Translations under genes and position numbers: made by a program
Shown: in pieces, positions 1 through 64,000 of the stretch
How positions within the stretch are numbered: the first letter of the stretch is position 1
Layout of the letters: every line of letters begins with the position of its first letter
DNA from: Gemmatimonadota bacterium
GTDB lineage: Bacteria > Gemmatimonadota > Gemmatimonadetes > Palauibacterales > Palauibacteraceae
NCBI GenBank assembly: GCA_965116475.1
Contig: OZ220691.1
Span: 544,001-608,000 of the forward strand
DNA length: 64,000 nucleotides
Direction of reading: 5' to 3'
Notes under the pieces: model-generated
What the model was told of the DNA's origin: nothing
Seen by the model: only the letters and a program-made list of their open reading frames with translations
The model's database searches: none

Positions 1-2
1 TC

Positions 3-278
3 GTGCTGACCGTGCCCCTCGTGCAGCCGATCCTCGAGTCACTGGGCGTCGACATGATCTGGTTCGGCGTGATGATCGTGGTCACGCTCGAGATGGGACT
101 GATCTCGCCCCCCGTGGGGCTGAACATCTTCGTGGTCAAGGGCGTCGCCCCGGACGTGCCGGTGCGCACGATGTTCCGCGGCATCCTGCCGTTCTGGCTC
201 GCGATGCTGGCGGCGCTGACCCTGATCGCGCTCTTCCCCCGCATCGCCACCTTCCTCCCGAACGCGATGTATGGATGA
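3..278 (+). CDS. dctM: TRAP transporter large permease (DctM), C-terminal part, truncated by window edge
   Basis: WFGVMIVVTLEMGLISPPVGLNIFVV and PFWLAM...FPRIATFLP are typical of the DctM C-terminus. Confidence 0.9.
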   Translation: MLTVPLVQPILESLGVDMIWFGVMIVVTLEMGLISPPVGLNIFVVKGVAPDVPVRTMFRGILPFWLAMLAALTLIALFPRIATFLPNAMYG

Positions 279-307
279 GGGTGTACGGATGAGGGTGTAC
301 GGATGAG
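268..307. repeat. 14-bp tandem repeat TGTA(C/T)GGATGAGGG x ~2.9
   Basis: Units at 268-281, 282-295 and 296-307 span the dctM stop and the next ATG. Confidence 0.9.
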
Positions 308-2078
308 CGCGGCCGGGGGTCTCCGATACGAGGTGGAGGACCGGGTTCCGGGGCCGGTCGCGCTGGGTCTCGGCCTGCAGCTCGCCGCGATGGGGGTTAA
401 CGGGGCCGTGCTGATACCCACGATCGTGTTCCAGGCGGGGGGTGCCGAGGAACTCGTGTTGTGGGCGGTGTTCGCCTCGGTCCTGGCGTGCAGCGTCGCC
501 ACCATCCTCCAGGGCTGGCGCGTGGGGCGGATCGGGGCGGGGTACGCGCTGCCGCACGTCAGCTCGGCGATCTTCATCGGCGTGTGCGCGGAGGCGCTGA
601 TCCAGGGAGGAGCGGGGCTGCTCGCCACCCTGGTCGTCATCTCCGCGCTCGCCCAGGCGGCCTTTTCCGCGCGGCTCTCGCTCCTGCACCGGGTGCTCAC
701 GCCCGTCGTCACGGGGACGGTGGTCATGCTCCTCCCCGTCACCGTGATGCCGATCCTCTTCGGCATGCTCAACGAGTTGCCGCCGGGCGCCCCCGTGCCG
801 GCCGCGCCGCTGAGCGCCGCCATGACACTCGTCGCCACCCTCGGGATCGCGCTCCGGACGGGAGGGACCCTGCGCCTGTGGGCTCCGGCCATCGGCATCC
901 TCGCGGGCTCCCTGACCGGGGCCGCCTTCGGCATCTACGACACCGGCCTCGTGGCCGACGCCCGGTGGATCGGCTTCCCGGTCGGCGGGCTGCCCGCGCT
1001 GGACGTCGGCTTCGGCCCGGCGTTCTGGGGATTGCTGCCCGCGTTCCTGTTCGTGGCGCTCGTCGGCACGACCAAGTCGGTCGCCGTCGCGGTCGCCGCC
1101 CAGCGCTTGTCGTGGCGCCGGCCGCGGGCGGTCGATTTTCGCGCCGTGCAGCGTGCCGTGGCCGCGAAGGGCGCCGGGAACCTGCTCGCGGGCCTCGCGG
1201 GAACGATGCCGAACACGCTCAACGTGAACGCCGTGGCCGCCATCGAAGTCACGGGCGTCGCGGCGCGCCGGGTCGGCGTCGCGGCCGGACTCGTCTTCTT
1301 CGTCCTCGCCTTCGTCCCCAAGGCGCTCGCCCTCATTCTCGCCATTCCCGGAGCCGTCGTGGCCGCCTCCATGGCCGTGATCATGGCGACGCTGTTCACG
1401 GTCGGGATGCGCGAAGTCGCGCGGAGCATCGGCTCGAACCCCCGCAACGGCCTCATCGCGGGCGTCTCGTTCTGGACGGGCGTCGCCTGCGAGTTCGACA
1501 TGGTCTTTCCCGCGTTCTTCGCCGAGTTCGCGGGCGGGCTGTTGAGCAGCGGGCTCACGGCGGGGGGCCTGGTGGCGCTGCTGCTCACGGGGCTCACGGC
1601 GCGGCGGAAGCGCCGGCTCAGGGGTACACTCGACATGGCCGAACTGCCGCGGATCCGGGAGTTCATCCAGGCGTTCTCGGCCCGGCACGGGCTGGCGCCC
1701 GTCCTGGACCGGCTCGAAGCCGCGAGCGAGGAGGCGCTGCTGACGCTTCTGGAGTCGCGCGAGGACCCGGAGGGGGCGGAGGGGGCGGAGGGGGCGGAAG
1801 AAGCACCGGCCCCGGGGAGACGTGAGCTTCTTCTGACGGCGAGCGAGGAGGACGACGAGGCCGTGCTGGAATTCAGGGTCGGCGCCGCGGGCAGCGAGGA
1901 ACTCAACCTCCAGGACCGCCTGGCGTGGCTCGAGGCGGACACCCGGGCGGCCGACGTGGAGCAGGAGATCTCGCTCCGGCTGCTCCGGCACCTCGCCTCC
2001 TCCGTGCGGCACCGGCAGTTTCACGACGTGGACATACTCACCCTGCGCGTCTCCGCCGTCCCCGAGCGGGAGTCCTGA
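303..2078 (+). CDS. Xanthine/uracil (NCS2) family permease with C-terminal soluble HATPase-like extension
   Basis: Multi-TM protein with ATILQ..R.GRIG and PVVTGTVVML motifs. The soluble tail includes EAASEEALLTLL...SLRLLRHLASSVRH. Confidence 0.75.
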   Translation: MSAAGGLRYEVEDRVPGPVALGLGLQLAAMGVNGAVLIPTIVFQAGGAEELVLWAVFASVLACSVATILQGWRVGRIGAGYALPHVSSAIFIGVCAEALIQGGAGLLATLVVISALAQAAFSARLSLLHRVLTPVVTGTVVMLLPVTVMPILFGMLNELPPGAPVPAAPLSAAMTLVATLGIALRTGGTLRLWAPAIGILAGSLTGAAFGIYDTGLVADARWIGFPVGGLPALDVGFGPAFWGLLPAFLFVALVGTTKSVAVAVAAQRLSWRRPRAVDFRAVQRAVAAKGAGNLLAGLAGTMPNTLNVNAVAAIEVTGVAARRVGVAAGLVFFVLAFVPKALALILAIPGAVVAASMAVIMATLFTVGMREVARSIGSNPRNGLIAGVSFWTGVACEFDMVFPAFFAEFAGGLLSSGLTAGGLVALLLTGLTARRKRRLRGTLDMAELPRIREFIQAFSARHGLAPVLDRLEAASEEALLTLLESREDPEGAEGAEGAEEAPAPGRRELLLTASEEDDEAVLEFRVGAAGSEELNLQDRLAWLEADTRAADVEQEISLRLLRHLASSVRHRQFHDVDILTLRVSAVPERES

Positions 2079-3094
2079 TGGCCAACGCGAGGCGGCTGCT
2101 CGCTGTCGGCCTGCTCGTTGTCGGCCTGCTCGTCGCGGGCGGATGCGGGGATGCCTCCGACGCAAGCCGTACCCGGGAGTTGTCGCTGGCGCACTTCCTG
2201 CCGGCGGATCACGTCCTCACCGGGGACATGTTCACGCCGCTGGCGGAGAAGCTCTCGGAGCTTTCGAGCGGCAGACTCACCGTGAGACAGTTCCCCGCCG
2301 GGGCCCTGAACTCGTCGGCGCCGGCGCAGTACTCGATCCTGCGGAGCGGCGTGGCCGACATCGCCCTCGCGATTCCCGCCTACACCGCCGACATCTTTCC
2401 GAAGACCGACCTCATCGGCTTTCCCGGCATCTGCAAGACCGCGGTGGAGTGCACCGAGGCCATGCGGCACGCCCGGTCCGTGCTGGAGGCGGAGTACGAC
2501 GCGAAGGTCCTGGGACTGTGGTCCAACGACGCCCCGGTGCTGATCACGCGCGAGACACCCGTGCGGACGCTCGAGGACATGCGCGGGCTCAAGATCCGCG
2601 TGTCGACGCGGAGCCTCATCCCCTTCATCGAGGCGCTGGGCGCCAGCGCGGTCATGCAGCCCGGCACCGTGGTCCATCAGAGCCTGACCACCGGCGTCAT
2701 CGACGGCGTCGCCATCTCCCCGTCGGGAATCGTGGCCTTCCAGCTGCACGAACCCGCCGCCTACCTGACCACCTGGCTCCCCGCGTCCGGACTTCCGTTC
2801 GTCCTGCTGATGAACCGGGGGGTCTACGAGGCCCTCTCGCCCGAGGAACAGGGCTGGATCGACGAAGCCGCCGACGCCTCGCTGTCGATGGCGGGGGCCA
2901 CCGCCTACGCGCGCGCCGGCGCCGACGGCCTGCGGATGGCGGAGGAAGCCGGCGTCGAGATCATCGACCTTCCCGAGAGCGAGATCCGCCGCTTCGAACA
3001 GGCCATCGCCTCCGTCCGCGAGGCCGGCCTCGCCCGCCAGGTAGGCGACATGACCGCCGCCGACGTGATCCGCCTCTTCCGCCCGGCCCCGTAA
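2078..3094 (+). CDS. dctP: TRAP transporter substrate-binding protein (DctP family), lipoprotein
   Basis: ATG at 2078 overlaps the upstream TGA. Lipobox VAGGC, motif PVRTLEDMRGLKIRV, and LTTGVIDG. Confidence 0.85.
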   Translation: MANARRLLAVGLLVVGLLVAGGCGDASDASRTRELSLAHFLPADHVLTGDMFTPLAEKLSELSSGRLTVRQFPAGALNSSAPAQYSILRSGVADIALAIPAYTADIFPKTDLIGFPGICKTAVECTEAMRHARSVLEAEYDAKVLGLWSNDAPVLITRETPVRTLEDMRGLKIRVSTRSLIPFIEALGASAVMQPGTVVHQSLTTGVIDGVAISPSGIVAFQLHEPAAYLTTWLPASGLPFVLLMNRGVYEALSPEEQGWIDEAADASLSMAGATAYARAGADGLRMAEEAGVEIIDLPESEIRRFEQAIASVREAGLARQVGDMTAADVIRLFRPAP

Positions 3095-3134
3095 GCGACC
3101 GCCGGACGGGCCGAGTGCCAATGGCCGTGCCTTC

Positions 3135-3694
3135 ATGACGCTGGGACAACTTCTTGCGTTCAACGTCGCCTTGTTGTTCGCGATCGCGAGCCCGGGACCC
3201 GCCCTGCTGGTGGCCGTCCAGACCGCGCTTCGCTCCGGACGTGCGGCCGGAATCGCCATCGGGGCCGGTCTCGGTGCGATGGCCGCGACGTGGACGCTGC
3301 TCGCCGCGGGCGGGCTGGGACTGGTCTTCGAGAGGCTGCCGTGGCTGTACGGGTCCATGCGGGCCGCCGGGGCGCTCTATCTGTTCTATCTCGCGTACCG
3401 GATGTGGACGAGCGCCGCGAAACCCCCGCCAGCCCGCTCCGCCCCCCAACGGCAGGCCTTCCTCCGGGGGATGATCATCAACCTCTCGAATCCCAAGTCG
3501 GTCCTCTTCGCGGCCTCGTGATCGTCGCCAACCACTTGCTCGTCGAGATCGTGTTCTACACCACACTCGTCTTCTGCATGAGCACACAGGCGGTCGCCGC
3601 CCGGTACATGCGGGCGAGACTCTACATCGATCGCGCCGCAGCCTCGATCCTCGGCGCCCTCGGGCTCTGGATCGCGATTTCGGCCCTCGCGTAG
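3135..3694 (+). pseudogene. LysE/RhtB family translocator, split by frameshift and probable internal deletion
   Basis: SPGP, GALYLFYLA and NLSNPKSVLF lie in the frame ending at 3521. The LysE C-terminus (YIDRAAASILGALGLWI) continues in another frame to 3694. Confidence 0.75.
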
Positions 3695-3724
3695 CGCCGA
3701 TTGCCACCCTCACGCCGCCATCGG

Positions 3725-5116
3725 TCACGCCGCCATCGGCCTGGTCTCGTACTGTCCCCAGAGGACCCAGAGCGCCCAGTCGATGTCCAGCGGGTCGCCC
3801 ATCCAGAGGCTGGTCGCCGTCCAGGGGTCGATCCCCTCCTGACGGTGCCAGTTCCCGAGTCCCGCATCGGCGGTTCGGGGCGCCCTGACGTCCTCGCGTA
3901 CCGGGGGCACCGCCGGTACCACGCGCCCGGCCGGATCGCGGAAGCGCGCCGCGCCCGCCTCCCCCATCTCGACGCGCCAGCCGCCCTCGTGCACGGCCCT
4001 GTGATGGAACCGGCACAGGAGGATCAGGTTGTCGAGCTTCGTCTCGCCCCCCTCGGACCAGGGGATGGCGTGATGGGCCTGCGTGTAACGCGAGCCGCAG
4101 CCCGGGAAACGGCAGCCCCCGTCCCGGACGTCGAGCGCCTTGCGCAGCCGCCACCCGACGGTGCGCTGGCGGCGGCCCACGTCCAGCACCGAGCCGTCCC
4201 GCCCGCGCTTCACCTCCACGGTCTCCGCGTCGCAGGCCAGGCGCCGGGACGTTCCCGCGGGAACGTGTGAGCCGTCCTCCGTGGCCAGGATCTCGGGGCC
4301 GCCGGCCACGGTGTGGACCACCAGTTGAGCCCTCGCCTCGGCGCGCTCCTCGAGCCACGCTCCGAGCGCGTCGTGGCGCCGCTCCGTCTGACTCGGCCGG
4401 AGCCCGGGCGTCGGCGTCGGCTGGGGCCCGGCCATCGGCCCGGCCGGCGGCGGGTCCGGCTCCCCCGTGGCGGCATCGGCCTCGCGCTCCATGGCGGCGT
4501 CGGCCTCACGCTCCATGGCGCACTCCTGCCGGTGGAGTTCGTCCACGGTGACGTCCAGCGTCTCCACGAGCAGGGCGCCCACCTCGGGCATGAGCAGGCC
4601 ACGGACCTCGTACATCCCGTCGGCCGTCATCCGGACCGTCAGGTGACGGCGGGCCGCCATCTCCGACGTCCCGTCCGGCGCCGCCATGGCGGCCTCCGCG
4701 CTCTTCGCCGCCCGCACGAAACGCTCCACCTGGCTCGCCGTGTGGTGGAGGGCGAACTCGACCAGCCGCGCCTCGTTCTCGGCCGTGGCCATGCGCGTGA
4801 GCGCCCGGACCTTGGACCAGGAGAGCCGCCCCTTCTCCATCTCGGCGGAGGTCAGCGGCAGGTCGGCGAGGCGGCGGGCCGCCCGCAGCCGCTCGCGGGC
4901 CGCGCCGAGGGAGATGCCGGCGCGCCAGTTCAGCCAGTGGGCGCAGGAGCGCCACCCGCTCCAGCGTTCCTCCTCATCGTAGCGGCGCAACAGCGTCAGG
5001 AGCCGATACTGGGCCGCGTCGATGTGGGCGCAGAGTTCGGCGATCTCGTCGCCCACGGGGTCGCCGGCCAAGGCAGCAGGGTGCGAGTCGGCGGAAGGGT
5101 CAGGCGTCTCATGCAT
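3725..5116 (-). CDS. DUF222 domain / HNH endonuclease
   Basis: SCAHWLNWR, GRLSWSKVRALTR, RRLACDA, RDGGCRFPGC...AHH...W.EGGETKLDNLILLCRFHHRAVH. Confidence 0.92.
   Translation of the reverse strand: MHETPDPSADSHPAALAGDPVGDEIAELCAHIDAAQYRLLTLLRRYDEEERWSGWRSCAHWLNWRAGISLGAARERLRAARRLADLPLTSAEMEKGRLSWSKVRALTRMATAENEARLVEFALHHTASQVERFVRAAKSAEAAMAAPDGTSEMAARRHLTVRMTADGMYEVRGLLMPEVGALLVETLDVTVDELHRQECAMEREADAAMEREADAATGEPDPPPAGPMAGPQPTPTPGLRPSQTERRHDALGAWLEERAEARAQLVVHTVAGGPEILATEDGSHVPAGTSRRLACDAETVEVKRGRDGSVLDVGRRQRTVGWRLRKALDVRDGGCRFPGCGSRYTQAHHAIPWSEGGETKLDNLILLCRFHHRAVHEGGWRVEMGEAGAARFRDPAGRVVPAVPPVREDVRAPRTADAGLGNWHRQEGIDPWTATSLWMGDPLDIDWALWVLWGQYETRPMAA
4249..4266. repeat. Perfect palindrome ACGTTCCCGCGGGAACGT, copy 1 (inside the HNH gene)
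   Basis: 18-bp perfect inverted symmetry; encodes HVPAGTS on the minus strand. Confidence 0.95.
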
Positions 5117-5190
5117 GGCGTTCTCATCCGAATCTCAGGGTTCAAAGGGGTACGCACTCATACCCCGATCTTCGGTAAATGTTCGGGTTC

Positions 5191-5263
5191 CGTCTCAACC
5201 AGGTCTCAACGTCGGTCTCAGCGTCGGTCTCAGCGTCCGGGACGTTCCCGCGGGAACGCCGGA
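5191..5263. repeat. Palindrome copy 2 plus array of four GTCTCA motifs
   Basis: CGTTCCCGCGGGAACG at 5243-5258, flanked by TCCGG/CCGGA. GTCTCA at 5192, 5203, 5215 and 5227. Confidence 0.9.
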
Positions 5264-5298
5264 GGCCAGTCAACCGGTGCTGCCGCCCCGCGGGCGTC

Positions 5299-5335
5299 GC
5301 CGAATCCAGTTGCCGAATCCAGTTGCCGAATCCAG
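5299..5335. repeat. 13-bp tandem repeat GCCGAATCCAGTT x ~2.8
   Basis: Read directly from the sequence. Confidence 0.9.
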
Positions 5336-5400
5336 GCGCCGCGCTCGAACGTAGAGTCCTCATCGACCTCACCTTTCCGGAATCCGAGGACGTGAGCGCC

Positions 5401-5628
5401 ATGGGCAAGTGGTCGCGCAGGTGGTCGCCGAAGCACTGGCCGAGACGGTATCGCATCGCGCTGAGCTGCTGCGGGGCCGGGGTGGTGGTCGGTGGAGTGC
5501 TGGCCTGGTTCGGGCAGGGCTGGGGGCGTTACGTGGCGCTCGCGGGCGTCATCCTTTGCGTCCTCAGCCTCATGGCCCTCGAAAGCCTGTTGGAAGACGG
5601 CCCCGACAGCCTGTCCGGCGGCGACTGA
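5401..5628 (+). CDS. Small membrane protein (2 TM), hypothetical
   Basis: ATG at 5401 preceded by GAGG; two hydrophobic stretches. Confidence 0.5.
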   Translation: MGKWSRRWSPKHWPRRYRIALSCCGAGVVVGGVLAWFGQGWGRYVALAGVILCVLSLMALESLLEDGPDSLSGGD

Positions 5629-5629
5629 C

Positions 5630-6229
5630 TCAGTCGGCGCGCCAGCCGACCTCCCTTGCCCATTCGTCGCGGGCGCTGGCGTACGCATCGTAGTCGGCCG
5701 GCGGGCGCTCTTCCTCGGAGGCCGCGCGGCTCCGCGCTTCCTTCATCTGCTCGGCCAGCGGCGGGAGTCCGACGGCCTGGCGGCGCTCCTCCAGCCTCTG
5801 CGGGTCCTCCACGGCGCCCGGCGAGAGATTCCCCTCGGCGTCCCAATCGAACTGCGTCCCGTAGCGTTGCGGCCGGCCCTCGAAGAACCGGATCCGGTCC
5901 TCGAGCAGCGCCGCGTGCCGCGGAGACGCCCTCCCTTCGCGCGCGGCATCCTCGAGGAGGGGGAGCGCGCGCCGGAGCAGGTCGGGCTGCGCGATCGCGT
6001 GCTGCAGGATGATCCACGCCGCGTCCGCCCCCTCGGGACCGACGAGGTCCGTTCCCGGCCACCCGACCGACTCGATGATCCGGCGAAGACGCCGCGCATT
6101 CCGCTCGTGAACGCGGGCCATCCGGGGCTCGTAGCCGCCGAAGAGTTCGCCCGAGTCCACGAGTTCGGCGCGCACCTCCTGGTCCCGACGCACCATCTCC
6201 AGCAGTTCGTCCCTGAGCGTGTCGTTCAT
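5630..6229 (-). CDS. DUF6624 family protein
   Basis: LRDELLEM..RDQEVR, GWPG..LVG.EG..AAWIILQHA, LEDRI....GRPQRYGTQF. Confidence 0.85.
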   Translation of the reverse strand: MNDTLRDELLEMVRRDQEVRAELVDSGELFGGYEPRMARVHERNARRLRRIIESVGWPGTDLVGPEGADAAWIILQHAIAQPDLLRRALPLLEDAAREGRASPRHAALLEDRIRFFEGRPQRYGTQFDWDAEGNLSPGAVEDPQRLEERRQAVGLPPLAEQMKEARSRAASEEERPPADYDAYASARDEWAREVGWRAD

Positions 6230-6266
6230 CCGTAGCGTCCGGGGGATCCGCGCTATCCCCGTCGAA

Positions 6267-6284
6267 ACGTTCCCGCGGGAACGT
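6267..6284. repeat. Palindrome ACGTTCCCGCGGGAACGT, copy 3 (intergenic)
   Basis: Exact 18-bp match. Confidence 0.95.
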
Positions 6285-6312
6285 CCTCAGGGGGCTCTGC
6301 ATGCGGTGGCGG

Positions 6313-6711
6313 TCAGGAATCGTCGGGGGGCCGCGCGTTCCTGGCCAGTGTGCGGAGGTGGTCGGCGATGGCCTGCTCGCTCAGCGCCTCGCGCCGCCGG
6401 CACTCGCTCGTCCAACTGAAACCCTTGTAGGCGGAGACACCCCAGGCGGCAGCCGGAAGCCCGAGTATTACGGACACCACCTCCTCACCGTCGTGCTCCA
6501 CCTCGTCCGTGGCGACGTGAACAATGGTCGAAACCATGAGCGCGCTCATTGCGGCATCCAGCACGGGCGCCAGGGCCGATGTCGCACAGGTTCCTTCGGG
6601 CAGCGGGCCGTCCCCCAGCGGAGGCCGGCTCATGAACAGCGCCGAACACCCGCTCGCGAGAACGGCCGACGCCAGGACCAGGCATGTACGGGCCGCAGGA
6701 ACGCTCCTCAT
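6313..6711 (-). CDS. Hypothetical lipoprotein (paralog of 55184-55618)
   Basis: ATG at 6711 with GGAG upstream; lipobox LASGC; shares FM.RPP.G.GP...G.C..S..APV.D and ECRRR..LSEQAI.DHLR with the paralog. Confidence 0.7.
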   Translation of the reverse strand: MRSVPAARTCLVLASAVLASGCSALFMSRPPLGDGPLPEGTCATSALAPVLDAAMSALMVSTIVHVATDEVEHDGEEVVSVILGLPAAAWGVSAYKGFSWTSECRRREALSEQAIADHLRTLARNARPPDDS

Positions 6712-6885
6712 TCGTCTCTCCCTTCGCGAAACAGCACTGGGGCCACGGAACAGCCACCGGTGCGCGGAGAATATCCGGCTGAATGGAGAACACCGCCACC
6801 CGGGCCGGCTCCCAGGCAGGCAGCCGGGCAGGCACCCAGACAGACGGTAGGCAGGTTCTTGTGGCGGGTGATATGATGGGCGGCG

Positions 6886-8343
6886 ATGAGACACGACACG
6901 GTGCCGGACACGACCTTCGATCGCGCGGTGGCCGACAGGCTCGAGATGTCTCCCGAGGCCATGCTCGAGCTGGCGCGGGAGGCGGCGGAGATCCTCGTGC
7001 GGCGGCGGGAGGAGCTGGCCGGGGAGGACGCCTGGGACGGGGAGTTCCGGGAGGCGCTCGAAGCGCGGCTCATGGAGGATCCGCCCGAGGAGGGACAACC
7101 GGCGTCCGACGTCATGGACCGGGCCGTCCACGATGTCCTGAAGCTCGCCCTCCGCCTCGATCATCCCGGCTGCTTCGGCTTCATCCCCTCCTCCCCGACG
7201 TGGCCCGGCGTCGTCGCCGACTTCCTCGCCTCCGGGTACAACCTCAACGCGTGCAACTGGCTGGTCGGGAGCGGGCCCAGCCAGCTCGAGTGCGTCGTCA
7301 TCGAGTGGTTCCGGCGCTGGCTCGGCATGCCGGAGACGGCGGGCGGGCTGCTCACGAGCGGGGGGTCCGCGGCGAGTCTGGACGCGCTCGTGGCGGCGCG
7401 GGAGGCCCAGGGCTACCCGGAGCGCGCCACCGTGTACATGAGCGACCAGAGCCACCCCGCCCACGTCAGGGCCGTGAAGATCGCGGGCATCCGGCCCGAT
7501 CGCGCCCGCATCGTGCCGAGCGACAGCCGTTCCCGCATCGACCTCGACGCGCTCGCCCGCATGGTGGCGGAGGACCGCGCCGCCGGGCGGAACCCCATCG
7601 CCGTGTGCGCGAACGCCGGCGCCACCGCGACCGGCGCCATCGATCCCCTGCCGGAGCTGGCCGATTTCTGCGCGGCGGAGGGCATCTGGTTCCACGTGGA
7701 CGCCGCGTACGGCGGGTTCGCCGTTGTCACGGAACGCGGCCGCAAGCTCCTGAGCGGCATCGAGCGGGCGGACTCCATCGGGCTCGACGCGCACAAGTGG
7801 TTCTTCCAGCCCTACGAGGTCGGCTGCCTGCTCGTGCGCGACGTGTCCACGCTCGAGGAGCCGTTCGGGGTGCAGCCGACCTTCCTCCAGGACTCCCTGT
7901 GGGGATCGGGCCACCCCAACCTGACCGACCGTGGACTGCAGATGAGCCGCTCCGCCCGCGCGCTCAAGATCTGGATGTCGGTGCAGACGTTCGGGATGGC
8001 CGCGTTCCGGGAGAGCATCGCGCACGGGCTGGACTGCGCGGCCCGCGCCGAGGCCTACATCGACGCGAGCCCCATGCTCGAGTGCCTGAGCCCGGCGACG
8101 CTGAGCATCGTCTGCTTCCGGGTGCGACCGGCCGGCGCGGAGATGACCGAGGAAGCCCTGGACGAACTGAACCGCGAGGTGCTGGCCCGCCTGTTCTGGG
8201 AGGACCCCGCCTTCGTGTCCTCCGCCGTCGTGTCCGGCAAGTTCGCGCTCCGGCTCTGCATCGTGAACTACAACACGACGTGGGACGACGTGCGGGCCGC
8301 GCTGGAGGCCACGGAGCGCTTCGGGCGGGAAGCGCTCTCCTAG
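6886..8343 (+). CDS. PLP-dependent group II decarboxylase (aromatic-L-amino-acid decarboxylase family)
   Basis: GLLTSGGS, HVDAAYGG, ADSIGLDAHKW (PLP lysine), LSIVCFR. Confidence 0.92.
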   Translation: MRHDTVPDTTFDRAVADRLEMSPEAMLELAREAAEILVRRREELAGEDAWDGEFREALEARLMEDPPEEGQPASDVMDRAVHDVLKLALRLDHPGCFGFIPSSPTWPGVVADFLASGYNLNACNWLVGSGPSQLECVVIEWFRRWLGMPETAGGLLTSGGSAASLDALVAAREAQGYPERATVYMSDQSHPAHVRAVKIAGIRPDRARIVPSDSRSRIDLDALARMVAEDRAAGRNPIAVCANAGATATGAIDPLPELADFCAAEGIWFHVDAAYGGFAVVTERGRKLLSGIERADSIGLDAHKWFFQPYEVGCLLVRDVSTLEEPFGVQPTFLQDSLWGSGHPNLTDRGLQMSRSARALKIWMSVQTFGMAAFRESIAHGLDCAARAEAYIDASPMLECLSPATLSIVCFRVRPAGAEMTEEALDELNREVLARLFWEDPAFVSSAVVSGKFALRLCIVNYNTTWDDVRAALEATERFGREALS

Positions 8344-8383
8344 TCCTGCAGGCGGCGGGCCAGCGGGGCGATCAGCGGGCCGA

Positions 8384-10705
8384 TCAGCGGGGCGGTCTCC
8401 GCGGCCTGCGCTCGACGAAGATGCGCGGCTCGCCCAGCACGATGTCCCGGCGGATGTCCCGGCTGACCTCTGCGACCGCCGTTCGGGCGGCGGCGCCGGA
8501 ACCCCGCGGCCAGGGCAGCGCCTTCGATAGGTCCACCGTGTAGCCTGCGTCCACCAGGGCGCCCAGGGAGATCGAATTGGCATCCCAACCGCCGAAGGGA
8601 CCCATGAGTTCGTAATCCACGATGTCCTCGTGCCAATGCGACCCGCAGTTTGTTTGAATGGGTACGCCGGGCAGGTCGGGATCGCCTCCCCCGGCACGGA
8701 ACGCCTCCACCGCTTGCGGACCTGTGAAGTACTCGCAGTCCGAGGTCGCGAGACCCTCCTCCGACCGCCAGGAAACCAACCCGAGGAGGTGGCCGATCTC
8801 GTGGCGTGCCAGCCCCTGGCTGGGGAACCCACCCATCACCACGTACCCGCCGCCGGGGTCGAGCGCCGGAGCGTCTCGACCGCCCCCAGCCGGGAAGAAG
8901 CAACCATCGGCGTAGCCCGAACTCCCCGTGAGCTCTTCAATGCGGGTGGCGACAAGGATTTCGTCCGCCAGGGCCCTCACCTTGCCGCCGAACGGGTCCC
9001 CATTCGGGCAGCCGGCCTCGCGGTCCGGCCACTCGGTTCCGTCGAGAATGTCGGACCACCAGTCCGCAGCCTCTGTCATGGCCCGGCCGTAGCCGAACGG
9101 CACGGGCTGGTCGACGACGATGTCGATGCCGAACGTCCCCACGGCGTCGCGCACCTCGACGTACGCGACCGCGCTGTCCCCTCCGGCCGCCGGGAGAATC
9201 GTCACGTCGGCGGATCCGCTTCCCAGGGGCGACAGCGTAAGCCAGCCATCGGCCGACGAAGCGGCCACAACCGAAGAGTCCGAGATGATCACCGCCGCAG
9301 GGGTGCGGAGGTCGTCCGGGAGCGCGAGCGACAAGCCGTTCCCGTCCTCCCGCATCAGCGCGCTTGGCAACAGTCGCAGGGTGGGATCAGGGCAGGGGGT
9401 CAGGTCGGTCTCCAAGGCCTCGAGCCTCGCGCGGATGCCGGTATCGGCCGGGGCGCAGAATCCGGCCCCCAGAAAGAGGCGCATCAGGTCGGGAAGCTCC
9501 AGAAGGAAGGCAGGGAACGCGCCCGTAAGGTCGTTGCCGACCAGGTACAGCTCGGTCAGTTCGGCAAGGTTGCGCAACTCTGTTGGGATCGGGCCCGTCA
9601 GGCGATTTGCGCTGAGGTCCAGGAATTCCAGGTTGGCGAGACCGCCGAGTTCGGGCGGGATCGGACCCGTGAGACGATTCGCGCCGAGGCCGAGCTGTTC
9701 CAGGTTCGAGAGATTCGCGAGTTCGCGGGGAATCGGATCGGTCAACTCGTTCCGACTGAGGACCAGTTCGGTAAGGTTCGGGAGGTTGCCGAGCTCGGGC
9801 GGAATCGGACCCGTGAGGTCGTTCCAGTCGAGCCGCAGGAGTTGGAGGTTGGTCATGTTCCCGAGTTCGGGCGGAATCGGACCGGACAGGCCGCTGTTTA
9901 TCAGCTGGAGGTACCAGAGGTTGGTGAGGTTGCCGAGTTCGGGCGGGATCGAGCCCGAAAGGGTGTTCCCCCAGAGCGACAAGATGCCGAGGCTGGCGAG
10001 GTTGCCCAGTTCGGGCGGAATCGGACCCGTGAGATCGTTTCCGTCGAGGACCAGCGAGTAAAGGTTGGGCAGACCGCCGAGTTCAGGCGGAATCGGACCC
10101 GTGAGGTCATTCAATCTGAGGTCCAACTTGTTGAGGTGGGTGAGGCTGCCCAGTTCGGGCGGGATTGTGCCCGACAGATTGTTCTTGATAAGAGTCAGTC
10201 CCCACACGTTACCGTCCGTACTCGCAACTCCGTACCATTCGTTCAAGGGCGCGTCGGACAACCAGTTCGTGGCATCGATCCAGTTGGGCCCGTCCGTCGC
10301 CTCGTACAGCGCCAGCAGTGCCGCGCGGTCCGGCTGATCCACCGTGATCTCCGAGTTCCCGGTAGCGGAGCCGGCGGTCGCCGAGATCGTGGCGGTGCCG
10401 TCGCCCACCGCCGTGACCAGTCCGGAGGCATCCACCGTCGCAACGGCGGGGCTGCCGGTTGACCAGGTGACCGTCACTCCGGTCATCACCTGGCCGTTCT
10501 GGTCGCGCACCTGGGCCGCGAGCTGCAGGGTCTCGCCCAGAGTCGTGAGTGCAGCCCTGGGCGGGCTGACGAACACCGCCGTCGCCCGGGGCGGCTCCGG
10601 GGGCGAGGGGGGCGGGACCGGATCGGTGGAACCGTCACCGCAAGCTGCGATCCAGGCTACACACGCCCCGATGATCGCCGAGATGAGAATCCGCGGCCGG
10701 CTCAA
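8384..10705 (-). CDS. Lipoprotein with Ig-like domain, ~10 plant-type LRRs and C-terminal zinc metalloprotease (HExxH, leishmanolysin-like)
   Basis: Probable TTG start at 10705 with AAGGAG; lipobox IAAC; VATVDASGLVTAV..GTATISAT; LRR cap DRAALLALYEATDGPNW; 24-aa repeats N.L.GPIPPELG.L; HEIGH...SHW.E.....ELM. Confidence 0.88.
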   Translation of the reverse strand: MSRPRILISAIIGACVAWIAACGDGSTDPVPPPSPPEPPRATAVFVSPPRAALTTLGETLQLAAQVRDQNGQVMTGVTVTWSTGSPAVATVDASGLVTAVGDGTATISATAGSATGNSEITVDQPDRAALLALYEATDGPNWIDATNWLSDAPLNEWYGVASTDGNVWGLTLIKNNLSGTIPPELGSLTHLNKLDLRLNDLTGPIPPELGGLPNLYSLVLDGNDLTGPIPPELGNLASLGILSLWGNTLSGSIPPELGNLTNLWYLQLINSGLSGPIPPELGNMTNLQLLRLDWNDLTGPIPPELGNLPNLTELVLSRNELTDPIPRELANLSNLEQLGLGANRLTGPIPPELGGLANLEFLDLSANRLTGPIPTELRNLAELTELYLVGNDLTGAFPAFLLELPDLMRLFLGAGFCAPADTGIRARLEALETDLTPCPDPTLRLLPSALMREDGNGLSLALPDDLRTPAAVIISDSSVVAASSADGWLTLSPLGSGSADVTILPAAGGDSAVAYVEVRDAVGTFGIDIVVDQPVPFGYGRAMTEAADWWSDILDGTEWPDREAGCPNGDPFGGKVRALADEILVATRIEELTGSSGYADGCFFPAGGGRDAPALDPGGGYVVMGGFPSQGLARHEIGHLLGLVSWRSEEGLATSDCEYFTGPQAVEAFRAGGGDPDLPGVPIQTNCGSHWHEDIVDYELMGPFGGWDANSISLGALVDAGYTVDLSKALPWPRGSGAAARTAVAEVSRDIRRDIVLGEPRIFVERRPRRPPR

Positions 10706-10828
10706 ATGTGACTCCTTCACGCTCGGAAGACGCGGGACGACGACAAGCGTCAAGCTACGCCCTGCCGAGATGGCAGGACAGACCCTAAGTATATGACTGG
10801 AAGGCATATCGGACGACGGAGACACATT

Positions 10829-10858
10829 GTGGATGCACCGTGGATGCACCGTGGATGC
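10829..10858. repeat. 11-bp tandem repeat GTGGATGCACC x ~2.7 in a divergent intergenic region
   Basis: Read directly from the sequence. Confidence 0.85.
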
Positions 10859-10941
10859 CGGCCGAACGCTTGACGATGGACTCGACGTGAGCTATTGACG
10901 CGCTGCGAAGTTCGCGCCCCTTACGCCAGGAGATCCGCAAG

Positions 10942-13125
10942 ATGCTGCCAGCGTCCCTCGCCCCCGCTCGCGCGGCCGCCCCGCTGCTGTTCGCCGTCGT
11001 AACCGTCGTACTTGCGGCCGGCCCCGCCCAGGCGCCCGCGCAGGAATCCGCCCAGGAGCCTACGCTGACCGGCTTCACCGCGGCCCGCGCCGTCACGCAG
11101 CTCGCCTGCGAGGCCCGGTTCCTGGATCTGCCGCGCTCCGAGTCGTTCCGCGAGCACCTGCGCACGGTCACCGAGAATCCGCACCCGGCGGGGTCCGAGG
11201 CCCAGGTGCGGGTCGGCGACTACCTCGTCCAGGCCATGGAGCAGGCGGGGCTGGCGGTGACGCGCCACGCCTACGACGTCTACCTCCCGGAGCTGACCGA
11301 CGACGTCGAGGTGCACATCGTGACCCCGGTCGCGATGCAGCTCTCCAACCGCGAGCCCGCCCTGGCCGAGGACCGCTTCTCCGGCCACCCCGACCTCCTC
11401 AACGGGTGGAACGCCTTCTCCGGCTCGGGCGACGTCACCGGCGAGGTCGTCTACGCCAACTACGGCCGCCGCGAGGACTACCTGGCGCTGGACGAGATGG
11501 GCGTTTCCCTGGCCGGGAAGGTCGTGATCGCCCGCTACGGCGGGAACTTCCGCGGCTACAAGGTGAAGTTCGCCGAGGAGCGCGGGGCCGTGGGCGTCAT
11601 CATGTTCAACGACCCCGGGTTCTCGGGACTCGCCGCCTACCCCGAAGGCCCGATGATGAACGGGGAGACGATCCAGCGCGGCTCCGTCCTCACCCTCCCC
11701 TGGACCGGCGACCCGCTCACCCCGTTCGAACCCGCGCTGCCCGTCGACGGCACGGCCGGCGACCGGAACGGCGGCCGGCCGGTGGAGCGCCTCGACCCCA
11801 GCGAAGTGGAGCTGCACAGCATCCCCGTCCTGCCCATCGGCTACGAGGCCGCCACCGAGGTCCTGTCCCGCATGACCGGCCCCGAGGTCCCGCCCGGCTG
11901 GGCGGCGGGGATGGAGGTGGACTACCGCGTCGAGGGCGGCCCCGACCTCACGGTGCGCGTGCGCGTCAACCAGCCCATGAAGCTCACCCGCGCGACCAAC
12001 GTCGTGGGCACCGTGCGCGGCAGCGAGTTCCCGGACGAGTGGTTCATCCTCGGCGCGCACTACGACCCGTGGGGCTTCGGCGCCATCGACCCCAACGGCG
12101 GCACCGCGATGCTGCTGACCCTCGCCGAGGCGCTGGGCGAGCTGGCGCGCGACGACGAGTGCCGGCCGCGCCGCTCGATCATGATCGCGCACTGGGACGC
12201 GGAGGAGTACGGCATCATCGGGTCGACCGAGTGGGTCGAGGAGTTCCGCGAGGCGCTGGAGGCGAACGCGATCGCCTACATCAACGCCGACGCCGCGGTG
12301 TCGGGCGCCAACTTCGGCAGCTCCTCCTCTCCGTCGCTCAAGGGACAGATCATCGAGGCCACGAAGGCCGTGACGTACCCCGGCACCGGCGAACCGCTGT
12401 ACGACTGGTGGCTGGAGCGCGCGGGCGAGGGGGCGGCGGAACCCGGCCTCGGCAACCTCGGCGGCGGCTCCGACCATGTCGGTTTCTACACCCACGCGGG
12501 CGTGCCGTCGGGCTCGCTCTCCTCCGGCAACCCCGGCGGCGTCTACCACTCCAACTACGACAACTTCGCGTGGTACGAGCGCTTCGGTGACAGCACCTTC
12601 GCCCACGGGCCGATGATCGCCCGGGCCGACGGGCTCCTCGCGCTCCGCTTCGCCAACGCCGACGTGCTCCCCTACGACGTGGTCCGCTACGCGACCGACA
12701 CCCGCACCCATGTCGAGACGCTGTACGACGTCGCGGCCGAGCGCGGCCTGAAGGTCGACCTGTCGCGCCTCGTCGAGAGCACGCGGGAGCTGGACGACGC
12801 CTCCGCGGCGCTGGTGGCGGCGCGCGATGGCTGGCTCGGTTCGGGCGAGGTGGACGCGGCGCAGGCCGAGGCCGTGAACCGGGCCCTGATCGGCCTCGAG
12901 AAGGCCTGGCTGAACGACCGGGGCCTGCAGGGCCGGCCCTGGAGCCGCTCGATCTACGTCTCGCCCGATCCCTTCAGCGGCTACGCCTCGTGGATGCTGC
13001 CGGGCCTCCGCTATGAGATCGAGACGGACGACCGCGCCGACCTGCCCGGCTGGGAGCGCGTCTACATCGGCGCCGTCCGGAACCTGGCCGAGCGCATGCG
13101 GGCCGTGGCCGAGATGATGCCGTAG
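10942..13125 (+). CDS. M28 peptidase, glutamate carboxypeptidase II / transferrin-receptor-like (PA domain)
   Basis: VVYANYG..EDY, IARYG.NFRG.K, GAHYDPW.FGA.DPNGG, WDAEEYG.IGSTEW, GGGSDH, YHSNYD. Confidence 0.93.
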   Translation: MLPASLAPARAAAPLLFAVVTVVLAAGPAQAPAQESAQEPTLTGFTAARAVTQLACEARFLDLPRSESFREHLRTVTENPHPAGSEAQVRVGDYLVQAMEQAGLAVTRHAYDVYLPELTDDVEVHIVTPVAMQLSNREPALAEDRFSGHPDLLNGWNAFSGSGDVTGEVVYANYGRREDYLALDEMGVSLAGKVVIARYGGNFRGYKVKFAEERGAVGVIMFNDPGFSGLAAYPEGPMMNGETIQRGSVLTLPWTGDPLTPFEPALPVDGTAGDRNGGRPVERLDPSEVELHSIPVLPIGYEAATEVLSRMTGPEVPPGWAAGMEVDYRVEGGPDLTVRVRVNQPMKLTRATNVVGTVRGSEFPDEWFILGAHYDPWGFGAIDPNGGTAMLLTLAEALGELARDDECRPRRSIMIAHWDAEEYGIIGSTEWVEEFREALEANAIAYINADAAVSGANFGSSSSPSLKGQIIEATKAVTYPGTGEPLYDWWLERAGEGAAEPGLGNLGGGSDHVGFYTHAGVPSGSLSSGNPGGVYHSNYDNFAWYERFGDSTFAHGPMIARADGLLALRFANADVLPYDVVRYATDTRTHVETLYDVAAERGLKVDLSRLVESTRELDDASAALVAARDGWLGSGEVDAAQAEAVNRALIGLEKAWLNDRGLQGRPWSRSIYVSPDPFSGYASWMLPGLRYEIETDDRADLPGWERVYIGAVRNLAERMRAVAEMMP

Positions 13126-13156
13126 GAGGCTCGGCGACGCGGGGATCGCCGACCTC
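13126..13156. terminator. GC hairpin between convergent genes (possible bidirectional terminator)
   Basis: GAGG-C-TCGGCGA...TCGCCGA-CCTC inverted repeat; no clear U-tract. Confidence 0.4.
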
Positions 13157-15875
13157 AGAAATCGTAGCGCAGCCTCACCAGGGCCAACCGCCCCATCTCC
13201 GGCGCCCCGACGAACTCCCGGTGCCGATTGTCGAGCAGGTTGTACACCGTCAGCTCCAGGCGTGCGTTGGGCTGGAAGGGAAGCTGATACGAGGTCGTCA
13301 CGTCCAGGACGTGGTAGGCGTCCACGGGCCCGGCGAACACGCCCGACCGCATGTCGAACCCATCCGAGAAGCGCCAGCGCCCGTCGAGCAGGAATCCCCG
13401 GGCGCGGTCGGTGAACGCGAACCCCAGCGAGCCCTTGTGGCTCGGGGCATTGAGCGCCAGGTCGTCGCTTCCGGGGCAGTCCCCGTCCTCGTCGAAGTCG
13501 AAGCACTCCCTGCTCTGGAAGGAGTAGCCCGCGGTCAGGCTGACCCGGTCGGAGACGATGTACTGGGTGGAGAAGTCGGCGCCCCAGTAGCTGGCCGAGC
13601 CGAAGTTGCGCGAGGCCATCAGCAGGTCCGGCGCGTCGAACTGGTCCGGAGTGACGGCGCCGACCGGAACCGACGCCAGGCCTTCGGCCAGTTCCGCGAT
13701 CTGTTCGGCCGTGACCGCGCCGGCCTCGACGAGCGGCCCGAGACGGCTCGCCAGGAACGCGCCCGTGGAGGCCGGGTCGAGGAAGACGTTGGGCGATTCG
13801 ACCTTCAGCGCGCCGACGAAATTCTCGACGTTGGCGAAGTACACGTCGACGGCCAGCCGCAGGCGGTTCCGGATCAGTCCCTTGTAGCCCGCCTCGATGC
13901 TGTTGAAGACGGTCGGCAGGAGTTCGGGCAGCTCGAGGGGACCCGAGGCGAGCGGGAACGCCTCTCCACCGGCCGGTCCGAGCGCGTCCGTATTGAGACG
14001 CCGGAAGACCGTACCGAGCGCGGGATCGGTGGGCCGCGCTCCGGGTGCCAGCAGGAAGGACCGCAGCGTCGCGGGGGCGAACTGCTCGACCAGCGCGTCC
14101 CAGAACAGCCCGGCGTTGGCGGGGAGCTGGCCCGGGAGGAACGGGGAGCGCATGCAGTGGCCCATGAATCCCCCCTGGCACCGGTCCGAGAAGGTGAGTC
14201 CCCCGGAAGGAACGCCGCGCGCGCGCAGCGTGTATGCGACGCCCGGCGCGATCGGGACCCGGCCGGTCGGGATGTCCAGGAACAGGGCAGACGTCGAGGG
14301 CGTCGCGTACGCCTGGTTGTAGGTCAGCCGCAGGTTGTGGCCCTCTGCGGGACGAAACACGAGCGCGGCCCGCGGCGAGAGGTTGAGTTCCGCCAGGCGG
14401 TTGTGGTGGTCGACGCGCAATGCGGTCACCAGGTCGAACCGGTCGCCGAGACGCGTCTCGGAGTGCAGGTAGGCGCCGGTCTCGACCAGCAGATCGTCGT
14501 CCTCGTTGCGGCCGTAGATCGTGCCCTCGGACCGCGGCTCGGTGCGCTGCCAGTCGAACCCGTAGGTGAAGCGCTGCCGCGGGCCCCAGTCGAACCCGTG
14601 CTGCAACTGGGCCGCCATGGCGCGCGACCGGTCGACGATCAGGTCCCCGGTGCGCAGCAGGTAGCTGTTGTCCCCCGAGTGCGTCTGGTTCACGAAGAAC
14701 TGCGCGAACAGCCGGCCTTTGAGCACCCGCGCCTGCCCGTAGCGGTACTGCCAGTCGTGCGTCTGCGCGGACCCGACGCTGGTCAGGTTGATGCTGCTCA
14801 GCGAGTTGTTGAGACCCCCCGACAGGATGAATTCACCGTCGTCGGAGAACCGGAAGTCGGTGCGGACGTCGGCGAAGTAACGCTCGTTGACCGGGTCGCG
14901 CACACCGATGCGCGGCTGGCCGGGGCTTGCCTCGCGCGCCGCCACCTCCCACGGGTCCACGTACTCCCAGTCGTTCCCCCGCAGGTACTGGCCGGAGACC
15001 TTCAGCCCGAAGCGCTCGGACGCGGCGTGCGCGCTCCGGAAGAGAAGCTGGAAGACGGACCGCTCCCCGCCGCCCATCGAGACCGTCGTGCCCGGCCTGT
15101 CGATCGGCGAGGCCGTGATGATGTGCATGACGCCCTCGGCCGCGTTGGGGCCGTAGAGGGCGGCCCCCGGTCCGCGCGCCAGCTCGATCCTCTCGATGTC
15201 CATGTCGGTGGTGGGGATCATGTTGATGGCGTTGATCCTCAGCGCCGGGATGCGCGCATAACGGTTATCCACGATGCTGAGCAGCCGTCCGGACGAGACG
15301 TTGTTGAATCCCCGCACCACCACGTAGCTCTGCGTCAGTCCCGTCGCGGCGAGGTCGACCCCGGGCAGGGTCTTGATGTGGTCCGCCGGCGTGCGCGCGA
15401 TGATCCTGGACAGTTGCTCGCCCGTCAGGGTCGAGATGGATGCCGGAGCGTCGAGTTCCTTCTCCTCGCGGCGCGACACCGTGACGACGAGCTGGTTGAG
15501 GGCCAGGGCCCGGGAGCGGAGTTCGATGGCCACCGACACCGTGTCTCCCGCCCCGACGCGCACTCCGTCCGTGCGCGACGTCTCGTAGCCGATCCGGGTC
15601 ACGAGGACGGAATGCGTGCCCGGCGGCACCGAGAGGCGGAAGGCGCCCGATTCGTCGGTGGCGACCCGCCCGTCCGACAGCCCGAGCACCCGGACGGCGG
15701 CGGCGCTCACCGGGCTGCCCGTCTCGAGGTCGGTCACCCGCCCCGCAATGCCGGCCTGCTGGGCGAGGAGGTTCAGAGGGCTGAGTACCGCCAGCGCCGC
15801 GAGCACGACGAGCGCGTTCCCGCGCGCTCTCAGCGTCTCCCGACCGCCCGTGTGGTGCTGGTCTCCACGCGTCAT
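13155..15875 (-). CDS. TonB-dependent receptor with N-terminal carboxypeptidase-regulatory-like domain
   Basis: ATG at 15875 overlaps the upstream TGA; IAGRVTD..TG.P; plug IERIELARGPGAALYGPNA..GV; C-terminal NLLDN.H.EF.GAP.MGR...LRYDF. Confidence 0.93.
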   Translation of the reverse strand: MTRGDQHHTGGRETLRARGNALVVLAALAVLSPLNLLAQQAGIAGRVTDLETGSPVSAAAVRVLGLSDGRVATDESGAFRLSVPPGTHSVLVTRIGYETSRTDGVRVGAGDTVSVAIELRSRALALNQLVVTVSRREEKELDAPASISTLTGEQLSRIIARTPADHIKTLPGVDLAATGLTQSYVVVRGFNNVSSGRLLSIVDNRYARIPALRINAINMIPTTDMDIERIELARGPGAALYGPNAAEGVMHIITASPIDRPGTTVSMGGGERSVFQLLFRSAHAASERFGLKVSGQYLRGNDWEYVDPWEVAAREASPGQPRIGVRDPVNERYFADVRTDFRFSDDGEFILSGGLNNSLSSINLTSVGSAQTHDWQYRYGQARVLKGRLFAQFFVNQTHSGDNSYLLRTGDLIVDRSRAMAAQLQHGFDWGPRQRFTYGFDWQRTEPRSEGTIYGRNEDDDLLVETGAYLHSETRLGDRFDLVTALRVDHHNRLAELNLSPRAALVFRPAEGHNLRLTYNQAYATPSTSALFLDIPTGRVPIAPGVAYTLRARGVPSGGLTFSDRCQGGFMGHCMRSPFLPGQLPANAGLFWDALVEQFAPATLRSFLLAPGARPTDPALGTVFRRLNTDALGPAGGEAFPLASGPLELPELLPTVFNSIEAGYKGLIRNRLRLAVDVYFANVENFVGALKVESPNVFLDPASTGAFLASRLGPLVEAGAVTAEQIAELAEGLASVPVGAVTPDQFDAPDLLMASRNFGSASYWGADFSTQYIVSDRVSLTAGYSFQSRECFDFDEDGDCPGSDDLALNAPSHKGSLGFAFTDRARGFLLDGRWRFSDGFDMRSGVFAGPVDAYHVLDVTTSYQLPFQPNARLELTVYNLLDNRHREFVGAPEMGRLALVRLRYDF

Positions 15876-16645
15876 GGCCAACTCCCTGGCCGCGGCTGCG
15901 ACCGGTTGATGCCGCCGGGGCCGTTTCGGCGGGCGGCGCGTTCGTCTTCCAGGGCGCGCGTCATGCCGCTGGCGATCAGGCCGGCGGGGACCGCGACGAT
16001 TCCCATGCCGCAGATGAGGACAAGGAACGTGAAGATCCTGCCTCCCAGGGTGATCGGGTAGGCGTCGCCGTATCCCACCGTCGTGAGGGTCACGACTGCC
16101 CACCAGAGGCTGTGGAACGCGGACTTGAACTTCTCCGGCTGGGCCTCGTACTCGAAGTAGTGGATGCCCATGGCCGCGATGTAGAGAAGGACGAGGGTCG
16201 CGAACAGGAAGACCAGCGCTTCGTCGCGCGCGTGCTGGACGGCCTTGCCCAGTCGAACCATCGCGGTGCTGTACTGCACCACCCTGAACACGCGGAAGAC
16301 GCGCAGCAGGCGAAGGCCCCGTACCGGGCGGAGATCGATCATGGCGGGCCACAGCAGCGTGACGAAGAACGGGACCACGGCCAGCAGATCCACCACGCCG
16401 TAGAAGCTTCTGACGTAGCCCCACCTGTCTTCCGCCGTCCAGATCCGGAGCGCGTACTCGATCGTGAAGAGGACGATGATCACCGTCTCGACCGTGGCGA
16501 GAATCGTCCTCCACGGGGGCGGCAGGTCGGGGAACGTCGACAGCGACAGCGATACCAGCGAGGCCAGGATCAGCACCAGCACGCACTTGTCGAACAGCCG
16601 GCCGGCCGCCGTATCGGAGTCCTGCACGATGCTTCGGATGTTCAC
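15872..16645 (-). CDS. Voltage-gated potassium channel (ion transport protein)
   Basis: Selectivity filter WWAVVTLTTVGYGD; S4-like RGLRLLRVFRVFR; GTG start with AGGGAGG. Confidence 0.92.
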   Translation of the reverse strand: MNIRSIVQDSDTAAGRLFDKCVLVLILASLVSLSLSTFPDLPPPWRTILATVETVIIVLFTIEYALRIWTAEDRWGYVRSFYGVVDLLAVVPFFVTLLWPAMIDLRPVRGLRLLRVFRVFRVVQYSTAMVRLGKAVQHARDEALVFLFATLVLLYIAAMGIHYFEYEAQPEKFKSAFHSLWWAVVTLTTVGYGDAYPITLGGRIFTFLVLICGMGIVAVPAGLIASGMTRALEDERAARRNGPGGINRSQPRPGSWP

Positions 16646-16728
16646 GGGCGAACCTCCCTTCGGACCTATCGGGACGGAAGCTCGAGTCCGGCGCAAGCAG
16701 AATCTAGCGTGGCGTGCGACCTTGCAGC

Positions 16729-16968
16729 ATGGCTACCAGGCAAACACGAAACATCTCGCTTCCACCGCAGCACCGAAGGCTGCTCGAGAATTGGCTCTAT
16801 GAAGGCCTCAGCGACGAGGAGAGGGACCGGGTCCCGCCCGCGCTACTGGAGCGCGTCAGAGCGCACTTCCGCCAACTTGCCGAAACCGCCCTCCGCGAGG
16901 TCGAGGACGGCCGCGTGACGGACGGGCCCGCAGCCATGCAGCGGTTGAGAGAGCGAATCGATCACTGA
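16729..16968 (+). CDS. Possible ParD-like antitoxin remnant
   Basis: MATRQTRNISL N-terminus and GRVTDG.AAMQRLRERI C-terminus recall ParD/CopG antitoxins; no cognate toxin follows. Confidence 0.4.
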   Translation: MATRQTRNISLPPQHRRLLENWLYEGLSDEERDRVPPALLERVRAHFRQLAETALREVEDGRVTDGPAAMQRLRERIDH

Positions 16969-17000
16969 CCCGGATCGAACCACTACACGTGCTTGAGCTC

Positions 17001-17057
17001 AGCCTGAAACGCCGACCTCGGCGAGGCCGGGTGTCAGGTGAATACCGTATCAGAACA
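17001..17057 (+). mobile_element. IS481-family right-end remnant, copy 1
   Basis: GCCTGAAACGCCGACCTCGGCGAGGCCGGGTGTCAGGTGAATACCGTATCAGAACA, homologous to copies 2-5. Confidence 0.8.
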
Positions 17058-17173
17058 TCCTCAGGCACTAATGCCGGCGCGACTGGCTGTCGAGCAATTG
17101 CCTTACATTTACATTCCGTTTCATAGTACGATCCCAGACCGTCCCCTGCCCACATCACCTCTCGATAGCAATC

Positions 17174-18043
17174 TCACTTCCGTTGTCTTGACACCTTTAT
17201 CGTTCCGTCCTTCCCCTTGCCTTCTTCTTCGTTTGTATCGGCAGTTTTCCTCTGAAACATCGTACGAAAGCCTGGACCACGCACCCAACTGAATGTGGCC
17301 CCTACGAGCGCACTCGCCACTGCAGCTACCGACGTCGCTAACAATATTGTGGAATCGAAGCTGTCTCTAGCAACTGCATCTCCTACTCCGCCTAGTTCGC
17401 TACTGACGATGGCAACGGTGCCGGCGACCATCGATACTAATCCCGCCGCTGTTACAAGTCGCAAACGCTGAATCCTCGCTCTACGTTCTTCGTATCTCTT
17501 TAGTTGGTTGACCCAGCGCTGGGCCGCAGCACGTTGCGTTTCCTTTCCAAGTATCAGCGCGATCGATTGGAGTCGGTCCGGAGGTGTGTAGTCGTACATA
17601 TCGATGTGAAACATGTTACTCGCCATATCCCAGCGCTTCTCTTCCGCATATGACCGCAGACTGTGTAGCGCCGAGATTACGGCCGTCTTTGGCAATCCGA
17701 GTTTCAGCTTTGCTAGCTCATCTCTAAGGATTAGCAGACTAACCTGAAACTCGGGATCGTCATCTCGATCTTGCTCCAACAGATCCACACATTTATTCAG
17801 GAGTCCATGGAGGCGCGTAAATCGGTGACTCTTAGAGATGTACCTCATCCACAGAATATATGATGCTCTTACAATTCCAACGATTGCAGTCGCTTCAATG
17901 GCAACAACAACGTTTACAGGACCGTCTCGCCATAAACCTAATGTTAGAATATATATTGACGCCAACAACCACGAGACGGCGCGTATGCCGCGGTCCAGTT
18001 TCTCGTCGATCAGACCCGAAAAGTAGTGTTCAAGGAGACTCAT
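17174..18043 (-). CDS. Hypothetical membrane protein (2 N-terminal and 2 C-terminal TM segments)
   Basis: Probable start MSLLEHY at 18043; AT-richer ORF directly downstream of the DUF3800 gene. Confidence 0.6.
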   Translation of the reverse strand: MSLLEHYFSGLIDEKLDRGIRAVSWLLASIYILTLGLWRDGPVNVVVAIEATAIVGIVRASYILWMRYISKSHRFTRLHGLLNKCVDLLEQDRDDDPEFQVSLLILRDELAKLKLGLPKTAVISALHSLRSYAEEKRWDMASNMFHIDMYDYTPPDRLQSIALILGKETQRAAAQRWVNQLKRYEERRARIQRLRLVTAAGLVSMVAGTVAIVSSELGGVGDAVARDSFDSTILLATSVAAVASALVGATFSWVRGPGFRTMFQRKTADTNEEEGKGKDGTIKVSRQRK

Positions 18044-18095
18044 CGGCAAACCTCGTCCGTGTGTGCTTTGAGGGAATCCGCATGCGATGTTGACT

Positions 18096-18962
18096 TCATA
18101 GTTTCCACTCAGGATGGCGAATTGAATCATAGAACTCCACGCATGGAGCCGCGGGAGGGCAAAGCCCCAGTCGCTGCCGCCCACCATCCAATAGGGACGC
18201 CAGCTCGTCATAATACTGCCCTTCGCCGTCCCACGCTTCCGTCGCGTCGGCGGCCAGCAACTCAAGGCGTCGACGATAGGCGTACGAGACCGTGTCTGCT
18301 ACCTGGATGATTGGAGAATGCTCAGATTTGATCGGGAACGGCGTGTTTATGATCTGATTGAAACGGTCGTTGGTGCTCCACTCCTTCCATACCCGTACGT
18401 TGCGGCCCTTACGTCGTCTTGTGATCCTTTTCTGGTACAGGCCGTCGAACCATGGATCGCCTGCGTAAATGGCGTCCGAGAACGCTGGCATAAGGCGTTT
18501 GTTGTCGTCCATCACGACCACGGTGTGCCCCTTGTTGCGAGTGAGGAGTTGCATCTTTTTTTGTACAAGAGACATGGTGAACATAGCAGCTAGGAGCCAA
18601 GGATCTTTGTTCACCGCGGGGAAGTCGGTCGAACAGTCAAGAGCTTCCCGCGTGGCGTCGAAAGACAGTCCAATCCCGAACACCTTGCCACCGTCCGCGA
18701 CCGCTAACCCGCAGATGTCCTGAAGGAATTCCTTGCGATCAACCGCAGATATTCTCCCCCAGGCGCCGCGGCCGTTGATGAACTGACTGGTCTTGAGTTC
18801 GCTCCGTCGATATCCTGGATACCGTGCCAGCATCTCCCGTATCATTTCGCGGACGATGTGCGTCCGGAGGCGCAATTTGGTAGCATCCACCATCACTCCA
18901 CACATGACGAACACGTCACTCTGATCGGTTTGGCCACTCTCATCGACATATAGGAACTTCAT
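18096..18962 (-). CDS. DUF3800 family protein
   Basis: MKFLYVDESG N-terminus, ELK, and SEHSPIIQVAD.VSY C-terminal motif. Confidence 0.85.
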   Translation of the reverse strand: MKFLYVDESGQTDQSDVFVMCGVMVDATKLRLRTHIVREMIREMLARYPGYRRSELKTSQFINGRGAWGRISAVDRKEFLQDICGLAVADGGKVFGIGLSFDATREALDCSTDFPAVNKDPWLLAAMFTMSLVQKKMQLLTRNKGHTVVVMDDNKRLMPAFSDAIYAGDPWFDGLYQKRITRRRKGRNVRVWKEWSTNDRFNQIINTPFPIKSEHSPIIQVADTVSYAYRRRLELLAADATEAWDGEGQYYDELASLLDGGRQRLGLCPPAAPCVEFYDSIRHPEWKL

Positions 18963-19121
18963 CCCCTCCGAACCCTCCTCACTCGGTAGCCAGTCCGATC
19001 TCGCACAGCGAGCGTGCCGGCAGTTCGAGAGGACTCGCTCCGCCCTTCACGCCGCGGGTCGTCGAGCGACCCCAAGCCTCGCCCTTCGCACCCACAGCAT
19101 GGCACCCCTGCGACTCGTCCT

Positions 19122-21212
19122 TCACCTTCCCTCCAGTTCCAGCGCTTGTCGCACCAGTCTCAACGCCGGCCCGACATCTTCTTTACGTCGCAGGTCGACC
19201 AACACACCTCCATCGTACCTCGATCCCACGAGGAATTTCCAACGCCTCGCATCCCGTGCGATCCCGTCATCATCTTCGATCTCGTTGACCTCTGGCGCCA
19301 TTAGCAGCAACAGCCTCCCCACTCGCGGCAGCACCTCCACAAAGAACTCTTGAGCATGATAGCTGATCGACTGACCCTCCGCGATTTCCACGATCACCGA
19401 ATCCAACTGTTTGATCTCCTCTCTCACCACACCAAGCAGTTCTCGAGCGTGGCTATTCATCTTTACCTTCTCGACGCTCCCTCGCTTCGACCGCCTGACG
19501 AGATCCTCATACTTCGCCTTCTCCAGCAGCTCCGGTGCCACCGCCAGGCGCGGCCAAATCGCCAAGGTGCGGCGACACAACGTCACACCCCGCTCTCGCA
19601 TTTGAGCCGCAGTCCACACGTTCTGCTCCCTCACAAACCGATTCAAACGGACCGCACTCTCTGCGAAGCCACCCTTGATTGTCTTTTTCTCCTCGAAGGA
19701 TCGATCCGACATCTCACTGTTATACCCAGTCAATGTCAGGTTCCCGAGCCGGTGCAGCCATTCCTCCTGTATCACCTTCCAATCTGATCCGAGCATCGCT
19801 TGCCAAGCAGTGGGGAGTCGCGCGTTCTGTGGCATAATATGTTCAATCGAATACTCACTCGTATCGGTTACTTCCTTGACATTATGATTCTCCAACCGCT
19901 CCAAGAGGACGCGACAGACTCTCTTCCCGTAGATGTTCTGTTCAAGCAGCTGCGTTTCGAACTCCTGATTTTGCGGAAATCTGTAGTTCTTTGACTGGCG
20001 TGCCAATCCGACCTTGAGGCTGTCCAATGGCCCCGTGTCCTGAATCTGGTGCGCCAATCTAGCGAAGGTACTCCAATAACCTCGGGTCTGGAGTCCGCAG
20101 ATTGCACGGCGAAACACATAGCTTTCCAGCAGATCCAAAGCTTCGATGAACTCCTCAGTTCGCAGTGTCTTGAGTCTCTCGTGACAATCGTAGAGGCGCA
20201 TTACCAGGATCGCAGGAACGTCAACCAACCTCCGGAGCCGACGCAGGGCTGGGCGGAGGTTTTTGTCGATAACGCCTCTACTGAGACTGAAAGCCGCGTA
20301 ATACCGGGCATATCGAAGCATCTCCACCAGCGCCTCCTCCAAGTCGCCAGCTTCTGCGCATAGCGTATCGAAGGCGCGGCGGAACGCATGATAGATCTCG
20401 TCGGCTCGACCCTGTTTCGCCGCCTCAGTCTTAAGGGCCACGTAGTCTCGGAAGAAGCTATTCGATCGGTCGCCATGCCCCTGAAATAGCAATTCGATCT
20501 TGTGCCAGTACTGTTCATACAGTTTCGTTTGCTCTCGCTCCGGGAGCCCCATGAGAACGAAGTTTCGTATTAGATCAGAGGGGCTGAGGTCGACGCCCGT
20601 TGAATTCAAGCTCTCGAATATCGCTTGCGGGTCATCATGCGAGTGCAATCGCACATCCACCACGTCAAGACGCTTGATGCCCCTATAGATTCTCTGTGGA
20701 TCCACTTCCGCCATGCGGCCCTGAAAGTAGCTGTAGTTTTCTCGAATGCGTGCGGACTCGGTTGAGGGGGGTTCGGTCTCATCAAGGATGGCGGTCAAGG
20801 TCTCGTGGTCGTGGCGCCGGAGGACGAGTTTTGGGCGGTCGGGATCCGGCAGTGTGGGGTTACGCAGGAACTGCCTGTCCAGATTATCTCCCGTCAGGTA
20901 AGCGTCCTCATACTCGGACCGCGTTACGAGGTCCCGGAGGGCAGCCGCCATAAGGACCACGGTGGTGAAGCGCTGCTGGCCGTCGATGAGCAGCCATCGT
21001 TGAAGGGACGCCTCGGCGTCGTGCGAAGGAGCGTATACGATCGAGCCAAGAAAATGCCGTGCGTCGGAGGGAGCGTCAGCAACGGCCAAGACATCCTGCC
21101 AGAGTTGTTCGCATTGCTCCGCAGTCCAGCTGTAGTCGCGCTGGAAGACGGGGATGAGGTATTGCCGCTGGCCGTCGATTAGCCTGATCAGAGGGTTATC
21201 AGTGGCTTGCAT
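19122..21212 (-). CDS. GmrSD-like type IV restriction protein (DUF262 + DUF1524 + probable DUF5655 tail)
   Basis: IPVFQRDYSW, HFLGSIV, LIDGQQRFTT, IFESLNSTG, SIEHIMPQ, HRLGNLTLTGYN. Confidence 0.9.
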   Translation of the reverse strand: MQATDNPLIRLIDGQRQYLIPVFQRDYSWTAEQCEQLWQDVLAVADAPSDARHFLGSIVYAPSHDAEASLQRWLLIDGQQRFTTVVLMAAALRDLVTRSEYEDAYLTGDNLDRQFLRNPTLPDPDRPKLVLRRHDHETLTAILDETEPPSTESARIRENYSYFQGRMAEVDPQRIYRGIKRLDVVDVRLHSHDDPQAIFESLNSTGVDLSPSDLIRNFVLMGLPEREQTKLYEQYWHKIELLFQGHGDRSNSFFRDYVALKTEAAKQGRADEIYHAFRRAFDTLCAEAGDLEEALVEMLRYARYYAAFSLSRGVIDKNLRPALRRLRRLVDVPAILVMRLYDCHERLKTLRTEEFIEALDLLESYVFRRAICGLQTRGYWSTFARLAHQIQDTGPLDSLKVGLARQSKNYRFPQNQEFETQLLEQNIYGKRVCRVLLERLENHNVKEVTDTSEYSIEHIMPQNARLPTAWQAMLGSDWKVIQEEWLHRLGNLTLTGYNSEMSDRSFEEKKTIKGGFAESAVRLNRFVREQNVWTAAQMRERGVTLCRRTLAIWPRLAVAPELLEKAKYEDLVRRSKRGSVEKVKMNSHARELLGVVREEIKQLDSVIVEIAEGQSISYHAQEFFVEVLPRVGRLLLLMAPEVNEIEDDDGIARDARRWKFLVGSRYDGGVLVDLRRKEDVGPALRLVRQALELEGR

Positions 21213-21267
21213 GAGGGCTCCGGTCGTTGCAGTGCATTAGCGGGCCGAAGGAAAGGCCGTTGCCATG

Positions 21268-24200
21268 CTAGGTTGGGGTTCGCCGGTATGCGAGGGCAAA
21301 CACAGTATCGCCGAGCCAGCGCTTGAAGTCGGTGTTGTCTACGAACTGCTTGAACAGCTCGGTGTCGTCCTTCATGATGCTCGTCATCACGCGGGCGAGA
21401 GCGCGGTCGTGCTCGATTCGGGCGTTCTCGCGGTCCGAGTTCTCCCGGGCGTTCTTGAAGGCCGGGTCCTGCGCCACCTTGGCCGGGATCGTCTCGGTGA
21501 TCATCTCTTGGACGCGGTCATCGTGCTCCCACTCGATCGCGCCGAACAGGTCGTTGAACTCGTCGATGATCCGGGACAGGCGGTCGATCTCGGGGTCGGG
21601 GCGCCCTCCCCCGTTGACGCCGGGCACCGGCTCGATTTCGGCGTCCTCGTCGGGGAGGATGATCTTCTGCATCGCTTTCTTCTCGACGCGGTAGCTGTCC
21701 ATGTCGATCGTTTCGAGGATGCCCTTCGAGAGGTCCTCCTCCGCGGGCGCCGGCAGCTTCGGGATCAGGAAGTTCAGGAAGATCGAGCGCTCTTCCCAGC
21801 CGGGGTTGCTGTAGGGGAGGATCGAAGACAGGAAGCCGTAGGTCCGCACGAAGCCGCGGGCCTTGCTCTTGAACGCGACCTGTTCGTCTTCGTCCAGGTC
21901 CTCGATGTACACGGCGACGCACTGGTCCAGGATGGGATCGAGTTGGTCGCGGTCCGCTCCGTCCAGATAGCCCTTCACGAACGCCGTGACCTGCTCCAGC
22001 CGGTACACGTGGGCGGCGTCCAGATCCGCCTGGAGGTCGTGGAGCTTGTTGGGGTCCGTCTCGTCGGCCAGGACCGTCGCGCGGTAGTAGTCGGCGAAGG
22101 CCTCGGTGATCGTGTCCGTGTCGTTCAGGAAGTCCAGCACGAACACGTCGTGCTTCTTGGGGTGCGACCGGTTGAGTCGCGACAGGGTCTGGACCGCCTT
22201 GATCCCGGAGAGCGTCTTGTCGACGTACATGGTGTGGAGCAGCGGCTCGTCGTAGCCGGTCTGGAACTTGTCCGCGCAGATGAGGAAGCGGTACGGGTCC
22301 TCCTGGAAGGTCTCGGCGATCTTGCTCGGCGGGAAGCCGTTCAGCGTGGCCTCGCTCACCTTTTTCCCGCCGTACTCGTGTTCGCCCGAGAAGGCGACGA
22401 TCGCCCCGTAGCGGCTCTTCCGCTCCTCCAGGTAGTCGCGGATGGCGTGGAAATACTGGATCGCGCGCTCGATCCCGTTGGTCACGACCATCGCGCGCGC
22501 CTTGCCGTCGATCTTGTGCTGGGCCAGCACCTGTTCGTGGAAGTGGTCGACCATGATCTCGGCCTTGAGGCGGATCGCATGGTCGTGTCCCTCGACGTAG
22601 CGGCGGAGCTTCTTGCGGGCCTTCCGGACGTCGAACTCCGGGTCGTCCTCCACCGTCTTGGCGAGCTTGTAGTAGCTCTTGACCGGCGTGTAGTGCCGGA
22701 GCACGTCCAGGATGAAGCCCTCCTCGATCGCCTGCTTCATGCTGTAGGTGTGGAAGGCGCGGTGCCGGACGGTCCCGTCGCTCTGCGGATCCGGCTCGCC
22801 GAAGATCTCGAGCGTCTTGTTCTTCGGCGTGGCGGTGAAGGCGAAGTAGCTGGCGTTGGGGAGCAGCTTCCGCGACTCGATCAGACGGTTGATCTGGTCC
22901 TCGTACGTCTCCTCCTCCTCCGCTTCGCCCGCCTCGCCCAGCGCGCTCGCCATGGCTGCGCTGGTCTTCCCTCCCTGACTCGAGTGCGCCTCGTCGATGA
23001 TGATCGCGAAGGTGCGCCCGCGCTGCTCGTTGCCGATCTCGTCGAGAATGAAGGGGAACTTCTGGATCGTCGAGATGATGATCTTCTTCCCCTGCTCGAT
23101 GAACGTGCGCAGATCGCCCGACTTCTCGGCGTGCCCCACCGTCGAGCTCACCTGCGCGTACTTCCTGATCGTGTCGCGGATCTGCCGGTCGAGGATGCGG
23201 CGGTCGGTGACGACGATGATCGAGTCGAACACGGGCGCGCCGTCCTTCTCCAGCCGGATCATCTGGTGCGCCAGCCAGGCGATCGAGAAGCTCTTGCCGC
23301 TGCCGGCGGAGTGCTGGATCAGGTAGCGGCTTCCCGCCCCGTGCTCGCCGGCGTGGGCCAGCAGTTGGCGCACGACGTCGAGCTGGTGGTAGCGCGGCCA
23401 GATCTGGACTCGCTTCTTCCTCCCCGTCTTTCGGTCCTTTGACGCCACGACCTGCGCATAGTTTTCAAGCATGTTGGTCAGGCTCTCCCGGGCCAGCACC
23501 CGACGCCACAGGTAGTCCGTGGCGAGCCCGTGGGGGTTGGGAGGATTCCCCGCCCCGTCGTTCCAGCCGCGGTTGAACGACAGGAACCAGGAGGCCTTCC
23601 CCTTCAGGTGCGTGCAGAAGTGGATCTCGTTCTCGTCGACCGCGAAGTGCGCCAAGCAGCGCCCCAACCGGAACAGCGGCTCGCGCTGACTACGGTCCCG
23701 CCGGTACTGCCGCATCGCGTCGCTGACCGTTTGTTTCGTCAGGCGGTTCTTGAGTTCGAACGTGAAGACCGGGAGGCCGTTGATGAAGAGTCCGATGTCG
23801 AGAGACCGCTGGGTCTCGTCGCGGCTGTACCGAAGCTGGCGCGTGACCGTGAAGCGGTTCTGCTCGAAGCGCTGCCTGGCCTTGACGTTTTCGGCCGAGG
23901 GCGTGCCGTAGAAGAGGTCGAGGTCGTGCGGGCCGTGCTTGATGCCGTTGCGGAGGACATCGATGGTGCCGCGCTTGTTGATCTCGCCTTGGAGCCGGGC
24001 AAGGAACTTGCGGCGGGTGGGGCCGTCTTCCGTGAGACGGAGGGCGGCGGCGGCTTCAGGTTGCGTGATGTAGAGGAAAGTGCGGAGTTGAACGAGGTCG
24101 ACGCAGTACTCGCGGTTGTAGTCGTGATGGTTACCTTGAGACCAACCTACGCCGCCATGGCGTGCGGGCGGTTCTCGTACGGTCGGTCCTGACGGAGGAT

Positions 24201-24270
24201 CGCAGGGGTCTCCAGTCAGAGCCTTGCAAATCAACCGCTCGAAGCTCCGTTCATTCATATCGGTTGTCAT
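21268..24270 (-). CDS. hsdR: Type I restriction enzyme subunit R
   Basis: DIGLFINGLPVFTFELKN nuclease motif; QHSAGSGKS; IIDEAHSSQ; FTATPK; KFQTGYDEP; QTLSRLNR. Confidence 0.96.
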   Translation of the reverse strand: MTTDMNERSFERLICKALTGDPCDPPSGPTVREPPARHGGVGWSQGNHHDYNREYCVDLVQLRTFLYITQPEAAAALRLTEDGPTRRKFLARLQGEINKRGTIDVLRNGIKHGPHDLDLFYGTPSAENVKARQRFEQNRFTVTRQLRYSRDETQRSLDIGLFINGLPVFTFELKNRLTKQTVSDAMRQYRRDRSQREPLFRLGRCLAHFAVDENEIHFCTHLKGKASWFLSFNRGWNDGAGNPPNPHGLATDYLWRRVLARESLTNMLENYAQVVASKDRKTGRKKRVQIWPRYHQLDVVRQLLAHAGEHGAGSRYLIQHSAGSGKSFSIAWLAHQMIRLEKDGAPVFDSIIVVTDRRILDRQIRDTIRKYAQVSSTVGHAEKSGDLRTFIEQGKKIIISTIQKFPFILDEIGNEQRGRTFAIIIDEAHSSQGGKTSAAMASALGEAGEAEEEETYEDQINRLIESRKLLPNASYFAFTATPKNKTLEIFGEPDPQSDGTVRHRAFHTYSMKQAIEEGFILDVLRHYTPVKSYYKLAKTVEDDPEFDVRKARKKLRRYVEGHDHAIRLKAEIMVDHFHEQVLAQHKIDGKARAMVVTNGIERAIQYFHAIRDYLEERKSRYGAIVAFSGEHEYGGKKVSEATLNGFPPSKIAETFQEDPYRFLICADKFQTGYDEPLLHTMYVDKTLSGIKAVQTLSRLNRSHPKKHDVFVLDFLNDTDTITEAFADYYRATVLADETDPNKLHDLQADLDAAHVYRLEQVTAFVKGYLDGADRDQLDPILDQCVAVYIEDLDEDEQVAFKSKARGFVRTYGFLSSILPYSNPGWEERSIFLNFLIPKLPAPAEEDLSKGILETIDMDSYRVEKKAMQKIILPDEDAEIEPVPGVNGGGRPDPEIDRLSRIIDEFNDLFGAIEWEHDDRVQEMITETIPAKVAQDPAFKNARENSDRENARIEHDRALARVMTSIMKDDTELFKQFVDNTDFKRWLGDTVFALAYRRTPT

Positions 24271-25707
24271 GAGTGGGTATGGTTGAGAGCCGGAGCGGGA
24301 TCCGACTCTTCCCAGTCCTCGGCAAGAGTCGCCTTGGCATCTCGGTGGAGATCGCCTTCGAGGCTGTGGCGTCGGGGCAGCGAAGCCGCGGCCTCTCGCA
24401 CGTCGAGCTTGCCGGTGACGACATCGGCGATCAGGCGGCTGCGGTATTCTCGCAGCAACTCAACCTGTCGTTCCGCGCGGGACAAAGCCACATCCAAGTC
24501 CTGCTTCCTTCGGTGTATCTCTGTAACGAGCCTCTGCTGTTCGGCGAAAGGGGGCTTGAGCACCCGTAGCGCTCCGATGTCTTCCATGTTAAAGTGACCC
24601 ACAGTAGTTCCTTGTGTCGCTAACCGGACATGGTCTCTGGGTGGTCCCGCGTAGATCATGTAAACGAGTAGATTTGGATCATATTCGCCTCGCCTCGACC
24701 GCATTAGTACCGTGCGCTGCCCTAGGCAAACGTTTGCATCCTTGGGCACAACACATGCTTCGCCAACAGGAGCTTCTCGCGTGAAGATCACGTCACCAGG
24801 CTCCGGCTTGGTTCGCCTTGTCCACGCCTGAAACGCCTCCTTGCTGGTGCAGTAGGTGCCTTCCCATCGGAGGCTCCCTCCCCGAACAGCCGTCGTTCGC
24901 ACGACTCGATACTCGCTATCGTCAACCTCAGGCGCTGTCCTGTGCTCGCAGTCCACCAACCGGTCAAGAACCCACTTCAGGGCAACCACATCCCAATGCT
25001 CAGGTACTTTCCCCATCCACTCCACACCGGAGTCCTTGTAAGCCGGGTACGGCTGGCCGGTTCGGGCATCGATCTGGCCTGTGACGGCTTGATGGATGAT
25101 GGCCCGCTTCTGTTCCTCCAGGAGTTCGATCAACCGTTCCTTTGCGCTGACGTAGCGTCGGATGCGCCAGTCAACGTGGTCGAGGAAGCGGACGATCGCT
25201 GCTTGCTCCGAACTCGGCGGTACGGGAACCAGTTGGTCCCCGAAGGCCGCAAAGCGGAAGTCGGTCGATCGCTCCCGAACACCCCGAGAGAGAGCCGAGA
25301 TCCATTGGCTCCGAGCCATCTCGCGGATGCATGACGCGTAGTAGTGCGAGTTCGTAGCGCCGTGTCTCGGCGCACAAACCGAATACACCGGTGTGCACTT
25401 ACCATCCGAGTCGGAGACGCCGCAGGCACCGGCAAAAGCGTCCATCGTGTGGATCACGAGATCACCACGGCGAACTCCCTGATAACCAATCTCCTTCAGT
25501 GACTCCGTGAAGCCTGAAGTTCGGCGGTTCTTTCGAAGCGTCACTGTGCCATCGCGAAAACACGTGACTACGTCGTCACTCGAGGTGACCGGTCGATCCA
25601 GCTTTGCAAACAACGACTTCGACCGCATCACTGACCAATGCTCTGGCACCGTGCCAAGCCATTCCACACCGGAATCCCGGAGGGAATCGTAGGGTCTCGC
25701 TCCGCTA

Positions 25708-25715
<8 letters not shown>
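24267..25715 (-). CDS. hsdS: Type I restriction-modification specificity subunit S
   Basis: Two DSGVEW.G.VPEHW repeats, two PP..EQ motifs, LI..(A/V)VTG conserved regions. Confidence 0.95.
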
Positions 25716-27849
<2,134 letters not shown>

Positions 27850-28078
27850 GTTTCCCCTGGTGGCTCCTTGGAATCGTCAAGTATGCTTGAGCGTTGCAGA
27901 TCTCACCACGACCACTCAAGGATCCGTTGGCAGATGCAGGTACGGCAGGGAATGCACCTACGGCAAGTGCCCCCCAAAAAACGGGGGGGCTGACAAGCGC
28001 CTCGTACGCGAACCAGCCCGCAGGCGAGGTTCCCATTCTCTTCTGCAAGGCAGCACAGCCCGCCAGTCCCAAACCCAT

Positions 28079-28121
28079 CTGAAGCGCTGACCTCGGCGTC
28101 AACCAATGCCGTACTTGTACA
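28079..28121 (+). mobile_element. IS481-family right-end remnant, copy 2 (internally shortened)
   Basis: CTGAAGCGCTGACCTCGGCG...CCGTACTTGTACA. Confidence 0.7.
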
Positions 28122-28206
28122 CCTAGCTAGGAGCCGCTGTTGACAACCTGCGTGGAATCCGCTTTCATGTGTGCTTCCGACGACCACCGATTCCATTCTC
28201 GACGCC

Positions 28207-29019
28207 ATGAACACCTTTAAGCCCAAGAGTCTAGCTGAATTCGTCGACAACGTGAACGAGCTCGATCAGTCGATTGACGGCCCTCTTTGGTATAGAGGTG
28301 CGTCGAAGTTATCGTACCGCCTCCTACCGAGCCTGTATCGTCCCCGTCCCACGAGCACTCCTCCGCTTAGCCTTTCCGAGCTCGAACAGCGACTCGTCGA
28401 CCGCTTTCGCGAGCGTAGCATCCCCTATCACGCACACCCTCTAGATCCTGACGATCTCGAGATCCTGTTTCTAATGCAGCACTTCGGCGTCCCGACTCGT
28501 TTGCTGGATTGGACCGAAAATCCATTCTTTGCACTCTTCTTCGCGCTTCGGCACGTGTCCTTCCGCCGGGGCACGCACGGCGACATGTTCTGCACGCACG
28601 ACGCCACCGTCTGGGTGCTTGACGCTGCCGCCTGGAACCGCGCAGCCCTGAAACACCTTAGCTATGATGTCGGACCACTTGACCCTAGTCACGAGAGTGT
28701 AATCCCTTACCGTTCCATCGGGAGCATCCACGAGCTCCCGTCACCTCCCGTAGCCTTATACGGTGCCCACACAAGTTCTCGGATCGTTGCCCAACAGGGA
28801 ACCTTTGTGCTATTTGGGAAAGAAACGCGGCCCATGGAAACGATAGCAGCCCGCTCCATGTTCCCAACGGAATGTCTAGTCCGCCTCGTTCTCACTCGCG
28901 GCGTGATTCGAGAACTCCGTCGTGCCCTCTTCCGTCACGGCATCACCGAAGCCGCGCTGTTTCCTGACTTGGAAGGTCTGGCGCGTGACCTCAAACACAC
29001 TTTTGGGTTTTCGCTATGA
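28207..29019 (+). CDS. FRG domain protein
   Basis: WYRG....YRLLPSLYR, MQHFGVPTRLLDWTENPFFALFFA, RIVAQQGTF, GIT.AALFPDLEGL; alternative start at 28171. Confidence 0.92.
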   Translation: MNTFKPKSLAEFVDNVNELDQSIDGPLWYRGASKLSYRLLPSLYRPRPTSTPPLSLSELEQRLVDRFRERSIPYHAHPLDPDDLEILFLMQHFGVPTRLLDWTENPFFALFFALRHVSFRRGTHGDMFCTHDATVWVLDAAAWNRAALKHLSYDVGPLDPSHESVIPYRSIGSIHELPSPPVALYGAHTSSRIVAQQGTFVLFGKETRPMETIAARSMFPTECLVRLVLTRGVIRELRRALFRHGITEAALFPDLEGLARDLKHTFGFSL

Positions 29020-30083
29020 TTTCACCGCCTCGATTTAAGATTCGGCAACATGATGCAAGGACTCTCTCTTGGTGGCGGCATCGCCGCGATCAGATTGATA
29101 TGAACCCACCATATCAACGGCGCGGTCGGTTATGGTCTTCGGCCGATAAGGCGTATCTTGTGGACTCGATTCTAAACGAATTCGATATTCCAAAGTTCTA
29201 TGTCGCCGATTTCACGTGGGGCAACTCACAGTTGAACGAAGCTCAGCTTCCTTATGCCATCATCGATGGCAAACAACGATTCGAAGCCATCTTTGATTTC
29301 TACGATGGCAAGATTCAACTGCAAGATGATTTTGAGTATCGATCGAACCCTAAACACAAGCTGGGCGGGCTGAGCTATCGCGACCTGCGCGACAACTACG
29401 CGGATGTAGCGGAAGTATTCGACAATTTCGTCCCACATGTCATGGGAGTGTACGCTGAGGAGGAAGGCAAAATCAACGATTTGTTTGTCCGCCTGAATCG
29501 TAGTAAGCCGCTGACCGGCGCCGAGATCCGAAACGCCATGGGAGGACCAGTACCAGCGATCCTACGTGAATTGGCGAACCATGAGTTTTTTGCAGAGATT
29601 ATACGATTTAACGTGAAGCGCGGCCAAGACCTAAACGCCGTAGCTAAGATATTGTTGTTTGAATTCTATCATGAACTGCGAGATACAAAGAAACGCAACT
29701 TGGACGAGTTCGTGGAGAGCGTCGGGGCGGATAAACAAGAGCGATTGGAATTGGCGGGACGGAAGATCGTCGATGTTCTCGATGATATGCGTGATGTGTT
29801 TTTGCCGCGAGATCGGTTGTTGTCGTCATCGGGTATCGTGCCGGTGTACTATTGGTTTATGCGCGAACGAACACGTAATGAACTGCCCCGAGTTCGACGA
29901 TTTATTGTTGGCTTTGAAGAAAAGCGGAAAGAGCACCGCCGAAGACTTCGCGACCAGCCCGGGATGGAGGAGGTGGATCACGAACTGACGGAGTACGATA
30001 ACTACAACCGAAGCACGAATGACGTGTCAAGCCACCGCGGGCGAGTTAGGATCCTCACGCGGCGTTTCAAGAAGTCACCCTAA
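29016..30083 (+). CDS. DUF262 (GmrS/ParB-like) domain protein
   Basis: PPYQRR..LWS, LVDSIL..FDIP, IIDGKQR, LFVRLN.SKPLT.AEIRNA; ATGA overlap with the FRG gene. Confidence 0.88.
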   Translation: MISPPRFKIRQHDARTLSWWRHRRDQIDMNPPYQRRGRLWSSADKAYLVDSILNEFDIPKFYVADFTWGNSQLNEAQLPYAIIDGKQRFEAIFDFYDGKIQLQDDFEYRSNPKHKLGGLSYRDLRDNYADVAEVFDNFVPHVMGVYAEEEGKINDLFVRLNRSKPLTGAEIRNAMGGPVPAILRELANHEFFAEIIRFNVKRGQDLNAVAKILLFEFYHELRDTKKRNLDEFVESVGADKQERLELAGRKIVDVLDDMRDVFLPRDRLLSSSGIVPVYYWFMRERTRNELPRVRRFIVGFEEKRKEHRRRLRDQPGMEEVDHELTEYDNYNRSTNDVSSHRGRVRILTRRFKKSP

Positions 30084-30467
30084 TACGTTGCTGTCGCTAT
30101 GCGCGAGGTTCCCGAGCCACACGTGGCCTTGTGCGCTTCGGGGCATTGATGGGCTCGCCGCGCTTCGGTGAGCGAGATTACGCTGAAGGAGGCATGGTTG
30201 ATGGATGATGAACGGAGTGATGCGCAAGTGCTGGCGTCGGACCACGGTAGGATTCAGGCTCTCTTGACATTGAATGAACTTCTCCTGTACAGAATGCCCA
30301 AGGACGATTTGCGCGCTGTACGACAGCTTGTAGACGGTTTGCGGATGGACTAGCGCATGCTCGCAACGAACTCGGAAGGGGTCCTTGAGGCACCCGAGTT
30401 CCCCCGCCACTATTATGAGGGGTACACGGAGCAGTTTGACCGCTTTATTGACCGAGTCAGCCGCTAG

Positions 30468-31385
30468 CATGTTCCTGACCCGGAGTCGGTGCGACAGATT
30501 CACCGTCCTGACTACACCTTGTTGGCGCCGGTGACCTCCATCGGCGTCCGGCCGCGAGTCCAGCGTCCGGTGTGGGCGCGGTCCTCGTTGTAGTAGCGAA
30601 GGTATCTCTCCAGATCGCGGCGGAGACCCAGGAGGCCGGGTACGAGGTACTGGGCGAAGGCGGGCTTCCAGCACTCCTCGAGGATCGTGCCGTGCACCCG
30701 CTCCACACAGCCGTTGGTCTGGGGCCGTCCGCTGCGGATGAACCGGTGTTCCGCGCCGAGGCTCGCCACCGTGTCCCGGAACGCCTGCGCCCGGAACTCG
30801 TTCCCGTTGTCGGTCAGCACCGCGCCCAGCTCCCGGCCGAACCGCTTCAGATCTCCGGCCACCCGCCGCGCCAGACGGGAGGCGTAGCGGGCGGCCGGGT
30901 TGTGCGGTGTCACATGCAACTCGGCCCACGTATACGCGCTCCCCACGTCGATCGCCGTGTACTGCCACACCACCCCCCGGGTGCCCCTGAGCTTGCCGAC
31001 CCGGAAACAGTCCAACTGCACCAGCTCCCCGGGCTCGTCCACCTCCAGACACCACCCGCTGCTCCACCAAGGCCGGCGTGGCGTTCGGCATCCGCAGGTG
31101 CCGTCGCTCCCGTGGCCTCAGCGCCTCCGGCCCGTAACGCTCCAGATCCCGACGCCACCGGTAGAACGTCGCGGGGTGGATCCCCGAGACCTGGCACGCC
31201 TGCCGCACGTTGCCCAACCGCTCGGCCAGCGCCATCGTCCCCAATCGATACCGGTGAAGCATGTCCTCCTAGGTCATGGTGTTGCTCCTGTGGTTCTGAA
31301 ATCCTTGATCAAACTTCAAACCACCGGATGCCATCACCGCACAGGGGGATGCGCCTGTGTCGCTCCATCTCGGAATCAGGACATG
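30468..31385 (-). mobile_element. IS481-family element (second type), internally deleted, with terminal IRs and flanking CTAG repeats
   Basis: Imperfect IRs CATGTTCCTGACCCGGAGTCGGTGCGACA and TGTCGCTCCATCTCGGAATCAGGACATG; CTAG at 30464-30467 and 31386-31389. Confidence 0.85.
30512..31277 (-). pseudogene. IS481-family transposase, disrupted
   Basis: HTH part (GNVRQAC..SGIHPATFYRW) and integrase core (PGELVQLD, VLTDNGNEF, PQTNGCVER, YYN.DR.H) lie in different frames; TAG at codon 3. Confidence 0.88.
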
Positions 31386-31389
31386 CTAG

Positions 31390-31512
31390 GTCTTCGAGAG
31401 AAGGGGACCCGGAAGCCTAGGAGGAGCCGGAAGAAGTCAACCCGGAAGGAAATGAAGACGACAGCCTGGACCGCTGCCCGCGGCGAGGCCGCCGGGTGTC
31501 AGGCGACTACCG
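31390..31512 (+). mobile_element. IS481-family right-end remnant, copy 3, interrupted by the IS1111-type element (tip continues at 32434-32443)
   Basis: Encodes the RKPRRSRKKSTRKEMKTTA tail, then GCCGGGTGTCAGGCGACTACCG; TACTTGTACA resumes at 32434. Confidence 0.8.
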
Positions 31513-31525
31513 TATGTGGACGCCC

Positions 31526-31803
31526 GGAAATGGGCGAGTACGGATTCGGAACCGAGTCGGTGGCAGTCGGGTCAGGTACTGTCGTATGTCCGGCCTCTTG
31601 CTGCAGCCCCTTTTTGGGCCGCGGGCCCGTATGGTGTTCGTGAGATCGGATCCAGATCGTACTTGCGGGCTCTCAGGCCCTCCGGTAATCATTGGTTCTT
31701 CCGACCCCGTCTTGCTGACTGTGTGCCCTTACCCGTTTCTCGCGTCCTGCTGTCCACCCCTCCCTCCAGCGCCTTTGCTTTCGCTGTTTCTCTCGCCGCC
31801 CGC
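31526..31803 (-). ncRNA. Putative bridge/seek RNA region of the IS1111-type element (boundaries approximate)
   Basis: Target-like loop UGAUUACCG-[GGGC hairpin]-CAAGUACGAU (31656-31691); donor-like loop ACACCAUACG...ACAUACGA (31582-31637). Confidence 0.7.
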
Positions 31804-32340
31804 TCAGGCGACAACTCGAACTCGGTAAGCCTCCTTTCGTGTGGCCAGCGCCCAGACCCTCCGCGCCGTCCTGTTGGCGACCGCCACCGCGACCACTTTC
31901 TTCGGCTTCCGCGCCAATACCCCGGCCAGCCACGGATCCGTGATCTCGCCGCGTCGGCTCGCGTGGCTGAACGACCGCCATGGCTTCCCGTGACCAGGAG
32001 CCGTCTCAGGTCTCTTTGGCCCATCTTCGATATCCTGCCAAGCCTCGGCTTGCCGCCGGTGGTGTGCTGCCGCGGCAGGTCACCGCGATGGCGTTGCAGG
32101 CCTTCGCACCGCCCATGAAGAGCTTCCGGCGCTGCCGAGCGCCACGACCTCACGGCCCCATTAGTGGGCGCCGGCGCACGCCTCCATCGCCACCGTACAC
32201 GGCGGCTGTGAGCCGAGCAAGCCCAGCAGCTTCCCCCGGCCCAACTTCCTGCGGAACGCAACCGATCCGTCGGCCCTCGCCCCGTGCACCTGAAAGCTGC
32301 GCTTTGCCAGATCGATCCCGATGATCGTAACCTCTTCCAC
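31804..32340 (-). pseudogene. IS110-family transposase, disrupted
   Basis: IIGIDLAKRSFQVHG, VAMEACAGAH then stop, PRQHTTGGKPRLGRISKMGQRDLRRLLV, KVVAVAVANRTARRVWA; stop codon, frameshifts and missing middle. Confidence 0.9.
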
Positions 32341-32572
32341 GTGGATGCCTCCTCCCTCGGATGGTCGACTGAATCGCTTCAGCACCATCTTGGCACATCG
32401 CGATGCCGTCGGGAGAGGGCGTCCACTCCATCGTACTTGTACACCTTGTCCACTCACGGCACCGTCCGATATCATCTGGATGCCACGCACTGTATCAGTT
32501 TTTTGTAGTCAATCGCGTTCGATGTCGTTACACAACGGGATTCAAACGTTGGGAAAAGGAGCTTTGTGATCC

Positions 32573-33085
32573 ATGACCATCACGCAAGATTCATATATTG
32601 AAGTCCGTAAACGTCTCGTTGAACTCGGATGTGCTTCGCCGCGCAGCGTTGCAATTCTACCGATGAACTTTGACAAGGTCTCGTCCGTTGATGAGTTCCG
32701 TTTCCCGTTTACAATGCTCACAACGACGAAGCTGCTACAAGCTGTCGGTTTATCAATCGACGATATCATGCCGCATGATTCATCACGACGTTATACGAAG
32801 AATCGTGCTGACGATTGGATTCTGCCTACTCTATTCCTTACTTATTACTGGCTAGCTCAGCAACCGGCCGGCCTCGAGATAATCATAACAGCAATATTAG
32901 AATACGCCGAACGGTTCTATGGTGCGATGCCGACACCACGAGTCTCGATGTCAATTGTAAGGGAACATCCAGATGGCGTGTGCGAGAAGATATCGTATGA
33001 TGGACCCGTGAAGGGGCTCCGGGATCTCACGCAAGTGGTCCAATCAACATCCTTCCTAGGACGAGGAGATGATCTCGATGGATAG
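32573..33085 (+). CDS. Hypothetical protein (170 aa), first gene of an AT-rich pair
   Basis: Clean ORF with AAAGGAG upstream; overlaps the next ORF. Confidence 0.7.
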   Translation: MTITQDSYIEVRKRLVELGCASPRSVAILPMNFDKVSSVDEFRFPFTMLTTTKLLQAVGLSIDDIMPHDSSRRYTKNRADDWILPTLFLTYYWLAQQPAGLEIIITAILEYAERFYGAMPTPRVSMSIVREHPDGVCEKISYDGPVKGLRDLTQVVQSTSFLGRGDDLDG

Positions 33086-33716
33086 GAGTTTCATAGAAAA
33101 AATGAACGAATCAGTTCGCGAATTTGAACGATTCTTGTATATAACGCGATGCTCGAATCTTCAACATAACGCGATAAGCGCAATCGCGCAAACAAACGAT
33201 GAGATTGCAAGAGAAAAAGAACATGCAGTAGATCAACACGATGAAGAATATGCCAACATTCTACTTGGATTTCATTGTGTAATGGGCGCACTGGCCGCCG
33301 AATTATCGATGTATTTGGCGCTCAAGGAACAGAAGCCCGATGCAGCTTGGGATCACCTTGTGGAGGCTCAGGGGGCGCTAGCCGCGGCAGGCCGAGCCTC
33401 GTCAGGTTTCCGACACTTGAGAGTTCGCTATGACAGGCTAATTGCGATCGAAAAGATTGTATTCCCACCGCAAGTGTTCTTGAGTGCTGGCATGACTGTA
33501 GTGCAGGCAGAATGTTCAATCTGCAATAATGACTACACTGATTGCAATCACGTTACTGGATTCCCATATATGGGTAAGTTCTGCAATACGGTAATCACAG
33601 AGGTTGACCTTGATCACGTGGCGATCGTTGAAGAACCAGCGGACAAGAGGTGCCGCGTTACGACGCACAGCTCCGACGACGAGGGACGGAACTGGATGAC
33701 GCTTCGAATGGAATAG
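33069..33716 (+). CDS. Hypothetical protein with helical N-terminus and Cys/His-rich C-terminus
   Basis: GAGGAG Shine-Dalgarno; ECSIC......C.H..G..Y.G..C...I...DLDHVAIVEEPA. Confidence 0.75.
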   Translation: MISMDRSFIEKMNESVREFERFLYITRCSNLQHNAISAIAQTNDEIAREKEHAVDQHDEEYANILLGFHCVMGALAAELSMYLALKEQKPDAAWDHLVEAQGALAAAGRASSGFRHLRVRYDRLIAIEKIVFPPQVFLSAGMTVVQAECSICNNDYTDCNHVTGFPYMGKFCNTVITEVDLDHVAIVEEPADKRCRVTTHSSDDEGRNWMTLRME

Positions 33717-33841
33717 ATCGATTGTCACGGCGGCAGAACTGTACGGTTTCCACCCGAGCCTCGGCCGCGCTGACGCAGGGACGGCTGCTGCGGTTTTCGC
33801 GCCGTATTCCGGGACAGAGATGAGGGACGAAGGATCGAATC

Positions 33842-35062
33842 ATGCCGCAACTGGCGTTTTTTCCATGGATCAACCTTGAGCGCGATATCGAGGTCGGCGC
33901 GTACTCGCTGACACCGTCGGTGCGGGGAGCCCGGCCGGGGTCGGATGTCGAGCGGTAATTCACGCTCGATTCCGTCCTTGCTCCATACCGTAACCGTCGG
34001 GACGAGCCGGTCCAGACTGCAGTGATCCTAGCGGCGCGTGACCGACGGCTGACGGACGATCTGTCCGGGAGGGATAGGGCTGATCTGTTTCTGTTTGCCG
34101 AGTTGTTCGCCTTCGCCGCCTTGTCAGCGCGTGAATTCTTTACTTGGGACTACTTCAACCGCGACCAACTACGGCTTGTGATCGAAGCGTTCAAGGAGCC
34201 GGGCGGCGGCGTGGTTGTGGAGACGCGCCGACGCGATGGACGCGTATCGTCGTGGATCGCCGGCGAGGACTATAAGGTCCAGATGCCGGCGCACGTAAGC
34301 TTGGAAGGCCAGGCAATCCAGCCCGACCGCGCCTTGCTCGACGCGCTGCTGGCGTTGCGAGAGCGAGAGCCGGAGGCGTGGACGGGACTGCACCGCGGTA
34401 TTGTCCTCTTCAACCAAGCCAATACCGACGCACTGGATATGTCACTGGAGATCGAACTGGTGCTTACGTACGCGGCGATGGAGCAAGTACTCGGAATCAG
34501 GTCGCGGAGGGACCAAAGGCGGTTCGCTACTAAGTTCGCCGAAGCGTGGTGGCCGAGCCGGGAGGTACCTCGGTGCGAATGGCGACCCCAGCCGAGGGGC
34601 AGGCCCTGGCCGAAAGGCAGCCTCCGGGCCTGCTGGGCTTCGGACCTGCAGGACTGTCGCGGGAACCTCGCGCACGGGCACAGGGAGGACCTAAAGCCGT
34701 CGCGGTGGACGGTTCGGCAACACCTGTTGCTGACCTCCTTCGCCATCCCCCGGCTCGTCAAGCAAATCCTGTCTCAACTGGACCTCTACGACCCGACGGA
34801 CGAGGACCACCGCGACATCAACGCCCTTGAACCTCTCCTAAACCTGCCGGACGTGTTCGCGCCGCCCGATTTCGACGACGACGAGCATGGCTTCTTGGGC
34901 GAAGATTATGCGTGGCTGCGGGTGCTGCGATGCGAGGGGGATCGCCGGGTCCGTCAATGGATCGAGCGGAGGGCGGAAGAGTTGCTTCTTCGACACGAAG
35001 ATGGTGACGATTCCCCGGCTGACGACCCACTGTTGAACGAGTCTGAGATACCCGAGCCGTGA
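33842..35062 (+). pseudogene. HEPN-like (RxxxxH) protein with one in-frame TAA at 33956-33958
   Basis: ATG at 33842 (MPQLAFFPW) is in frame with ORF 34022-35062; motif RGNLAHG follows a helical YAAMEQVL segment. Confidence 0.6.
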
Positions 35063-35232
35063 ACAGCGCGAGGCACGCCCTTCGTCGAGACGGTGCGCGT
35101 GAGCTGGAGCGACGTCAGAGGCGTGTGGACCCCGAGCGGCATCGATACACGTCCTGAGCGGCTCCGAAACCGTTCGGCGCGCGGCCGCATGGAGGTGCGA
35201 AGGCCATATCGGATCATCGACGCACCGATCCC

Positions 35233-35332
35233 GGGAGCCGGAAAAAGTCAACCGGAAAGGAGGTGAAGACCGCAGCCCGAAGCGGCTGACCTCGGCCGAG
35301 GCCGGGTGTCAGGTGAATACCGCACCTGTACA
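35233..35332 (+). mobile_element. IS481-family right-end remnant, copy 4
   Basis: GGAGCCGGAAAAAGTCAACCGGAAAGGAGGTGAAGACCGCAGCC...GCCGGGTGTCAGGTGAATACCGCACCTGTACA. Confidence 0.82.
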
Positions 35333-35465
35333 CTCTACACTCGGGGCCACCCGCAGCAGTGACCTTAGCGAGGGTACATATCATTATCATACCGACACAC
35401 CGAGTCCAATCTCCACCCAAGCATCCTCCAACTCACTGCCTCCATTGTCAGTGTAGTGGCACGAC

Positions 35466-36302
35466 TCATGCACCCTCGCTTCGATCTCTTCCCATCCGAC
35501 TCAGTATACCTCTTACAGTTATATCCATCTGTGAATCTTTCTTATAGTCCGCAGGAGCTACGAAGTCGACCCGTCGGTCGGCAATCAGATGATGGATTTT
35601 GTTGAGATCTTTATCACTACGCTCGGGATCGTATACTGCGATCGCCCAACCACCTTGTTGCGTCGTCATCTTCATCGCCGGAATGTCCGTCTCACCATCG
35701 CCTATAAAAATCATTCGCTTGAACGGAATGGGGCGTTCGCGGTCAGACATATAGCGGTTGATTTCTTTGTTGTCATAATGGTTTTCTATTCCCTTGTTGA
35801 TGCGGAACAGATATTGTGTTTTAGTCGTATAATTGATGGCTACGCCGGGCCATCGCACATGTGCTCCATCGTAGATGAACTTGGAAGCAAATATATATCT
35901 GAATTCATCGTGGATAGGACAACCTCTAATCATCTCATCAATACCTGACGATATGATATAGTGATCGACAAGCAGGCCACAGTTTCTACCATGTTCGTTT
36001 ATTCGCCTAAACCAACTTCCATCAACCAGACCCGGAAAGAGTTCAGCTTTGGCGCCGTGCTGTCGCAACATCTCTTCCGTAACGTCGACCTTTTGTTCTT
36101 TTGCTTTCGCGATCATCTCGCACATATATATGAGAATCTCGTCAACATTTGCTTGCTTTGCGATGGCTTTGACTCCATCCCAGAAAGGACCATTCTCCAT
36201 CTGTAGCACTTCGGGAATAAAGGTCTGTTCTTGTAGATTCCCTCTGGCGAGTGTACCGTCAAAATCATAGATAAGCGCAGCTCGTTGATAGGTTCCAATC
36301 AT
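35466..36302 (-). CDS. HAD-superfamily hydrolase
   Basis: YDFDGTL (motif I), YIISSG (II), TTKTQYLFRINKG (III), FIGDGETD (IV). Confidence 0.9.
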   Translation of the reverse strand: MIGTYQRAALIYDFDGTLARGNLQEQTFIPEVLQMENGPFWDGVKAIAKQANVDEILIYMCEMIAKAKEQKVDVTEEMLRQHGAKAELFPGLVDGSWFRRINEHGRNCGLLVDHYIISSGIDEMIRGCPIHDEFRYIFASKFIYDGAHVRWPGVAINYTTKTQYLFRINKGIENHYDNKEINRYMSDRERPIPFKRMIFIGDGETDIPAMKMTTQQGGWAIAVYDPERSDKDLNKIHHLIADRRVDFVAPADYKKDSQMDITVRGILSRMGRDRSEGA

Positions 36303-36387
36303 TGTGAGTCCCCTTTCTGTGTGTGGCAGTTTTTCTCGAAGAAGACGTACAAGTTCGGCAATCACCTGACGCCCGGTTTAGCCGACG

Positions 36388-36795
36388 TCAGAGTCGCGGA
36401 CTGCTGTCTTCATTTCGCCCTTGGTTGATTTCTCCCCAACCCTTCGGTTCCGGATCCCATCCTTGAGACCCTGATGCCATGTTGGCCGCGCCATGCTGGG
36501 ACCGCAGTGCAGACGGGATCCGTACAGTGGCAGTCCACTTGCGCCGCGTCGGTGGCCGCTTCCGGGGAATCCCGTACATGTCGACGTAGCTGTGTTTGCT
36601 CGGCCGATTCATCGGAACGGATTCATCAAGGGTGTGCAGGATGATGTGGTCGGCGGTCTCCTCGGGCCGACTCCAGAGTTGCGACGAACATCCCAGGTTG
36701 ATGCCCAGATCCTGTAGGATGCGGCTGGGCTGGTCGTCCTCGCCACCCTCCCGGCGCAGCGACGTGTACGGCTCGATGTAGCACAGCTCCTTCAT
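36388..36795 (-). CDS. Hypothetical protein (possibly a fragment)
   Basis: ORF co-oriented with its neighbours; no motif recognised. Confidence 0.3.
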   Translation of the reverse strand: MKELCYIEPYTSLRREGGEDDQPSRILQDLGINLGCSSQLWSRPEETADHIILHTLDESVPMNRPSKHSYVDMYGIPRKRPPTRRKWTATVRIPSALRSQHGAANMASGSQGWDPEPKGWGEINQGRNEDSSPRL

Positions 36796-36946
36796 TGGCC
36801 GATTCGCATCGATTGCCGTGCGGGGGAACAGGCACTGGGGGAAGCGGTTGCGTCCGCGGCAAGCTCCGGTTGCCGTTCCGGTTGAGCGCCGGGCAATCGA
36901 GGTTGGAGTTGGGTTCGAAGGATAGGATCAGCCGCGAGCGGTTCTT

Positions 36947-38527
36947 TCAGTCGCCCGGCCACTTCTGGGACCGACTCGAAACGGCGTCCACGGCTGCCGC
37001 GAGAGCATCGATGCCGCCCGGTGATGTCAGATCCTGAAGGGCCGTCAGCCCAATCGACTTCTGCGCGGGGAGATCGCGCTCGGCAACGACATAGAACTCC
37101 CAGCTCCCGGCGTCCCGTTGGTCGGCCGTGTCCCCGTCGGCTCCGTGCCACGCGAACACGTAGAGGTGCGCGTGGCGTCCGGGCTTCGCGACCCAGTCTC
37201 CTTCCTTGTCCCAATACCCCGTCCGGGGGGCGATATCGTATCGAGCGGGGCTCTGTCGCTCGGGGCTCTTCCAGGCCTGGGCTGCCGCGGACTGCTTGAC
37301 CTCGAGCCTGATTCCCGACTTGTGCTCGAAGTCCCACGAGTCCCATGGCGTCGTGCGCGCCCAGCCGCTGGCCTTGAGCGTGAGCGCCACGATCGCCTCG
37401 ACGTACTCGGAACGGTGGACGTTGTTCATCACCGGCTCCTTGTACGGCCGGATGACGTCCTCAAGCACGATGGCGTCCGACTGCCACGGCTCCGCCAGCT
37501 CGTCCAGGATCCCGACGATGCGCTCGAGCGCGGCCGCATACCGGTCGGGTCCCTTGCCTCCCTCCGGGATGACCGGAACCCACAACTGCTCGCCGACCTC
37601 GTGGAGTCTCGACCCCATGCGAGCCTCGAGTATTGCCTTGACACCGGGGTTCCAGCCCTGGCCGTCGGCGAAGACCCAATCCACACACACCATCCAGAGT
37701 GGCGTCGAGGCGAACTCCTGATACAGACGTGAGTTGATCCCCAACCAAACACCGAGCTTGTAGCGGCGATCGATGCGCGCGTATCGGCCGTAGCCGTAGC
37801 CACGCGGCGCTACCTGGTAGCTGCCACGACCCGACATGGTCCTGGTCGCCAGCCAGCCGGCCGCCTTCCCGATCTCGGTAACCGTATCGACCATCTCCTT
37901 TCCCGGGAGCGTAGCCTTGCTCTCCTTTGCCTCGGCGAACCGCACGAGTCCTCGGAGTTGCCGGAGGTCCGCCCGACCGAACTCGTCACCCTCCAGCGGT
38001 TCCTTCATGCTGTCCAACAAGGTGGTCCAGTCGATGATGCAGAGGTGCTTCTCCGTCCCATCGATCCGGACGCAGCGCGGATGCTCGAGACCGGTATACG
38101 GGAGTCCCTTCCTTTCGAGCCGGCCGAGCAGCCGCGGCCAGAGCTCCTCCACTCGCCGGGTTGGAACCAGGAACATGAGCACCGAGACACCGGCCGACGG
38201 CAACTGCTCCAGGTAGGAAACGGGCTGAGCCCGCATGAGCGGCGCATCGAACTTGGCCTCGATGAGGAACCGCTGCTCCCCGTTGTCTCCCTTCTGCAGC
38301 ACGTCCGGGCGCCCCAACTCCGGATCGGGAGTCTCCGTCTCGAAGTCCATGCCGGACAACCGCATGCCCGGGACGATTCGCGCCAGCAGCTCGTTCAACC
38401 CCTCTCGCGAGCCGGGATGGCTGTTGAGGATGTACTCGAGCACGGAGCAGGCGAGCACCTCCATCGGTGGATGAAACCGCCAGCTCAGGTGAGTCAGCAG
38501 CGGCTTTGACGTCTCAGTATCACTCAC
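36947..38527 (-). CDS. Protein with two PD-(D/E)XK-like nuclease domains
   Basis: N-terminal GRPDV...FLIEAKF..PL..AQP.SY; C-terminal WDF...SGIRLEVKQSAAAQAW...LYVFAWH. Confidence 0.7.
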   Translation of the reverse strand: MSDTETSKPLLTHLSWRFHPPMEVLACSVLEYILNSHPGSREGLNELLARIVPGMRLSGMDFETETPDPELGRPDVLQKGDNGEQRFLIEAKFDAPLMRAQPVSYLEQLPSAGVSVLMFLVPTRRVEELWPRLLGRLERKGLPYTGLEHPRCVRIDGTEKHLCIIDWTTLLDSMKEPLEGDEFGRADLRQLRGLVRFAEAKESKATLPGKEMVDTVTEIGKAAGWLATRTMSGRGSYQVAPRGYGYGRYARIDRRYKLGVWLGINSRLYQEFASTPLWMVCVDWVFADGQGWNPGVKAILEARMGSRLHEVGEQLWVPVIPEGGKGPDRYAAALERIVGILDELAEPWQSDAIVLEDVIRPYKEPVMNNVHRSEYVEAIVALTLKASGWARTTPWDSWDFEHKSGIRLEVKQSAAAQAWKSPERQSPARYDIAPRTGYWDKEGDWVAKPGRHAHLYVFAWHGADGDTADQRDAGSWEFYVVAERDLPAQKSIGLTALQDLTSPGGIDALAAAVDAVSSRSQKWPGD

Positions 38528-38719
38528 GAATCAGTTCCTCCACCTGACGACATCGGACCGCGTCGGACGAGCGGCACCAGAGTCGGGCCAGATGCGTTCG
38601 CCCGTCAAGGCTCCGACTCTCCCGAGTCCCGGTATCGATTGACCAACAACCATTTGTGGAACATCGTAGGGACTACGGTGAAGTTCTTTTCTCCCCGTTG
38701 GCGAGCACGAGGGGGTGAC

Positions 38720-38941
38720 ATGCGGAAGTGGTTCGGCGACATGATGGCCGACGACGAAGGACGGCCCTCATCCATGCGGGTCACGATGCTGATCGGCATG
38801 GTCGGCGGGATGGGGGTATTGGTCGGGACCGCGTTCGGCGTCGGGGACTGTTCGACAGACTACAGTACGACGCTCACGTTCTTGTTCGGAGGAATCCTCG
38901 GCGCGAAGGCGTGGCAGAAGCACTCCGAGACCAAGAGCTAG
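38720..38941 (+). CDS. Small 2-TM protein, holin-like
   Basis: ATG at 38720 after GGGGG; DDEGRPSSMRV, two hydrophobic segments, GAKAWQK tail. Confidence 0.55.
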   Translation: MRKWFGDMMADDEGRPSSMRVTMLIGMVGGMGVLVGTAFGVGDCSTDYSTTLTFLFGGILGAKAWQKHSETKS

Positions 38942-39024
38942 AGTTCGGCCTTCAGATCAGCATTTCCCCGAGGTCACCAGGTCGTACTTCGTCAATGGCT
39001 TCCCGCATATCGGCGTCTGAATCG

Positions 39025-39759
39025 ATGGTCACGCTTGGAGTCGACCTCGCCTCGCAGCCGAAGCGGACGGCCACCTGCCTGATTCGGTGGGATCGCGGGT
39101 CGGCGCGCGTGGAGACCCTCTCGCTGGGCGCGACGGACGCCGACCTGCATGAGTTGTTCAGGCGCGCGGACAGGATCGGCATCGACGCCCCCTTCGGCTG
39201 GCCCGCGCCGTTCACCCGAGCCGTCGCCGCCTATTCGACAGAGACGGTCTGGCCTTCCACCGCCGTTCCACAGCTTCGGTTTCGACGAACCGATGAGTTC
39301 GTGAGGGAGAGACTGGGTCGATGGCCGCTCAGCGTCTCGTCGGATCTGATCGCGGTGCCGGCGATGCGCGCCGTCCGCCTGCTCGCGGAGGCGTCGGCCG
39401 CCGGTGAAGCCATCGACCGGAGCGGCGGCGGCCGCTTCGTCGAGGTCTACCCCGCAGCCGCCCTCCACGTATGGGGCTTCCCCTCGCGCGGCTACAAGCG
39501 TGCCAAGGGGGCGACGGTTCGAGCCCGGCTCGTAAGCGATCTTGCCGAGCGAACCGTGGACTGGCTCACCCTCTCCGAGGAGGACCGGGCTCGGTGCACG
39601 GCTTCGGACGACATGCTCGATGCGCTCGTCGCGGCCCTGGTCGCCCGAGCGGCCACCACGGGCCGTTGCGAGCCGATTCCTCCCGAAGATCGCGAGCTGG
39701 CTCGGGAGGAGGGTTGGATCGCCCTACCGCAGTCCCGAAGTCTCAACCAACTCGCGTGA
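39025..39759 (+). CDS. DUF429 family protein (predicted RNase H-fold nuclease)
   Basis: LGVDLA, IGIDAPFGWP, FRRTD, VEVYPAAAL, DMLDALVAAL, EEGWI. Confidence 0.88.
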   Translation: MVTLGVDLASQPKRTATCLIRWDRGSARVETLSLGATDADLHELFRRADRIGIDAPFGWPAPFTRAVAAYSTETVWPSTAVPQLRFRRTDEFVRERLGRWPLSVSSDLIAVPAMRAVRLLAEASAAGEAIDRSGGGRFVEVYPAAALHVWGFPSRGYKRAKGATVRARLVSDLAERTVDWLTLSEEDRARCTASDDMLDALVAALVARAATTGRCEPIPPEDRELAREEGWIALPQSRSLNQLA

Positions 39760-39804
39760 ATCGTGGCGATCTCGCGGATCGACGACGTCCCCCGCGCCTC
39801 AGCA

Positions 39805-41364
39805 TTAGCCCCGTTCGTCAGCCTTCGCTTGCCCCCACTTGCGTTCGACTTCATCAATGACGGGGATCGCATTGACCGCTAGGTCCATGATGCTATCGAC
39901 GTAGTAGTCCGTGATGGGCCCATGGCCATCCTTCCATTCTCGGTACAAGTCCGCGAGGAGGGAATCCCATCTGGTCATTTCGTCGCGAGCTTGGCGGACA
40001 TAGGGCCACCAGAGCAGGGTTCCACCGGGATCGAGGTCACGCCGAAGCCTGTCCTCCAATGCTCCACGCCGCTCTCTATCCGCAGCGGTCATGTTGTTCT
40101 TGTCTAGCGGATGCAGCACACCCCACCTCCATTGATTCGGTCCCGGCCCAACCGATTGCAGTACAACACCCGTGCACCCCTCAAGTGGAGGATGGTCCTT
40201 CTTCTTCCTTTCCCACGGAGGCCACCCCACGCGGTACAGCCAGAGGAAGTTCGACCATTTTGCTTCTCCGCCGTACCTGCACTCGACACGAAGGTCCGGA
40301 GCGAGATCGGGCAGTTGCTCCTGTACCCGCCGGTGGACCTCAGCGCGCAGGTGTTCCAGAAAGCCCCCGCACAGCTCCGCCTTCAGCTTCGGCCAGACAT
40401 CCGAGACGGTCTGCGCGGTTGAAAGCTGATTCGGGTTGGCGAAGAGGTAATCCTGGATTGCCCGCGTGTCGCTGTCCGTCGCCATCGAATGTCCTCCAAA
40501 TTGTTGTCGGCAGAATGCTTCGGCATCCCGCAGGAACCACCGGAGCCGGTCGGCGTGGCACTGGGTCCGACAGGCGGCGAACCAATCGGCCAGGGAGAAC
40601 CGAGTCCGGAAATCGGCGAACACATCGTCCGCGAGAGCTTGCTCATCGCTGGGCGCGTCGTCCGCCTCGCCCCCAGCCGCCTCGGTGTACTCGGCGGCCC
40701 GATCGGCGCTCCCAGGGACCCCCCAATAGGGCATGACGGCGAGCCGCCCCCGCCAACGAGGGAGTTCCTCCTTCGGCAGGCTATGAGGCGTCGGTCCTTC
40801 CCCCCGCGGCGAAAGATAGATGAGCAGAAAACGCTCCTCGTACTTCCCCTTGAGGTACTTCAGGTAGTCCCGCACCTGGTGCCGCTGATCATCCGCGAAG
40901 GGCTTGTTCTCGATGGCCAGGCACCACGGCCCGGCGCCGGTCTCGACGTCCACCGTGATGTCGATGCGACGCCTCTTGGGGATCACGCGCTCCAACTGCA
41001 CACGTACCGGCTTCGAGAAGTCCGGCCTCGGCTTTGATGTGCCGCCTTCCGCGAACAACTGTTCCAGGAGGATCCCGAGCAGGGACGTGCCCTGGCCGTG
41101 TCGGGCCGCGGGGTTGAGCAGGTCGCCGATGATTCTCGAAAGCAGCACTTCGCTCGGGCGATCCTCGCCCATGTAGTCGAACACGTTGAAGCGATGCGCG
41201 AGATGCCGGTCAAGCTCCCGCTCCAGCTTCCGGGCCGCCTCCAGCACGGGATTCAGCTCGACGAAGAGCTGCTCAAGCCGGCGTCGGTCGGCTTGCCGTG
41301 CCTCATCCATCCGCGCCTCCAGCCCCGCGAAGAATGCAGGGATCCCCGCAGCGCGCTCCGTCAC
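39805..41364 (-). CDS. PD-(D/E)XK nuclease superfamily protein (PDDEXK_4-like)
   Basis: FNVF, E..LSRIIGDLLNP..RHGQG, RRIDI, AIENK..A.DQ..QV.DY, LIYLSP; GTG start with GGGAG. Confidence 0.85.
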   Translation of the reverse strand: MTERAAGIPAFFAGLEARMDEARQADRRRLEQLFVELNPVLEAARKLERELDRHLAHRFNVFDYMGEDRPSEVLLSRIIGDLLNPAARHGQGTSLLGILLEQLFAEGGTSKPRPDFSKPVRVQLERVIPKRRRIDITVDVETGAGPWCLAIENKPFADDQRHQVRDYLKYLKGKYEERFLLIYLSPRGEGPTPHSLPKEELPRWRGRLAVMPYWGVPGSADRAAEYTEAAGGEADDAPSDEQALADDVFADFRTRFSLADWFAACRTQCHADRLRWFLRDAEAFCRQQFGGHSMATDSDTRAIQDYLFANPNQLSTAQTVSDVWPKLKAELCGGFLEHLRAEVHRRVQEQLPDLAPDLRVECRYGGEAKWSNFLWLYRVGWPPWERKKKDHPPLEGCTGVVLQSVGPGPNQWRWGVLHPLDKNNMTAADRERRGALEDRLRRDLDPGGTLLWWPYVRQARDEMTRWDSLLADLYREWKDGHGPITDYYVDSIMDLAVNAIPVIDEVERKWGQAKADERG

Positions 41365-41451
41365 GCAACATCTCCCTGCGTCGTCTCGACCATGCTGGCG
41401 AACTTCACGCCTCCCTGCCCTCCGCCTCCCCCAGGAGGAAAGCTCGCAGTA

Positions 41452-41660
41452 GGTGTTCCCGTTCTTCGATGAGCACGGGGTGAAGGTCGAGACGGTCCTG
41501 AGCGACAACGGGCGCGAGTACTGCGGCCGCGAGGATCGGCACCCCTGCGAGCAGAAGGGGAGCCGGAAGCCGAGGAGCCGGAAGAAGTCAACGGGAAAGA
41601 GGCTGAAGACGGCGGCCTGAAGCGCTGATCTCGGCGAGGCCGGGTGTCAGGTGATTCACA
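41452..41660 (+). mobile_element. IS481-family remnant, copy 5 (integrase-core fragment joined to right end)
   Basis: VFPFFDEHGVKVETVLSDNGREYCGREDRHP jumps to KPRSRKKSTGKRLKTAA*, then GCCGGGTGTCAGGTGATT. Confidence 0.85.
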
Positions 41661-41727
41661 TGCGTTCCTTTCCGCCGTCAACCCGGAATCAACTGCGCGT
41701 TCGATCTGGCCGGCGGTCCTCGTTTCG

Positions 41728-42873
41728 CTACGGGTCCACCTGCCGATGGAATCTCTTCACGCCGTCCTCGATGGTCATGATGACGGCGCTCTTGGTCGGG
41801 TGGCGGGCGTCGTTGTAGTGGGAGATGCGCGTGGCTCCGGCGTATTGTCGGGTGGCCAGCATCTCCCGGCGGACGGCATCGGCGTCGAGACTGCCCGCCC
41901 GCGCCGCAGCCTCCAGAAACAACCGGACCGCATCATAGCTCACCGCGTCGCCGCCCGTCGGCATGATGCCGTACCGAGTCCGGTAGGTGTCGACGAACGC
42001 CCGCGCCGTCGGCTCGTCTGTGTCCGGTGAGAAGTGACCCGTGAAGAAGCTGCCATCCACGGCGGCGCTCCGGTTGTCGAGCAGCGCGGGGTTGTCCCAG
42101 GCATCGGCCCCGAGCAGCAAGACCGGTTCTCCGGCGGCGTCGAGCACCGGCAGAGCCCTTGCCTGCGCGCTCAGGAGGGCCACCTCCTCAGCCCGGCCCG
42201 GCACGAACACTGCGCGGGGAGTCACAGCCGCGATGCGCGCCAGTTGCGCGGAGAAATCCGTCGCGCCACGCTCGTACGAATCCTCGGCCACGATCGCGCC
42301 GCCGGAGCTGAGGAAATGATCGACGAAGAACTCCCCGATCCCCTCGCTGTATACGTCCCCCCGCTGGGTCAGAACGGCGGCGGTCGTCACTCCGAGCGCC
42401 CCCGCGGCGAACTCCGCCATGACGCGCCCCTGGAACTGGTCGGTGAACGCGGCCATGAAGACAAGGTCGCCAGCCGAGGTCACGCCCGGATTGGTGGCCG
42501 CCGTCGTGATCATCGGCACGCCGCGGCGCTGGGCGACGGCCCCCACCTCGATAGCGTGCGAAGAGCGGTTGGGGCCGATGACGGCGACGACCTGGTCACT
42601 GTCGATCAAGACCTCCGCGGCCTCGACCGCAGCCGCCGCTTCCTCGAGCCCCTCCCGGACGACGAGCTCGACGGTACGGCCCAACAGGCCCCCGCGGCCG
42701 TTGGTTTCGTCCACCGCGATCATCGCTCCGTTCGGATAGGTCCGGACACCCGAGACGAGGAAGCCGACTCTCACCGGGGCATCGTCGGCGTCCCCACCGG
42801 CTGTCGGCGACGTCCCATCGCCGCAGGCCGTCAGGAAGAGGGCCGCGACGCAGGCAGCATGAAGCAGTCTCAT
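41728..42873 (-). CDS. Branched-chain amino acid ABC-type substrate-binding lipoprotein
   Basis: Lipobox LTAC; GGLLGR.VELV, VIGP.RSS, PMIT.AATNP.VT, DFSAQL, SYDAV. Confidence 0.88.
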   Translation of the reverse strand: MRLLHAACVAALFLTACGDGTSPTAGGDADDAPVRVGFLVSGVRTYPNGAMIAVDETNGRGGLLGRTVELVVREGLEEAAAAVEAAEVLIDSDQVVAVIGPNRSSHAIEVGAVAQRRGVPMITTAATNPGVTSAGDLVFMAAFTDQFQGRVMAEFAAGALGVTTAAVLTQRGDVYSEGIGEFFVDHFLSSGGAIVAEDSYERGATDFSAQLARIAAVTPRAVFVPGRAEEVALLSAQARALPVLDAAGEPVLLLGADAWDNPALLDNRSAAVDGSFFTGHFSPDTDEPTARAFVDTYRTRYGIMPTGGDAVSYDAVRLFLEAAARAGSLDADAVRREMLATRQYAGATRISHYNDARHPTKSAVIMTIEDGVKRFHRQVDP

Positions 42874-43128
42874 GGAGATAAACCTAATCGTTTTCTTGTG
42901 GACAATACATGTACTGCCGGCATGTTTTCGTGTCGATCTGATGTGTAGCGGTCGAGCGGGTCCCGGAGATCCGGTGTCCAGCTTCTGGCGGAGGTCGAGG
43001 GCTGCCGCACGCCCCTCCCCCGACAGGGGGTTGCCAACATCGCGGACGGGAAGAGTATGTCGCGTTCCCACGATCCGTCGCGGCCGTCGGAGGGGCCGCG
43101 GATCGAGCCGATACAGGAGGAGTAGAGC

Positions 43129-43686
43129 ATGAACAGGTACGTCGGACGAATCTTCCTGGGGGTGCTTGGCGTGGCGGTGGCCGGCGCCGTCCTTGCGCTG
43201 GGTGATGCCTGGACGGCGGTCGGCGTGGCCGAAGGGGTGAACCCGTTCCGCGCCGCACTCAGCCAGCTTGGGGTCTTGTACATCGTTGCGATGTTCGTCG
43301 AACGGTCGCTCGAGGTGCTCCTCAAGGCATGGCGGCAGGGCGGGAAGATCCGCCTCGAGGAAGAGGCGCGTTCAGCCGGAGAGGACGCAGCTGGAGAGGA
43401 CGGCAGGGCCGCAGCCGAGGCGAAGCTCCGGCAATACAGGCTGGGGACGCAGCGGCGGGCGCTTCTCTTCGGTTTGACGCTCGGCATCATGGTGTCGCTC
43501 GGTGGCGTGCGGCTGCTTGGCTCGATCTTCGAGTTCGGCACCGGAACCGCGCCCTTCCAGCGAGATCTGTTCCGGTTCACCGACGTCATCGTGACGGCCG
43601 GCCTGATCGCCGGGGGATCCGCTACCATCCACAAGCTGATGGCGTTCATCGAAGACCTGCTGAAGGCCAACCGAACCGCTCGATAA
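43129..43686 (+). CDS. Hypothetical membrane protein
   Basis: AGGAGG Shine-Dalgarno; FVERSLEV and DVIVTAGLIAGGS..IH motifs; about 4 TM segments. Confidence 0.75.
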   Translation: MNRYVGRIFLGVLGVAVAGAVLALGDAWTAVGVAEGVNPFRAALSQLGVLYIVAMFVERSLEVLLKAWRQGGKIRLEEEARSAGEDAAGEDGRAAAEAKLRQYRLGTQRRALLFGLTLGIMVSLGGVRLLGSIFEFGTGTAPFQRDLFRFTDVIVTAGLIAGGSATIHKLMAFIEDLLKANRTAR

Positions 43687-43697
43687 CGGCGACACGC

Positions 43698-45509
43698 ATG
43701 CATGATCCAAATGGCCCGCCCCCGGCGGCTGGCAACGGACGGGACGCCACCGGCGCCGCGGCGCACGGACCGGACTCGCTGGTCTTCAAGTCGGACCGGC
43801 CGTGGCCCAACGCCCGCCTGCGCGTGGGGGCGATCATCGGGCACGCCACATCGGATTCGGTGCGGTTGTGGCTGCGCACGGGGAGGCCGGGACGCTTCAC
43901 GCTGCTGCTCTACGATTGCGGCGAGGCGATGGGGTCGTCGTCGGTGCGGGCGGAACTGCGGGCCGCGCTCGGCCGGGTGCCGGTGTCGGCGGAGGAGACT
44001 GCCGACGCCCTGGCCGCGTTGCGCGCCGTGCCGTTCGAGGTGGCCGGCTACGCCGACGACACGACGCGCGTGCTGGACCTCGCGGATCTGCGGCCGGACA
44101 CGCGCTACGGCTACGCGCTGCACTCGGAGGACGACGGCGGCAAGGTGATCCTGGGACACAACCGCCTGCGCAGCTTTCGCACGCCTCCCGCCGAGGACGA
44201 GCGGCGCCCGTTCCATGTCGCGCTCTTCTCCTGTCACATGCCGTACCGCGTGAGCGGGCTGTTCCGGAAGCGGACGGATGTGGGCGACATCGATACGTGG
44301 GACTTCCTCGCCGCGACGCTCGCCCGGCACCGCGACAACGTCGACGTGGTGATCGCCGGCGGCGACCAGTGCTACAGCGACGGGGTGGCGACGCTGGACA
44401 TCTGGAAGCTGCTGAACCGCAGCATGCGCCGCGAGGGGGGCGAGTTGCTGCCCGACGAGCGCTCCATGCGCAGCTGGTACCGCGACATCTACCGGGGATA
44501 CTGGGGCTTCGAGGGCGTGCGCCGCGTCCTCGACGCCTACCCGACCTACATGATCTGGGACGACCACGAGATCGGCGACGGCTGGGGATCGCACTATCTC
44601 ACGGACGATCCCCCGTACGACGCCCCGTACGACAGCCTCGCACACATTCTTCCGGATCTCGAAGACCGGGGGCTGACCCGCGACGAGGGGCGGCGCCTGG
44701 TCCGCCGCATGTTCCGCGCGGCGTGCCACGTGTACCGGGAATACCAGCACAGCCACAATCCCCCGACGGAGGCCGTTGCGGAGGCCAGCGGGGATGCGCA
44801 CGACGTGTGGGACTACTCCTTCGCCAGGGGCGGGGCGGCGTTCTACGTCCTGGATGGCCGCGGCCACCGCGACATCGAGCGCGACGGCTTCCGGATCCTG
44901 GGCGAGGCCCAGTTTCGGCGCTTCGAGGCGTGGGCGGACGCGCTCGAGCCGGAGGAGACGCCGTTCATGTTCGTGGTCTCGGCGGTGCCCGTGCTCCACG
45001 CGAGGTCGGCCCTGGCGAACGCGGATCTCGAGTTCCCGCTCCGCGCGGCGGGCCTCGGCGACGATCTGCGCGATTCGTGGGAGCACAGCCTCCACGACGA
45101 GGAGCGGGCCGCCCTCATGGAGGTGCTGTTCCGGGCGGCGCGGCGCGGCGTGCGTCCCCTCGTCCTGAGCGGCGACGTGCACTGCTCGGCCGTCTTCAGC
45201 CTCAACGACGACGACGGGCACCGCGTCTGGCAACTCACCTCGAGCGCCGTGACCTACCACGTGCCGCGCGCGCTGGGCTGGGCGCTCCGCTTCGGCGCGG
45301 CCGACGACGGCGAGACCCCGGAGGGATACGGATTCAGGCGGCTCGCCCTCTACACGGGCACGTCCTACGCCCTCATCGAGGTCAATCCCGGCGCGGGAGA
45401 GGCCTGGTTCAAGCTGTACGGAAACCAGGTCGTCGAGGAACCGACCCCGGACCCGGGCCGGCGCGCCGTACCGCTAAGCCACTCGGTCGCCAAAATCAAA
45501 CTCTTCTGA
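43698..45509 (+). CDS. PhoD-like metallophosphatase (alkaline phosphatase D family)
   Basis: FSCH, GDQCYSD, YMIWDDHEI, VLDGR, LSGDVH, QLTSSA. Confidence 0.88.
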   Translation: MHDPNGPPPAAGNGRDATGAAAHGPDSLVFKSDRPWPNARLRVGAIIGHATSDSVRLWLRTGRPGRFTLLLYDCGEAMGSSSVRAELRAALGRVPVSAEETADALAALRAVPFEVAGYADDTTRVLDLADLRPDTRYGYALHSEDDGGKVILGHNRLRSFRTPPAEDERRPFHVALFSCHMPYRVSGLFRKRTDVGDIDTWDFLAATLARHRDNVDVVIAGGDQCYSDGVATLDIWKLLNRSMRREGGELLPDERSMRSWYRDIYRGYWGFEGVRRVLDAYPTYMIWDDHEIGDGWGSHYLTDDPPYDAPYDSLAHILPDLEDRGLTRDEGRRLVRRMFRAACHVYREYQHSHNPPTEAVAEASGDAHDVWDYSFARGGAAFYVLDGRGHRDIERDGFRILGEAQFRRFEAWADALEPEETPFMFVVSAVPVLHARSALANADLEFPLRAAGLGDDLRDSWEHSLHDEERAALMEVLFRAARRGVRPLVLSGDVHCSAVFSLNDDDGHRVWQLTSSAVTYHVPRALGWALRFGAADDGETPEGYGFRRLALYTGTSYALIEVNPGAGEAWFKLYGNQVVEEPTPDPGRRAVPLSHSVAKIKLF

Positions 45510-45546
45510 CGACGCCGGCCGGCGTGTCCGGCCCCCGCCCCTCGTA

Positions 45547-46146
45547 CTATCCGCCCAACTGGGCGTCGACGATTATCGCGGACAGCAGTGCGAGGCCTGC
45601 CCCCACCGCGAACCCGAGCGCGAGCCATGCCAGGTTGACCATCTGCTTGCCGGTCGTGTCGCCAATCGCCGCCAGCCGCGACATCAGGGCGGTCTCGGCC
45701 TGCGGATCTCCACCCTCCTCACCCTCCTCACCCTCTTCCACAGACTCCGAATCTGTGCTCATCCCGCTCGCCAGGGCCCGGCGAACGCTCCTGTTGACGC
45801 GTCCGCCCATCAGGAGGGCGAGCATGAAAAGCAGCAATGCGAACCAACCCACCGCGTCCGACACGACGATCACGGTCATGCCGGCGATCCCGACGAGGAC
45901 GCCCACCGCGAACACGAGTCGGAAACGCCCCGGGAGTCCGTCCGACGCCTCGCTTTGGGCGTCCAGGTAGCTCCTCACTTCCAGCTGGGAGATCTGGCTG
46001 GCGAGGGCGCCCATCAGGAGGCCGAAGAGAATGATCCAGAGCGCCGCGGCTCCGGCGGTCGCCATGGCCATTGTGAAGAATGTGGCAAGCCCGAGGCCGA
46101 AGACCGGCAGGACCAGCGACGGGATGCGCTTCGAACCTTCGGTCAT
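45547..46146 (-). CDS. Hypothetical membrane protein
   Basis: About 5 hydrophobic segments; GAGGGGG upstream. Confidence 0.65.
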   Translation of the reverse strand: MTEGSKRIPSLVLPVFGLGLATFFTMAMATAGAAALWIILFGLLMGALASQISQLEVRSYLDAQSEASDGLPGRFRLVFAVGVLVGIAGMTVIVVSDAVGWFALLLFMLALLMGGRVNRSVRRALASGMSTDSESVEEGEEGEEGGDPQAETALMSRLAAIGDTTGKQMVNLAWLALGFAVGAGLALLSAIIVDAQLGG

Positions 46147-46156
46147 GGATCCCCCC

Positions 46157-47071
46157 TCAGTACAGGCCGCTCGCCTTCAGATAATCCAGGGTCGCGGCCG
46201 CGCTCGCCTCCGGCTGCTCCAGCTGCAGGAGGTGCGTTCCTCCGGGCAGGTAGGCGTAGTCCACGGTCGGAATGTGATGGAGTTCGGTGGTCGGAAAATA
46301 GGTGTGCGGGATGGCGGGGTCGGCCCCCATGACCATCGTCGGACAGGCGAGAGCCCCGAAGTCGATCAACGCCGCGTACTGTCCGCCGTACCTGTAGATC
46401 TGGGCCTCGTATTCGCGGGGACAACGGAGAATGTAGCCGTCCCCGTCCGGGCTTCGGCGCAGCGTCGTCCGGGCCATGAGACGGCGGACGCCGGGGACCA
46501 CATGCTGGAAGGCGGGCATGTGACGAAGCACCTCCGCGAAGTCCGCGCGGGTCGGATACCGGTCCGCGCGCGCAAGCGTCATCGTGGCCGCCCGCCTCGC
46601 CACGTCGGGACACTCCTCCCGGGCGGGGCCGAACTCGCACAGCGGCGGATCGAAAAGCACGCGGGCCGTGAACTCCCCCCCTCGCGTCGGGGACAGCAGG
46701 GAGACCAGCCCGGAGAGCGAATGGAACACGCCGGCCTGCGGCTTCTTCCCGAATCCCCGCTCGATGGCGTCCTGGATGCGCAGGTGGTCATCGATGAGTG
46801 TGGGCACATGGTGGCTGCGCAGCGGCCCGGGAGTGTTCCAGCCGTGGTTCCTGAGGTCGTAGAGCACGAGATCGAAGGCGTCCGCGAACTGCGACCAGAA
46901 CGGGTAATAGAGGTCGATCGCGAGGCTGTTGCCGTGGCTGAGCACGATGCGCGGGCCGGAGGGATTCCCGTGACGCCGGAGCGTGATCACGGCGCCGTCG
47001 CCCAGGCGCACGTCATGCACGGCAAGGGGCTCGGGCACCTGCCAGACCTGCGTGCGTTCAGGGTCACTCAT
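46157..47071 (-). CDS. Alpha/beta fold hydrolase
   Basis: LSHGN, YDLRNHG, FHSLSG (non-canonical nucleophile elbow), GTHLLQLEQP. Confidence 0.82.
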   Translation of the reverse strand: MSDPERTQVWQVPEPLAVHDVRLGDGAVITLRRHGNPSGPRIVLSHGNSLAIDLYYPFWSQFADAFDLVLYDLRNHGWNTPGPLRSHHVPTLIDDHLRIQDAIERGFGKKPQAGVFHSLSGLVSLLSPTRGGEFTARVLFDPPLCEFGPAREECPDVARRAATMTLARADRYPTRADFAEVLRHMPAFQHVVPGVRRLMARTTLRRSPDGDGYILRCPREYEAQIYRYGGQYAALIDFGALACPTMVMGADPAIPHTYFPTTELHHIPTVDYAYLPGGTHLLQLEQPEASAAATLDYLKASGLY

Positions 47072-47345
47072 GGCGGAGCCGGGCGAGGGTTGACGGTCGG
47101 CGCGATCACGGCGCAAGCCGCGGGGGCCGCGGAGTCCGCGGGGGGCCGGAGAACGCATAGGGTCGAACGCGATGCCCCGGCATGTCAACCCGCGGGCGAC
47201 CCACGATCGGCGAGACGGTTGCCGGCCGGCATCCGTCGCAATCGGTGGCCGGAAGGCGTTCTACATGAGTCCCCTGCGCGCCACGCGCGGCGGGCTCAAC
47301 TGACGCGATTCCGTGTTCCGGCCGGTTCAGAAAGCGAGTGTAGCC

Positions 47346-47987
47346 ATGAGGACCCGTTCCGCCCTGCTGGGCCTCCTGACGTTGGTCGTGGGCGGGTGCG
47401 CGAGCATCCCGAGCGAGGCGCCGGAGCTGTCGCAAACCCTCGGTCAGCGGATCAAGGCTCTGGAGAACGCCAACGTCACGCTCCTGGAGCGGTACTTCGA
47501 CCTCAAGCGCCGTGAGATCGACCGTTTTCTCGCCGAGAAATGGGTGCCGCGGTTCGCCCGGAACATCTTCGGCAACCCGCAGGTGGCCGCGGAGTGGCGC
47601 CGCATCGTCGAGGACGGGAGCGACGCGGACCGCCTCCAGTTTCTGGTCGATGCCGGCCCCGCCCTTCAGATGCAGATCAACGACAAGCGTCTGGAGCTGG
47701 TGGCGCCGCTCGACGCGCTGGAGCGTCAGATCGGCCGGAGCATCAAACGGGCGTATGACGAAGCGGCGGCGATCAACAACACGCTCACCAGCTTCCTCTG
47801 GTCCGCGGCCGAGGTCGCCGAGAACCGCGATCGCTTTCTCGAGGCGGGCGGCGTGACGGAGGACCGGGTGTCCAGCGTGATCGACGGGGTCGACAGCGCC
47901 GTGTCGCGCCTGGTTTCGGGCGCTGGCGAGGCCAACGAGTACCTGGAAAAGCTCGAAGAGATCAAGACGACGATCGCGGGCAGCTGA
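47346..47987 (+). CDS. Hypothetical helical lipoprotein
   Basis: Lipobox VGGC followed by ASIP.EAPELS..LG.RI. Confidence 0.75.
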   Translation: MRTRSALLGLLTLVVGGCASIPSEAPELSQTLGQRIKALENANVTLLERYFDLKRREIDRFLAEKWVPRFARNIFGNPQVAAEWRRIVEDGSDADRLQFLVDAGPALQMQINDKRLELVAPLDALERQIGRSIKRAYDEAAAINNTLTSFLWSAAEVAENRDRFLEAGGVTEDRVSSVIDGVDSAVSRLVSGAGEANEYLEKLEEIKTTIAGS

Positions 47988-48010
47988 CGCACGGGAGAGG
48001 AGAACGACCC

Positions 48011-48274
48011 ATGGGCCTGGACTGGAGCAAGATCGCCGCGGAGGCTGCGGAGGAGACCGACCGTCAGCTGGCCGGCGATATCTCGTCACTCACCACGATG
48101 ACCGACCGCGAGATCGATGAGCTGTTCCCCACCCACGACGACAAGCGGCGCCTGGCCGAGCTGATGGAGATCGTGAACGGCGCGGACCAGCGGAACGAGA
48201 AGATCAACCGGATCGTCGCCAATATCGACGACCTCGCCGGCACGGTCCTCAAGATCGCCCAAAAGCTGGGCTAG
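48011..48274 (+). CDS. Hypothetical protein (87 aa), co-oriented with the lipoprotein
   Basis: GAGGAG Shine-Dalgarno; typical GC-rich codon usage. Confidence 0.75.
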   Translation: MGLDWSKIAAEAAEETDRQLAGDISSLTTMTDREIDELFPTHDDKRRLAELMEIVNGADQRNEKINRIVANIDDLAGTVLKIAQKLG

Positions 48275-48343
48275 CTGTAGATGCCACGATGGTTGTTCAC
48301 TGGATCGACGCCCGCCGCGCGTGAGTAGCGGCTGACTCGCCGC

Positions 48344-48411
48344 GGACGTTCCCGCGGGAACGTCCCGCACGCTGAGACCCCGTTGAAACCGCGCTTGAGT
48401 CGCGCTGAGAC
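48344..48411. repeat. Palindrome copy 4 (22-bp perfect) plus TGAGAC-like array; inverted homolog of 5191-5258
   Basis: GGACGTTCCCGCGGGAACGTCC at 48344-48365; TGAGAC 48373, TGAAAC 48384, TGAGTC 48396, TGAGAC 48406. Confidence 0.9.
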
Positions 48412-48451
48412 GGCAACCTCGATCTCGCGGATCACCATGCCCGGCCTTATT

Positions 48452-49108
48452 TCAGCCGACGGGGACGATCGCGCCGGCCTGGATCGCCACGAACCTCGTC
48501 GTCTGGTCCGAAAACGACGTCAATCCGTGGTAGTAGATGGCTTCCACGCCGAGACTCAACCGGCTCGAGAGTGCGGCCTCTACGCCCCCGCCGACCGCGA
48601 CACCCGCGTCGGGCGTGTCGGGGTCGATGCCGGCGCAGGTCGTATTTTGCCTGCCGTCCGCGTCGCACCACAGCCGGAGCGCCACCCACGGGCCGGCCAG
48701 GAGGCGCACCGACAGCGGGCCGAGCGACCTGTCGCGGATGCGAGCGCCCAGAAACGATGAGAGCTGAAAGTAGCCCGCGGAAAGTCTGCCGCTGATGGGG
48801 TCGGGGTTCGCTCCGTGTTCAAACCCGGCGCCCCCCTTTACGGCGTACGAACCGCCGATGCGGACTTCGTACGGATCGACCGCGAGGGGCACCGTCAGGT
48901 CGGCTCCGAAGGTGAAGCTGCCCGCCGGGTCGTTCGGGAAGCCCGGGCAGGTCACGCCCGGCGGGCATGGCGCGAAGTAGACATCGTCTCGCAGATCCAT
49001 GCGCGCGATCCCCACTCCGGCGCGCACCCCAAGCGTCGTCTGCGCGGCGGCAGGCAACGGAACGGACAGCAGGATTCATCCCGCCAACACTGACGTCCGT
49101 ATTCGCAC
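48452..49108 (-). pseudogene. Outer-membrane beta-barrel (porin family) protein with in-frame TGA in the signal peptide
   Basis: GTG at 49108 gives MRIRTSVLAG*ILLSVPLPAAAQTTLGVRAG; paralog of 50891-51676 and 55608-56300. Confidence 0.65.
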
Positions 49109-49320
49109 ATCCCCCCCTTGGTCAAAGGCATGATAACGCCGGTCCGTCCTCCCGTTCCTACCGATCCGAGCACCGTATGGTCCTCCGCGCGAAGTATGGG
49201 TGGCCGGACAAAGTGTACCGGGGTACGGCATGTCGTATCTTGGCGGCGACACGAGACCGGGGTGCCGCCCCGGCCGACGCGCGACGAAACCGAAACCTGG
49301 GCTTCGGAGGCCCGCAAGCC

Positions 49321-49746
49321 GTGAGCATCGACACCACCTTCCTGCGCCGCTGCATCGCTTCGCTGGAGCGGGCGGTCGAGGGTTTCGAAGGGCAGGAGGA
49401 CCGCGAGGATGTCATGTACGACATCTACCGCGCCGCCTGCGTCAAGGGGTTCGAACTCGTGCTCGAGCAGAGCGGCAAGCTGCTTCGCAAACGGCTCGCC
49501 GCCTGGTTCGCCAGCAACCGCCAGGCGGATCGTCTGCACTTCAAGGACCTGTTCCGCCATGCGGCCCGCCACGACCTCATCGACTGCGAAGCGGCCGAGC
49601 GGTGGCTGCGCTACCGCGACAACCGGAACGAGACGGCGCACAACTACGGCGAGGACTTCGCCGAAGCCACCCTGAAGCTGCTGCCGGACTTCATCGGCGA
49701 CGCCCGGGCGCTCGCCGACATGATCGACCGGGCGGACGATGCCTGA
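49321..49746 (+). CDS. Nucleotidyltransferase substrate-binding / HEPN protein (HI0074 family)
   Basis: RAACVK.FELVLE, FKDLFR.AA, RDNRNETAHNY.E.FA. Confidence 0.88.
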   Translation: MSIDTTFLRRCIASLERAVEGFEGQEDREDVMYDIYRAACVKGFELVLEQSGKLLRKRLAAWFASNRQADRLHFKDLFRHAARHDLIDCEAAERWLRYRDNRNETAHNYGEDFAEATLKLLPDFIGDARALADMIDRADDA

Positions 49747-50068
49747 CCGCGTTCACCTGCCCGCCCGGCATCGGCGGGTTCTCGAGGCGCTGCTCCGGGA
49801 ACACCTGCCGGATGTCGAGGTGTGGGCCTACGGAAGCCGGGTGAGTGGCCTCGGCCACGACGGAAGCGACCTCGATCTGGTGCTGCGGGGGCCGAAACTT
49901 GAAGAGATCCCCGTCGATCGACTGATGGACTTCGAGGAGGCCGTGCGGGAGTCCACGATTCCGTTCCTCGTCGAGGCGCGGGACTGGGCGCGGCTCCCGG
50001 AGCGGTTCCATCGCGAGATCGAACGGGAGTACGTGGTGGTCGCAGCGGGAGGCCCCTGGAGCGCTTGA
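49739..50068 (+). CDS. Minimal nucleotidyltransferase (MNT)
   Basis: VWAYGSRV.G..HDGSDLDLV; overlaps the HEPN gene. Confidence 0.9.
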   Translation: MPDRVHLPARHRRVLEALLREHLPDVEVWAYGSRVSGLGHDGSDLDLVLRGPKLEEIPVDRLMDFEEAVRESTIPFLVEARDWARLPERFHREIEREYVVVAAGGPWSA

Positions 50069-50099
50069 CCGCCGAGGAAGTGTTTGCAGGTGCGGCGGT

Positions 50100-50519
50100 T
50101 CAGAGCACTCTGAACCCCTCGCGGCGCGCGGCGGCCGAGAGACGATCGTCGCTGCTGACCAGGTCCAGCCGCTGCGGATCTTCGCCGGCGGCCGTCAGCG
50201 CCGCGGCCAACTGCAACGCGTCGGCCGCGCGCAGCGGATGAAGCCGAAGCAGTCTGATCGCGCGCTTGCGAACCTGCTCCAGAGGCTCGATCTCGATCCA
50301 ACTCCCGGCCAACAGCCCAAGCTGGTCGAGGGACCGGTCGAGCCCGTCTCCCTCGAAACGGCCGTCGCGCTCCAGGCGGTTCAGAGCCGATGCGCATTCG
50401 ATCCGGCTTCCCCACCACGTCACGATCACCGGATCCCGGCGGATCGTCGCTCGGCGCTCGGCACTTCGCGGTTGGTCCAGCACGAGCGCGACCAGAGCTG
50501 AGGAGTCCCAGTACTTCAA
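50100..50519 (-). CDS. vapC: VapC-family PIN domain toxin
   Basis: YWDSSALV, E..SAL.R, LRAADALQLAAA, SSDDRL..AA..EG. Confidence 0.9.
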   Translation of the reverse strand: MKYWDSSALVALVLDQPRSAERRATIRRDPVIVTWWGSRIECASALNRLERDGRFEGDGLDRSLDQLGLLAGSWIEIEPLEQVRKRAIRLLRLHPLRAADALQLAAALTAAGEDPQRLDLVSSDDRLSAAARREGFRVL

Positions 50520-50815
50520 TCGCGCGCGCTGCGCTCGGCCACGATGATCTCGCTGGCCGTGTCGCCCTCGCTCGCGCGAACGAGGGGGGCATCCAGGAAG
50601 CGATCGACATCGAGAGGGGCGCGCGGCGGGACCGCAACGCCCCGCCGCAGGAGTTCGACCACGGCCTGCTCGGCGCCGGGGCCGTCGACCTGGCAGGGCT
50701 CGATCCGCGCGACGGGCCGTCCGCGGTGCGTGATCAGTACCGCCTCTCCACGCCGAACTTCGCTCAGCAACCCACTGAGTCCGTTCTTCGCCTCGCTGAC
50801 GCTGGCTCGTTTCAT
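50516..50815 (-). CDS. Phd/YefM family antitoxin
   Basis: SVSEAKN.LS.LL..VR.GE.VLIT.RGRPVARI. Confidence 0.9.
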   Translation of the reverse strand: MKRASVSEAKNGLSGLLSEVRRGEAVLITHRGRPVARIEPCQVDGPGAEQAVVELLRRGVAVPPRAPLDVDRFLDAPLVRASEGDTASEIIVAERSARD

Positions 50816-50890
50816 CTGGCTATAATGGCCATATGGATATGGTCCGTCAAGCGTTCCTGGACACGACCCCTCTGCACTGCCCGAGTTACC

Positions 50891-51676
50891 TCACCCGATG
50901 GCGAACACGAGGCCGCCCTGGAAGGCTACGTGGGCGGTCTTTCGCCCTTCATCGTCGATGTTGGAGAGGCCCCTGGCGTAGATGACCTCGAACCCCAGGC
51001 CCATCGAATCGGTCAGTCGCACCTCGAACCCGCCGCCGACGGCGAGTCCGAAGTCGGTGGACTTGACCGCGCTCACGCCGCCCTCCCCGCAGGCCACCGC
51101 CGCGTCCTCCGCGCTCGCCGTCCGTCCCGCGCCCCCGGTTCCTCCCGCGCTGACGCGGCTGGGAATCCCCGGCGGAACCTCGGGGCGGAGGGGCCCGGGA
51201 TCGACGGACGACACCGCCACCTGGCACGAGAGGTTGAAGGCTACGTAGGGCCCGGCGAGCAGGCCAAAGCTGAGACCGCCCCCTTCGGCGTCGGTGCCCG
51301 CCCGGAAGAGCGCGGAGAGCTGCAGGTAGTCCATCTCGGCCTTCGACTCGGAGAGCAGGCGGCTCGCGACGATCGAGGGCGGCACCTCCGCGGCGCCACC
51401 CTTCTGGAGCAGTCCCAGGCCGAGGCGCACGCCCAGGCCGCCGCTCAGCGGCATCCCCGCGTCCACCCCCGCCACGATCCCGCCCCTGGGTTCGTCGAAC
51501 GCGGATGCGCCTCGCGTGTCCCGGTCACCCGCGGACAGGGATGCGGAACCGAGGCCGACCCTCACGCCGATGGTCGTCTGCGCCGCGAGCGGCAGGGCGA
51601 GCGGTGCGGCCGCCAGCGCGAAACCCAGGGCCAGAGCGTGGATGGCGGCTTGCGCGGAACTACGTCCTGCGGACAT
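50891..51676 (-). CDS. Outer-membrane beta-barrel (porin family) protein
   Basis: Signal peptide then QTTIGVRVG; QKGG; YLQLS.L; LLAGPY.AFNLSC; STDFGLAVGGG. Confidence 0.8.
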   Translation of the reverse strand: MSAGRSSAQAAIHALALGFALAAAPLALPLAAQTTIGVRVGLGSASLSAGDRDTRGASAFDEPRGGIVAGVDAGMPLSGGLGVRLGLGLLQKGGAAEVPPSIVASRLLSESKAEMDYLQLSALFRAGTDAEGGGLSFGLLAGPYVAFNLSCQVAVSSVDPGPLRPEVPPGIPSRVSAGGTGGAGRTASAEDAAVACGEGGVSAVKSTDFGLAVGGGFEVRLTDSMGLGFEVIYARGLSNIDDEGRKTAHVAFQGGLVFAIG

Positions 51677-51897
51677 GGCGTCTCCCCCCATGCGAATTGT
51701 GTACGCTGGCAGCCACCCACCAACCCCGCGGCGGCGACCCCTCCCCGCCCCATTCTCCGCCGTTGGGCTCCGATCATCAACCGGCGCGCTGTTGAGGTGT
51801 CTTCCTGCCTTTGTATTATGTGTGACGGTCGTGTGACGGCCGCTTGAAATCCATGCGACCGCATCCTTCACTCTCACACATCCCAGGTCTCCGACCC

Positions 51898-52737
51898 ATG
51901 ATCGATATCAACGAAATCGGTGCGACCGCCTTCGTCATCGCGTCCATCCGGGCGCTGGAACCCGAGAAGCCGCGGCCGCTGTTCAACGATCCCTACGCGC
52001 CGTGGTTCTCGAACGACCGGGCGCGCACGGCGGCGCGGCAACTGGACGCGGCGTTCCCGCCCTCGACCACGATGGTCCGCTTCCGCACCCGCTTCTTCAA
52101 CCGGTTCGTCGAGCGCGGGATCGTGGACGGGGCCCGGCAGGTCGTGCTGCTCGGGGGCGGCTTCGACATGCGCGCCCACTTCTACCGCGGCACGGGCGCG
52201 ACCTTCTACGAGGTGGACCAGAAGGCGGTCCTCGAGTTCAAGCGCCACATCCTGTCGGACAACGGGGTCGAACAGCCGCCGTCGCTCTTCGCCAACTACC
52301 TGGAGGCGGACGTTCCGGGCGGTCTGGCCGACCTCGGCTTCGACCCCGCGGCGCCCACGCTGATGGTGTGGGAGGGCAACACGATGTACCTGCCCCCCGA
52401 GAGCATCATGCCGTTCCTGAACCGGCTCGGGAGCGCGATGCCGTCGCTCCGCATCGCCTTCGACTACTTCTCGGTCGACCTGCAGCGCCGCGAATTCGAC
52501 AACGAAGAGGACCGCAGGCGACTCGAGGGCGTGGAGCGCGCGATGAACGCCTCGTTCCCCACCGGCTTCCCCGACCTCACGGTGTTCGAGAAGCAGGCGC
52601 CGTTCGAGGTGGCGGAGTCCGGCACGTTCGCCGAACTGGCCGAGGAATACGGCCTGGGCGAGATGGTGGCCGAATACCCCGAGGACTGGCGCGAAACCCT
52701 GAAACTCTACCGCTACTGCGTACTGAAACGGCGGTAG
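51898..52737 (+). CDS. SAM-dependent methyltransferase (leucine carboxyl methyltransferase-like)
   Basis: RALE, LFNDPYA, RTRFF, QVVLLGGGFDMRA, YEVDQ, WEGNTMYL. Confidence 0.9.
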   Translation: MIDINEIGATAFVIASIRALEPEKPRPLFNDPYAPWFSNDRARTAARQLDAAFPPSTTMVRFRTRFFNRFVERGIVDGARQVVLLGGGFDMRAHFYRGTGATFYEVDQKAVLEFKRHILSDNGVEQPPSLFANYLEADVPGGLADLGFDPAAPTLMVWEGNTMYLPPESIMPFLNRLGSAMPSLRIAFDYFSVDLQRREFDNEEDRRRLEGVERAMNASFPTGFPDLTVFEKQAPFEVAESGTFAELAEEYGLGEMVAEYPEDWRETLKLYRYCVLKRR

Positions 52738-52764
52738 TCTATCTGCTTGGTTCGGACCGCACGA

Positions 52765-53082
52765 TCACACTTCGACTTCTCTGAACTGACCTTGTTGCAT
52801 CTCGTTCACGGCCGAGCGGACCTTGTCGATTCGCGCTCGAATCCGCGGCCAAGCGGTCGATCGCAGAACCAGCACCGCCACTCCCCGCGCCTCGAGGTCC
52901 TGCTGGTGTCGCAGACTCTGATCGGTCGTGATCAGAAGTTCGTAGTCGTGCTCCTCAGCTTTGTCCAGCAAGGCACTGTTTCGAAGCTCGGACCACCCGC
53001 GCTCATAGGCCGTATCCACGTGGTGGCCCTCAAGATGCCGTCGGAGCGGCACAGGGGTCCCCTGGTCGAACAGGATCTTCAC
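52765..53082 (-). CDS. DUF5615 PIN-like toxin
   Basis: MKILFDQGTP, GW..L.N..LL..AE, LITTDQSL.HQQ. Confidence 0.85.
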   Translation of the reverse strand: MKILFDQGTPVPLRRHLEGHHVDTAYERGWSELRNSALLDKAEEHDYELLITTDQSLRHQQDLEARGVAVLVLRSTAWPRIRARIDKVRSAVNEMQQGQFREVEV

Positions 53083-53306
53083 TGACCACCGACGCCCGCC
53101 AGCGCTTCCACTTCGTGGTCGAGGACGGACTCGACCTGCCAGCGCTCCACGCCCTGAAACCAGTCGAGAAACTGCTCAATCGAGGCGCCCGCCCGCAGGT
53201 TCTCGAACAGGGCGCTCAGCGGAACCCGTGTGCCCGCAAATACCCAAACTCCGCTGACCTTCCGCGGATCACGCTCCACGGCGTCACATTCCTTCCAATT
53301 CGGCAT
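53079..53306 (-). CDS. DUF433 antitoxin
   Basis: VERDP.KVSG.WVF.GTRVP.SALFENL..GASIE.FL.WF. Confidence 0.9.
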   Translation of the reverse strand: MPNWKECDAVERDPRKVSGVWVFAGTRVPLSALFENLRAGASIEQFLDWFQGVERWQVESVLDHEVEALAGVGGQ

Positions 53307-53445
53307 TAGGGCACCTCGCTTCCGAGCCCAAGGCCCGACTCCACGACACGCGATCCTGTCAAGGTAGCATCGCCACCCGCCGGAATCGCCAGCGTCGGGG
53401 TCGCGGGTTGTATACCCCCCGAGAGCCATGGGCCTCCTGACCGCA

Positions 53446-54456
53446 TCAGTCGCGGTTTCCGTGGCGGTCGAAGAATTCGTCGGTGCGCGCGGGGAGGAGG
53501 AGACGGTCGGCGATGGCCGCAATCTCTTCCGCCTCCTTCCACGCCTGTTCCAGGATCCAGAGTTCGCCCTCGAGCGCGCGGCGTTCCTGCTCTTCGTGAA
53601 GGGACATTTCCAGAGCGAGGCGCGTGGGCTGGGACATGCTGCGGATGCGTCCCTTCTGACGCAGCGCTCCGACGCGGTCCCGGTTGGCCACATCGGCAAG
53701 AAAACGACGGGGGTGGCCGCTGGATTCGATTTCAGCCACGGCCCGCTGGACGGCGGAGCGGGAACCACCCCACCCGTTCAGGTGCGGGACGACGGCCGCC
53801 GCCACGCGCCGGGCGTCTTCGCCTGCGAACCAGGCCTTCTGCAGCGACCGTCTGATCTCGACGCCGAATCCGAGGTCGCCATCGTCGGGCAAGATGCGAA
53901 TAGACCCCAGGTCGAGGAATCTGAACTTCGCGACGTTTTCCGCAGTGACGGGGCCATCCTCGCGTGCCTTGCCACCGACACGAACCTTGGCCATCGGGCG
54001 GAGGTAGACCCATCCCAGCAGGGACCATGTGGCAACCATACCAAGGGCGGCCGTGACCCCCAGACCGGTTAGCACCCACCCGCCTCCCAAGCCGGCAGCG
54101 ACCCCGAGCCCCGTGCGGCGCATCCGCCTCCCGAACTGGTCGCCGTAGCGCCAGGCGGCGAACTCGGGCCGGGGCGGCTTCCCGATCCGCACCAGGTCCA
54201 GCCCTTCCTTGTGGCGCGCGATCCCGATGTTCTCGGTCGAGGCCCGGGTGCGCGTGTCGCGGAAGATGCGCTCGCAGGTCTCGATCGCCTCCCAGCGCTC
54301 CTCAAGCGGGGTCAGGTTCCACCGGTGGCACTTTCTGCAGACTACCCAGAGCCTCCCCTTCGCCGCGTCGAACGCGAGCCTCCGTCCAACGGGGAACTCC
54401 TCCACCACCTCGTTGGAGTCGAGGGGTTTCTTGCAGAAGATGCAGGTCTTGTACAC
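53446..54456 (-). CDS. Hypothetical protein with N-terminal CxxC...CxxC and central TM segment
   Basis: MYKTCIFC...RLWVVCRKC.RWNLTPLEERWEAIE; C-terminal ALEMSLHEEQERRALEGEL; GAGGAG Shine-Dalgarno. Confidence 0.8.
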   Translation of the reverse strand: MYKTCIFCKKPLDSNEVVEEFPVGRRLAFDAAKGRLWVVCRKCHRWNLTPLEERWEAIETCERIFRDTRTRASTENIGIARHKEGLDLVRIGKPPRPEFAAWRYGDQFGRRMRRTGLGVAAGLGGGWVLTGLGVTAALGMVATWSLLGWVYLRPMAKVRVGGKAREDGPVTAENVAKFRFLDLGSIRILPDDGDLGFGVEIRRSLQKAWFAGEDARRVAAAVVPHLNGWGGSRSAVQRAVAEIESSGHPRRFLADVANRDRVGALRQKGRIRSMSQPTRLALEMSLHEEQERRALEGELWILEQAWKEAEEIAAIADRLLLPARTDEFFDRHGNRD

Positions 54457-54497
54457 AACACTCCTCTTCGGCCGCCACCACGCTGAAGTTGCTACGA

Positions 54498-54517
54498 GAC
54501 GTTCCCGCGGGAACGTC
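54498..54517. repeat. Palindrome copy 5, GACGTTCCCGCGGGAACGTC (20-bp perfect)
   Basis: Read directly; lies in a divergent intergenic region. Confidence 0.95.
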
Positions 54518-54668
54518 CGTCAAGCGTCCACAAGATTTGATCAGCGGCGGAATGACGGGCTTCACGGAAAAGTCGTATGACCCCTCTTCTTGTCACCGTC
54601 CAGTTGGGTCGCCGATCATGATCCGGTAGGCGGACGGTCCCGTTCACCCCTGGCGAGGGAGCGAATCG

Positions 54669-55229
54669 ATGGTTTCCGTGTTCAGCCTGTGGCTGCCGAT
54701 CCTGGTCTCCGGCGTGCTCGTGTTTCTCGCGAGTTGCGTCATTCACATGGTCCTCAACTACCACCGGCACGACTACCGGGCGCTCGCGGACGAGGACGGC
54801 GTGATGGACGCCCTCCGCGACTTCGACATCCCCGGCGGCACCTACGCCGTCCCGCACGCCGCGTCCCGCGAAGTCCTGATGAGCGAGGCGTTCCAGGAGA
54901 AGGTGAAGCGGGGCCCGGTCGCGTTCATGACGGTGCTGCCCCCCGGCCATCCCCTCATGCGGAGCAGCCAGCTCGTGCAGTGGTTCGTCTACTGCCTCGT
55001 CGTGAGCCTGCTCGCGGCGTACGTCACCGGCCTCGGGCTCGGACCGGGCGCGGAGTACATGTCGGTCTTCAAGATCGCCTCGACGGCCGCGGTGATGGGA
55101 TACGCGCTCGCCCACGCCCAGGACGCGATCTGGACGTTCCAGGGCTGGCCGGCGACGGCCCGCAGCATGTTCGACGGCGTCGTCTACGGCCTCCTGACCG
55201 GCGGCGCCTTCGGCTGGCTCTGGCCCTGA
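54669..55229 (+). CDS. Hypothetical membrane protein
   Basis: LWLPILVS.VLVFLAS.VIHMVL.YH..DY...YGLLTGG.FGWLWP; several TM segments. Confidence 0.8.
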   Translation: MVSVFSLWLPILVSGVLVFLASCVIHMVLNYHRHDYRALADEDGVMDALRDFDIPGGTYAVPHAASREVLMSEAFQEKVKRGPVAFMTVLPPGHPLMRSSQLVQWFVYCLVVSLLAAYVTGLGLGPGAEYMSVFKIASTAAVMGYALAHAQDAIWTFQGWPATARSMFDGVVYGLLTGGAFGWLWP

Positions 55230-55618
55230 CTCAGCCCTGAGACTGCGCGCAGGTGGTCGCGGATCGCCTGCTCGCTGAGCGTGTTGCGGCGCCGGCACTC
55301 CATGGTCCACAGGGCGCCGTGGACCTGGGAGACGATGAACGACCCCGCAATGATGGCGGAACCGACGCGGTATCCGTCGTAGGCGTCATCCGAATCGAAC
55401 GCGTCGCGCGACTCTCCCCAGACGCCCACGGCCTGTCCGAGGTGCCCCCAGCCGACGACGCCATCGATGACCGGAGCTACGAGGCTGCGGGTGCAGTCGC
55501 CGCGCGCCACCGGGCCCTCGCCCTTGGGCGGCCTGCGCATAAAAAGCATGGAGCACCCGCTCGAGAGCAGTGCGATGGCGAGGACCACCGGGACCGCGAA
55601 ACGACGTTCAGCCGACAA
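55184..55618 (-). CDS. Hypothetical lipoprotein (paralog of 6313-6711)
   Basis: Lipobox LSSGC; motifs shared with 6313-6711; start uncertain (55618 or 55672). Confidence 0.65.
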   Translation of the reverse strand: MSAERRFAVPVVLAIALLSSGCSMLFMRRPPKGEGPVARGDCTRSLVAPVIDGVVGWGHLGQAVGVWGESRDAFDSDDAYDGYRVGSAIIAGSFIVSQVHGALWTMECRRRNTLSEQAIRDHLRAVSGLSQGQSQPKAPPVRRP

Positions 55619-56300
55619 CGAACACGAGCCCGCTCTGCAGGGCCAGGTGACGGTTTCTGGTTCCGTCGTCATCGATCCGGGAGAGGCCCGTCGCGTAGAT
55701 CAGATCGAACGCGAGGCGCAGCGAATCGTTCAGCCTTGCCTCGACACCCGCTCCAACGGCCAACCCGAAGTCGGTCGACCTGAAGTCGGCGCCCTCGGCC
55801 TCGGTGCATGACATCGCGGCGCCCTCGGAGGGGCGGACGAGAAAGGTGATCGCTCCGAGTTGTCTTTCGCTGCCCCGCACATCGAGACCGCATGAAAGGT
55901 TGAAAGCCATGTAGGGACCGGCGAGCAGGCCTATGTTGACGAGTCCCCGCTCGGTGTCCGTACCAGCGCGGAGGAGCGTGGAGAACTGCAGATAGTTCAG
56001 CTCGGCCATCGCATCGTAGAACGACCTGCCCGCACCGATCGTCGGCGGCACATCGATGCTGCCGCCCTTCTGTGCCAGCGCCACGCCGACACGTGCGTCC
56101 AGGAAGCCGGGCAGCGGGATCCCCACGTCGAGCCCCGCCGCGACCCCGAGTATGGCCCCGCTTTCCACGTGCCGCGCTTCGTCGGTCAGGGACGCGGTGC
56201 TGACTCCGCCCTTGAGACCGATCGTCGTCTGCGCGGCGAGTGGCGCGGCCGCCAGCGACGCGAGCATGGTTGCGGCGAGGGCCTTCGTCGGGGCGGACAT
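55608..56300 (-). CDS. Outer-membrane beta-barrel (porin family) protein
   Basis: QTTIGLKGG, AQKGG, LNYLQFSTL, LLAGPYMAFNLSC, STDFGLAVGAG. Confidence 0.8.
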   Translation of the reverse strand: MSAPTKALAATMLASLAAAPLAAQTTIGLKGGVSTASLTDEARHVESGAILGVAAGLDVGIPLPGFLDARVGVALAQKGGSIDVPPTIGAGRSFYDAMAELNYLQFSTLLRAGTDTERGLVNIGLLAGPYMAFNLSCGLDVRGSERQLGAITFLVRPSEGAAMSCTEAEGADFRSTDFGLAVGAGVEARLNDSLRLAFDLIYATGLSRIDDDGTRNRHLALQSGLVFVVG

Positions 56301-57922
56301 CAGGACTCCCGGAGTCTGAAGCGCTGGATTTTTCCGGTCGCGGTCTTGGGGAGTTCGGCCGCGAAGCGGATCCAGCGCGGATACATGTAGCGCGGGAGGC
56401 CCGCCTGGCAATGTGCGACGAGTTCGGCCCGCAGCGTGTCGGCGGCCGGGGGCGCGCCCGCCGTCTCCCGGAGCGGCTCCGACAGTACGACGTGCGCCTC
56501 CGGCTTCACGAGGCCGTGGTCGTCTTCGCGGCCCACGACCGCCGCCTCCAGCACGGAGGGATGTTCCATGAGGCGGGCCTCGATGTCGAACGGGGAGCAC
56601 CAGATCCCGCCCACTTTCATCATGTCGTCGGCGCGGCCCTGGTAGTGAAACCAGCCCTCCGCTTCGCGCACGTACTGGTCGCCGGTGCGGAGCCAGCCGT
56701 CGACGATCGTCCGTCCCTCGAGTTCCGGACGGTTCCAGTAGCCGGGGGTCGTCGAGTCGCCGCGGATCTCCAGTTGTCCCGCCTCGCCCGGCGCGGCCAC
56801 AGCGCCGCCTTCAGCGCCGTCCTCGCCCACGATCCGCGCCTCGTAGCCGGGGACGACGCGGCCGGTGCTCCCGGGTTTCACCTCTCCCGGTGCGTTGGAG
56901 ATGAAGATGTGAAGCGCCTCGGTCGAGCCGATCCCGTCCAGGATCTCGAGCCCCGTCGCCGCCTCCCAGCGGCGGAAGAGGTCCGGGGGCAGCGCCTCGC
57001 CGGCGGAGACGCACAGCCGCAGCGAACTCAGATCCGGACCGCCAGCCGCCGCCTGGTCGAGTGCCTGCAGCTGGGCGGCGTAGAGCGTCGGCACCCCGAA
57101 ATACGCTGTCGGCCGTAGCGTCTCGATCGTCTCGAAGGTCGTCGCGGGCGTCGGCCGCCGCTCATCGAGGATCGCGGTACCTCCCACCCACAGCGGGAAG
57201 GTCATCGCGTTCCCGAGTCCGTACGCGAAGAAGAGCTTGGCCGCCGAGTAGCAGCGGTCGTCCTCTCCCAACCCCAGGATCCCCACGGCGTAGTGCTCGC
57301 AGGTGGCGGGCATATCGCGGTGGCGGTGCGGCACCCCCTTGGGACGGCCCGTGGTGCCCGAGGAGTAGAGCCAGAACGCGATGTCGTCCGGCTGGGCGGT
57401 CGCGGCCTCCAGCTCCGGAGCGGCCGCGGCGACGTCGTCCAGCACCCCGCCCTCCGCCTCGAGCGCGAGCCCGCGGGCGCCCGTGCGCACCGCCGCCAGC
57501 GCCGGCACGACCTCGGACGCGAACTCCGGCGAGTACACGACGGCCCGGCACTCGGAGTCGGCGATGATGAACGCGAGGTCCCGCGCCCGCATGAGGTAGC
57601 TCACCGGCACCGGCACGATCCCCGCCTTGATCGCCCCCCAGAAGAAAAAGAAGAACTCCGGACAGTCCTTCACGACCATCAGCACGCGGTCGCCCGGCGC
57701 GAGCCCGAGCCCGAGGAGCGCGTTCCCGGCCCGCGCCACCCTCCCGGCCAGCTCCGCGTACGTGACCGTCGTTGCGGCCTGCGCGATGGCGACCCTGCCG
57801 CCCCGCCCCTCGGCCACATGCCGGTCGATGTACCACGAGGCCGCGTTGAACGTCTCCCCATACCGAAGACGCGCCGGGCGGGTGGAGCGGTCGATCGTGA
57901 GTTCCATCCGAATCATGGTCAT
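56300..57922 (-). CDS. Benzoate-CoA ligase family acyl-CoA synthetase
   Basis: FWLYSSGTTGRPKG, SAAKLFFAYGLGN, SAGEALP, DGIGSTEALHIFISN, LPKTATGKIQRF. Confidence 0.92.
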   Translation of the reverse strand: MTMIRMELTIDRSTRPARLRYGETFNAASWYIDRHVAEGRGGRVAIAQAATTVTYAELAGRVARAGNALLGLGLAPGDRVLMVVKDCPEFFFFFWGAIKAGIVPVPVSYLMRARDLAFIIADSECRAVVYSPEFASEVVPALAAVRTGARGLALEAEGGVLDDVAAAAPELEAATAQPDDIAFWLYSSGTTGRPKGVPHRHRDMPATCEHYAVGILGLGEDDRCYSAAKLFFAYGLGNAMTFPLWVGGTAILDERRPTPATTFETIETLRPTAYFGVPTLYAAQLQALDQAAAGGPDLSSLRLCVSAGEALPPDLFRRWEAATGLEILDGIGSTEALHIFISNAPGEVKPGSTGRVVPGYEARIVGEDGAEGGAVAAPGEAGQLEIRGDSTTPGYWNRPELEGRTIVDGWLRTGDQYVREAEGWFHYQGRADDMMKVGGIWCSPFDIEARLMEHPSVLEAAVVGREDDHGLVKPEAHVVLSEPLRETAGAPPAADTLRAELVAHCQAGLPRYMYPRWIRFAAELPKTATGKIQRFRLRES

Positions 57923-59088
57923 GAGTCCGGCTTCCGGTGCGCTGGCCCCTCCCGGTTCACCGGAAGGTGCCGCGTCCCGCACACCGTGAACTCCCATTCG
58001 CCGCGGCGCATGCGGTAGGGTTCCCGGACCGCCGGGACGACCACGTAGTTGCGGCCCAGGGGATAGCGCCGCCTCAGGGCTTCGACGGCGGTCTTCTCGA
58101 CTTCGTCCGCGTTGACCTTGCACTCGAACGCATCCAGGCGGCCGTCCCCGCGGCGCACGACGAAGTCCACTTCCCTGCCCGACTTGTCTCGCCAATAGAA
58201 GATGTCGTCGCCCAGGTGGCGGAACCGCAGCGAGTCCAGCACCAGGTGCTCCCATAGCACTCCGCGGTCATCATCGCGGATGCGACTCCAGCCCCGCTCG
58301 AAGGCGACGAAGCCCGTGTCGAAGGCGTAGCACTTGGGGCGGCTGACGATCTCCCCGCCCCCGCCGCCGCGAAAGGGACGAAGGAGGTGGACGGCGTGCG
58401 CGATTTCCAGGGCCTCGACGTAGGTCTTGACGGTCGGCCGGCTGAGCTCCGTCAGCCGAGAGAGACGGCTGTAATCGACCTGCCCGCCGCTCCATCTCAG
58501 CAGAAGCCGAAACAGCGACAGAAACCCTTGGCGGTTCCGGACGCGGAACAGTTCCAGGATGCCCCGCGCGTAGAAGCTGTCGATCCACTCCGAGAACGAC
58601 GGCGCCGACTTCGTTTCCGCCAGCAGCGGCTCCGGCAGCCCGCCGTGAAGCAGCCGGTGATCGAAACCCGCGCGTCCGAACGGTTCGGCACATTCCTCCC
58701 ACAGCACCGGACACAGGTGGACCGCGACCTTCCGGCCTGCCAGCGAATCGCGGAACTTTCCCGTGGCCGCCAGCGTGGACGATCCGGTGGCCAGGATCCT
58801 GAGCGCCGGGTATTCGTCGGCCGCGATCTTGAGGAGAAGACTGGGATCCGGCAGACGGTGTACCTCGTCCACGACAAGCACGGTTCCCGGTGCGAGGCCG
58901 CCGAGAAAGAGTTCGGGGTCGTCGAGTCTCCGGGCGGTGGACGGAAGATCGCAGTTCAGGTAGACGGCATCCGGCAACATCCGGGCGAGGGTCGTCTTCC
59001 CCACCCGCCGCACGCCGGACAGCCACACCACGGGCCTCTCGGCCCACGCCCGCCGGATTCTCTCCAGCCACATCGGACGCCGAATCAT
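57919..59088 (-). CDS. AAA_14 ATPase with DUF4143 domain
   Basis: GVRRVGKTT, VVDEVH, ATGSS, HGGLP, PKCYAFDTG, YWRDKSGREVDFV. Confidence 0.9.
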   Translation of the reverse strand: MIRRPMWLERIRRAWAERPVVWLSGVRRVGKTTLARMLPDAVYLNCDLPSTARRLDDPELFLGGLAPGTVLVVDEVHRLPDPSLLLKIAADEYPALRILATGSSTLAATGKFRDSLAGRKVAVHLCPVLWEECAEPFGRAGFDHRLLHGGLPEPLLAETKSAPSFSEWIDSFYARGILELFRVRNRQGFLSLFRLLLRWSGGQVDYSRLSRLTELSRPTVKTYVEALEIAHAVHLLRPFRGGGGGEIVSRPKCYAFDTGFVAFERGWSRIRDDDRGVLWEHLVLDSLRFRHLGDDIFYWRDKSGREVDFVVRRGDGRLDAFECKVNADEVEKTAVEALRRRYPLGRNYVVVPAVREPYRMRRGEWEFTVCGTRHLPVNREGPAHRKPDS

Positions 59089-59216
59089 AACCGTATTTTA
59101 CATTTGGTCGACCCAGATGACAAATACGATAGCAGCTTGGGCGCCGAGATCGCAGGCTCAAGGTGCGGCCACCGACGTCGTGCAGGCGTCGCTCACGACA
59201 TTAGCCTCCCTCGACA

Positions 59217-59771
59217 TTAGCCTCCCTCGACGGCTGCGGCGAAGGCTTCGACCTCGCGGGGGGATGTGAGGCGCACGAGCCGGATGTGCGCCCAGCGTGG
59301 GTCCGATATGCACGCGGCCATGTTTCGTCGCTTCCGCCTGTGCTGCGTGATGATCCAGCCCAGCAGCGAGTCGTGCCGCCAGACCAGGAGGTGGCGCCAG
59401 AACCGCTCCCGGTTCGTCCCCCACACCAGTTCCCCGGACCGCGACCGCCGCCACGAGCGGCGGAGGAAGCGCCACACGAGCAAGGACAGCGGCAGGTCGA
59501 GCCAAACGACGGTATCGAGACGCGGCCACAGGATCCGCCGGGAGAACCTCTCATACGAACCCGCGGCGACCCACCGCTCCCCGCGCGTCGCCTTTCGAAT
59601 TCGGCGCTCGAACCTGTCGGGGTCCGTCTGGTTCAGCCCGACCCAGCCCGGCAGCCAGTTGAGCGCATCCAGTTCCACGAATGGCGCATCCAGCGCCTCC
59701 GCCAGCCGCGCCGCGAGCGTGCTCTTCCCCGCCCCGCTGTTGCCCATCACCTGAATCCGGTCTCCGATCAC
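59217..59771 (-). CDS. Adenylate-kinase-like P-loop protein (FlaR / topology modulation family)
   Basis: GNSGAGKSTLA, VELDAL.W.PGW, WV..G.Y, DTVVWLDLP; start uncertain. Confidence 0.85.
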   Translation of the reverse strand: MIGDRIQVMGNSGAGKSTLAARLAEALDAPFVELDALNWLPGWVGLNQTDPDRFERRIRKATRGERWVAAGSYERFSRRILWPRLDTVVWLDLPLSLLVWRFLRRSWRRSRSGELVWGTNRERFWRHLLVWRHDSLLGWIITQHRRKRRNMAACISDPRWAHIRLVRLTSPREVEAFAAAVEGG

Positions 59772-59937
59772 AGCGTCCGTCGCGATTCGGCTCTCATGAA
59801 CTCGGCGGATCATGGTCGGCAGTCTACGCTGGAGCATGCCGGGCCGCTTGCCGCTCGGTCGGGGCGGGGGGCACAATGGCGGCCGACGTCCGAATCCAAT
59901 GCTCGATTCCGAACTCCAGTCCCGGGAGTCACTTCAG

Positions 59938-61851
59938 ATGCGCGACGCAGACCGAATCGATACCACGCGGCCACGTTGGCCGACGTTCCGCCACCGTCGG
60001 ACCCCGCTTTCGCTCGGCGCGGCGCTGGCGCTTCTGCTGTTCGTCTGCGGCTGCCAGCCGGGCGAGGCGGGGGGCGGCTCCGAGGGCGGCGTCGAGGCCG
60101 GCTCCGAGGCTGGCGCCGAGGCCGGTGTCGCGAGCGGCACGGCCAGCGCGTTCATCGAGGCGGGGGGCGCTTTCCCCGAGGGGTGGCCGTTTGCGGCCGA
60201 AGACGCGCCCGTGACGGCCACCGAGGGCATGGTCGTCTCGACGGACGAGTACGCGTCGCGCGTCGGCATCGAGATCCTCGCGGCCGGGGGCAACGCGGTG
60301 GACGCGGCGGTCGCCACGGGGCTGGCGCTCGCCGTCGTGAACCCGGAGGCCGGCAACCTGGGCGGGGGCGGGTTCATGATGATCCGTCTCGCCGACGGCA
60401 CCGTCTTCGCGCAGGACCACCGGGAGAAGGCGCCGCTCGCCGCCACCCGCGACATGTATCTCGACGAGGACGGGAACGTGACCGACCTCTCCGTGCGGGG
60501 ACACCTCGCGGCGGGCGTGCCCGGGACCGTCTCCGGCCTGTGGGAGGCGCACCGGCGCTTCGGGGCGCTCGAGTGGACCGACGTGGTGCAACCGTCCATC
60601 GACCTCGCGCACGGGTTCGAGGTCACGACGCGGCTGGTGTCCACGCTCGACGCGGCGCAGGAGGGGATCCGCGCCTTCCCGCACAGCGCGCGCATCTTCC
60701 TCCCCGGCGACGCCGTCCCCGGCATCGGCGACACGTTCGCGCAGCCGGATCTCGCCGCGGTCCTCACGCGCCTCCGCGACCAGGGGCCGGATGACTTCTA
60801 CCGCGGTGAGACGGCCGCCCTGATCGTGGCGGAGATGGAGCGCGGCGGCGGCATCATCACGCTGGAGGACCTCGACCGCTACGAGACGGTGTGGCGCGAG
60901 CCGGTCGCCTTCGACTACCGCGGCTACACGGTGCACTCGATGCCGCCGCCGTCCTCGGGCGGCCTCACGATGGCGGCCATCGCCAACATCCTCGAGCGCT
61001 GGGACCTGGGCGCGATGGGGTGGAACAGCCCCGAGACGATCCATGTCATGGCGGAGTCCTTCCGGCGCGCCTACGCCGACCGCAACGAGTACCTTGCGGA
61101 TCCGGACTTCGTCGAACTCCCCGCCGGCGAGTTCCTCTCGGAGGCCTACGCGGACAGCCGCGCGGCGACGATCTCCACGGAGCGCGCGACGCCCTCCGCC
61201 GAGGTCAACCCCGGGATCGACGCCTTCCTCGACGAGAGCCACACGACCCACTACGCGGTCGTCGACTCGGAGGGGAACGCGGTCGCGGTCACGACCAGCA
61301 TCAACTCGTGGTACGGCGGCAAGGTCGTGGTGGACGGCGCGGGGTTCTTCCTCAACAACACGATGGACGACTTCGCGGCCAAGCCGGGCACGCCCAACCA
61401 GTTCGGCCTCGTGCAGGGCGAGCGCAACGCGATCGGCTCCGGGAAGCGCATGCTGTCGGCCATGAGCCCCACGATCGTCGAGGACGCGGACGGCGACCTC
61501 TTCCTCGTCACCGGCACCCCCGGCGGCGCCACGATCATCACGACGGTGCTGCAATCGATCTTCAACGTCGTCGACCACGGGATGAACGTCGTGCAGGCGG
61601 TCCACGCCCCTCGGGTGCACCACCAGCATCTCCCGGACCTCGTCTTCCACGAGTACGGAGGATTGGGAGGAACCACGGCGAGCGCGCTGGAGGCGCTGGG
61701 GCACACCGTCCTCGAGCGCGACCCGGGCCCGCCCGACGCCTACTTCACGGGCGGCATGTCGGGCGACCTGCAACTGATCATGGCGCTGCCGGACGGATCG
61801 TGGACGGGCTGGTCGGACCCCCGCCGCGGCGGAAGGACGCTGGGCCGTTAG
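59938..61851 (+). CDS. ggt: Gamma-glutamyltransferase
   Basis: GGNAVDAAVA, GNLGGGGFM, DHREKAP, PPPSSGG, E.HTTHY, GKRMLSAMSPT, GTPGG. Confidence 0.95.
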   Translation: MRDADRIDTTRPRWPTFRHRRTPLSLGAALALLLFVCGCQPGEAGGGSEGGVEAGSEAGAEAGVASGTASAFIEAGGAFPEGWPFAAEDAPVTATEGMVVSTDEYASRVGIEILAAGGNAVDAAVATGLALAVVNPEAGNLGGGGFMMIRLADGTVFAQDHREKAPLAATRDMYLDEDGNVTDLSVRGHLAAGVPGTVSGLWEAHRRFGALEWTDVVQPSIDLAHGFEVTTRLVSTLDAAQEGIRAFPHSARIFLPGDAVPGIGDTFAQPDLAAVLTRLRDQGPDDFYRGETAALIVAEMERGGGIITLEDLDRYETVWREPVAFDYRGYTVHSMPPPSSGGLTMAAIANILERWDLGAMGWNSPETIHVMAESFRRAYADRNEYLADPDFVELPAGEFLSEAYADSRAATISTERATPSAEVNPGIDAFLDESHTTHYAVVDSEGNAVAVTTSINSWYGGKVVVDGAGFFLNNTMDDFAAKPGTPNQFGLVQGERNAIGSGKRMLSAMSPTIVEDADGDLFLVTGTPGGATIITTVLQSIFNVVDHGMNVVQAVHAPRVHHQHLPDLVFHEYGGLGGTTASALEALGHTVLERDPGPPDAYFTGGMSGDLQLIMALPDGSWTGWSDPRRGGRTLGR

Positions 61852-62654
61852 CTCCGGAGCTGGATCTCGCGTCCGTTGAGCGGCTGCACGGGGCGCGCGT
61901 TCATCGGGTAGAGCGCCGCGAAGGCGTCGATCTGCGCCTGTGAGACGGAGATCGAGTCCGTCATCACGACCCAGCTGACCACCTCCGAGCAGGGCGGCGT
62001 GGTCAGCGAGCCCTGGTAGCGGTAGTAGGCGCGCCCCCCGGGAAGCAGCGTGCCGGGATCGAGCGCGCCGACGGCGGCCGGCGACTCGTCGACGCCGGGA
62101 ATCGCGTCCCACAGACCCTGGATCGTCGCGTCGGCGTCGCCCGCCTCCATGAGGACGCCGATCACGGCGAGATCTCCCTCCTCGGCCCCGTGCACGAAGT
62201 GCACCTCCATCGCGGAGGCGGTCCCGTCGACGGTGTGTTCGCTCGGCAGGTGGAAGTGGAACTGCACGAGCGAGAACTCGCGGCCCTCGAGGACGATCGA
62301 ACTCCCCTCAGCCACGTTGATCTGGATGGTGTGGCCGTTGTCCACGACCTCCGCCTCCGTGGCCTGCCACCGGATGTCGAGGCCGCCGCCCTCCGCCGCG
62401 TCCCCCGGAACCGCGCCCGCCAGGTCCACCGGAGACTGCTCGATGCCGACGTCGCACACCGCGAACGACGCGTCGAGCCCGCCCCACAGCTCCGGCGCCG
62501 TGTCGCCCTCGTACCCCCAGTGGACTTCCGCCTCCATCTCCCCCTCCGCCTCCGCGTGATCCTCGGCTTCCGGCCCACACCCCTGCTGCGCCCCCATGAG
62601 CAAGAGCAGCACCAGGCCGACGAATGTCCCGGGAATACGCGTCGCTGCTCGCAT
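61848..62654 (-). CDS. Alpha-class carbonic anhydrase, exported
   Basis: HWGYEG, QSPVD, NGHTIQ, QFHFH.PSEH, EVHFVH, YQGSLTTPPCSE.V.W, NARPVQPLNGR. Confidence 0.95.
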   Translation of the reverse strand: MRAATRIPGTFVGLVLLLLMGAQQGCGPEAEDHAEAEGEMEAEVHWGYEGDTAPELWGGLDASFAVCDVGIEQSPVDLAGAVPGDAAEGGGLDIRWQATEAEVVDNGHTIQINVAEGSSIVLEGREFSLVQFHFHLPSEHTVDGTASAMEVHFVHGAEEGDLAVIGVLMEAGDADATIQGLWDAIPGVDESPAAVGALDPGTLLPGGRAYYRYQGSLTTPPCSEVVSWVVMTDSISVSQAQIDAFAALYPMNARPVQPLNGREIQLRS

Positions 62655-62814
62655 TGGTTCCTCCATTGGGCACGAGGGGCTGGACCCGACTCCCCGCAAA
62701 TCTGCCTGCCTCCCCCAACCCGTCAAGAGGATCGGCGCCGGCCCGGGGTCTTGCCGAGGACTGAAGGGCCTGTCGTATCTCTTCTTCATCTTGAGAGAAC
62801 AGGAGCTGACGTCC

Positions 62815-64000
62815 ATGTACCAGGTATCAGTCCCCCGCAGCCGTCCTTCGTTCAGCGCGCTCACCCCCCTGGCGGCGCGGTCGCTTCTGCCCGTGGCGCT
62901 GTTTCTTCTGCCGGCGGCGGCGCAGGCGCAGGATCGGGAGGTGCGGGTCACCGTCTCCGAGGGGACGAACATGGCGGCGGCGGTCTCGCCGGACGGGAGC
63001 CGGATCGTGCTCGACCTGCAGGGGACGCTGTGGGTGATGGACGCCGGGGGCGGCGAGGCGCGCGCGATCACGGACATGTACTACGACGCGCGGCAGCCGC
63101 AGTGGGCGCCGGACGGGAGCCGGATCGTGTTCCAGTCGTTTCGGGACGGGCGCTGGCACATCTGGTCGATCGCGCCCGACGGCTCCGACCCGGCGCAGCA
63201 CACCTTCGGTCCCTACGACGAGCGGGAGCCGGCCTACTCCCCCGATGGCGGCGCGATCGCCTTCGCGTCGGATCGTTCCGGCACCTACGACATCTGGACG
63301 CTCGACATCTCGGGCGGGCCCGGCGACGGCCGAATCCAGCGGGTGACGGACGCGCCCACGCACGAGTTCACGCCGCAGTGGTCGCCGGATGGGGAATCCC
63401 TGGCCTACGCCTCGGACCGCGGCCTCGGGGCGATCATCGTCCGCGAGAGCGGCGGCTCGACCCGGGTCGTGGCGCGGAACGCGGGCGCGATTTCGCCGGC
63501 GTGGAGCCCGGACGGAAGCCGGATCGCGTACTCGGCCGTCGTCCGGGGCCAGACGGGGCTCTGGGTGGCCGACGCCGGCGCGGGCGGCAGCGGGGGCGGA
63601 GGCGGGGGCGCTGCCACGCCGACGCGCCTCACCGAGGAGGGGGCGGACGTCTTCCCCTTCCGTCCCATGTGGATGGGAGCCCGAACGGGGGACGGGACTG
63701 ACGCAGGGACTGACGCCGCGGAGATCGCCTACACGGGCGACGGCCGCATCCGGCGCGTGTCGGCGGACGGCGCGCCGGGGGCGGACATCCCCTTCGAGGC
63801 CACGTTCGCGTTTACGCGGCGCGACTACGAGCGCGCGCCGCGTTCGTTCGAGGCGGGAGAACCGGAGCCCGTGCAGGGGATCGTCGCCCCGGCGGTCTCC
63901 CCCGACGGTCGCCACATCGCCTTCACCGCCCTCGGCGACCTGTGGCTGCTCGACATCGCGGCGGACGGAGCGGACGGAGCGGACAGCGCAACGCCCCGGC
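62815..64000 (+). CDS. TolB-like (PD40 repeat) exported protein, probably the N-terminus of an amidohydrolase-family protein; runs off the window
   Basis: Signal peptide then VTVSEGTNMAAAVSPDG..IVLDLQG.LW; repeated P.WSPDG..IA motifs; no stop seen before the edge. Confidence 0.8.
   Translation, partial: MYQVSVPRSRPSFSALTPLAARSLLPVALFLLPAAAQAQDREVRVTVSEGTNMAAAVSPDGSRIVLDLQGTLWVMDAGGGEARAITDMYYDARQPQWAPDGSRIVFQSFRDGRWHIWSIAPDGSDPAQHTFGPYDEREPAYSPDGGAIAFASDRSGTYDIWTLDISGGPGDGRIQRVTDAPTHEFTPQWSPDGESLAYASDRGLGAIIVRESGGSTRVVARNAGAISPAWSPDGSRIAYSAVVRGQTGLWVADAGAGGSGGGGGGAATPTRLTEEGADVFPFRPMWMGARTGDGTDAGTDAAEIAYTGDGRIRRVSADGAPGADIPFEATFAFTRRDYERAPRSFEAGEPEPVQGIVAPAVSPDGRHIAFTALGDLWLLDIAADGADGADSATPR

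What the first reader, a model, noticed from the sequence alone, without database searches (positions are those of the whole stretch)
17001..41660. Five co-oriented IS481 right ends bracket and partition a defence island like cassette boundaries
Seen: homologous tails (consensus ...GCCTGAAGCGCTGACCTCGGCGAGGCCGGGTGTCAGGTGAATACCGTACTTGTACA) occur at 17001-17057, 28079-28121, 31390-31512+32434-32443, 35233-35332 and 41452-41660, all on the + strand. Only right ends survive, with different amounts of transposase tail; I found no matching left end or intact transposase. Copies 1-4 are each followed by a visibly AT-richer block (membrane protein+DUF3800, FRG+DUF262, an unknown pair, HAD), and copies 1 and 5 mark the island limits. 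Inference: an integron-like accretion array in which IS481 ends act as capture or recombination sites (one-ended transposition, or recombination between ends), or are kept as promoters.
Basis: partly seen in the sequence, partly recalled or inferred. Interest (0 to 1): 0.78.

Follow-up and report, generated by a model that had tools for sequence, protein, structure and literature searches.

The report
Decayed IS481 ends marking island junctions
Worn-down right-hand ends of one jumping gene sit at the seams of a bacterial anti-phage gene island, marking where DNA has been swapped rather than forming an integron-like capture machine.

Summary
The repeats are real. They are relics of a 1,237-bp IS481-family insertion sequence ("IS-A"), which I reconstructed from relatives. 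A marginal seventh abuts copy 1. The genome has no IS-A left end and no intact IS-A transposase. The island is rich in defence genes, and GC drops sharply just beyond the termini of copies 1-4 and of the inverted copy.

Across 36 genomes of the genus, right ends outnumber left ends about 3:1. DNA beyond right termini is AT-richer than DNA beyond left termini (0.59 vs 0.65). One junction, type I RM hsdM plus copy 2, is shared by six species, and homology stops at or within about 10 nt of the IS terminus in all six.

The integron-like reading fails. No integrase lies in the window, and the AT-rich blocks after copies 1, 2 and 4 occur in 0 of 35 relatives. Neighbouring ends are not significantly co-oriented genus-wide (13 same, 9 opposite), and there is no promoter signal. 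The DNA that stays with an end lies on its inner side.

Best reading: IS relics are junction scars and portable homology in an old, mosaic defence island. The right-end polarity is unexplained.

The parts
16998..17057 (+). c1: IS-A right-end relic, IS positions ~1181-1237. Its terminal variant (...CCGTATCAGAACA) mirrors the left IR.
   Evidence: E=1e-15
17059..17113 (+). c1b: marginal, degenerate second right end abutting c1.
   Evidence: nhmmer E=0.01; weak
17114..20700 (.). AT-rich block 1 (GC 0.46-0.58): 363-aa ORF, DUF3800, and most of a GmrSD/type IV-like gene (19122-21212, minus strand). Unique to this genome.
   Evidence: 0 of 35 relatives
21268..27849 (-). Type I RM genes hsdR-hsdS-hsdM. 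hsdR and hsdM are genus-conserved. Together with the ~230-bp upstream region and c2 they form a module conserved from the hsdR stop to the IS terminus.
28079..28121 (+). c2: short IS-A right-end relic (positions ~1184-1237, with an internal ~14-nt gap). The same relic sits at the same junction in five other species.
   Evidence: (E=1.4e-3)
28122..30459 (.). AT-rich block 2: FRG (PDC-S15) and DUF262/NsnA-like genes, plus 376 bp. Unique to this genome.
   Evidence: 0 of 35
30460..31390 (-). IS-B: a second IS481-family element, broken by a 213-bp internal deletion and flanked by a GCTAG duplication. It inserted at the inner edge of c3.
31391..31514 (+). c3 part 1: IS-A positions ~1103-1227.
31515..32433 (-). 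Deleted IS110/IS1111-family element inserted in the IS-A right IR between CCGTA and TACTTGTACA. The full 1.4-kb copy sits at the same site in G017.
32434..32443 (+). c3 part 2: the last 10 nt of the IS-A right IR.
32444..33650 (.). AT-rich block 3 (GC 0.45-0.50): 170-aa and 215-aa ORFs with no family hit.
   Evidence: no relative matched this part
34022..35062 (+). 346-aa gene with no family hit and genus-typical GC. Homologues in G017, G010 and G027. It lies ~6 kb beyond the hsdM relic in both G000 and G017.
35164..35332 (+). c4: IS-A positions 1061-1237 with a complete terminus. A weak extra piece (positions 425-496) lies at 35093-35163.
   Evidence: E=7e-21
35333..36346 (-). AT-rich block 4 (GC 0.42-0.51): HAD-like PDC-S34 gene, enclosed by two right termini that face each other.
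   Evidence: 0 of 35
   Evidence: E=5e-14
36517..41458 (.). GC-richer segment between the outward-facing ends c6 and c5: 135/184-aa ORFs, a 526-aa ORF, DUF429 (PDC-S44) and PDDEXK_4 (PDC-S26). These genes belong to the genus gene pool.
   Evidence: homologues in 17 of 35 relatives
41459..41663 (+). c5: IS-A positions 780-873 joined to 1120-~1230 (246-bp internal deletion). The outermost nucleotides are not recognisable.

Best explanation
The repeats are decayed right-end relics of one 1,237-bp IS481-family insertion sequence (IS-A). IS-A is common in this genus but has no functional copy in this genome. The relics lie at the seams of an old, mosaic defence island.

The island has two kinds of DNA. 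The first is a 'framework' of genus-pool modules with GC 0.62-0.67: the type I RM, a 346-aa gene, and the 526-aa/DUF429/PDDEXK_4 group. The second is lineage-specific AT-rich defence genes with GC 0.42-0.58.

Shown:
- the identity of the element;
- the absence of left ends in this genome;
- the sharp GC steps at the termini;
- the age of the hsdM|c2 junction, which six species share;
- the stop in homology between species at or within about 10 nt of the IS terminus;
- later insertion of other elements into or next to IS-A relics (IS-B at the inner edge of c3, an IS110-family element in the right IR, and IS-A itself in relatives).

Inferred: the relics act passively, as portable homology and junction scars. 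DNA is exchanged by recombination that uses an IS-A end on one side. This could be homologous replacement between framework anchors, or Campbell-type integration of IS-A-bearing circles followed by deletion of the new copy's left part. Either route makes turnover end at the terminus. Direct-repeat recombination would also tend to give co-oriented tails.

It is not a dedicated capture machine. There is no recombinase, and 'end + following block' is not a mobile cassette.
For: IS identity:
- The full copies in G032 and G016 are 1,237 and 1,235 bp, with ~26-nt IRs that start TGT.
- One copy has a 7-bp target duplication.
- The intact 369-aa transposase in G014 scores 251 bits against NF033577 'IS481 family transposase' (cut-off 224).

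Window map.

GC and gene content:
- GC steps at the termini.
- Defence content.
- The AT-rich blocks are unique to this genome: 0 of 35 relatives in each.
- The framework segments are genus-pool: hsdR and hsdM in G025, G020 and G003, plus the 5' half of hsdM in G017 and G027; the 346-aa gene in 3 of 35; the c6-c5 interior in 17 of 35, partly in syntenic islands.

The hsdM|relic junction:
- All 15 pairs among six genomes are 84-89% identical on the inner side, and none is homologous beyond the terminus.
- The alignment stops at ...TTGTACA.
- G027 carries a different outermost IR variant on the same relic, as expected after exchange within the relic.
- In both G000 and G017 a conserved 346-aa gene lies ~6 kb beyond the relic, with unrelated DNA between. 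This is the signature of replacement between anchors.

Nesting:
- IS-B with a GCTAG duplication.
- The IS110-family insert at the same IR position in G000, G017 and G020.
- IS-A inside an older relic in G016.
Against: - No recombination event was observed directly. The genomes are one per species, so recent gains and losses cannot be seen.
- Short relics (43-60 nt, 85-95% identical) are poor substrates for homologous recombination.
- The model does not by itself explain why right ends outnumber left ends 92 to 31.
- It also does not explain why DNA beyond right termini is AT-richer than DNA beyond left termini (0.594 vs 0.654 after removing related flanks, p=5e-7).
- Co-orientation, which Campbell-type accretion predicts, is not significant genus-wide (13 same, 9 opposite).
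- Other junctions show the opposite pattern, with the outer flank shared and the inner flank different (L045/L053, L093/L110, L113/L118).
Confidence: 0.5

Rival explanations
1. Ordinary IS decay in a sink, with no role for the ends. IS-A inserted repeatedly into dispensable island DNA and eroded. The orientation, the right-end bias and the junction coincidences come from chance, insertion preference and shared ancestry.
For: - The orientation count of 5:1 is not significant, and genus-wide the split is 13 same to 9 opposite.
- Relic identities to the reference range from 69% to 90%, so the copies are old and independent.
- The island also holds IS-B and an IS110-family relic.
- No target duplications lie at unit borders, and there is no recombinase.
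Against: - The right:left ratio is 92:31 with equal-length queries.
- The GC polarity holds after removing related flanks: 49 of 71 right-flank clusters but only 3 of 25 left-flank clusters fall below 0.62 GC.
- Six species keep the hsdM relic, and homology ends at or within about 10 nt of its terminus in all of them. Random erosion should blur that border.
Confidence: 0.2
2. Polar capture at the right end. The right terminus, alone or with a partner end, is joined by the transposase to incoming AT-rich DNA (one-ended attack or cointegrate formation, ISEcp1- or IS26-like in outcome). Foreign defence genes would then accumulate just beyond right termini.
For: - DNA beyond right termini is AT-rich in 83 termini of relatives, and on average AT-richer than DNA beyond left termini.
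- The first genes there are often defence-type: GmrSD_N x3, DUF6119 x2, patatin x2, AIPR, DUF5677, TIR, NYN x2 and others among 73 ORFs.
- Genes beyond left termini include a relaxase, an integrase, IstB and an IS110 transposase among 26 ORFs.
- The blocks beyond the termini are lineage-specific.
- The right IR stays well conserved in old relics.
Against: - No intact IS-A transposase exists in this genome.
- No target duplications were found.
- No block was found twice with its end.
- Before IS-B arrived, c3 had AT-rich DNA on both sides.
- I know of no precedent for one-ended events in IS481 elements, and one text search found none.
Confidence: 0.12
3. The mobile units are the GC-richer segments. 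They are bounded by outward-facing right IRs (IRR/IRR pseudo-compound elements, or one-ended products that carry inner-side DNA) and inserted into a pre-existing AT-rich island, cutting it into pieces.
For: - Five divergent pairs of right termini enclose GC 0.645-0.686, while seven convergent pairs enclose GC 0.47-0.565 over 0.8-3.1 kb.
- A ~72-bp IR-palindrome-IR mini-element exists, and a G020 copy has its left end replaced by an inverted right IR.
- The inner side is GC-richer than the outer side in 32 of 36 relics.
- The hsdRSM + relic module has sharp limits.
- All AT-rich pieces in the window end in intergenic DNA and could once have been one compact island.
Against: - No target duplications flank c6...c5 or the other candidate units.
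- The candidate left IR for the c4 unit is not significant (E=0.63).
- The cargo genes of c6-c5 occur in relatives inside syntenic islands rather than as the same bounded unit.
- One full copy (G032) has GC-rich flanks of 0.67 and 0.73, so a preference for AT-rich targets is unproven.
Confidence: 0.12
4. The right ends are kept by selection because they supply outward promoters or terminators for the adjacent foreign genes.
For: c2 is followed by the co-directional FRG gene, c3 by the 170/215-aa pair, and c6 by the HAD-like gene. The terminal TTGTAC resembles a -35 box (my reading).
Against: - c1, c4 and c5 face convergent genes.
- Genus-wide the first ORF beyond the terminus is co-directional in 35 cases and opposed in 46 (crude ORF calls).
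- The good -35/-10 pair upstream of FRG lies in the flank, not in the IS (sequence, my reading).
Confidence: 0.03
5. A true integron-like site-specific cassette system that uses the IS end as its att site.
For: Only the visual resemblance: repeated, mostly co-oriented short elements between gene blocks.
Against: - No tyrosine recombinase lies in the window; the six in the genome sit far away.
- No recombinase domain turned up among the 27 ORFs I scanned between 13155 and 45509.
- The repeats vary in length and are 62-93% alike.
- The genes lie on both strands.
- The blocks do not recur.
Confidence: 0.01

Closest known systems
IS481-family insertion sequences
   Same: DDE transposase with HTH + rve + rve_3 domains. 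NF033577 is met above its cut-off in the intact relative. The element is ~1.24 kb, has terminal IRs starting TGT, and makes a short target duplication. The neighbouring IS-B shows the CTAG-containing duplication that I recall as typical of IS481 itself.
   Different: IS-A's one readable duplication is 7 bp and lacks CTAG. Nearly all copies in 36 genomes are broken. Right ends outnumber left ends about 3:1, with a GC polarity that I have not seen described. Two text searches found nothing relevant among the papers listed.
IS26 arrays / pseudo-compound transposons and translocatable units
   Same: Gene segments interspersed with directly oriented copies of one IS, built by recombination at the IS (abstract of PMC7885326 seen in the listing).
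   Different: IS26 arrays hold complete IS26 copies of the IS6 family. Here only truncated tails of an IS481 element remain, one of them inverted, and no transposase is present.
ISEcp1-type one-ended mobilisation of DNA next to the right end
   Same: Foreign genes lie just beyond the right IR. The concept is recalled; only search listings were seen.
   Different: There is no intact IS upstream of the blocks, no alternative right IR with a target duplication, and no recurrence of IS + block.
Integron
   Same: Short repeats separating gene blocks that include defence genes.
   Different: No IntI, no attC-like structure and no common promoter logic.
IS4321/IS5075 (IS1111 group) targeting the terminal IRs of Tn21-family transposons
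   Same: The IS110-family element in copy 3 has sub-terminal inverted repeats. It sits at one fixed position of the IS-A right IR in G000, G017 and G020. The precedent appears as a title in the reference list of PMC11187229 (passage seen).
   Different: The target here is the IR of an IS481-family IS in a different host group. The G000 copy is a 919-bp deletion derivative.
Defence islands / variable hotspots between conserved anchors
   Same: Type I RM, GmrSD-like and PDC candidate genes cluster together. Unrelated content sits between conserved anchors in two species.
   Different: One anchor edge is defined to within about 10 nt by an IS relic shared by six species.

Membership tests
IS481 family (for IS-A) | IS481-type DDE transposase | tested here: met
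   The G014 369-aa ORF scores 251 bits against NF033577 (cut-off 224), with rve + rve_3 domains. The window itself holds only a 21.9-bit fragment.
IS481 family (for IS-A) | Terminal inverted repeats beginning TGT, and a length near 1-1.3 kb (feature list recalled) | tested here: met
   1,235 and 1,237 bp; left IR TGTTCTGATACGGTAATCACCTGACA and its mirrored right IR
IS481 family (for IS-A) | Short direct target duplication | tested here: met
   7-bp ATCAGTG flanks the G016 copy. The G032 copy has only an imperfect repeat.
IS481 family (for IS-A) | Single transposase ORF without programmed frameshift | tested here: inconclusive
   One intact single ORF (G014). The other near-full copies carry a stop or a frameshift.
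Integron | IntI tyrosine recombinase next to the array | tested here: not met
   Six Phage_integrase hits in the genome, none in 544001-608000. None among the 27 ORFs scanned.
Integron | Cassettes that end in attC sites and share one orientation and promoter | tested here: not met
   The repeats are IS tails of 43-205 nt. The genes after them lie on both strands.
IS26-like array / translocatable units | Complete, directly oriented IS copies between the segments | tested here: not met
   No complete IS-A copy and no left end in the genome
ISEcp1-like one-ended mobilisation | The same IS + downstream block at different loci, flanked by a target duplication | tested here: not met
   Blocks found in 0 of 35 relatives. 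No duplications.
Compound / IR-bounded cargo element (c6...c5) | Outward-facing terminal IRs | tested here: met
   c6 (-) and c5 (+) face outward around 4.9 kb of GC 0.646. The c5 terminus is degenerate.
Compound / IR-bounded cargo element (c6...c5) | Target duplication, and recurrence as one unit | tested here: not met
   The flanks differ. The cargo genes occur in 17 of 35 relatives, but dispersed in syntenic islands.
IS110/IS1111 family (insert in copy 3) | DEDD IS110-type transposase, sub-terminal IRs, and one fixed target site | tested here: met
   NF033542 at 318 bits (cut-off 140) for the G017 copy. The G000 relic hits only Transposase_20 weakly. The junctions CCGTA|TGTGGACG and CCATCG|TACTTGTACA are the same in G000 and G017.

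The most novel reading that the evidence does not exclude
The right terminus of this IS481-family element is a polar, integrase-free recruitment site. Foreign AT-rich defence genes would be joined specifically to right IRs, singly or between two facing right IRs, by a transposase- or homology-dependent process. Long-dead relics such as the hsdM-linked one would keep serving as cassette docks across species.
Probability: 0.15. Interest if true: 0.75.

Novelty: new variant of a known kind. Interest (0 to 1): 0.4.

Why it matters
If IS relics only mark old seams, this is routine island archaeology. Two genus-wide regularities go beyond that. Right ends are three times as common as left ends. Right ends also abut AT-rich, defence-type, lineage-specific DNA, while left ends abut GC-typical DNA that includes mobile-element backbone genes. 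One 54-nt relic has bounded a variable slot in six species.

Together these suggest that dead IS ends can structure how defence islands gain and lose genes. The idea is testable with strain-level genomes and simple transposition assays. The window also documents an RNA-guided IS110-family element whose natural target is the IR of another IS.

Tried and rejected
- Empty-site test. Left-flank (TonB receptor) homology ends at ~15900 in eight relatives, and nothing beyond matches the island. The right flank is itself rearranged in relatives. No clean empty site exists.
- tRNA or RNA-gene anchor. No tRNA and no Rfam hit in the window.
- Target duplications for units ending at c1-c4. No convincing 6-8-mers.
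- A seventh, inverted end at 33740-33800 that would bound a c4 unit. nhmmer E=0.63, rejected.
- My first guess for the IS-B border (30093) was wrong. Comparison with full copies puts it at 30460.
- Same cargo between facing ends in G000 and G025. The HAD-like and DUF5677 proteins are unrelated.
- Promoter retention. Rejected on ORF orientation, 35 vs 46.
- Co-orientation as a rule. Rejected, 13 vs 9.
- Literature. 'IS481' + 'one-ended transposition' gave one unrelated paper. 'IS481 family' with target site, inverted repeat and solo gave nothing relevant among the 10 listed of 437.
- Earlier-findings look-ups by place and by sequence returned nothing.
- Supplements of papers were not consulted.

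Full report
**What is there**

The window is G000:C1:544001-608000 of a single-contig, 3.62-Mb genome with about 70% GC.

Copy 5 translates to a piece of an rve-type transposase (...FFDEHGVKVETVLSDNGREYCGREDRHP...) joined directly to a lysine/arginine-rich C-terminus and a stop codon.

DNA and protein searches of 36 genomes of the genus found longer copies. Aligning four of them defined the whole element, which I call IS-A:
- It is 1,237 bp in G032 and 1,235 bp in G016.
- Its ~26-nt inverted repeats begin TGT.
- One copy is flanked by a 7-bp duplication, ATCAGTG.
- The only intact transposase, a 369-aa ORF in G014, scores 251 bits against NCBIfam NF033577 'IS481 family transposase' (cut-off 224) and carries rve and rve_3 domains.

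**Map of the window**

I mapped IS-A pieces with blastn using the full element and with an nhmmer profile built from 43 right ends of relatives. In IS coordinates:

| Copy | Window position | Strand | IS positions | Note |
|---|---|---|---|---|
| c1 | 16998-17057 | + | ~1181-1237 | |
| c2 | 28079-28121 | + | ~1184-1237 | internal gap; E=1.4e-3 only |
| c3 | 31391-31514 and 32434-32443 | + | ~1103-1237 | split by an insert |
| c4 | 35164-35332 | + | 1061-1237 | |
| c5 | 41459-41663 | + | 780-873 joined to 1120-~1230 | outermost bases not recognisable |

A marginal further right end abuts c1 at 17059-17113 (E=0.01). A left-end profile hits only the shared IR inside these right ends.

Elsewhere in the genome there are only two more IS-A pieces, at C1:722136 and C1:1090627, and no left end.

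Three other elements are relevant:
- A different IS481-family element (IS-B, 36% aa identity) lies at 30460-31390 on the minus strand. It has a 213-bp internal deletion and a GCTAG duplication.
- The insert that splits c3 is a 919-bp remnant of an IS110-family element.
- One intact but unrelated IS481-family transposase lies at C1:1509151-1510023.

**The island**

GC falls from about 0.70 to 0.42-0.66 between roughly 16 and 41.7 kb. At 300-nt resolution it drops sharply just beyond the termini of c1, c2, c3, c4 and c6.

The AT-rich pieces are 17114-~20700, 28122-30459, 32444-~33650 and 35333-36346. Pfam and PADLOC identify the following:
- DUF3800;
- a GmrSD/type IV-like enzyme;
- a complete type I RM system;
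- FRG (PDC-S15) plus a DUF262/NsnA-like protein;
- a HAD-like PDC-S34;
- DUF429 (PDC-S44);
- PDDEXK_4 (PDC-S26).

There is no tRNA and no Rfam family in the window. None of the genome's six tyrosine recombinases lies in the window.

**Do blocks travel with the ends?**

The blocks that follow c1, c2 and c4 were found in 0 of 35 other genomes of the genus. Of the block after c3, only the GC-typical 346-aa gene has homologues, in 3 of 35.

The GC-richer segments, by contrast, belong to the genus gene pool. The interior between c6 and c5 matches 17 of 35 genomes, often in islands that also hold the PhoD and RM neighbours (for example G020 at 2.23-2.28 Mb and G017:C4 at 25-75 kb).

The most informative case is c2:
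- An all-against-all comparison of 1-kb flanks of 89 right ends shows that the inner flank of c2 (the hsdM start and its upstream region) is shared by six genomes at 84-89% identity.
- None of the 15 pairs shares anything beyond the terminus.
- The alignment stops at ...TTGTACA.
- Longer fetches show a module conserved from the hsdR stop codon to the IS terminus in G000, G025, G020 and G003. G017 and G027 keep the 5' half of hsdM plus the relic.
- On the same relic, G027 carries the alternative outermost IR variant, and G020 carries the end of the IS110-family element at the usual position.
- In both G000 and G017 a conserved 346-aa gene lies about 6 kb beyond the relic, with unrelated DNA in between.

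What stays with an end is therefore the DNA on its inner side. What changes is the DNA beyond the terminus. This is the opposite of an 'end + following block' cassette, but it does make the terminus a real boundary of exchange.

**Genus-wide regularities**

1. *Right ends are over-represented.* With the whole IS as query, 150 matches were listed and 10 more were not. I dropped 10 matches of an unrelated class (query positions 1080/1094-1132) that recurs once per genome. Of the remaining 140, 73 contain the right terminus, 22 contain the left terminus, and 2 contain both. With equal-length 100-nt queries, the left end gave 31 matches, at least two of which are right IRs hit through the shared IR. 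The right end gave 92.

2. *GC polarity.* I fetched nearly all termini.
   - The 1 kb beyond 83 right termini averages 0.592 GC; beyond 28 left termini it averages 0.653 (Mann-Whitney p=1e-7). For the first 300 nt the values are 0.581 and 0.660.
   - After collapsing homologous flanks: 71 vs 25 clusters, 0.594 vs 0.654, p=5e-7. Below 0.62 GC are 49 of 71 right-flank clusters against 3 of 25 left-flank clusters.
   - For truncated right relics the inner side is GC-richer than the outer side in 32 of 36 (those loci were partly chosen as clusters). For left relics the corresponding count is 8 of 22.

3. *Pairs of right termini.* Seven convergent pairs enclose 0.8-3.1 kb of GC 0.47-0.565. Five divergent pairs enclose GC 0.645-0.686.

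4. *Gene content of the flanks.*
   - The first ORF beyond right termini (73 scanned) includes GmrSD_N x3, DUF6119 x2, patatin x2, AIPR + Mrr_cat, DUF5677, TIR, NYN x2, ThiF, AAA_21, a DNA methylase and others. Forty have no hit.
   - Beyond left termini (26 scanned) there are a relaxase, a phage integrase, IstB, an IS110 transposase, DUF499, DctM and a BNR protein. Eighteen have no hit.

5. *Orientation of neighbours.* Among neighbouring right ends within 40 kb, 13 are in the same orientation and 9 in the opposite (11 and 7 without G000).

6. *Direction of downstream genes.* The first ORF beyond the terminus reads away from the IS in 35 cases and towards it in 46.

All these counts treat species genomes as independent, which they are not entirely.

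**Nesting**

The IS-A right end is itself a frequent landing site:
- An IS110-family element (356-aa transposase, NF033542 at 318 bits) sits between CCGTA and TACTTGTACA in G017. The same junctions occur in G000 c3, and a trace occurs in two G020 relics.
- A full IS-A in G016 sits inside the IR of an older relic.
- The G014 copy is split at positions 1181-1187 by a 1.3-kb element (my reading of the printed flanks).
- Tandem duplicates of the last 13-15 nt occur in G012, G008 and G025.
- Miniature derivatives exist: a ~72-bp IR-palindrome-IR element in G024, and the first 14 nt of the left IR fused to positions 1169-1237 in G020 and G008.

These derivatives may explain part of the right-end excess.

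**Interpretation**

The descriptive core is secure. These are decayed IS481-family right ends at the seams of an old, mosaic defence island.

For mechanism, I favour a passive role, at 0.5. The relics are junction scars and portable homology, so replacement or integration events end at the terminus. This accounts for the hsdM junction, the anchor-to-anchor replacement seen with G017, the variant terminus in G027, and (through direct-repeat recombination) some co-orientation.

It does not explain the 3:1 excess or the GC polarity. Those features keep three rivals alive:
- pure decay (0.2);
- polar capture at right termini (0.12);
- IRR-bounded units that insert into AT-rich DNA (0.12).

Promoter retention (0.03) and an integron-like system (0.01) are effectively excluded.

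**Comparison with known systems**

- IS26 arrays (abstract of PMC7885326 in the listing) and ISEcp1-type mobilisation (listings only; the concept is recalled) resemble the outcome. Both fail on defining features, as set out in the membership table.
- The IS110-family insert parallels IS4321/IS5075, which target Tn21-family IRs (title seen in the reference list of PMC11187229).
- Two earlier notes of this scan describe IS481-type transposase-less defence carriers and inward-facing IS3 termini in other genomes. They are unchecked leads.
- I found no description of a right-end excess or flank polarity for IS481 elements in two text searches. That is a narrow search and no proof of novelty.

**Verdict**

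In kind, this is a new variant of known IS-driven island mosaicism. Interest is 0.4.

Noticed in passing
window 31515-32433; L060 4428-5832 (G017); L043/L115 (G020): An IS110/IS1111-family, RNA-guided-type element with sub-terminal inverted repeats sits at one fixed position of the IS-A right IR (between CCGTA and TACTTGTACA) in three genomes. It is a natural case of an IS that targets the IR of another IS.
   Followed up: partly
L055 (G024:C7), L042/L047 (G020/G008), L021, L047, L050: Miniature IS-A derivatives exist: a ~72-bp IR-palindrome-IR element, and the first 14 nt of the left IR fused to the last 69 nt. Tandem duplicates of the last 13-15 nt of the right IR occur at several loci.
   Followed up: partly
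relatives: L050, L124, L027, L120, L107, L055; window 35164-36516: Single AT-rich, defence-type genes (HAD-like, DUF5677, TIR/SEFIR, NYN, DUF2806, patatin) are enclosed by two IS-A right termini that face each other, 0.8-3.1 kb apart. There are seven cases. The origin is unexplained.
   Followed up: partly
window 16766-16961 and 13000-13127: A 196-bp stretch (the end of an 84-aa ORF with no family hit) and a 127-bp stretch are each 81-96% identical to sequences in many genus genomes. There the two lie a few kb apart, sometimes in several copies. Their nature is unknown.
   Followed up: no
window 4248, 5241, 6266, 48345, 54498: The 20-nt palindrome GACGTTCCCGCGGGAACGTC (up to 1 mismatch) occurs five times against 0.01 expected. 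A 74-nt inverted repeat (5226-5299 / 48306-48379) includes it. It may be a regulator site or a REP-like element.
   Followed up: partly
window 9558-10178: The 72-bp tandem repeat (8 copies) is the leucine-rich-repeat region of an 821-aa Big_2 + LRR protein on the minus strand (8384-10849). Ordinary.
   Followed up: yes
window 15872-16696 (-): An ion-transport (Ion_trans) gene lies between the conserved TonB-receptor flank and c1. It is 91% identical to a gene in G013 that sits in a different context, so the variable region starts before c1.
   Followed up: partly
L050 (G025:C1:4044000-4063999): G025 carries a second, partial hsdM copy (529-aa ORF). It is closer to the G000 hsdM (92%) than the full G025 copy is (87%), and it lies next to an IS110-family piece. 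This hints at exchange of RM modules between species.
   Followed up: no
G000:C1:1509151-1510989 (outside the window): The genome's only intact IS481-family transposase (319-aa ORF, 302 bits) lies next to a second, weaker copy. It is unrelated to IS-A at the DNA level.
   Followed up: no

Follow-up and report, generated by a model that had tools for sequence, protein, structure and literature searches.

A decayed insertion sequence lying inside the terminal inverted repeat of another mobile element raises the question of how it came to occupy that site. The original prediction for this locus proposed an IS1111-type element carrying a bridge/seek RNA programmed against the IS481-family repeat in which it sits. 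We followed up this proposal in the window, by which we mean the whole 64-kb stretch of Gemmatimonadota DNA (contig OZ220691.1, positions 544,001 to 608,000, numbered here from 1), in the surrounding genome and in related copies. The region is very probably the fossil of an RNA-guided IS1111-type element that inserted in an IS481-family terminal repeat, and every coordinate first reported for it checks against the sequence.

Anatomy of the element and of the occupied repeat

The decayed IS1111-type insertion sequence spans 31513-32433 on the minus strand (921 bp), and a DNA search of the genome found no second copy. About 487 bp are absent from it relative to relatives of 1,408 bp; its positions 1-300 and 357-921 align to the intact copy at locus G017. 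According to the sections of PMC11187229 cited here, IS1111 elements have subterminal inverted repeats of ~11 to 13 bp, with terminal extensions that measure 7 bp (left) and 3 bp (right). In the local copy, the left subterminal repeat GTGGACGCCC (32417-32426, minus strand) has the 7-nt extension CGATGGA (32427-32433) ahead of it, and the right subterminal repeat GGGCGTCCAC (31516-31525, minus strand) is followed by the 3-nt extension AUA (31513-31515). The ends of the relatives read CGATGGA plus GTGGACGCCCCC on the left and GGGGGCGTCCAC plus ATA on the right, forming a 12-bp subterminal repeat, of which 10 matching bases are left locally, the right repeat being worn and both extensions unchanged. 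A non-coding region of 291 nt separates the transposase stop (31804-31806) from the element end at 31513, and just ~93 nt of non-coding DNA lie upstream of the transposase start. The subterminal repeats, the 7- and 3-nt extensions and the long non-coding region 3' of the transposase are all those of IS1111 elements, in agreement with the identity first proposed.

Excising 31513-32433 joins GGGTGTCAGGCGACTACCG (31494-31512) to TACTTGTACA (32434-32443), and the restored 29-mer agrees with the sequence at 35304-35332 at 25 of 29 positions (counted by hand) and is similar to two further ends, at 36346-36374 (minus strand) and at 28101-28125, so that removal of the element does restore an IS481-type end, as had been claimed. 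The window contains 4 matches to the motif formed by the inner 19 nt, where 0.07 would be expected. The occupied repeat is a right-end remnant of ~130 bp of the targeted IS481-family element (31390-31512, plus strand), whose terminal repeat has its inner 19 nt at 31494-31512; the outer 10 nt of the same terminal repeat (32434-32443, plus strand) are separated from it by the insertion.

Which element owned this repeat? The reading of the target as an IS481-family terminal repeat probably stands, but its owner is not the neighboring IS481 transposase. The transposase at 30533-31247 was considered as the owner and rejected by alignment to intact relatives, which places it in a second, different IS481-family element (30464-31389, minus strand) with CTAG-bounded repeats. 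This neighbor carries its own repeats (CTAGCATGT…) at 30464 and 31389 and a deleted, frameshifted transposase, and it is not the target. Beside the targeted repeat at other loci, frameshifted transposase fragments (L147 and L149) have the IS481 model NF033577 as their best match, with 94, 62 and 41 bits, below the cut-off of 224; a member of that family would carry an HTH plus rve transposase between its terminal repeats. Locus G017 likewise has a transposase remnant beside the occupied repeat, the only such case when the flanks of the other 80 loci were searched by tblastn for IS481-type genes. Remnants of the targeted element reach ~960 bp with both repeats (L142) and ~660 bp (L151). To judge from these fragments, those scored falling below the family cut-off, and with no intact copy having both ends and a whole gene recovered, the targeted repeat probably belongs to an IS481-family element.

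Partly matching repeats lie near the element at 17029, 28101, 35304 and 36346. The repeat at 17029 was considered as one cut exactly at CG by an old insertion and set aside, its outer 10 nt (TATCAGAACA) perhaps being simply diverged; a string similar to TATCAGAACA follows the second TGATTACCG at 33589. Changes from CG to CA or TG in unoccupied repeats were likewise considered as an escape from targeting; the same changes are found in 3 of 8 occupied junctions and so look mutational.

Across the genus, the exact unoccupied GTCAGGTGATTACCGTACTTGTAC is present in relatives, and 53 unoccupied-type GTCAGGTGATTACCGTACTTGTAC sites with at most 2 mismatches are distributed over 17 of 36 genomes. The repeat is joined to the right end of the element at 8 sites in 6 of the 36 genomes, always in one orientation, with opposite-orientation occupancy in 0 of the 36. 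All copies found with this guide sit in the same repeat in the same orientation, and these 8 occupied repeats display the site-specific and orientation-specific insertion of IS1111 elements.

Recombinase loss and the candidate guide RNA

The transposase gene survives as fragments. An N-terminal remnant (the DEDD/RuvC part; 32134-32340, minus strand) begins with a GTG start at 32340, contains an in-frame TAA at 32161-32163 and covers positions 1-71 of the NF033542 model with 51 bits. Next to it, a 60-bp internal segment (32078-32137) is flipped relative to full-length relatives, with deletions flanking both sides: positions 759-818 of the reference match in reverse, and contigs from other sequencing runs join on opposite strands at this inversion. 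The C-terminal remnants lie in two frames at 31804-32078 (minus strand), close with the TGA at 31804-31806, match PF02371 with an E value of 2e-4 and cover NF033542 positions 260-302 and 308-342. An intact relative of 340 aa (L003:1796-2815) scores 318 bits on the same model ("IS110 family RNA-guided transposase", cut-off 140), contains PF01548 (5.9e-14) and PF02371 (2.4e-24) and shares 41.6% identity, across 98% of its length, with transposases annotated as IS4321/IS5075. The IS1111 C-terminal motif GL-P----S/TG given in the cited sections of PMC11187229 reads GLVPRQHSTG in this relative, and the local remnant retains only …RQHTTGG…. With a stop codon, a frameshift and fragments of 51, 23 and 20 bits, the local recombinase is dead, as first thought. 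A search of the genome (one contig, 96% complete) with NF033542 returned three fragments only, all within this element, the best of them at 51 bits against the cut-off of 140. The genome holds no other IS110-family recombinase, and the local copy is therefore no longer mobile.

Within the non-coding region (31513-31803), a seek/bridge RNA scaffold can be placed at 31571-31732 on the minus strand. The consensus fold of 27 relatives has 35 pairs, 98.4% of its cells pair, and seven pairs are changed on both sides; none of 500 shuffles attains the observed pairing or covariation score, and slid controls are 26 to 42% paired. The local sequence makes all 35 consensus pairs, which bears out the view that its scaffold is intact. 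The guide segments occupy the unpaired sides of two internal loops, so the four segments singled out beforehand do fall in loops of a covariation-supported structure. In the target loop, the 5' arm UGAUUACCG (31683-31691, minus strand; CGGTAATCA on the plus strand) complements the top strand of CG and the right flank in element orientation, and the 3' arm CAAGUACGAU (31656-31665, minus strand) equals 6 nt of the left flank, CG and the first two bases beyond CG. The shorter segment reported earlier for this arm, 31658-31665, reads CGTACTTG on the plus strand and CAAGUACG on the minus strand. In the donor loop, the 3' arm ACAUACGA (31582-31589, minus strand; TCGTATGT on the plus strand) equals the right end plus CG and A of the predicted circle junction, and the 5' arm ACACCAUACG (31628-31637, minus strand; CGTATGGTGT on the plus strand) is an imperfect complement of the left end, with one mismatch and one extra base; relatives have CUCCAU, the exact complement of ATGGAG. 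The proposed donor loop stands for its 3' arm and only imperfectly for its 5' arm.

Folded alone to minimum energy, the local RNA does not stand out (z = -1.33, equaled by 15 of 200 shuffles), and part of the two target-loop guide segments pair together; it is the relatives' consensus fold that supports the loop placement. An Rfam scan of 27000-37000 with E values up to 10 returned only noise, sR20 for example reaching 17.7 bits where the cut-off is 44, and no seek/bridge RNA family of that library matched.

Over the non-coding region, a sole contig was found in an RNA library, of 357 nt with 13 differences, which comes from a relative in a sponge metatranscriptome; such contigs show neither strand nor ends and are silent on transcription of the local copy, and the library may contain DNA. 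The exact locus is present in two DNA sequencing runs, from which it may derive. A promoter/terminator scan of 31450-32500 gave one weak promoter-like site, on the plus strand outside the element, and one terminator-like site at 31478-31460.

Does the local guide still work? An RNA expressed from this copy and acting in trans with a recombinase elsewhere could recombine the IS481-type ends of the island, and the retention of all 35 scaffold pairs and of both target arms, together with the partly matching repeats nearby, would suit it. We nevertheless regard this as very improbable, because the three NF033542 fragments all lie inside the element, no second copy exists by DNA search, the right subterminal repeat is down from 12 matching bases to 10, and conservation of the non-coding region does not exceed that of the dead gene (92% versus 93% identity to the G017 copy). 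With no intact IS110-family recombinase in the genome, the local guide is best read as a fossil. The suggestion that other IS481 ends of the island are potential landing sites is moot in a genome without an IS110-family recombinase elsewhere.

Guide-target matching and covariation across relatives

How specific is the match between guide and target? At the occupied site, the 5' arm of the target loop matches 7 of 9 positions by Watson-Crick pairs, exactly as first counted; at the other two, U faces G, and with wobble permitted all nine can pair. The earlier figure of 8 of 9 for other repeat copies understates the fit, since the guide matches the genus-wide consensus of the 29-bp terminal repeat (…GGTGATTACCG|TACTTGTACA) perfectly. 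The 10-mer CAAGTACGAT has exactly two copies in the 64-kb window against 0.07 expected, and none of 100 shuffles contains two; one copy is at the left junction of the element (32430-32439) and the other in the non-coding region (31656-31665). The 9-mer TGATTACCG is weaker as evidence: it recurs exactly at 33589-33597, and 15 sites have no more than one mismatch where 7.2 are expected.

Covariation was assessed in 36 copies with 33 guide pairs, hand-picked from the loci with both ends called (73 of 80), each apparent target class supplying one to three of them; these copies are kin, so the counts overstate independence. The search for relatives reported 505; among the matches listed, their transposases are 74 to 100% identical to the query. 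In 29 of 36 copies, at least 7 of the 9 positions of the 5' arm agree with the right flank of that same copy, compared with 35 of 1,056 non-cognate pairs; in the other 7, the right-flank match is 6 of 9 or fewer, L088 among them being a rearranged copy. For the 3' arm and its own left flank, all 36 copies agree at no fewer than 6 of 8 positions and 29 of them at no fewer than 7, a threshold that 26 of 1,056 non-cognate pairs attain. The target-loop arms have column entropies of 1.7 and 1.8 bits, compared with 0.3 in the donor arms and 0.41 in the remaining RNA. The donor 3' arm follows five variants of the right end and core (CACATA-CG, CATAGA-CG, CATAGA-TG, CACAGA-TG and CACACA-CG); covariation of the donor 5' arm is weak, with one of three left-end variants tracked cleanly. 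Three copies with 83 to 86% full-length DNA identity to the G017 reference (L004, L032 and L007) have different targets, and their changes are concentrated in the arms. Both target-loop segments thus change with the flanking DNA, as expected of a seek/bridge RNA, in which segments in unpaired loops complement both target strands and co-vary with them. Loop placement and covariation with flanks in relatives together uphold the RNA-guide reading of the named segments.

Could the matches instead be chance or a by-product, with the recombinase protein itself recognizing the IS481-family repeat and the non-coding region having another role, such as a promoter or in transcript stability? Such an explanation would accommodate that the 9-mer taken by itself is no rarity in the window, that the local fold is unremarkable and that no Rfam model matches. 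It leaves unexplained that, in an otherwise conserved RNA, hypervariable blocks occur only at the two target-loop arms, that these arms follow the flanks across 33 guide pairs and that L004, L032 and L007 differ in targets with changes centered on the arms; the RNA is also required in the experiments on other IS1111 members described in the cited sections of PMC11187229, and we consider this explanation highly unlikely. Least credible of all is a reading in which the element ends are mis-set, or a target duplication was captured, and the agreement of the 3' arm with the left junction stems from this and not from a guide: an identical 10-mer does occur at the junction and inside the element, and database ends of the IS1111 family are often mis-set (PMC11187229, sections cited), but unoccupied repeat copies fix both ends exactly, the internal copy holds a constant place in a conserved structure and varies by target class while the surrounding bases stay constant, and the second arm is complementary, not identical, to the other flank, which a duplication would not yield.

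Putative mechanism and relation to known systems

The guide reading is therefore retained. Onto the observed anatomy, consensus structure, guide-flank covariation, repeated orientation-specific occupancy and recombinase loss, a mechanism may be laid in which the RNA is produced, associates with the recombinase and guides recombination, as we infer from published work on other family members. Active relatives would excise as a circle joining …CCACAUA-CG-AUGGAG…. An RNA of ~160 nt from the region downstream of the transposase gene, with two internal loops, would bind the DEDD recombinase; its donor loop would read the joined ends of the element itself, and its target loop would read a site of 15 to 17 bp through two arms. 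The 5' arm would form base pairs with CG and the right flank on the top strand, and the last bases of the target-loop 3' arm, which match the left end of the element itself, may act like the handshake bases of IS621. The core of IS621 is CT and differs from the core here. For this lineage, the site would be the IS481-family terminal inverted repeat, with crossover at CG, 10 bp from the tip, and insertion would therefore split that end. The local copy would have inserted in this way and then lost ~487 bp of its transposase gene, in addition to gaining the 60-bp inversion, the stop codon and the frameshift.

One class of relatives (G011/L072) raises a further question about the core. Its unoccupied targets read …AAGC-CA-GC…, its element junction and donor guide have CG, and its two target-loop arms specify CG and CA, respectively; several copies with differing flanks all have a CG left junction and a CA right junction. 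Donor and target cores may differ in part of the clade, the recombinases tolerating a one-base mismatch or needing one shared base, although we hold this to be rather doubtful. Under such a relaxed core, the 3' arm would read the post-exchange junction. If repair bias, not mechanism, were at work, it could be the alternative source of these CG-left and CA-right junctions. A relaxed core, if true, would loosen a design constraint of bridge-type recombinases.

IS1111 members aimed at the terminal repeats of other transposons (IS4321/IS5075) and seek/bridge RNAs are already published. The local element is like IS4321/IS5075 in its DEDD recombinase, subterminal repeats, downstream non-coding region and one-orientation insertion within the terminal repeat of another transposable element. 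It differs in that the target there is a Tn3/Tn21-family transposon and here a ~29-bp repeat of an IS481-family insertion sequence, and in that IS4321/IS5075 occur on enterobacterial plasmids, whereas the present element comes from a sponge-associated Gemmatimonadota and its local copy is dead. The seekRNAs of the IS1111-family elements ISEc11, ISPa11, ISKpn4 and ISPst6 (Siddiquee et al. 2024; PMC11187229, in the sections cited) share with the local RNA its encoding downstream of the transposase, the arm order, with the top-strand complement 5' of the bottom-strand complement, and natural reprogramming among close relatives. Their targets in those sections are a short linear site, REP sequences and attC sites, and a second, conserved loop reading the element's own ends is additionally evident here by covariation; the local clade is known from sequence, compared with RNA and protein work there. 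The bridge RNA of IS621, in the cited sections of Durrant et al. 2024 (PMC11208160) and of PMC13626964, likewise has two internal loops (the variable one for the target and the conserved one for the donor), each reading both DNA strands around a shared core, with a donor arm that pairs discontiguously and with bases beyond the core that can pair after strand exchange as handshake guides; it differs, according to the same sections, in being encoded upstream, in the left end, and in its reversed arm order. The likeness to IS621 is one of architecture, there being no Rfam model with which to compare RNA homology. Among titles and abstract openings of the literature on IS1111 with IS481 or on Palauibacter, we found no description of this element.

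As regards annotation, this part of the genome consists of nested dead mobile elements without current activity. For the family, it offers a clean natural case of one insertion sequence homing on the terminal repeat of another by programmable RNA, in which insertion 10 bp from the tip must disrupt the IS481-family end, and the habit of inserting into Tn21, known from IS4321/IS5075, is thereby widened to take in an IS481-family target and a sponge-associated Gemmatimonadota host. The relatives are the more useful product: 36 close copies with 33 guide pairs, a near-constant scaffold and known flanks form a natural series of reprogrammed guides, available as it stands, for an IS1111-type recombinase.

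Anatomy of the local IS1111-type element and its guide RNA

As read from the sequence, the local IS1111-type element runs from 32433 to 31513 on the minus strand (921 bp). On this strand its left terminus is CGATGGA-GTGGACGCCC and its right terminus GGGCGTCCAC-ATA, with a 10-bp subterminal inverted repeat, extensions of 7 nt (left) and 3 nt (right), and flanking DNA of …TGTACAAGTA and CGGTAGTCGCCTGACACCC… on the left and right, respectively. Translation recovers both ends of an IS110-family recombinase: the N-terminal piece, VEEVTIIGIDLAK…VAMEACAGAH, runs into a stop codon, and the C-terminal piece is split over two frames and ends …RKEAYRVRVVA before another stop codon; Pfam and NCBIfam matches are weak fragments only. 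Compared to a full-length reference from the related genome G017, the element retains positions 1 to 300 and 845 to 1408, lacks positions 301 to 758 and 819 to 844, and carries positions 759 to 818 in inverted form (window 32078-32137).

Alignment of the last ~190 nt of the non-coding region of 27 copies yielded a consensus RNA structure comprising 8 helices with 35 base pairs, with standard pairs in 98.4% of cells and both-sided changes at seven pairs. None of 500 column shuffles reached the observed pairing or covariation score, and sliding the partners by 1 to 3 columns lowers pairing to 26 to 42%. The RNA comprises an outer stem and two internal loops. GGGGUCGGA/UCCGAUCUC and CCA/UGG close the first (target) loop, a GGGC/GCCC hairpin caps it, and UGAUUACCG and CAAGUACG are its unpaired sides; the second (donor) loop is capped by GGCC/GGCC and GCGGC/GCCGC helices, with ACACCAUACG and ACAUACGA unpaired. 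These unpaired sides are the four guide segments of the original prediction, all present where it had placed them and, as it expected, in loops and not stems. The 64-kb window contains just two copies of the 10-mer CAAGTACGAT (0.07 expected), one at the left junction and one in the non-coding region of the element.

All 35 consensus pairs are formed by the local sequence. Its single-sequence fold is unremarkable, and there the first-loop arms pair together, a pairing that is not conserved. Identity to G017 is 92% for the non-coding region and 93% for the dead gene; the former is kept no better than the latter, giving no sign of retention. The local copy is a fossil, its guide structurally intact and its enzyme absent.

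Covariation of guide arms with flanking DNA and element ends

Column entropy is 1.7 and 1.8 bits in the first-loop arms, ~0.3 in the second-loop arms and 0.41 in the rest of the RNA. The covariation set comprised the local copy and 35 of 80 fetched loci (n = 36; 33 different guide pairs), hand-chosen among the 73 loci with both ends callable so that each apparent target class had one to three; L058, L060, L062, L096 and L100 were left out for mis-called ends. The 5' arm matches CG plus the right flank at 7 or more of 9 positions for 29/36 own flanks and 35/1,056 non-cognate ones. For the 3' arm against the left flank plus CG, the corresponding counts are 29/36 and 26/1,056 at 7 or more of 8 positions, and 36/36 and 63/1,056 at 6 or more. 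The misses include a rearranged copy, L088 (3/9), and several at 5 to 6 of 9. The predicted covariation of guide and target among relatives is borne out by these counts for each arm.

In the second loop, the 3' arm changes together with the right end and core of its own element for each of the five variants seen: ACAUACGA with CACATA-CG, AUAGACGA with CATAGA-CG, AUAGAUGA with CATAGA-TG, ACAGAUGA with CACAGA-TG and ACACACGA with CACACA-CG. The 5' arm of this loop is weaker, reading CUCCAU in more distant relatives (the exact complement of ATGGAG) and CACCAU in the local group, with clean tracking of one left-end variant only (L089). The proposal that this loop reads the element's own ends stands for its 3' arm but is weak for its 5' arm. 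Discontiguous pairing is reported for the corresponding donor-loop 5' arm of IS621 (PMC11208160), and the arm order here, top-strand complement first, is that described for IS1111 seekRNAs (PMC11187229).

One class of relatives (L004 in genome G011, L071 to L073, and L099) has CG at the left junction and CA at the right. The same combination is seen in L082 and L063, and the right junction of L095 is TG. In all these loci the 5' arm follows the right-junction version; within the class, the core specified is CA for the 5' arm and CG for the 3' arm. The unoccupied target of the G011/L072 class reads …AAGC-CA-GC… in 7 of 9 pattern matches, the other two looking like chance since reversed controls also match. 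There is thus a one-base difference between the donor core and the target core, which may stem from a tolerant reaction or from directional repair.

The targeted repeat and the element that owns it

The ~125-nt end segment adjoining the local element recurs many times in the genus, and similarity between its copies extends ~150 to 170 nt inward from the tip. Both arms of the local guide perfectly match the repeat consensus of 18 fetched loci, GGGTGTCAGGTGATTACCG-TACTTGTACA. Against the locally occupied site, CGGTAGTCG, the 5' arm matches at 7/9 positions by Watson-Crick rules, as originally counted, and the remaining two are U opposite G. Among 36 genus genomes, pattern searches found the unoccupied repeat (up to two mismatches) at 53 sites in 17 genomes, the repeat joined to the element's right end at 8 sites in 6 genomes, the left junction at 4 sites in 2 genomes, and the opposite orientation at no site in any genome; no search had any match with its reversed-pattern control. 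At the crossover point, CA or TG stands in place of CG in 12/53 unoccupied repeats (six in genome G024) and 3/8 occupied junctions, which looks like CpG decay, not escape from targeting.

The adjoining IS481-family transposase remnant (30533-31247, minus strand, two frames) aligns to intact 354-aa genes in genomes G020 and G004, the element alignment being limited by CTAGCATGTCCTGATTC… (window 31389) and …GAACATGCTAG (window 30464). Because the alignment starts and stops there, 30464-31389 (minus strand) is a separate IS481-family element, with CTAGCATGT… repeats, CTAG at both tips and, compared to the intact genes, a ~210-nt internal deletion in its two-frame transposase. It lies subterminally within the targeted element, ~130 bp inside the end. 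At other loci, the targeted repeat does lie beside IS481-type genes: L147 and L149 have frameshifted fragments immediately inward of the repeat, with NF033577 (IS481-type transposase) as best match, below its cut-off, and an IS481-type remnant adjoins the occupied repeat in G017. Remnants of the targeted element span ~960 bp with both repeats (L142) and ~660 bp (L151), and no intact copy was recovered among the fetched loci. From these fragments and remnants, the targeted element likely belongs to the IS481 family, and since the gene reads towards the repeat in those loci, the repeat is the right end.

Several further sites were observed. The repeat at window 17029-17057 keeps its inner 19 nt, followed by TATCAGAACA in place of TACTTGTACA, and a second exact TGATTACCG at 33589 (window 33579-33600, minus strand) is followed by TATTGCAGAAC; each may represent a diverged end, a remnant or a chance match. 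Genome G020 has two repeats (L143, L144) at which only 11 to 12 nt of the IS1111-type right end (TATGTGGACGC) remain before unrelated sequence sets in, the traces of old insertions truncated later. L151 (G011:C1:2657500-2663500, ~2276-2937) has two targeted repeats facing each other ~660 bp apart with no transposase match between them, and looks like a small non-autonomous derivative. Another guide class (L079, L080; OZ246950.1) occupies …GGTGTACCGGTTC-CG-GTTTTCTGGACA…, whose outer side also starts TGTAC; the site is possibly an end of some other insertion sequence, and no IS481-type gene was found within 1.5 kb of it. The local mobile-element nest lies in an apparent defence island (window 18096-30083) encoding a DUF3800 protein (18096-18962), GmrSD (19122-21212), a type I HsdM methylase (25708-27849), an FRG-domain protein (28171-29019) and a GmrSD N-domain protein (29016-30083).

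Distribution of the clade and relation to known elements

The host genome is assembled as a single 3.62-Mb contig (69% G+C, 96% complete). Whole-genome DNA search found no second copy of the element, and no further IS110-family recombinase is present in this genome, all three fragments found falling within the local element. Of 61 related genomes sampled, 14 have DNA matches, the window's own included: 13/35 others of the same genus, 0/1 of the family's second genus and 0/24 of the sister family. Full-length copies (1,406 to 1,414 bp) are found in one genome, G017, with an open 340-aa gene that scores 318 bits on NF033542 (IS110 family RNA-guided transposase), contains PF01548 and PF02371, and has the C-terminal family motif GLVPRQHSTG. 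Nested insertions are seen at L003/L041 (G017:C4:615000-625000), where one IS1111-type copy lies within an IS481-type repeat, itself located 154 nt into a second IS1111-type copy, this one flanked by …TGTACAAAGTA|CG. Going by record titles, further relatives belong to Gemmatimonadota (Longimicrobiales, 'Candidatus Palauibacter'), apart from a few copies in Alphaproteobacteria and Binatia MAGs. Most sequencing runs that contain related sequence carry a sponge metagenome label, and in the four runs examined further, evidence for the RNA is confined to one metatranscriptome library, in contigs that derive from a relative.

Guide covariation and repeat occupancy uphold the original reading of an RNA-guided IS1111-type element aimed at an IS481-family end, best read as the guide-RNA (seek/bridge-RNA) mechanism published in 2024 (PMC11187229; PMC11208160) applied to a new target. 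The crossover point is a CG located 10 bp in from the IS481-family repeat's tip, and the insertion splits the repeat, presumably disabling that end. Transposases annotated as IS4321/IS5075 family are 41.6% identical to that of the intact relative, which shows 60 to 67% identity to unnamed IS110-family genes on alphaproteobacterial plasmids. IS4321/IS5075 insert into Tn21-family repeats, an example of IS1111-family elements homing to the terminal repeats of other transposons. Searches of article full texts turned up no account of either an IS481-family target or this clade.
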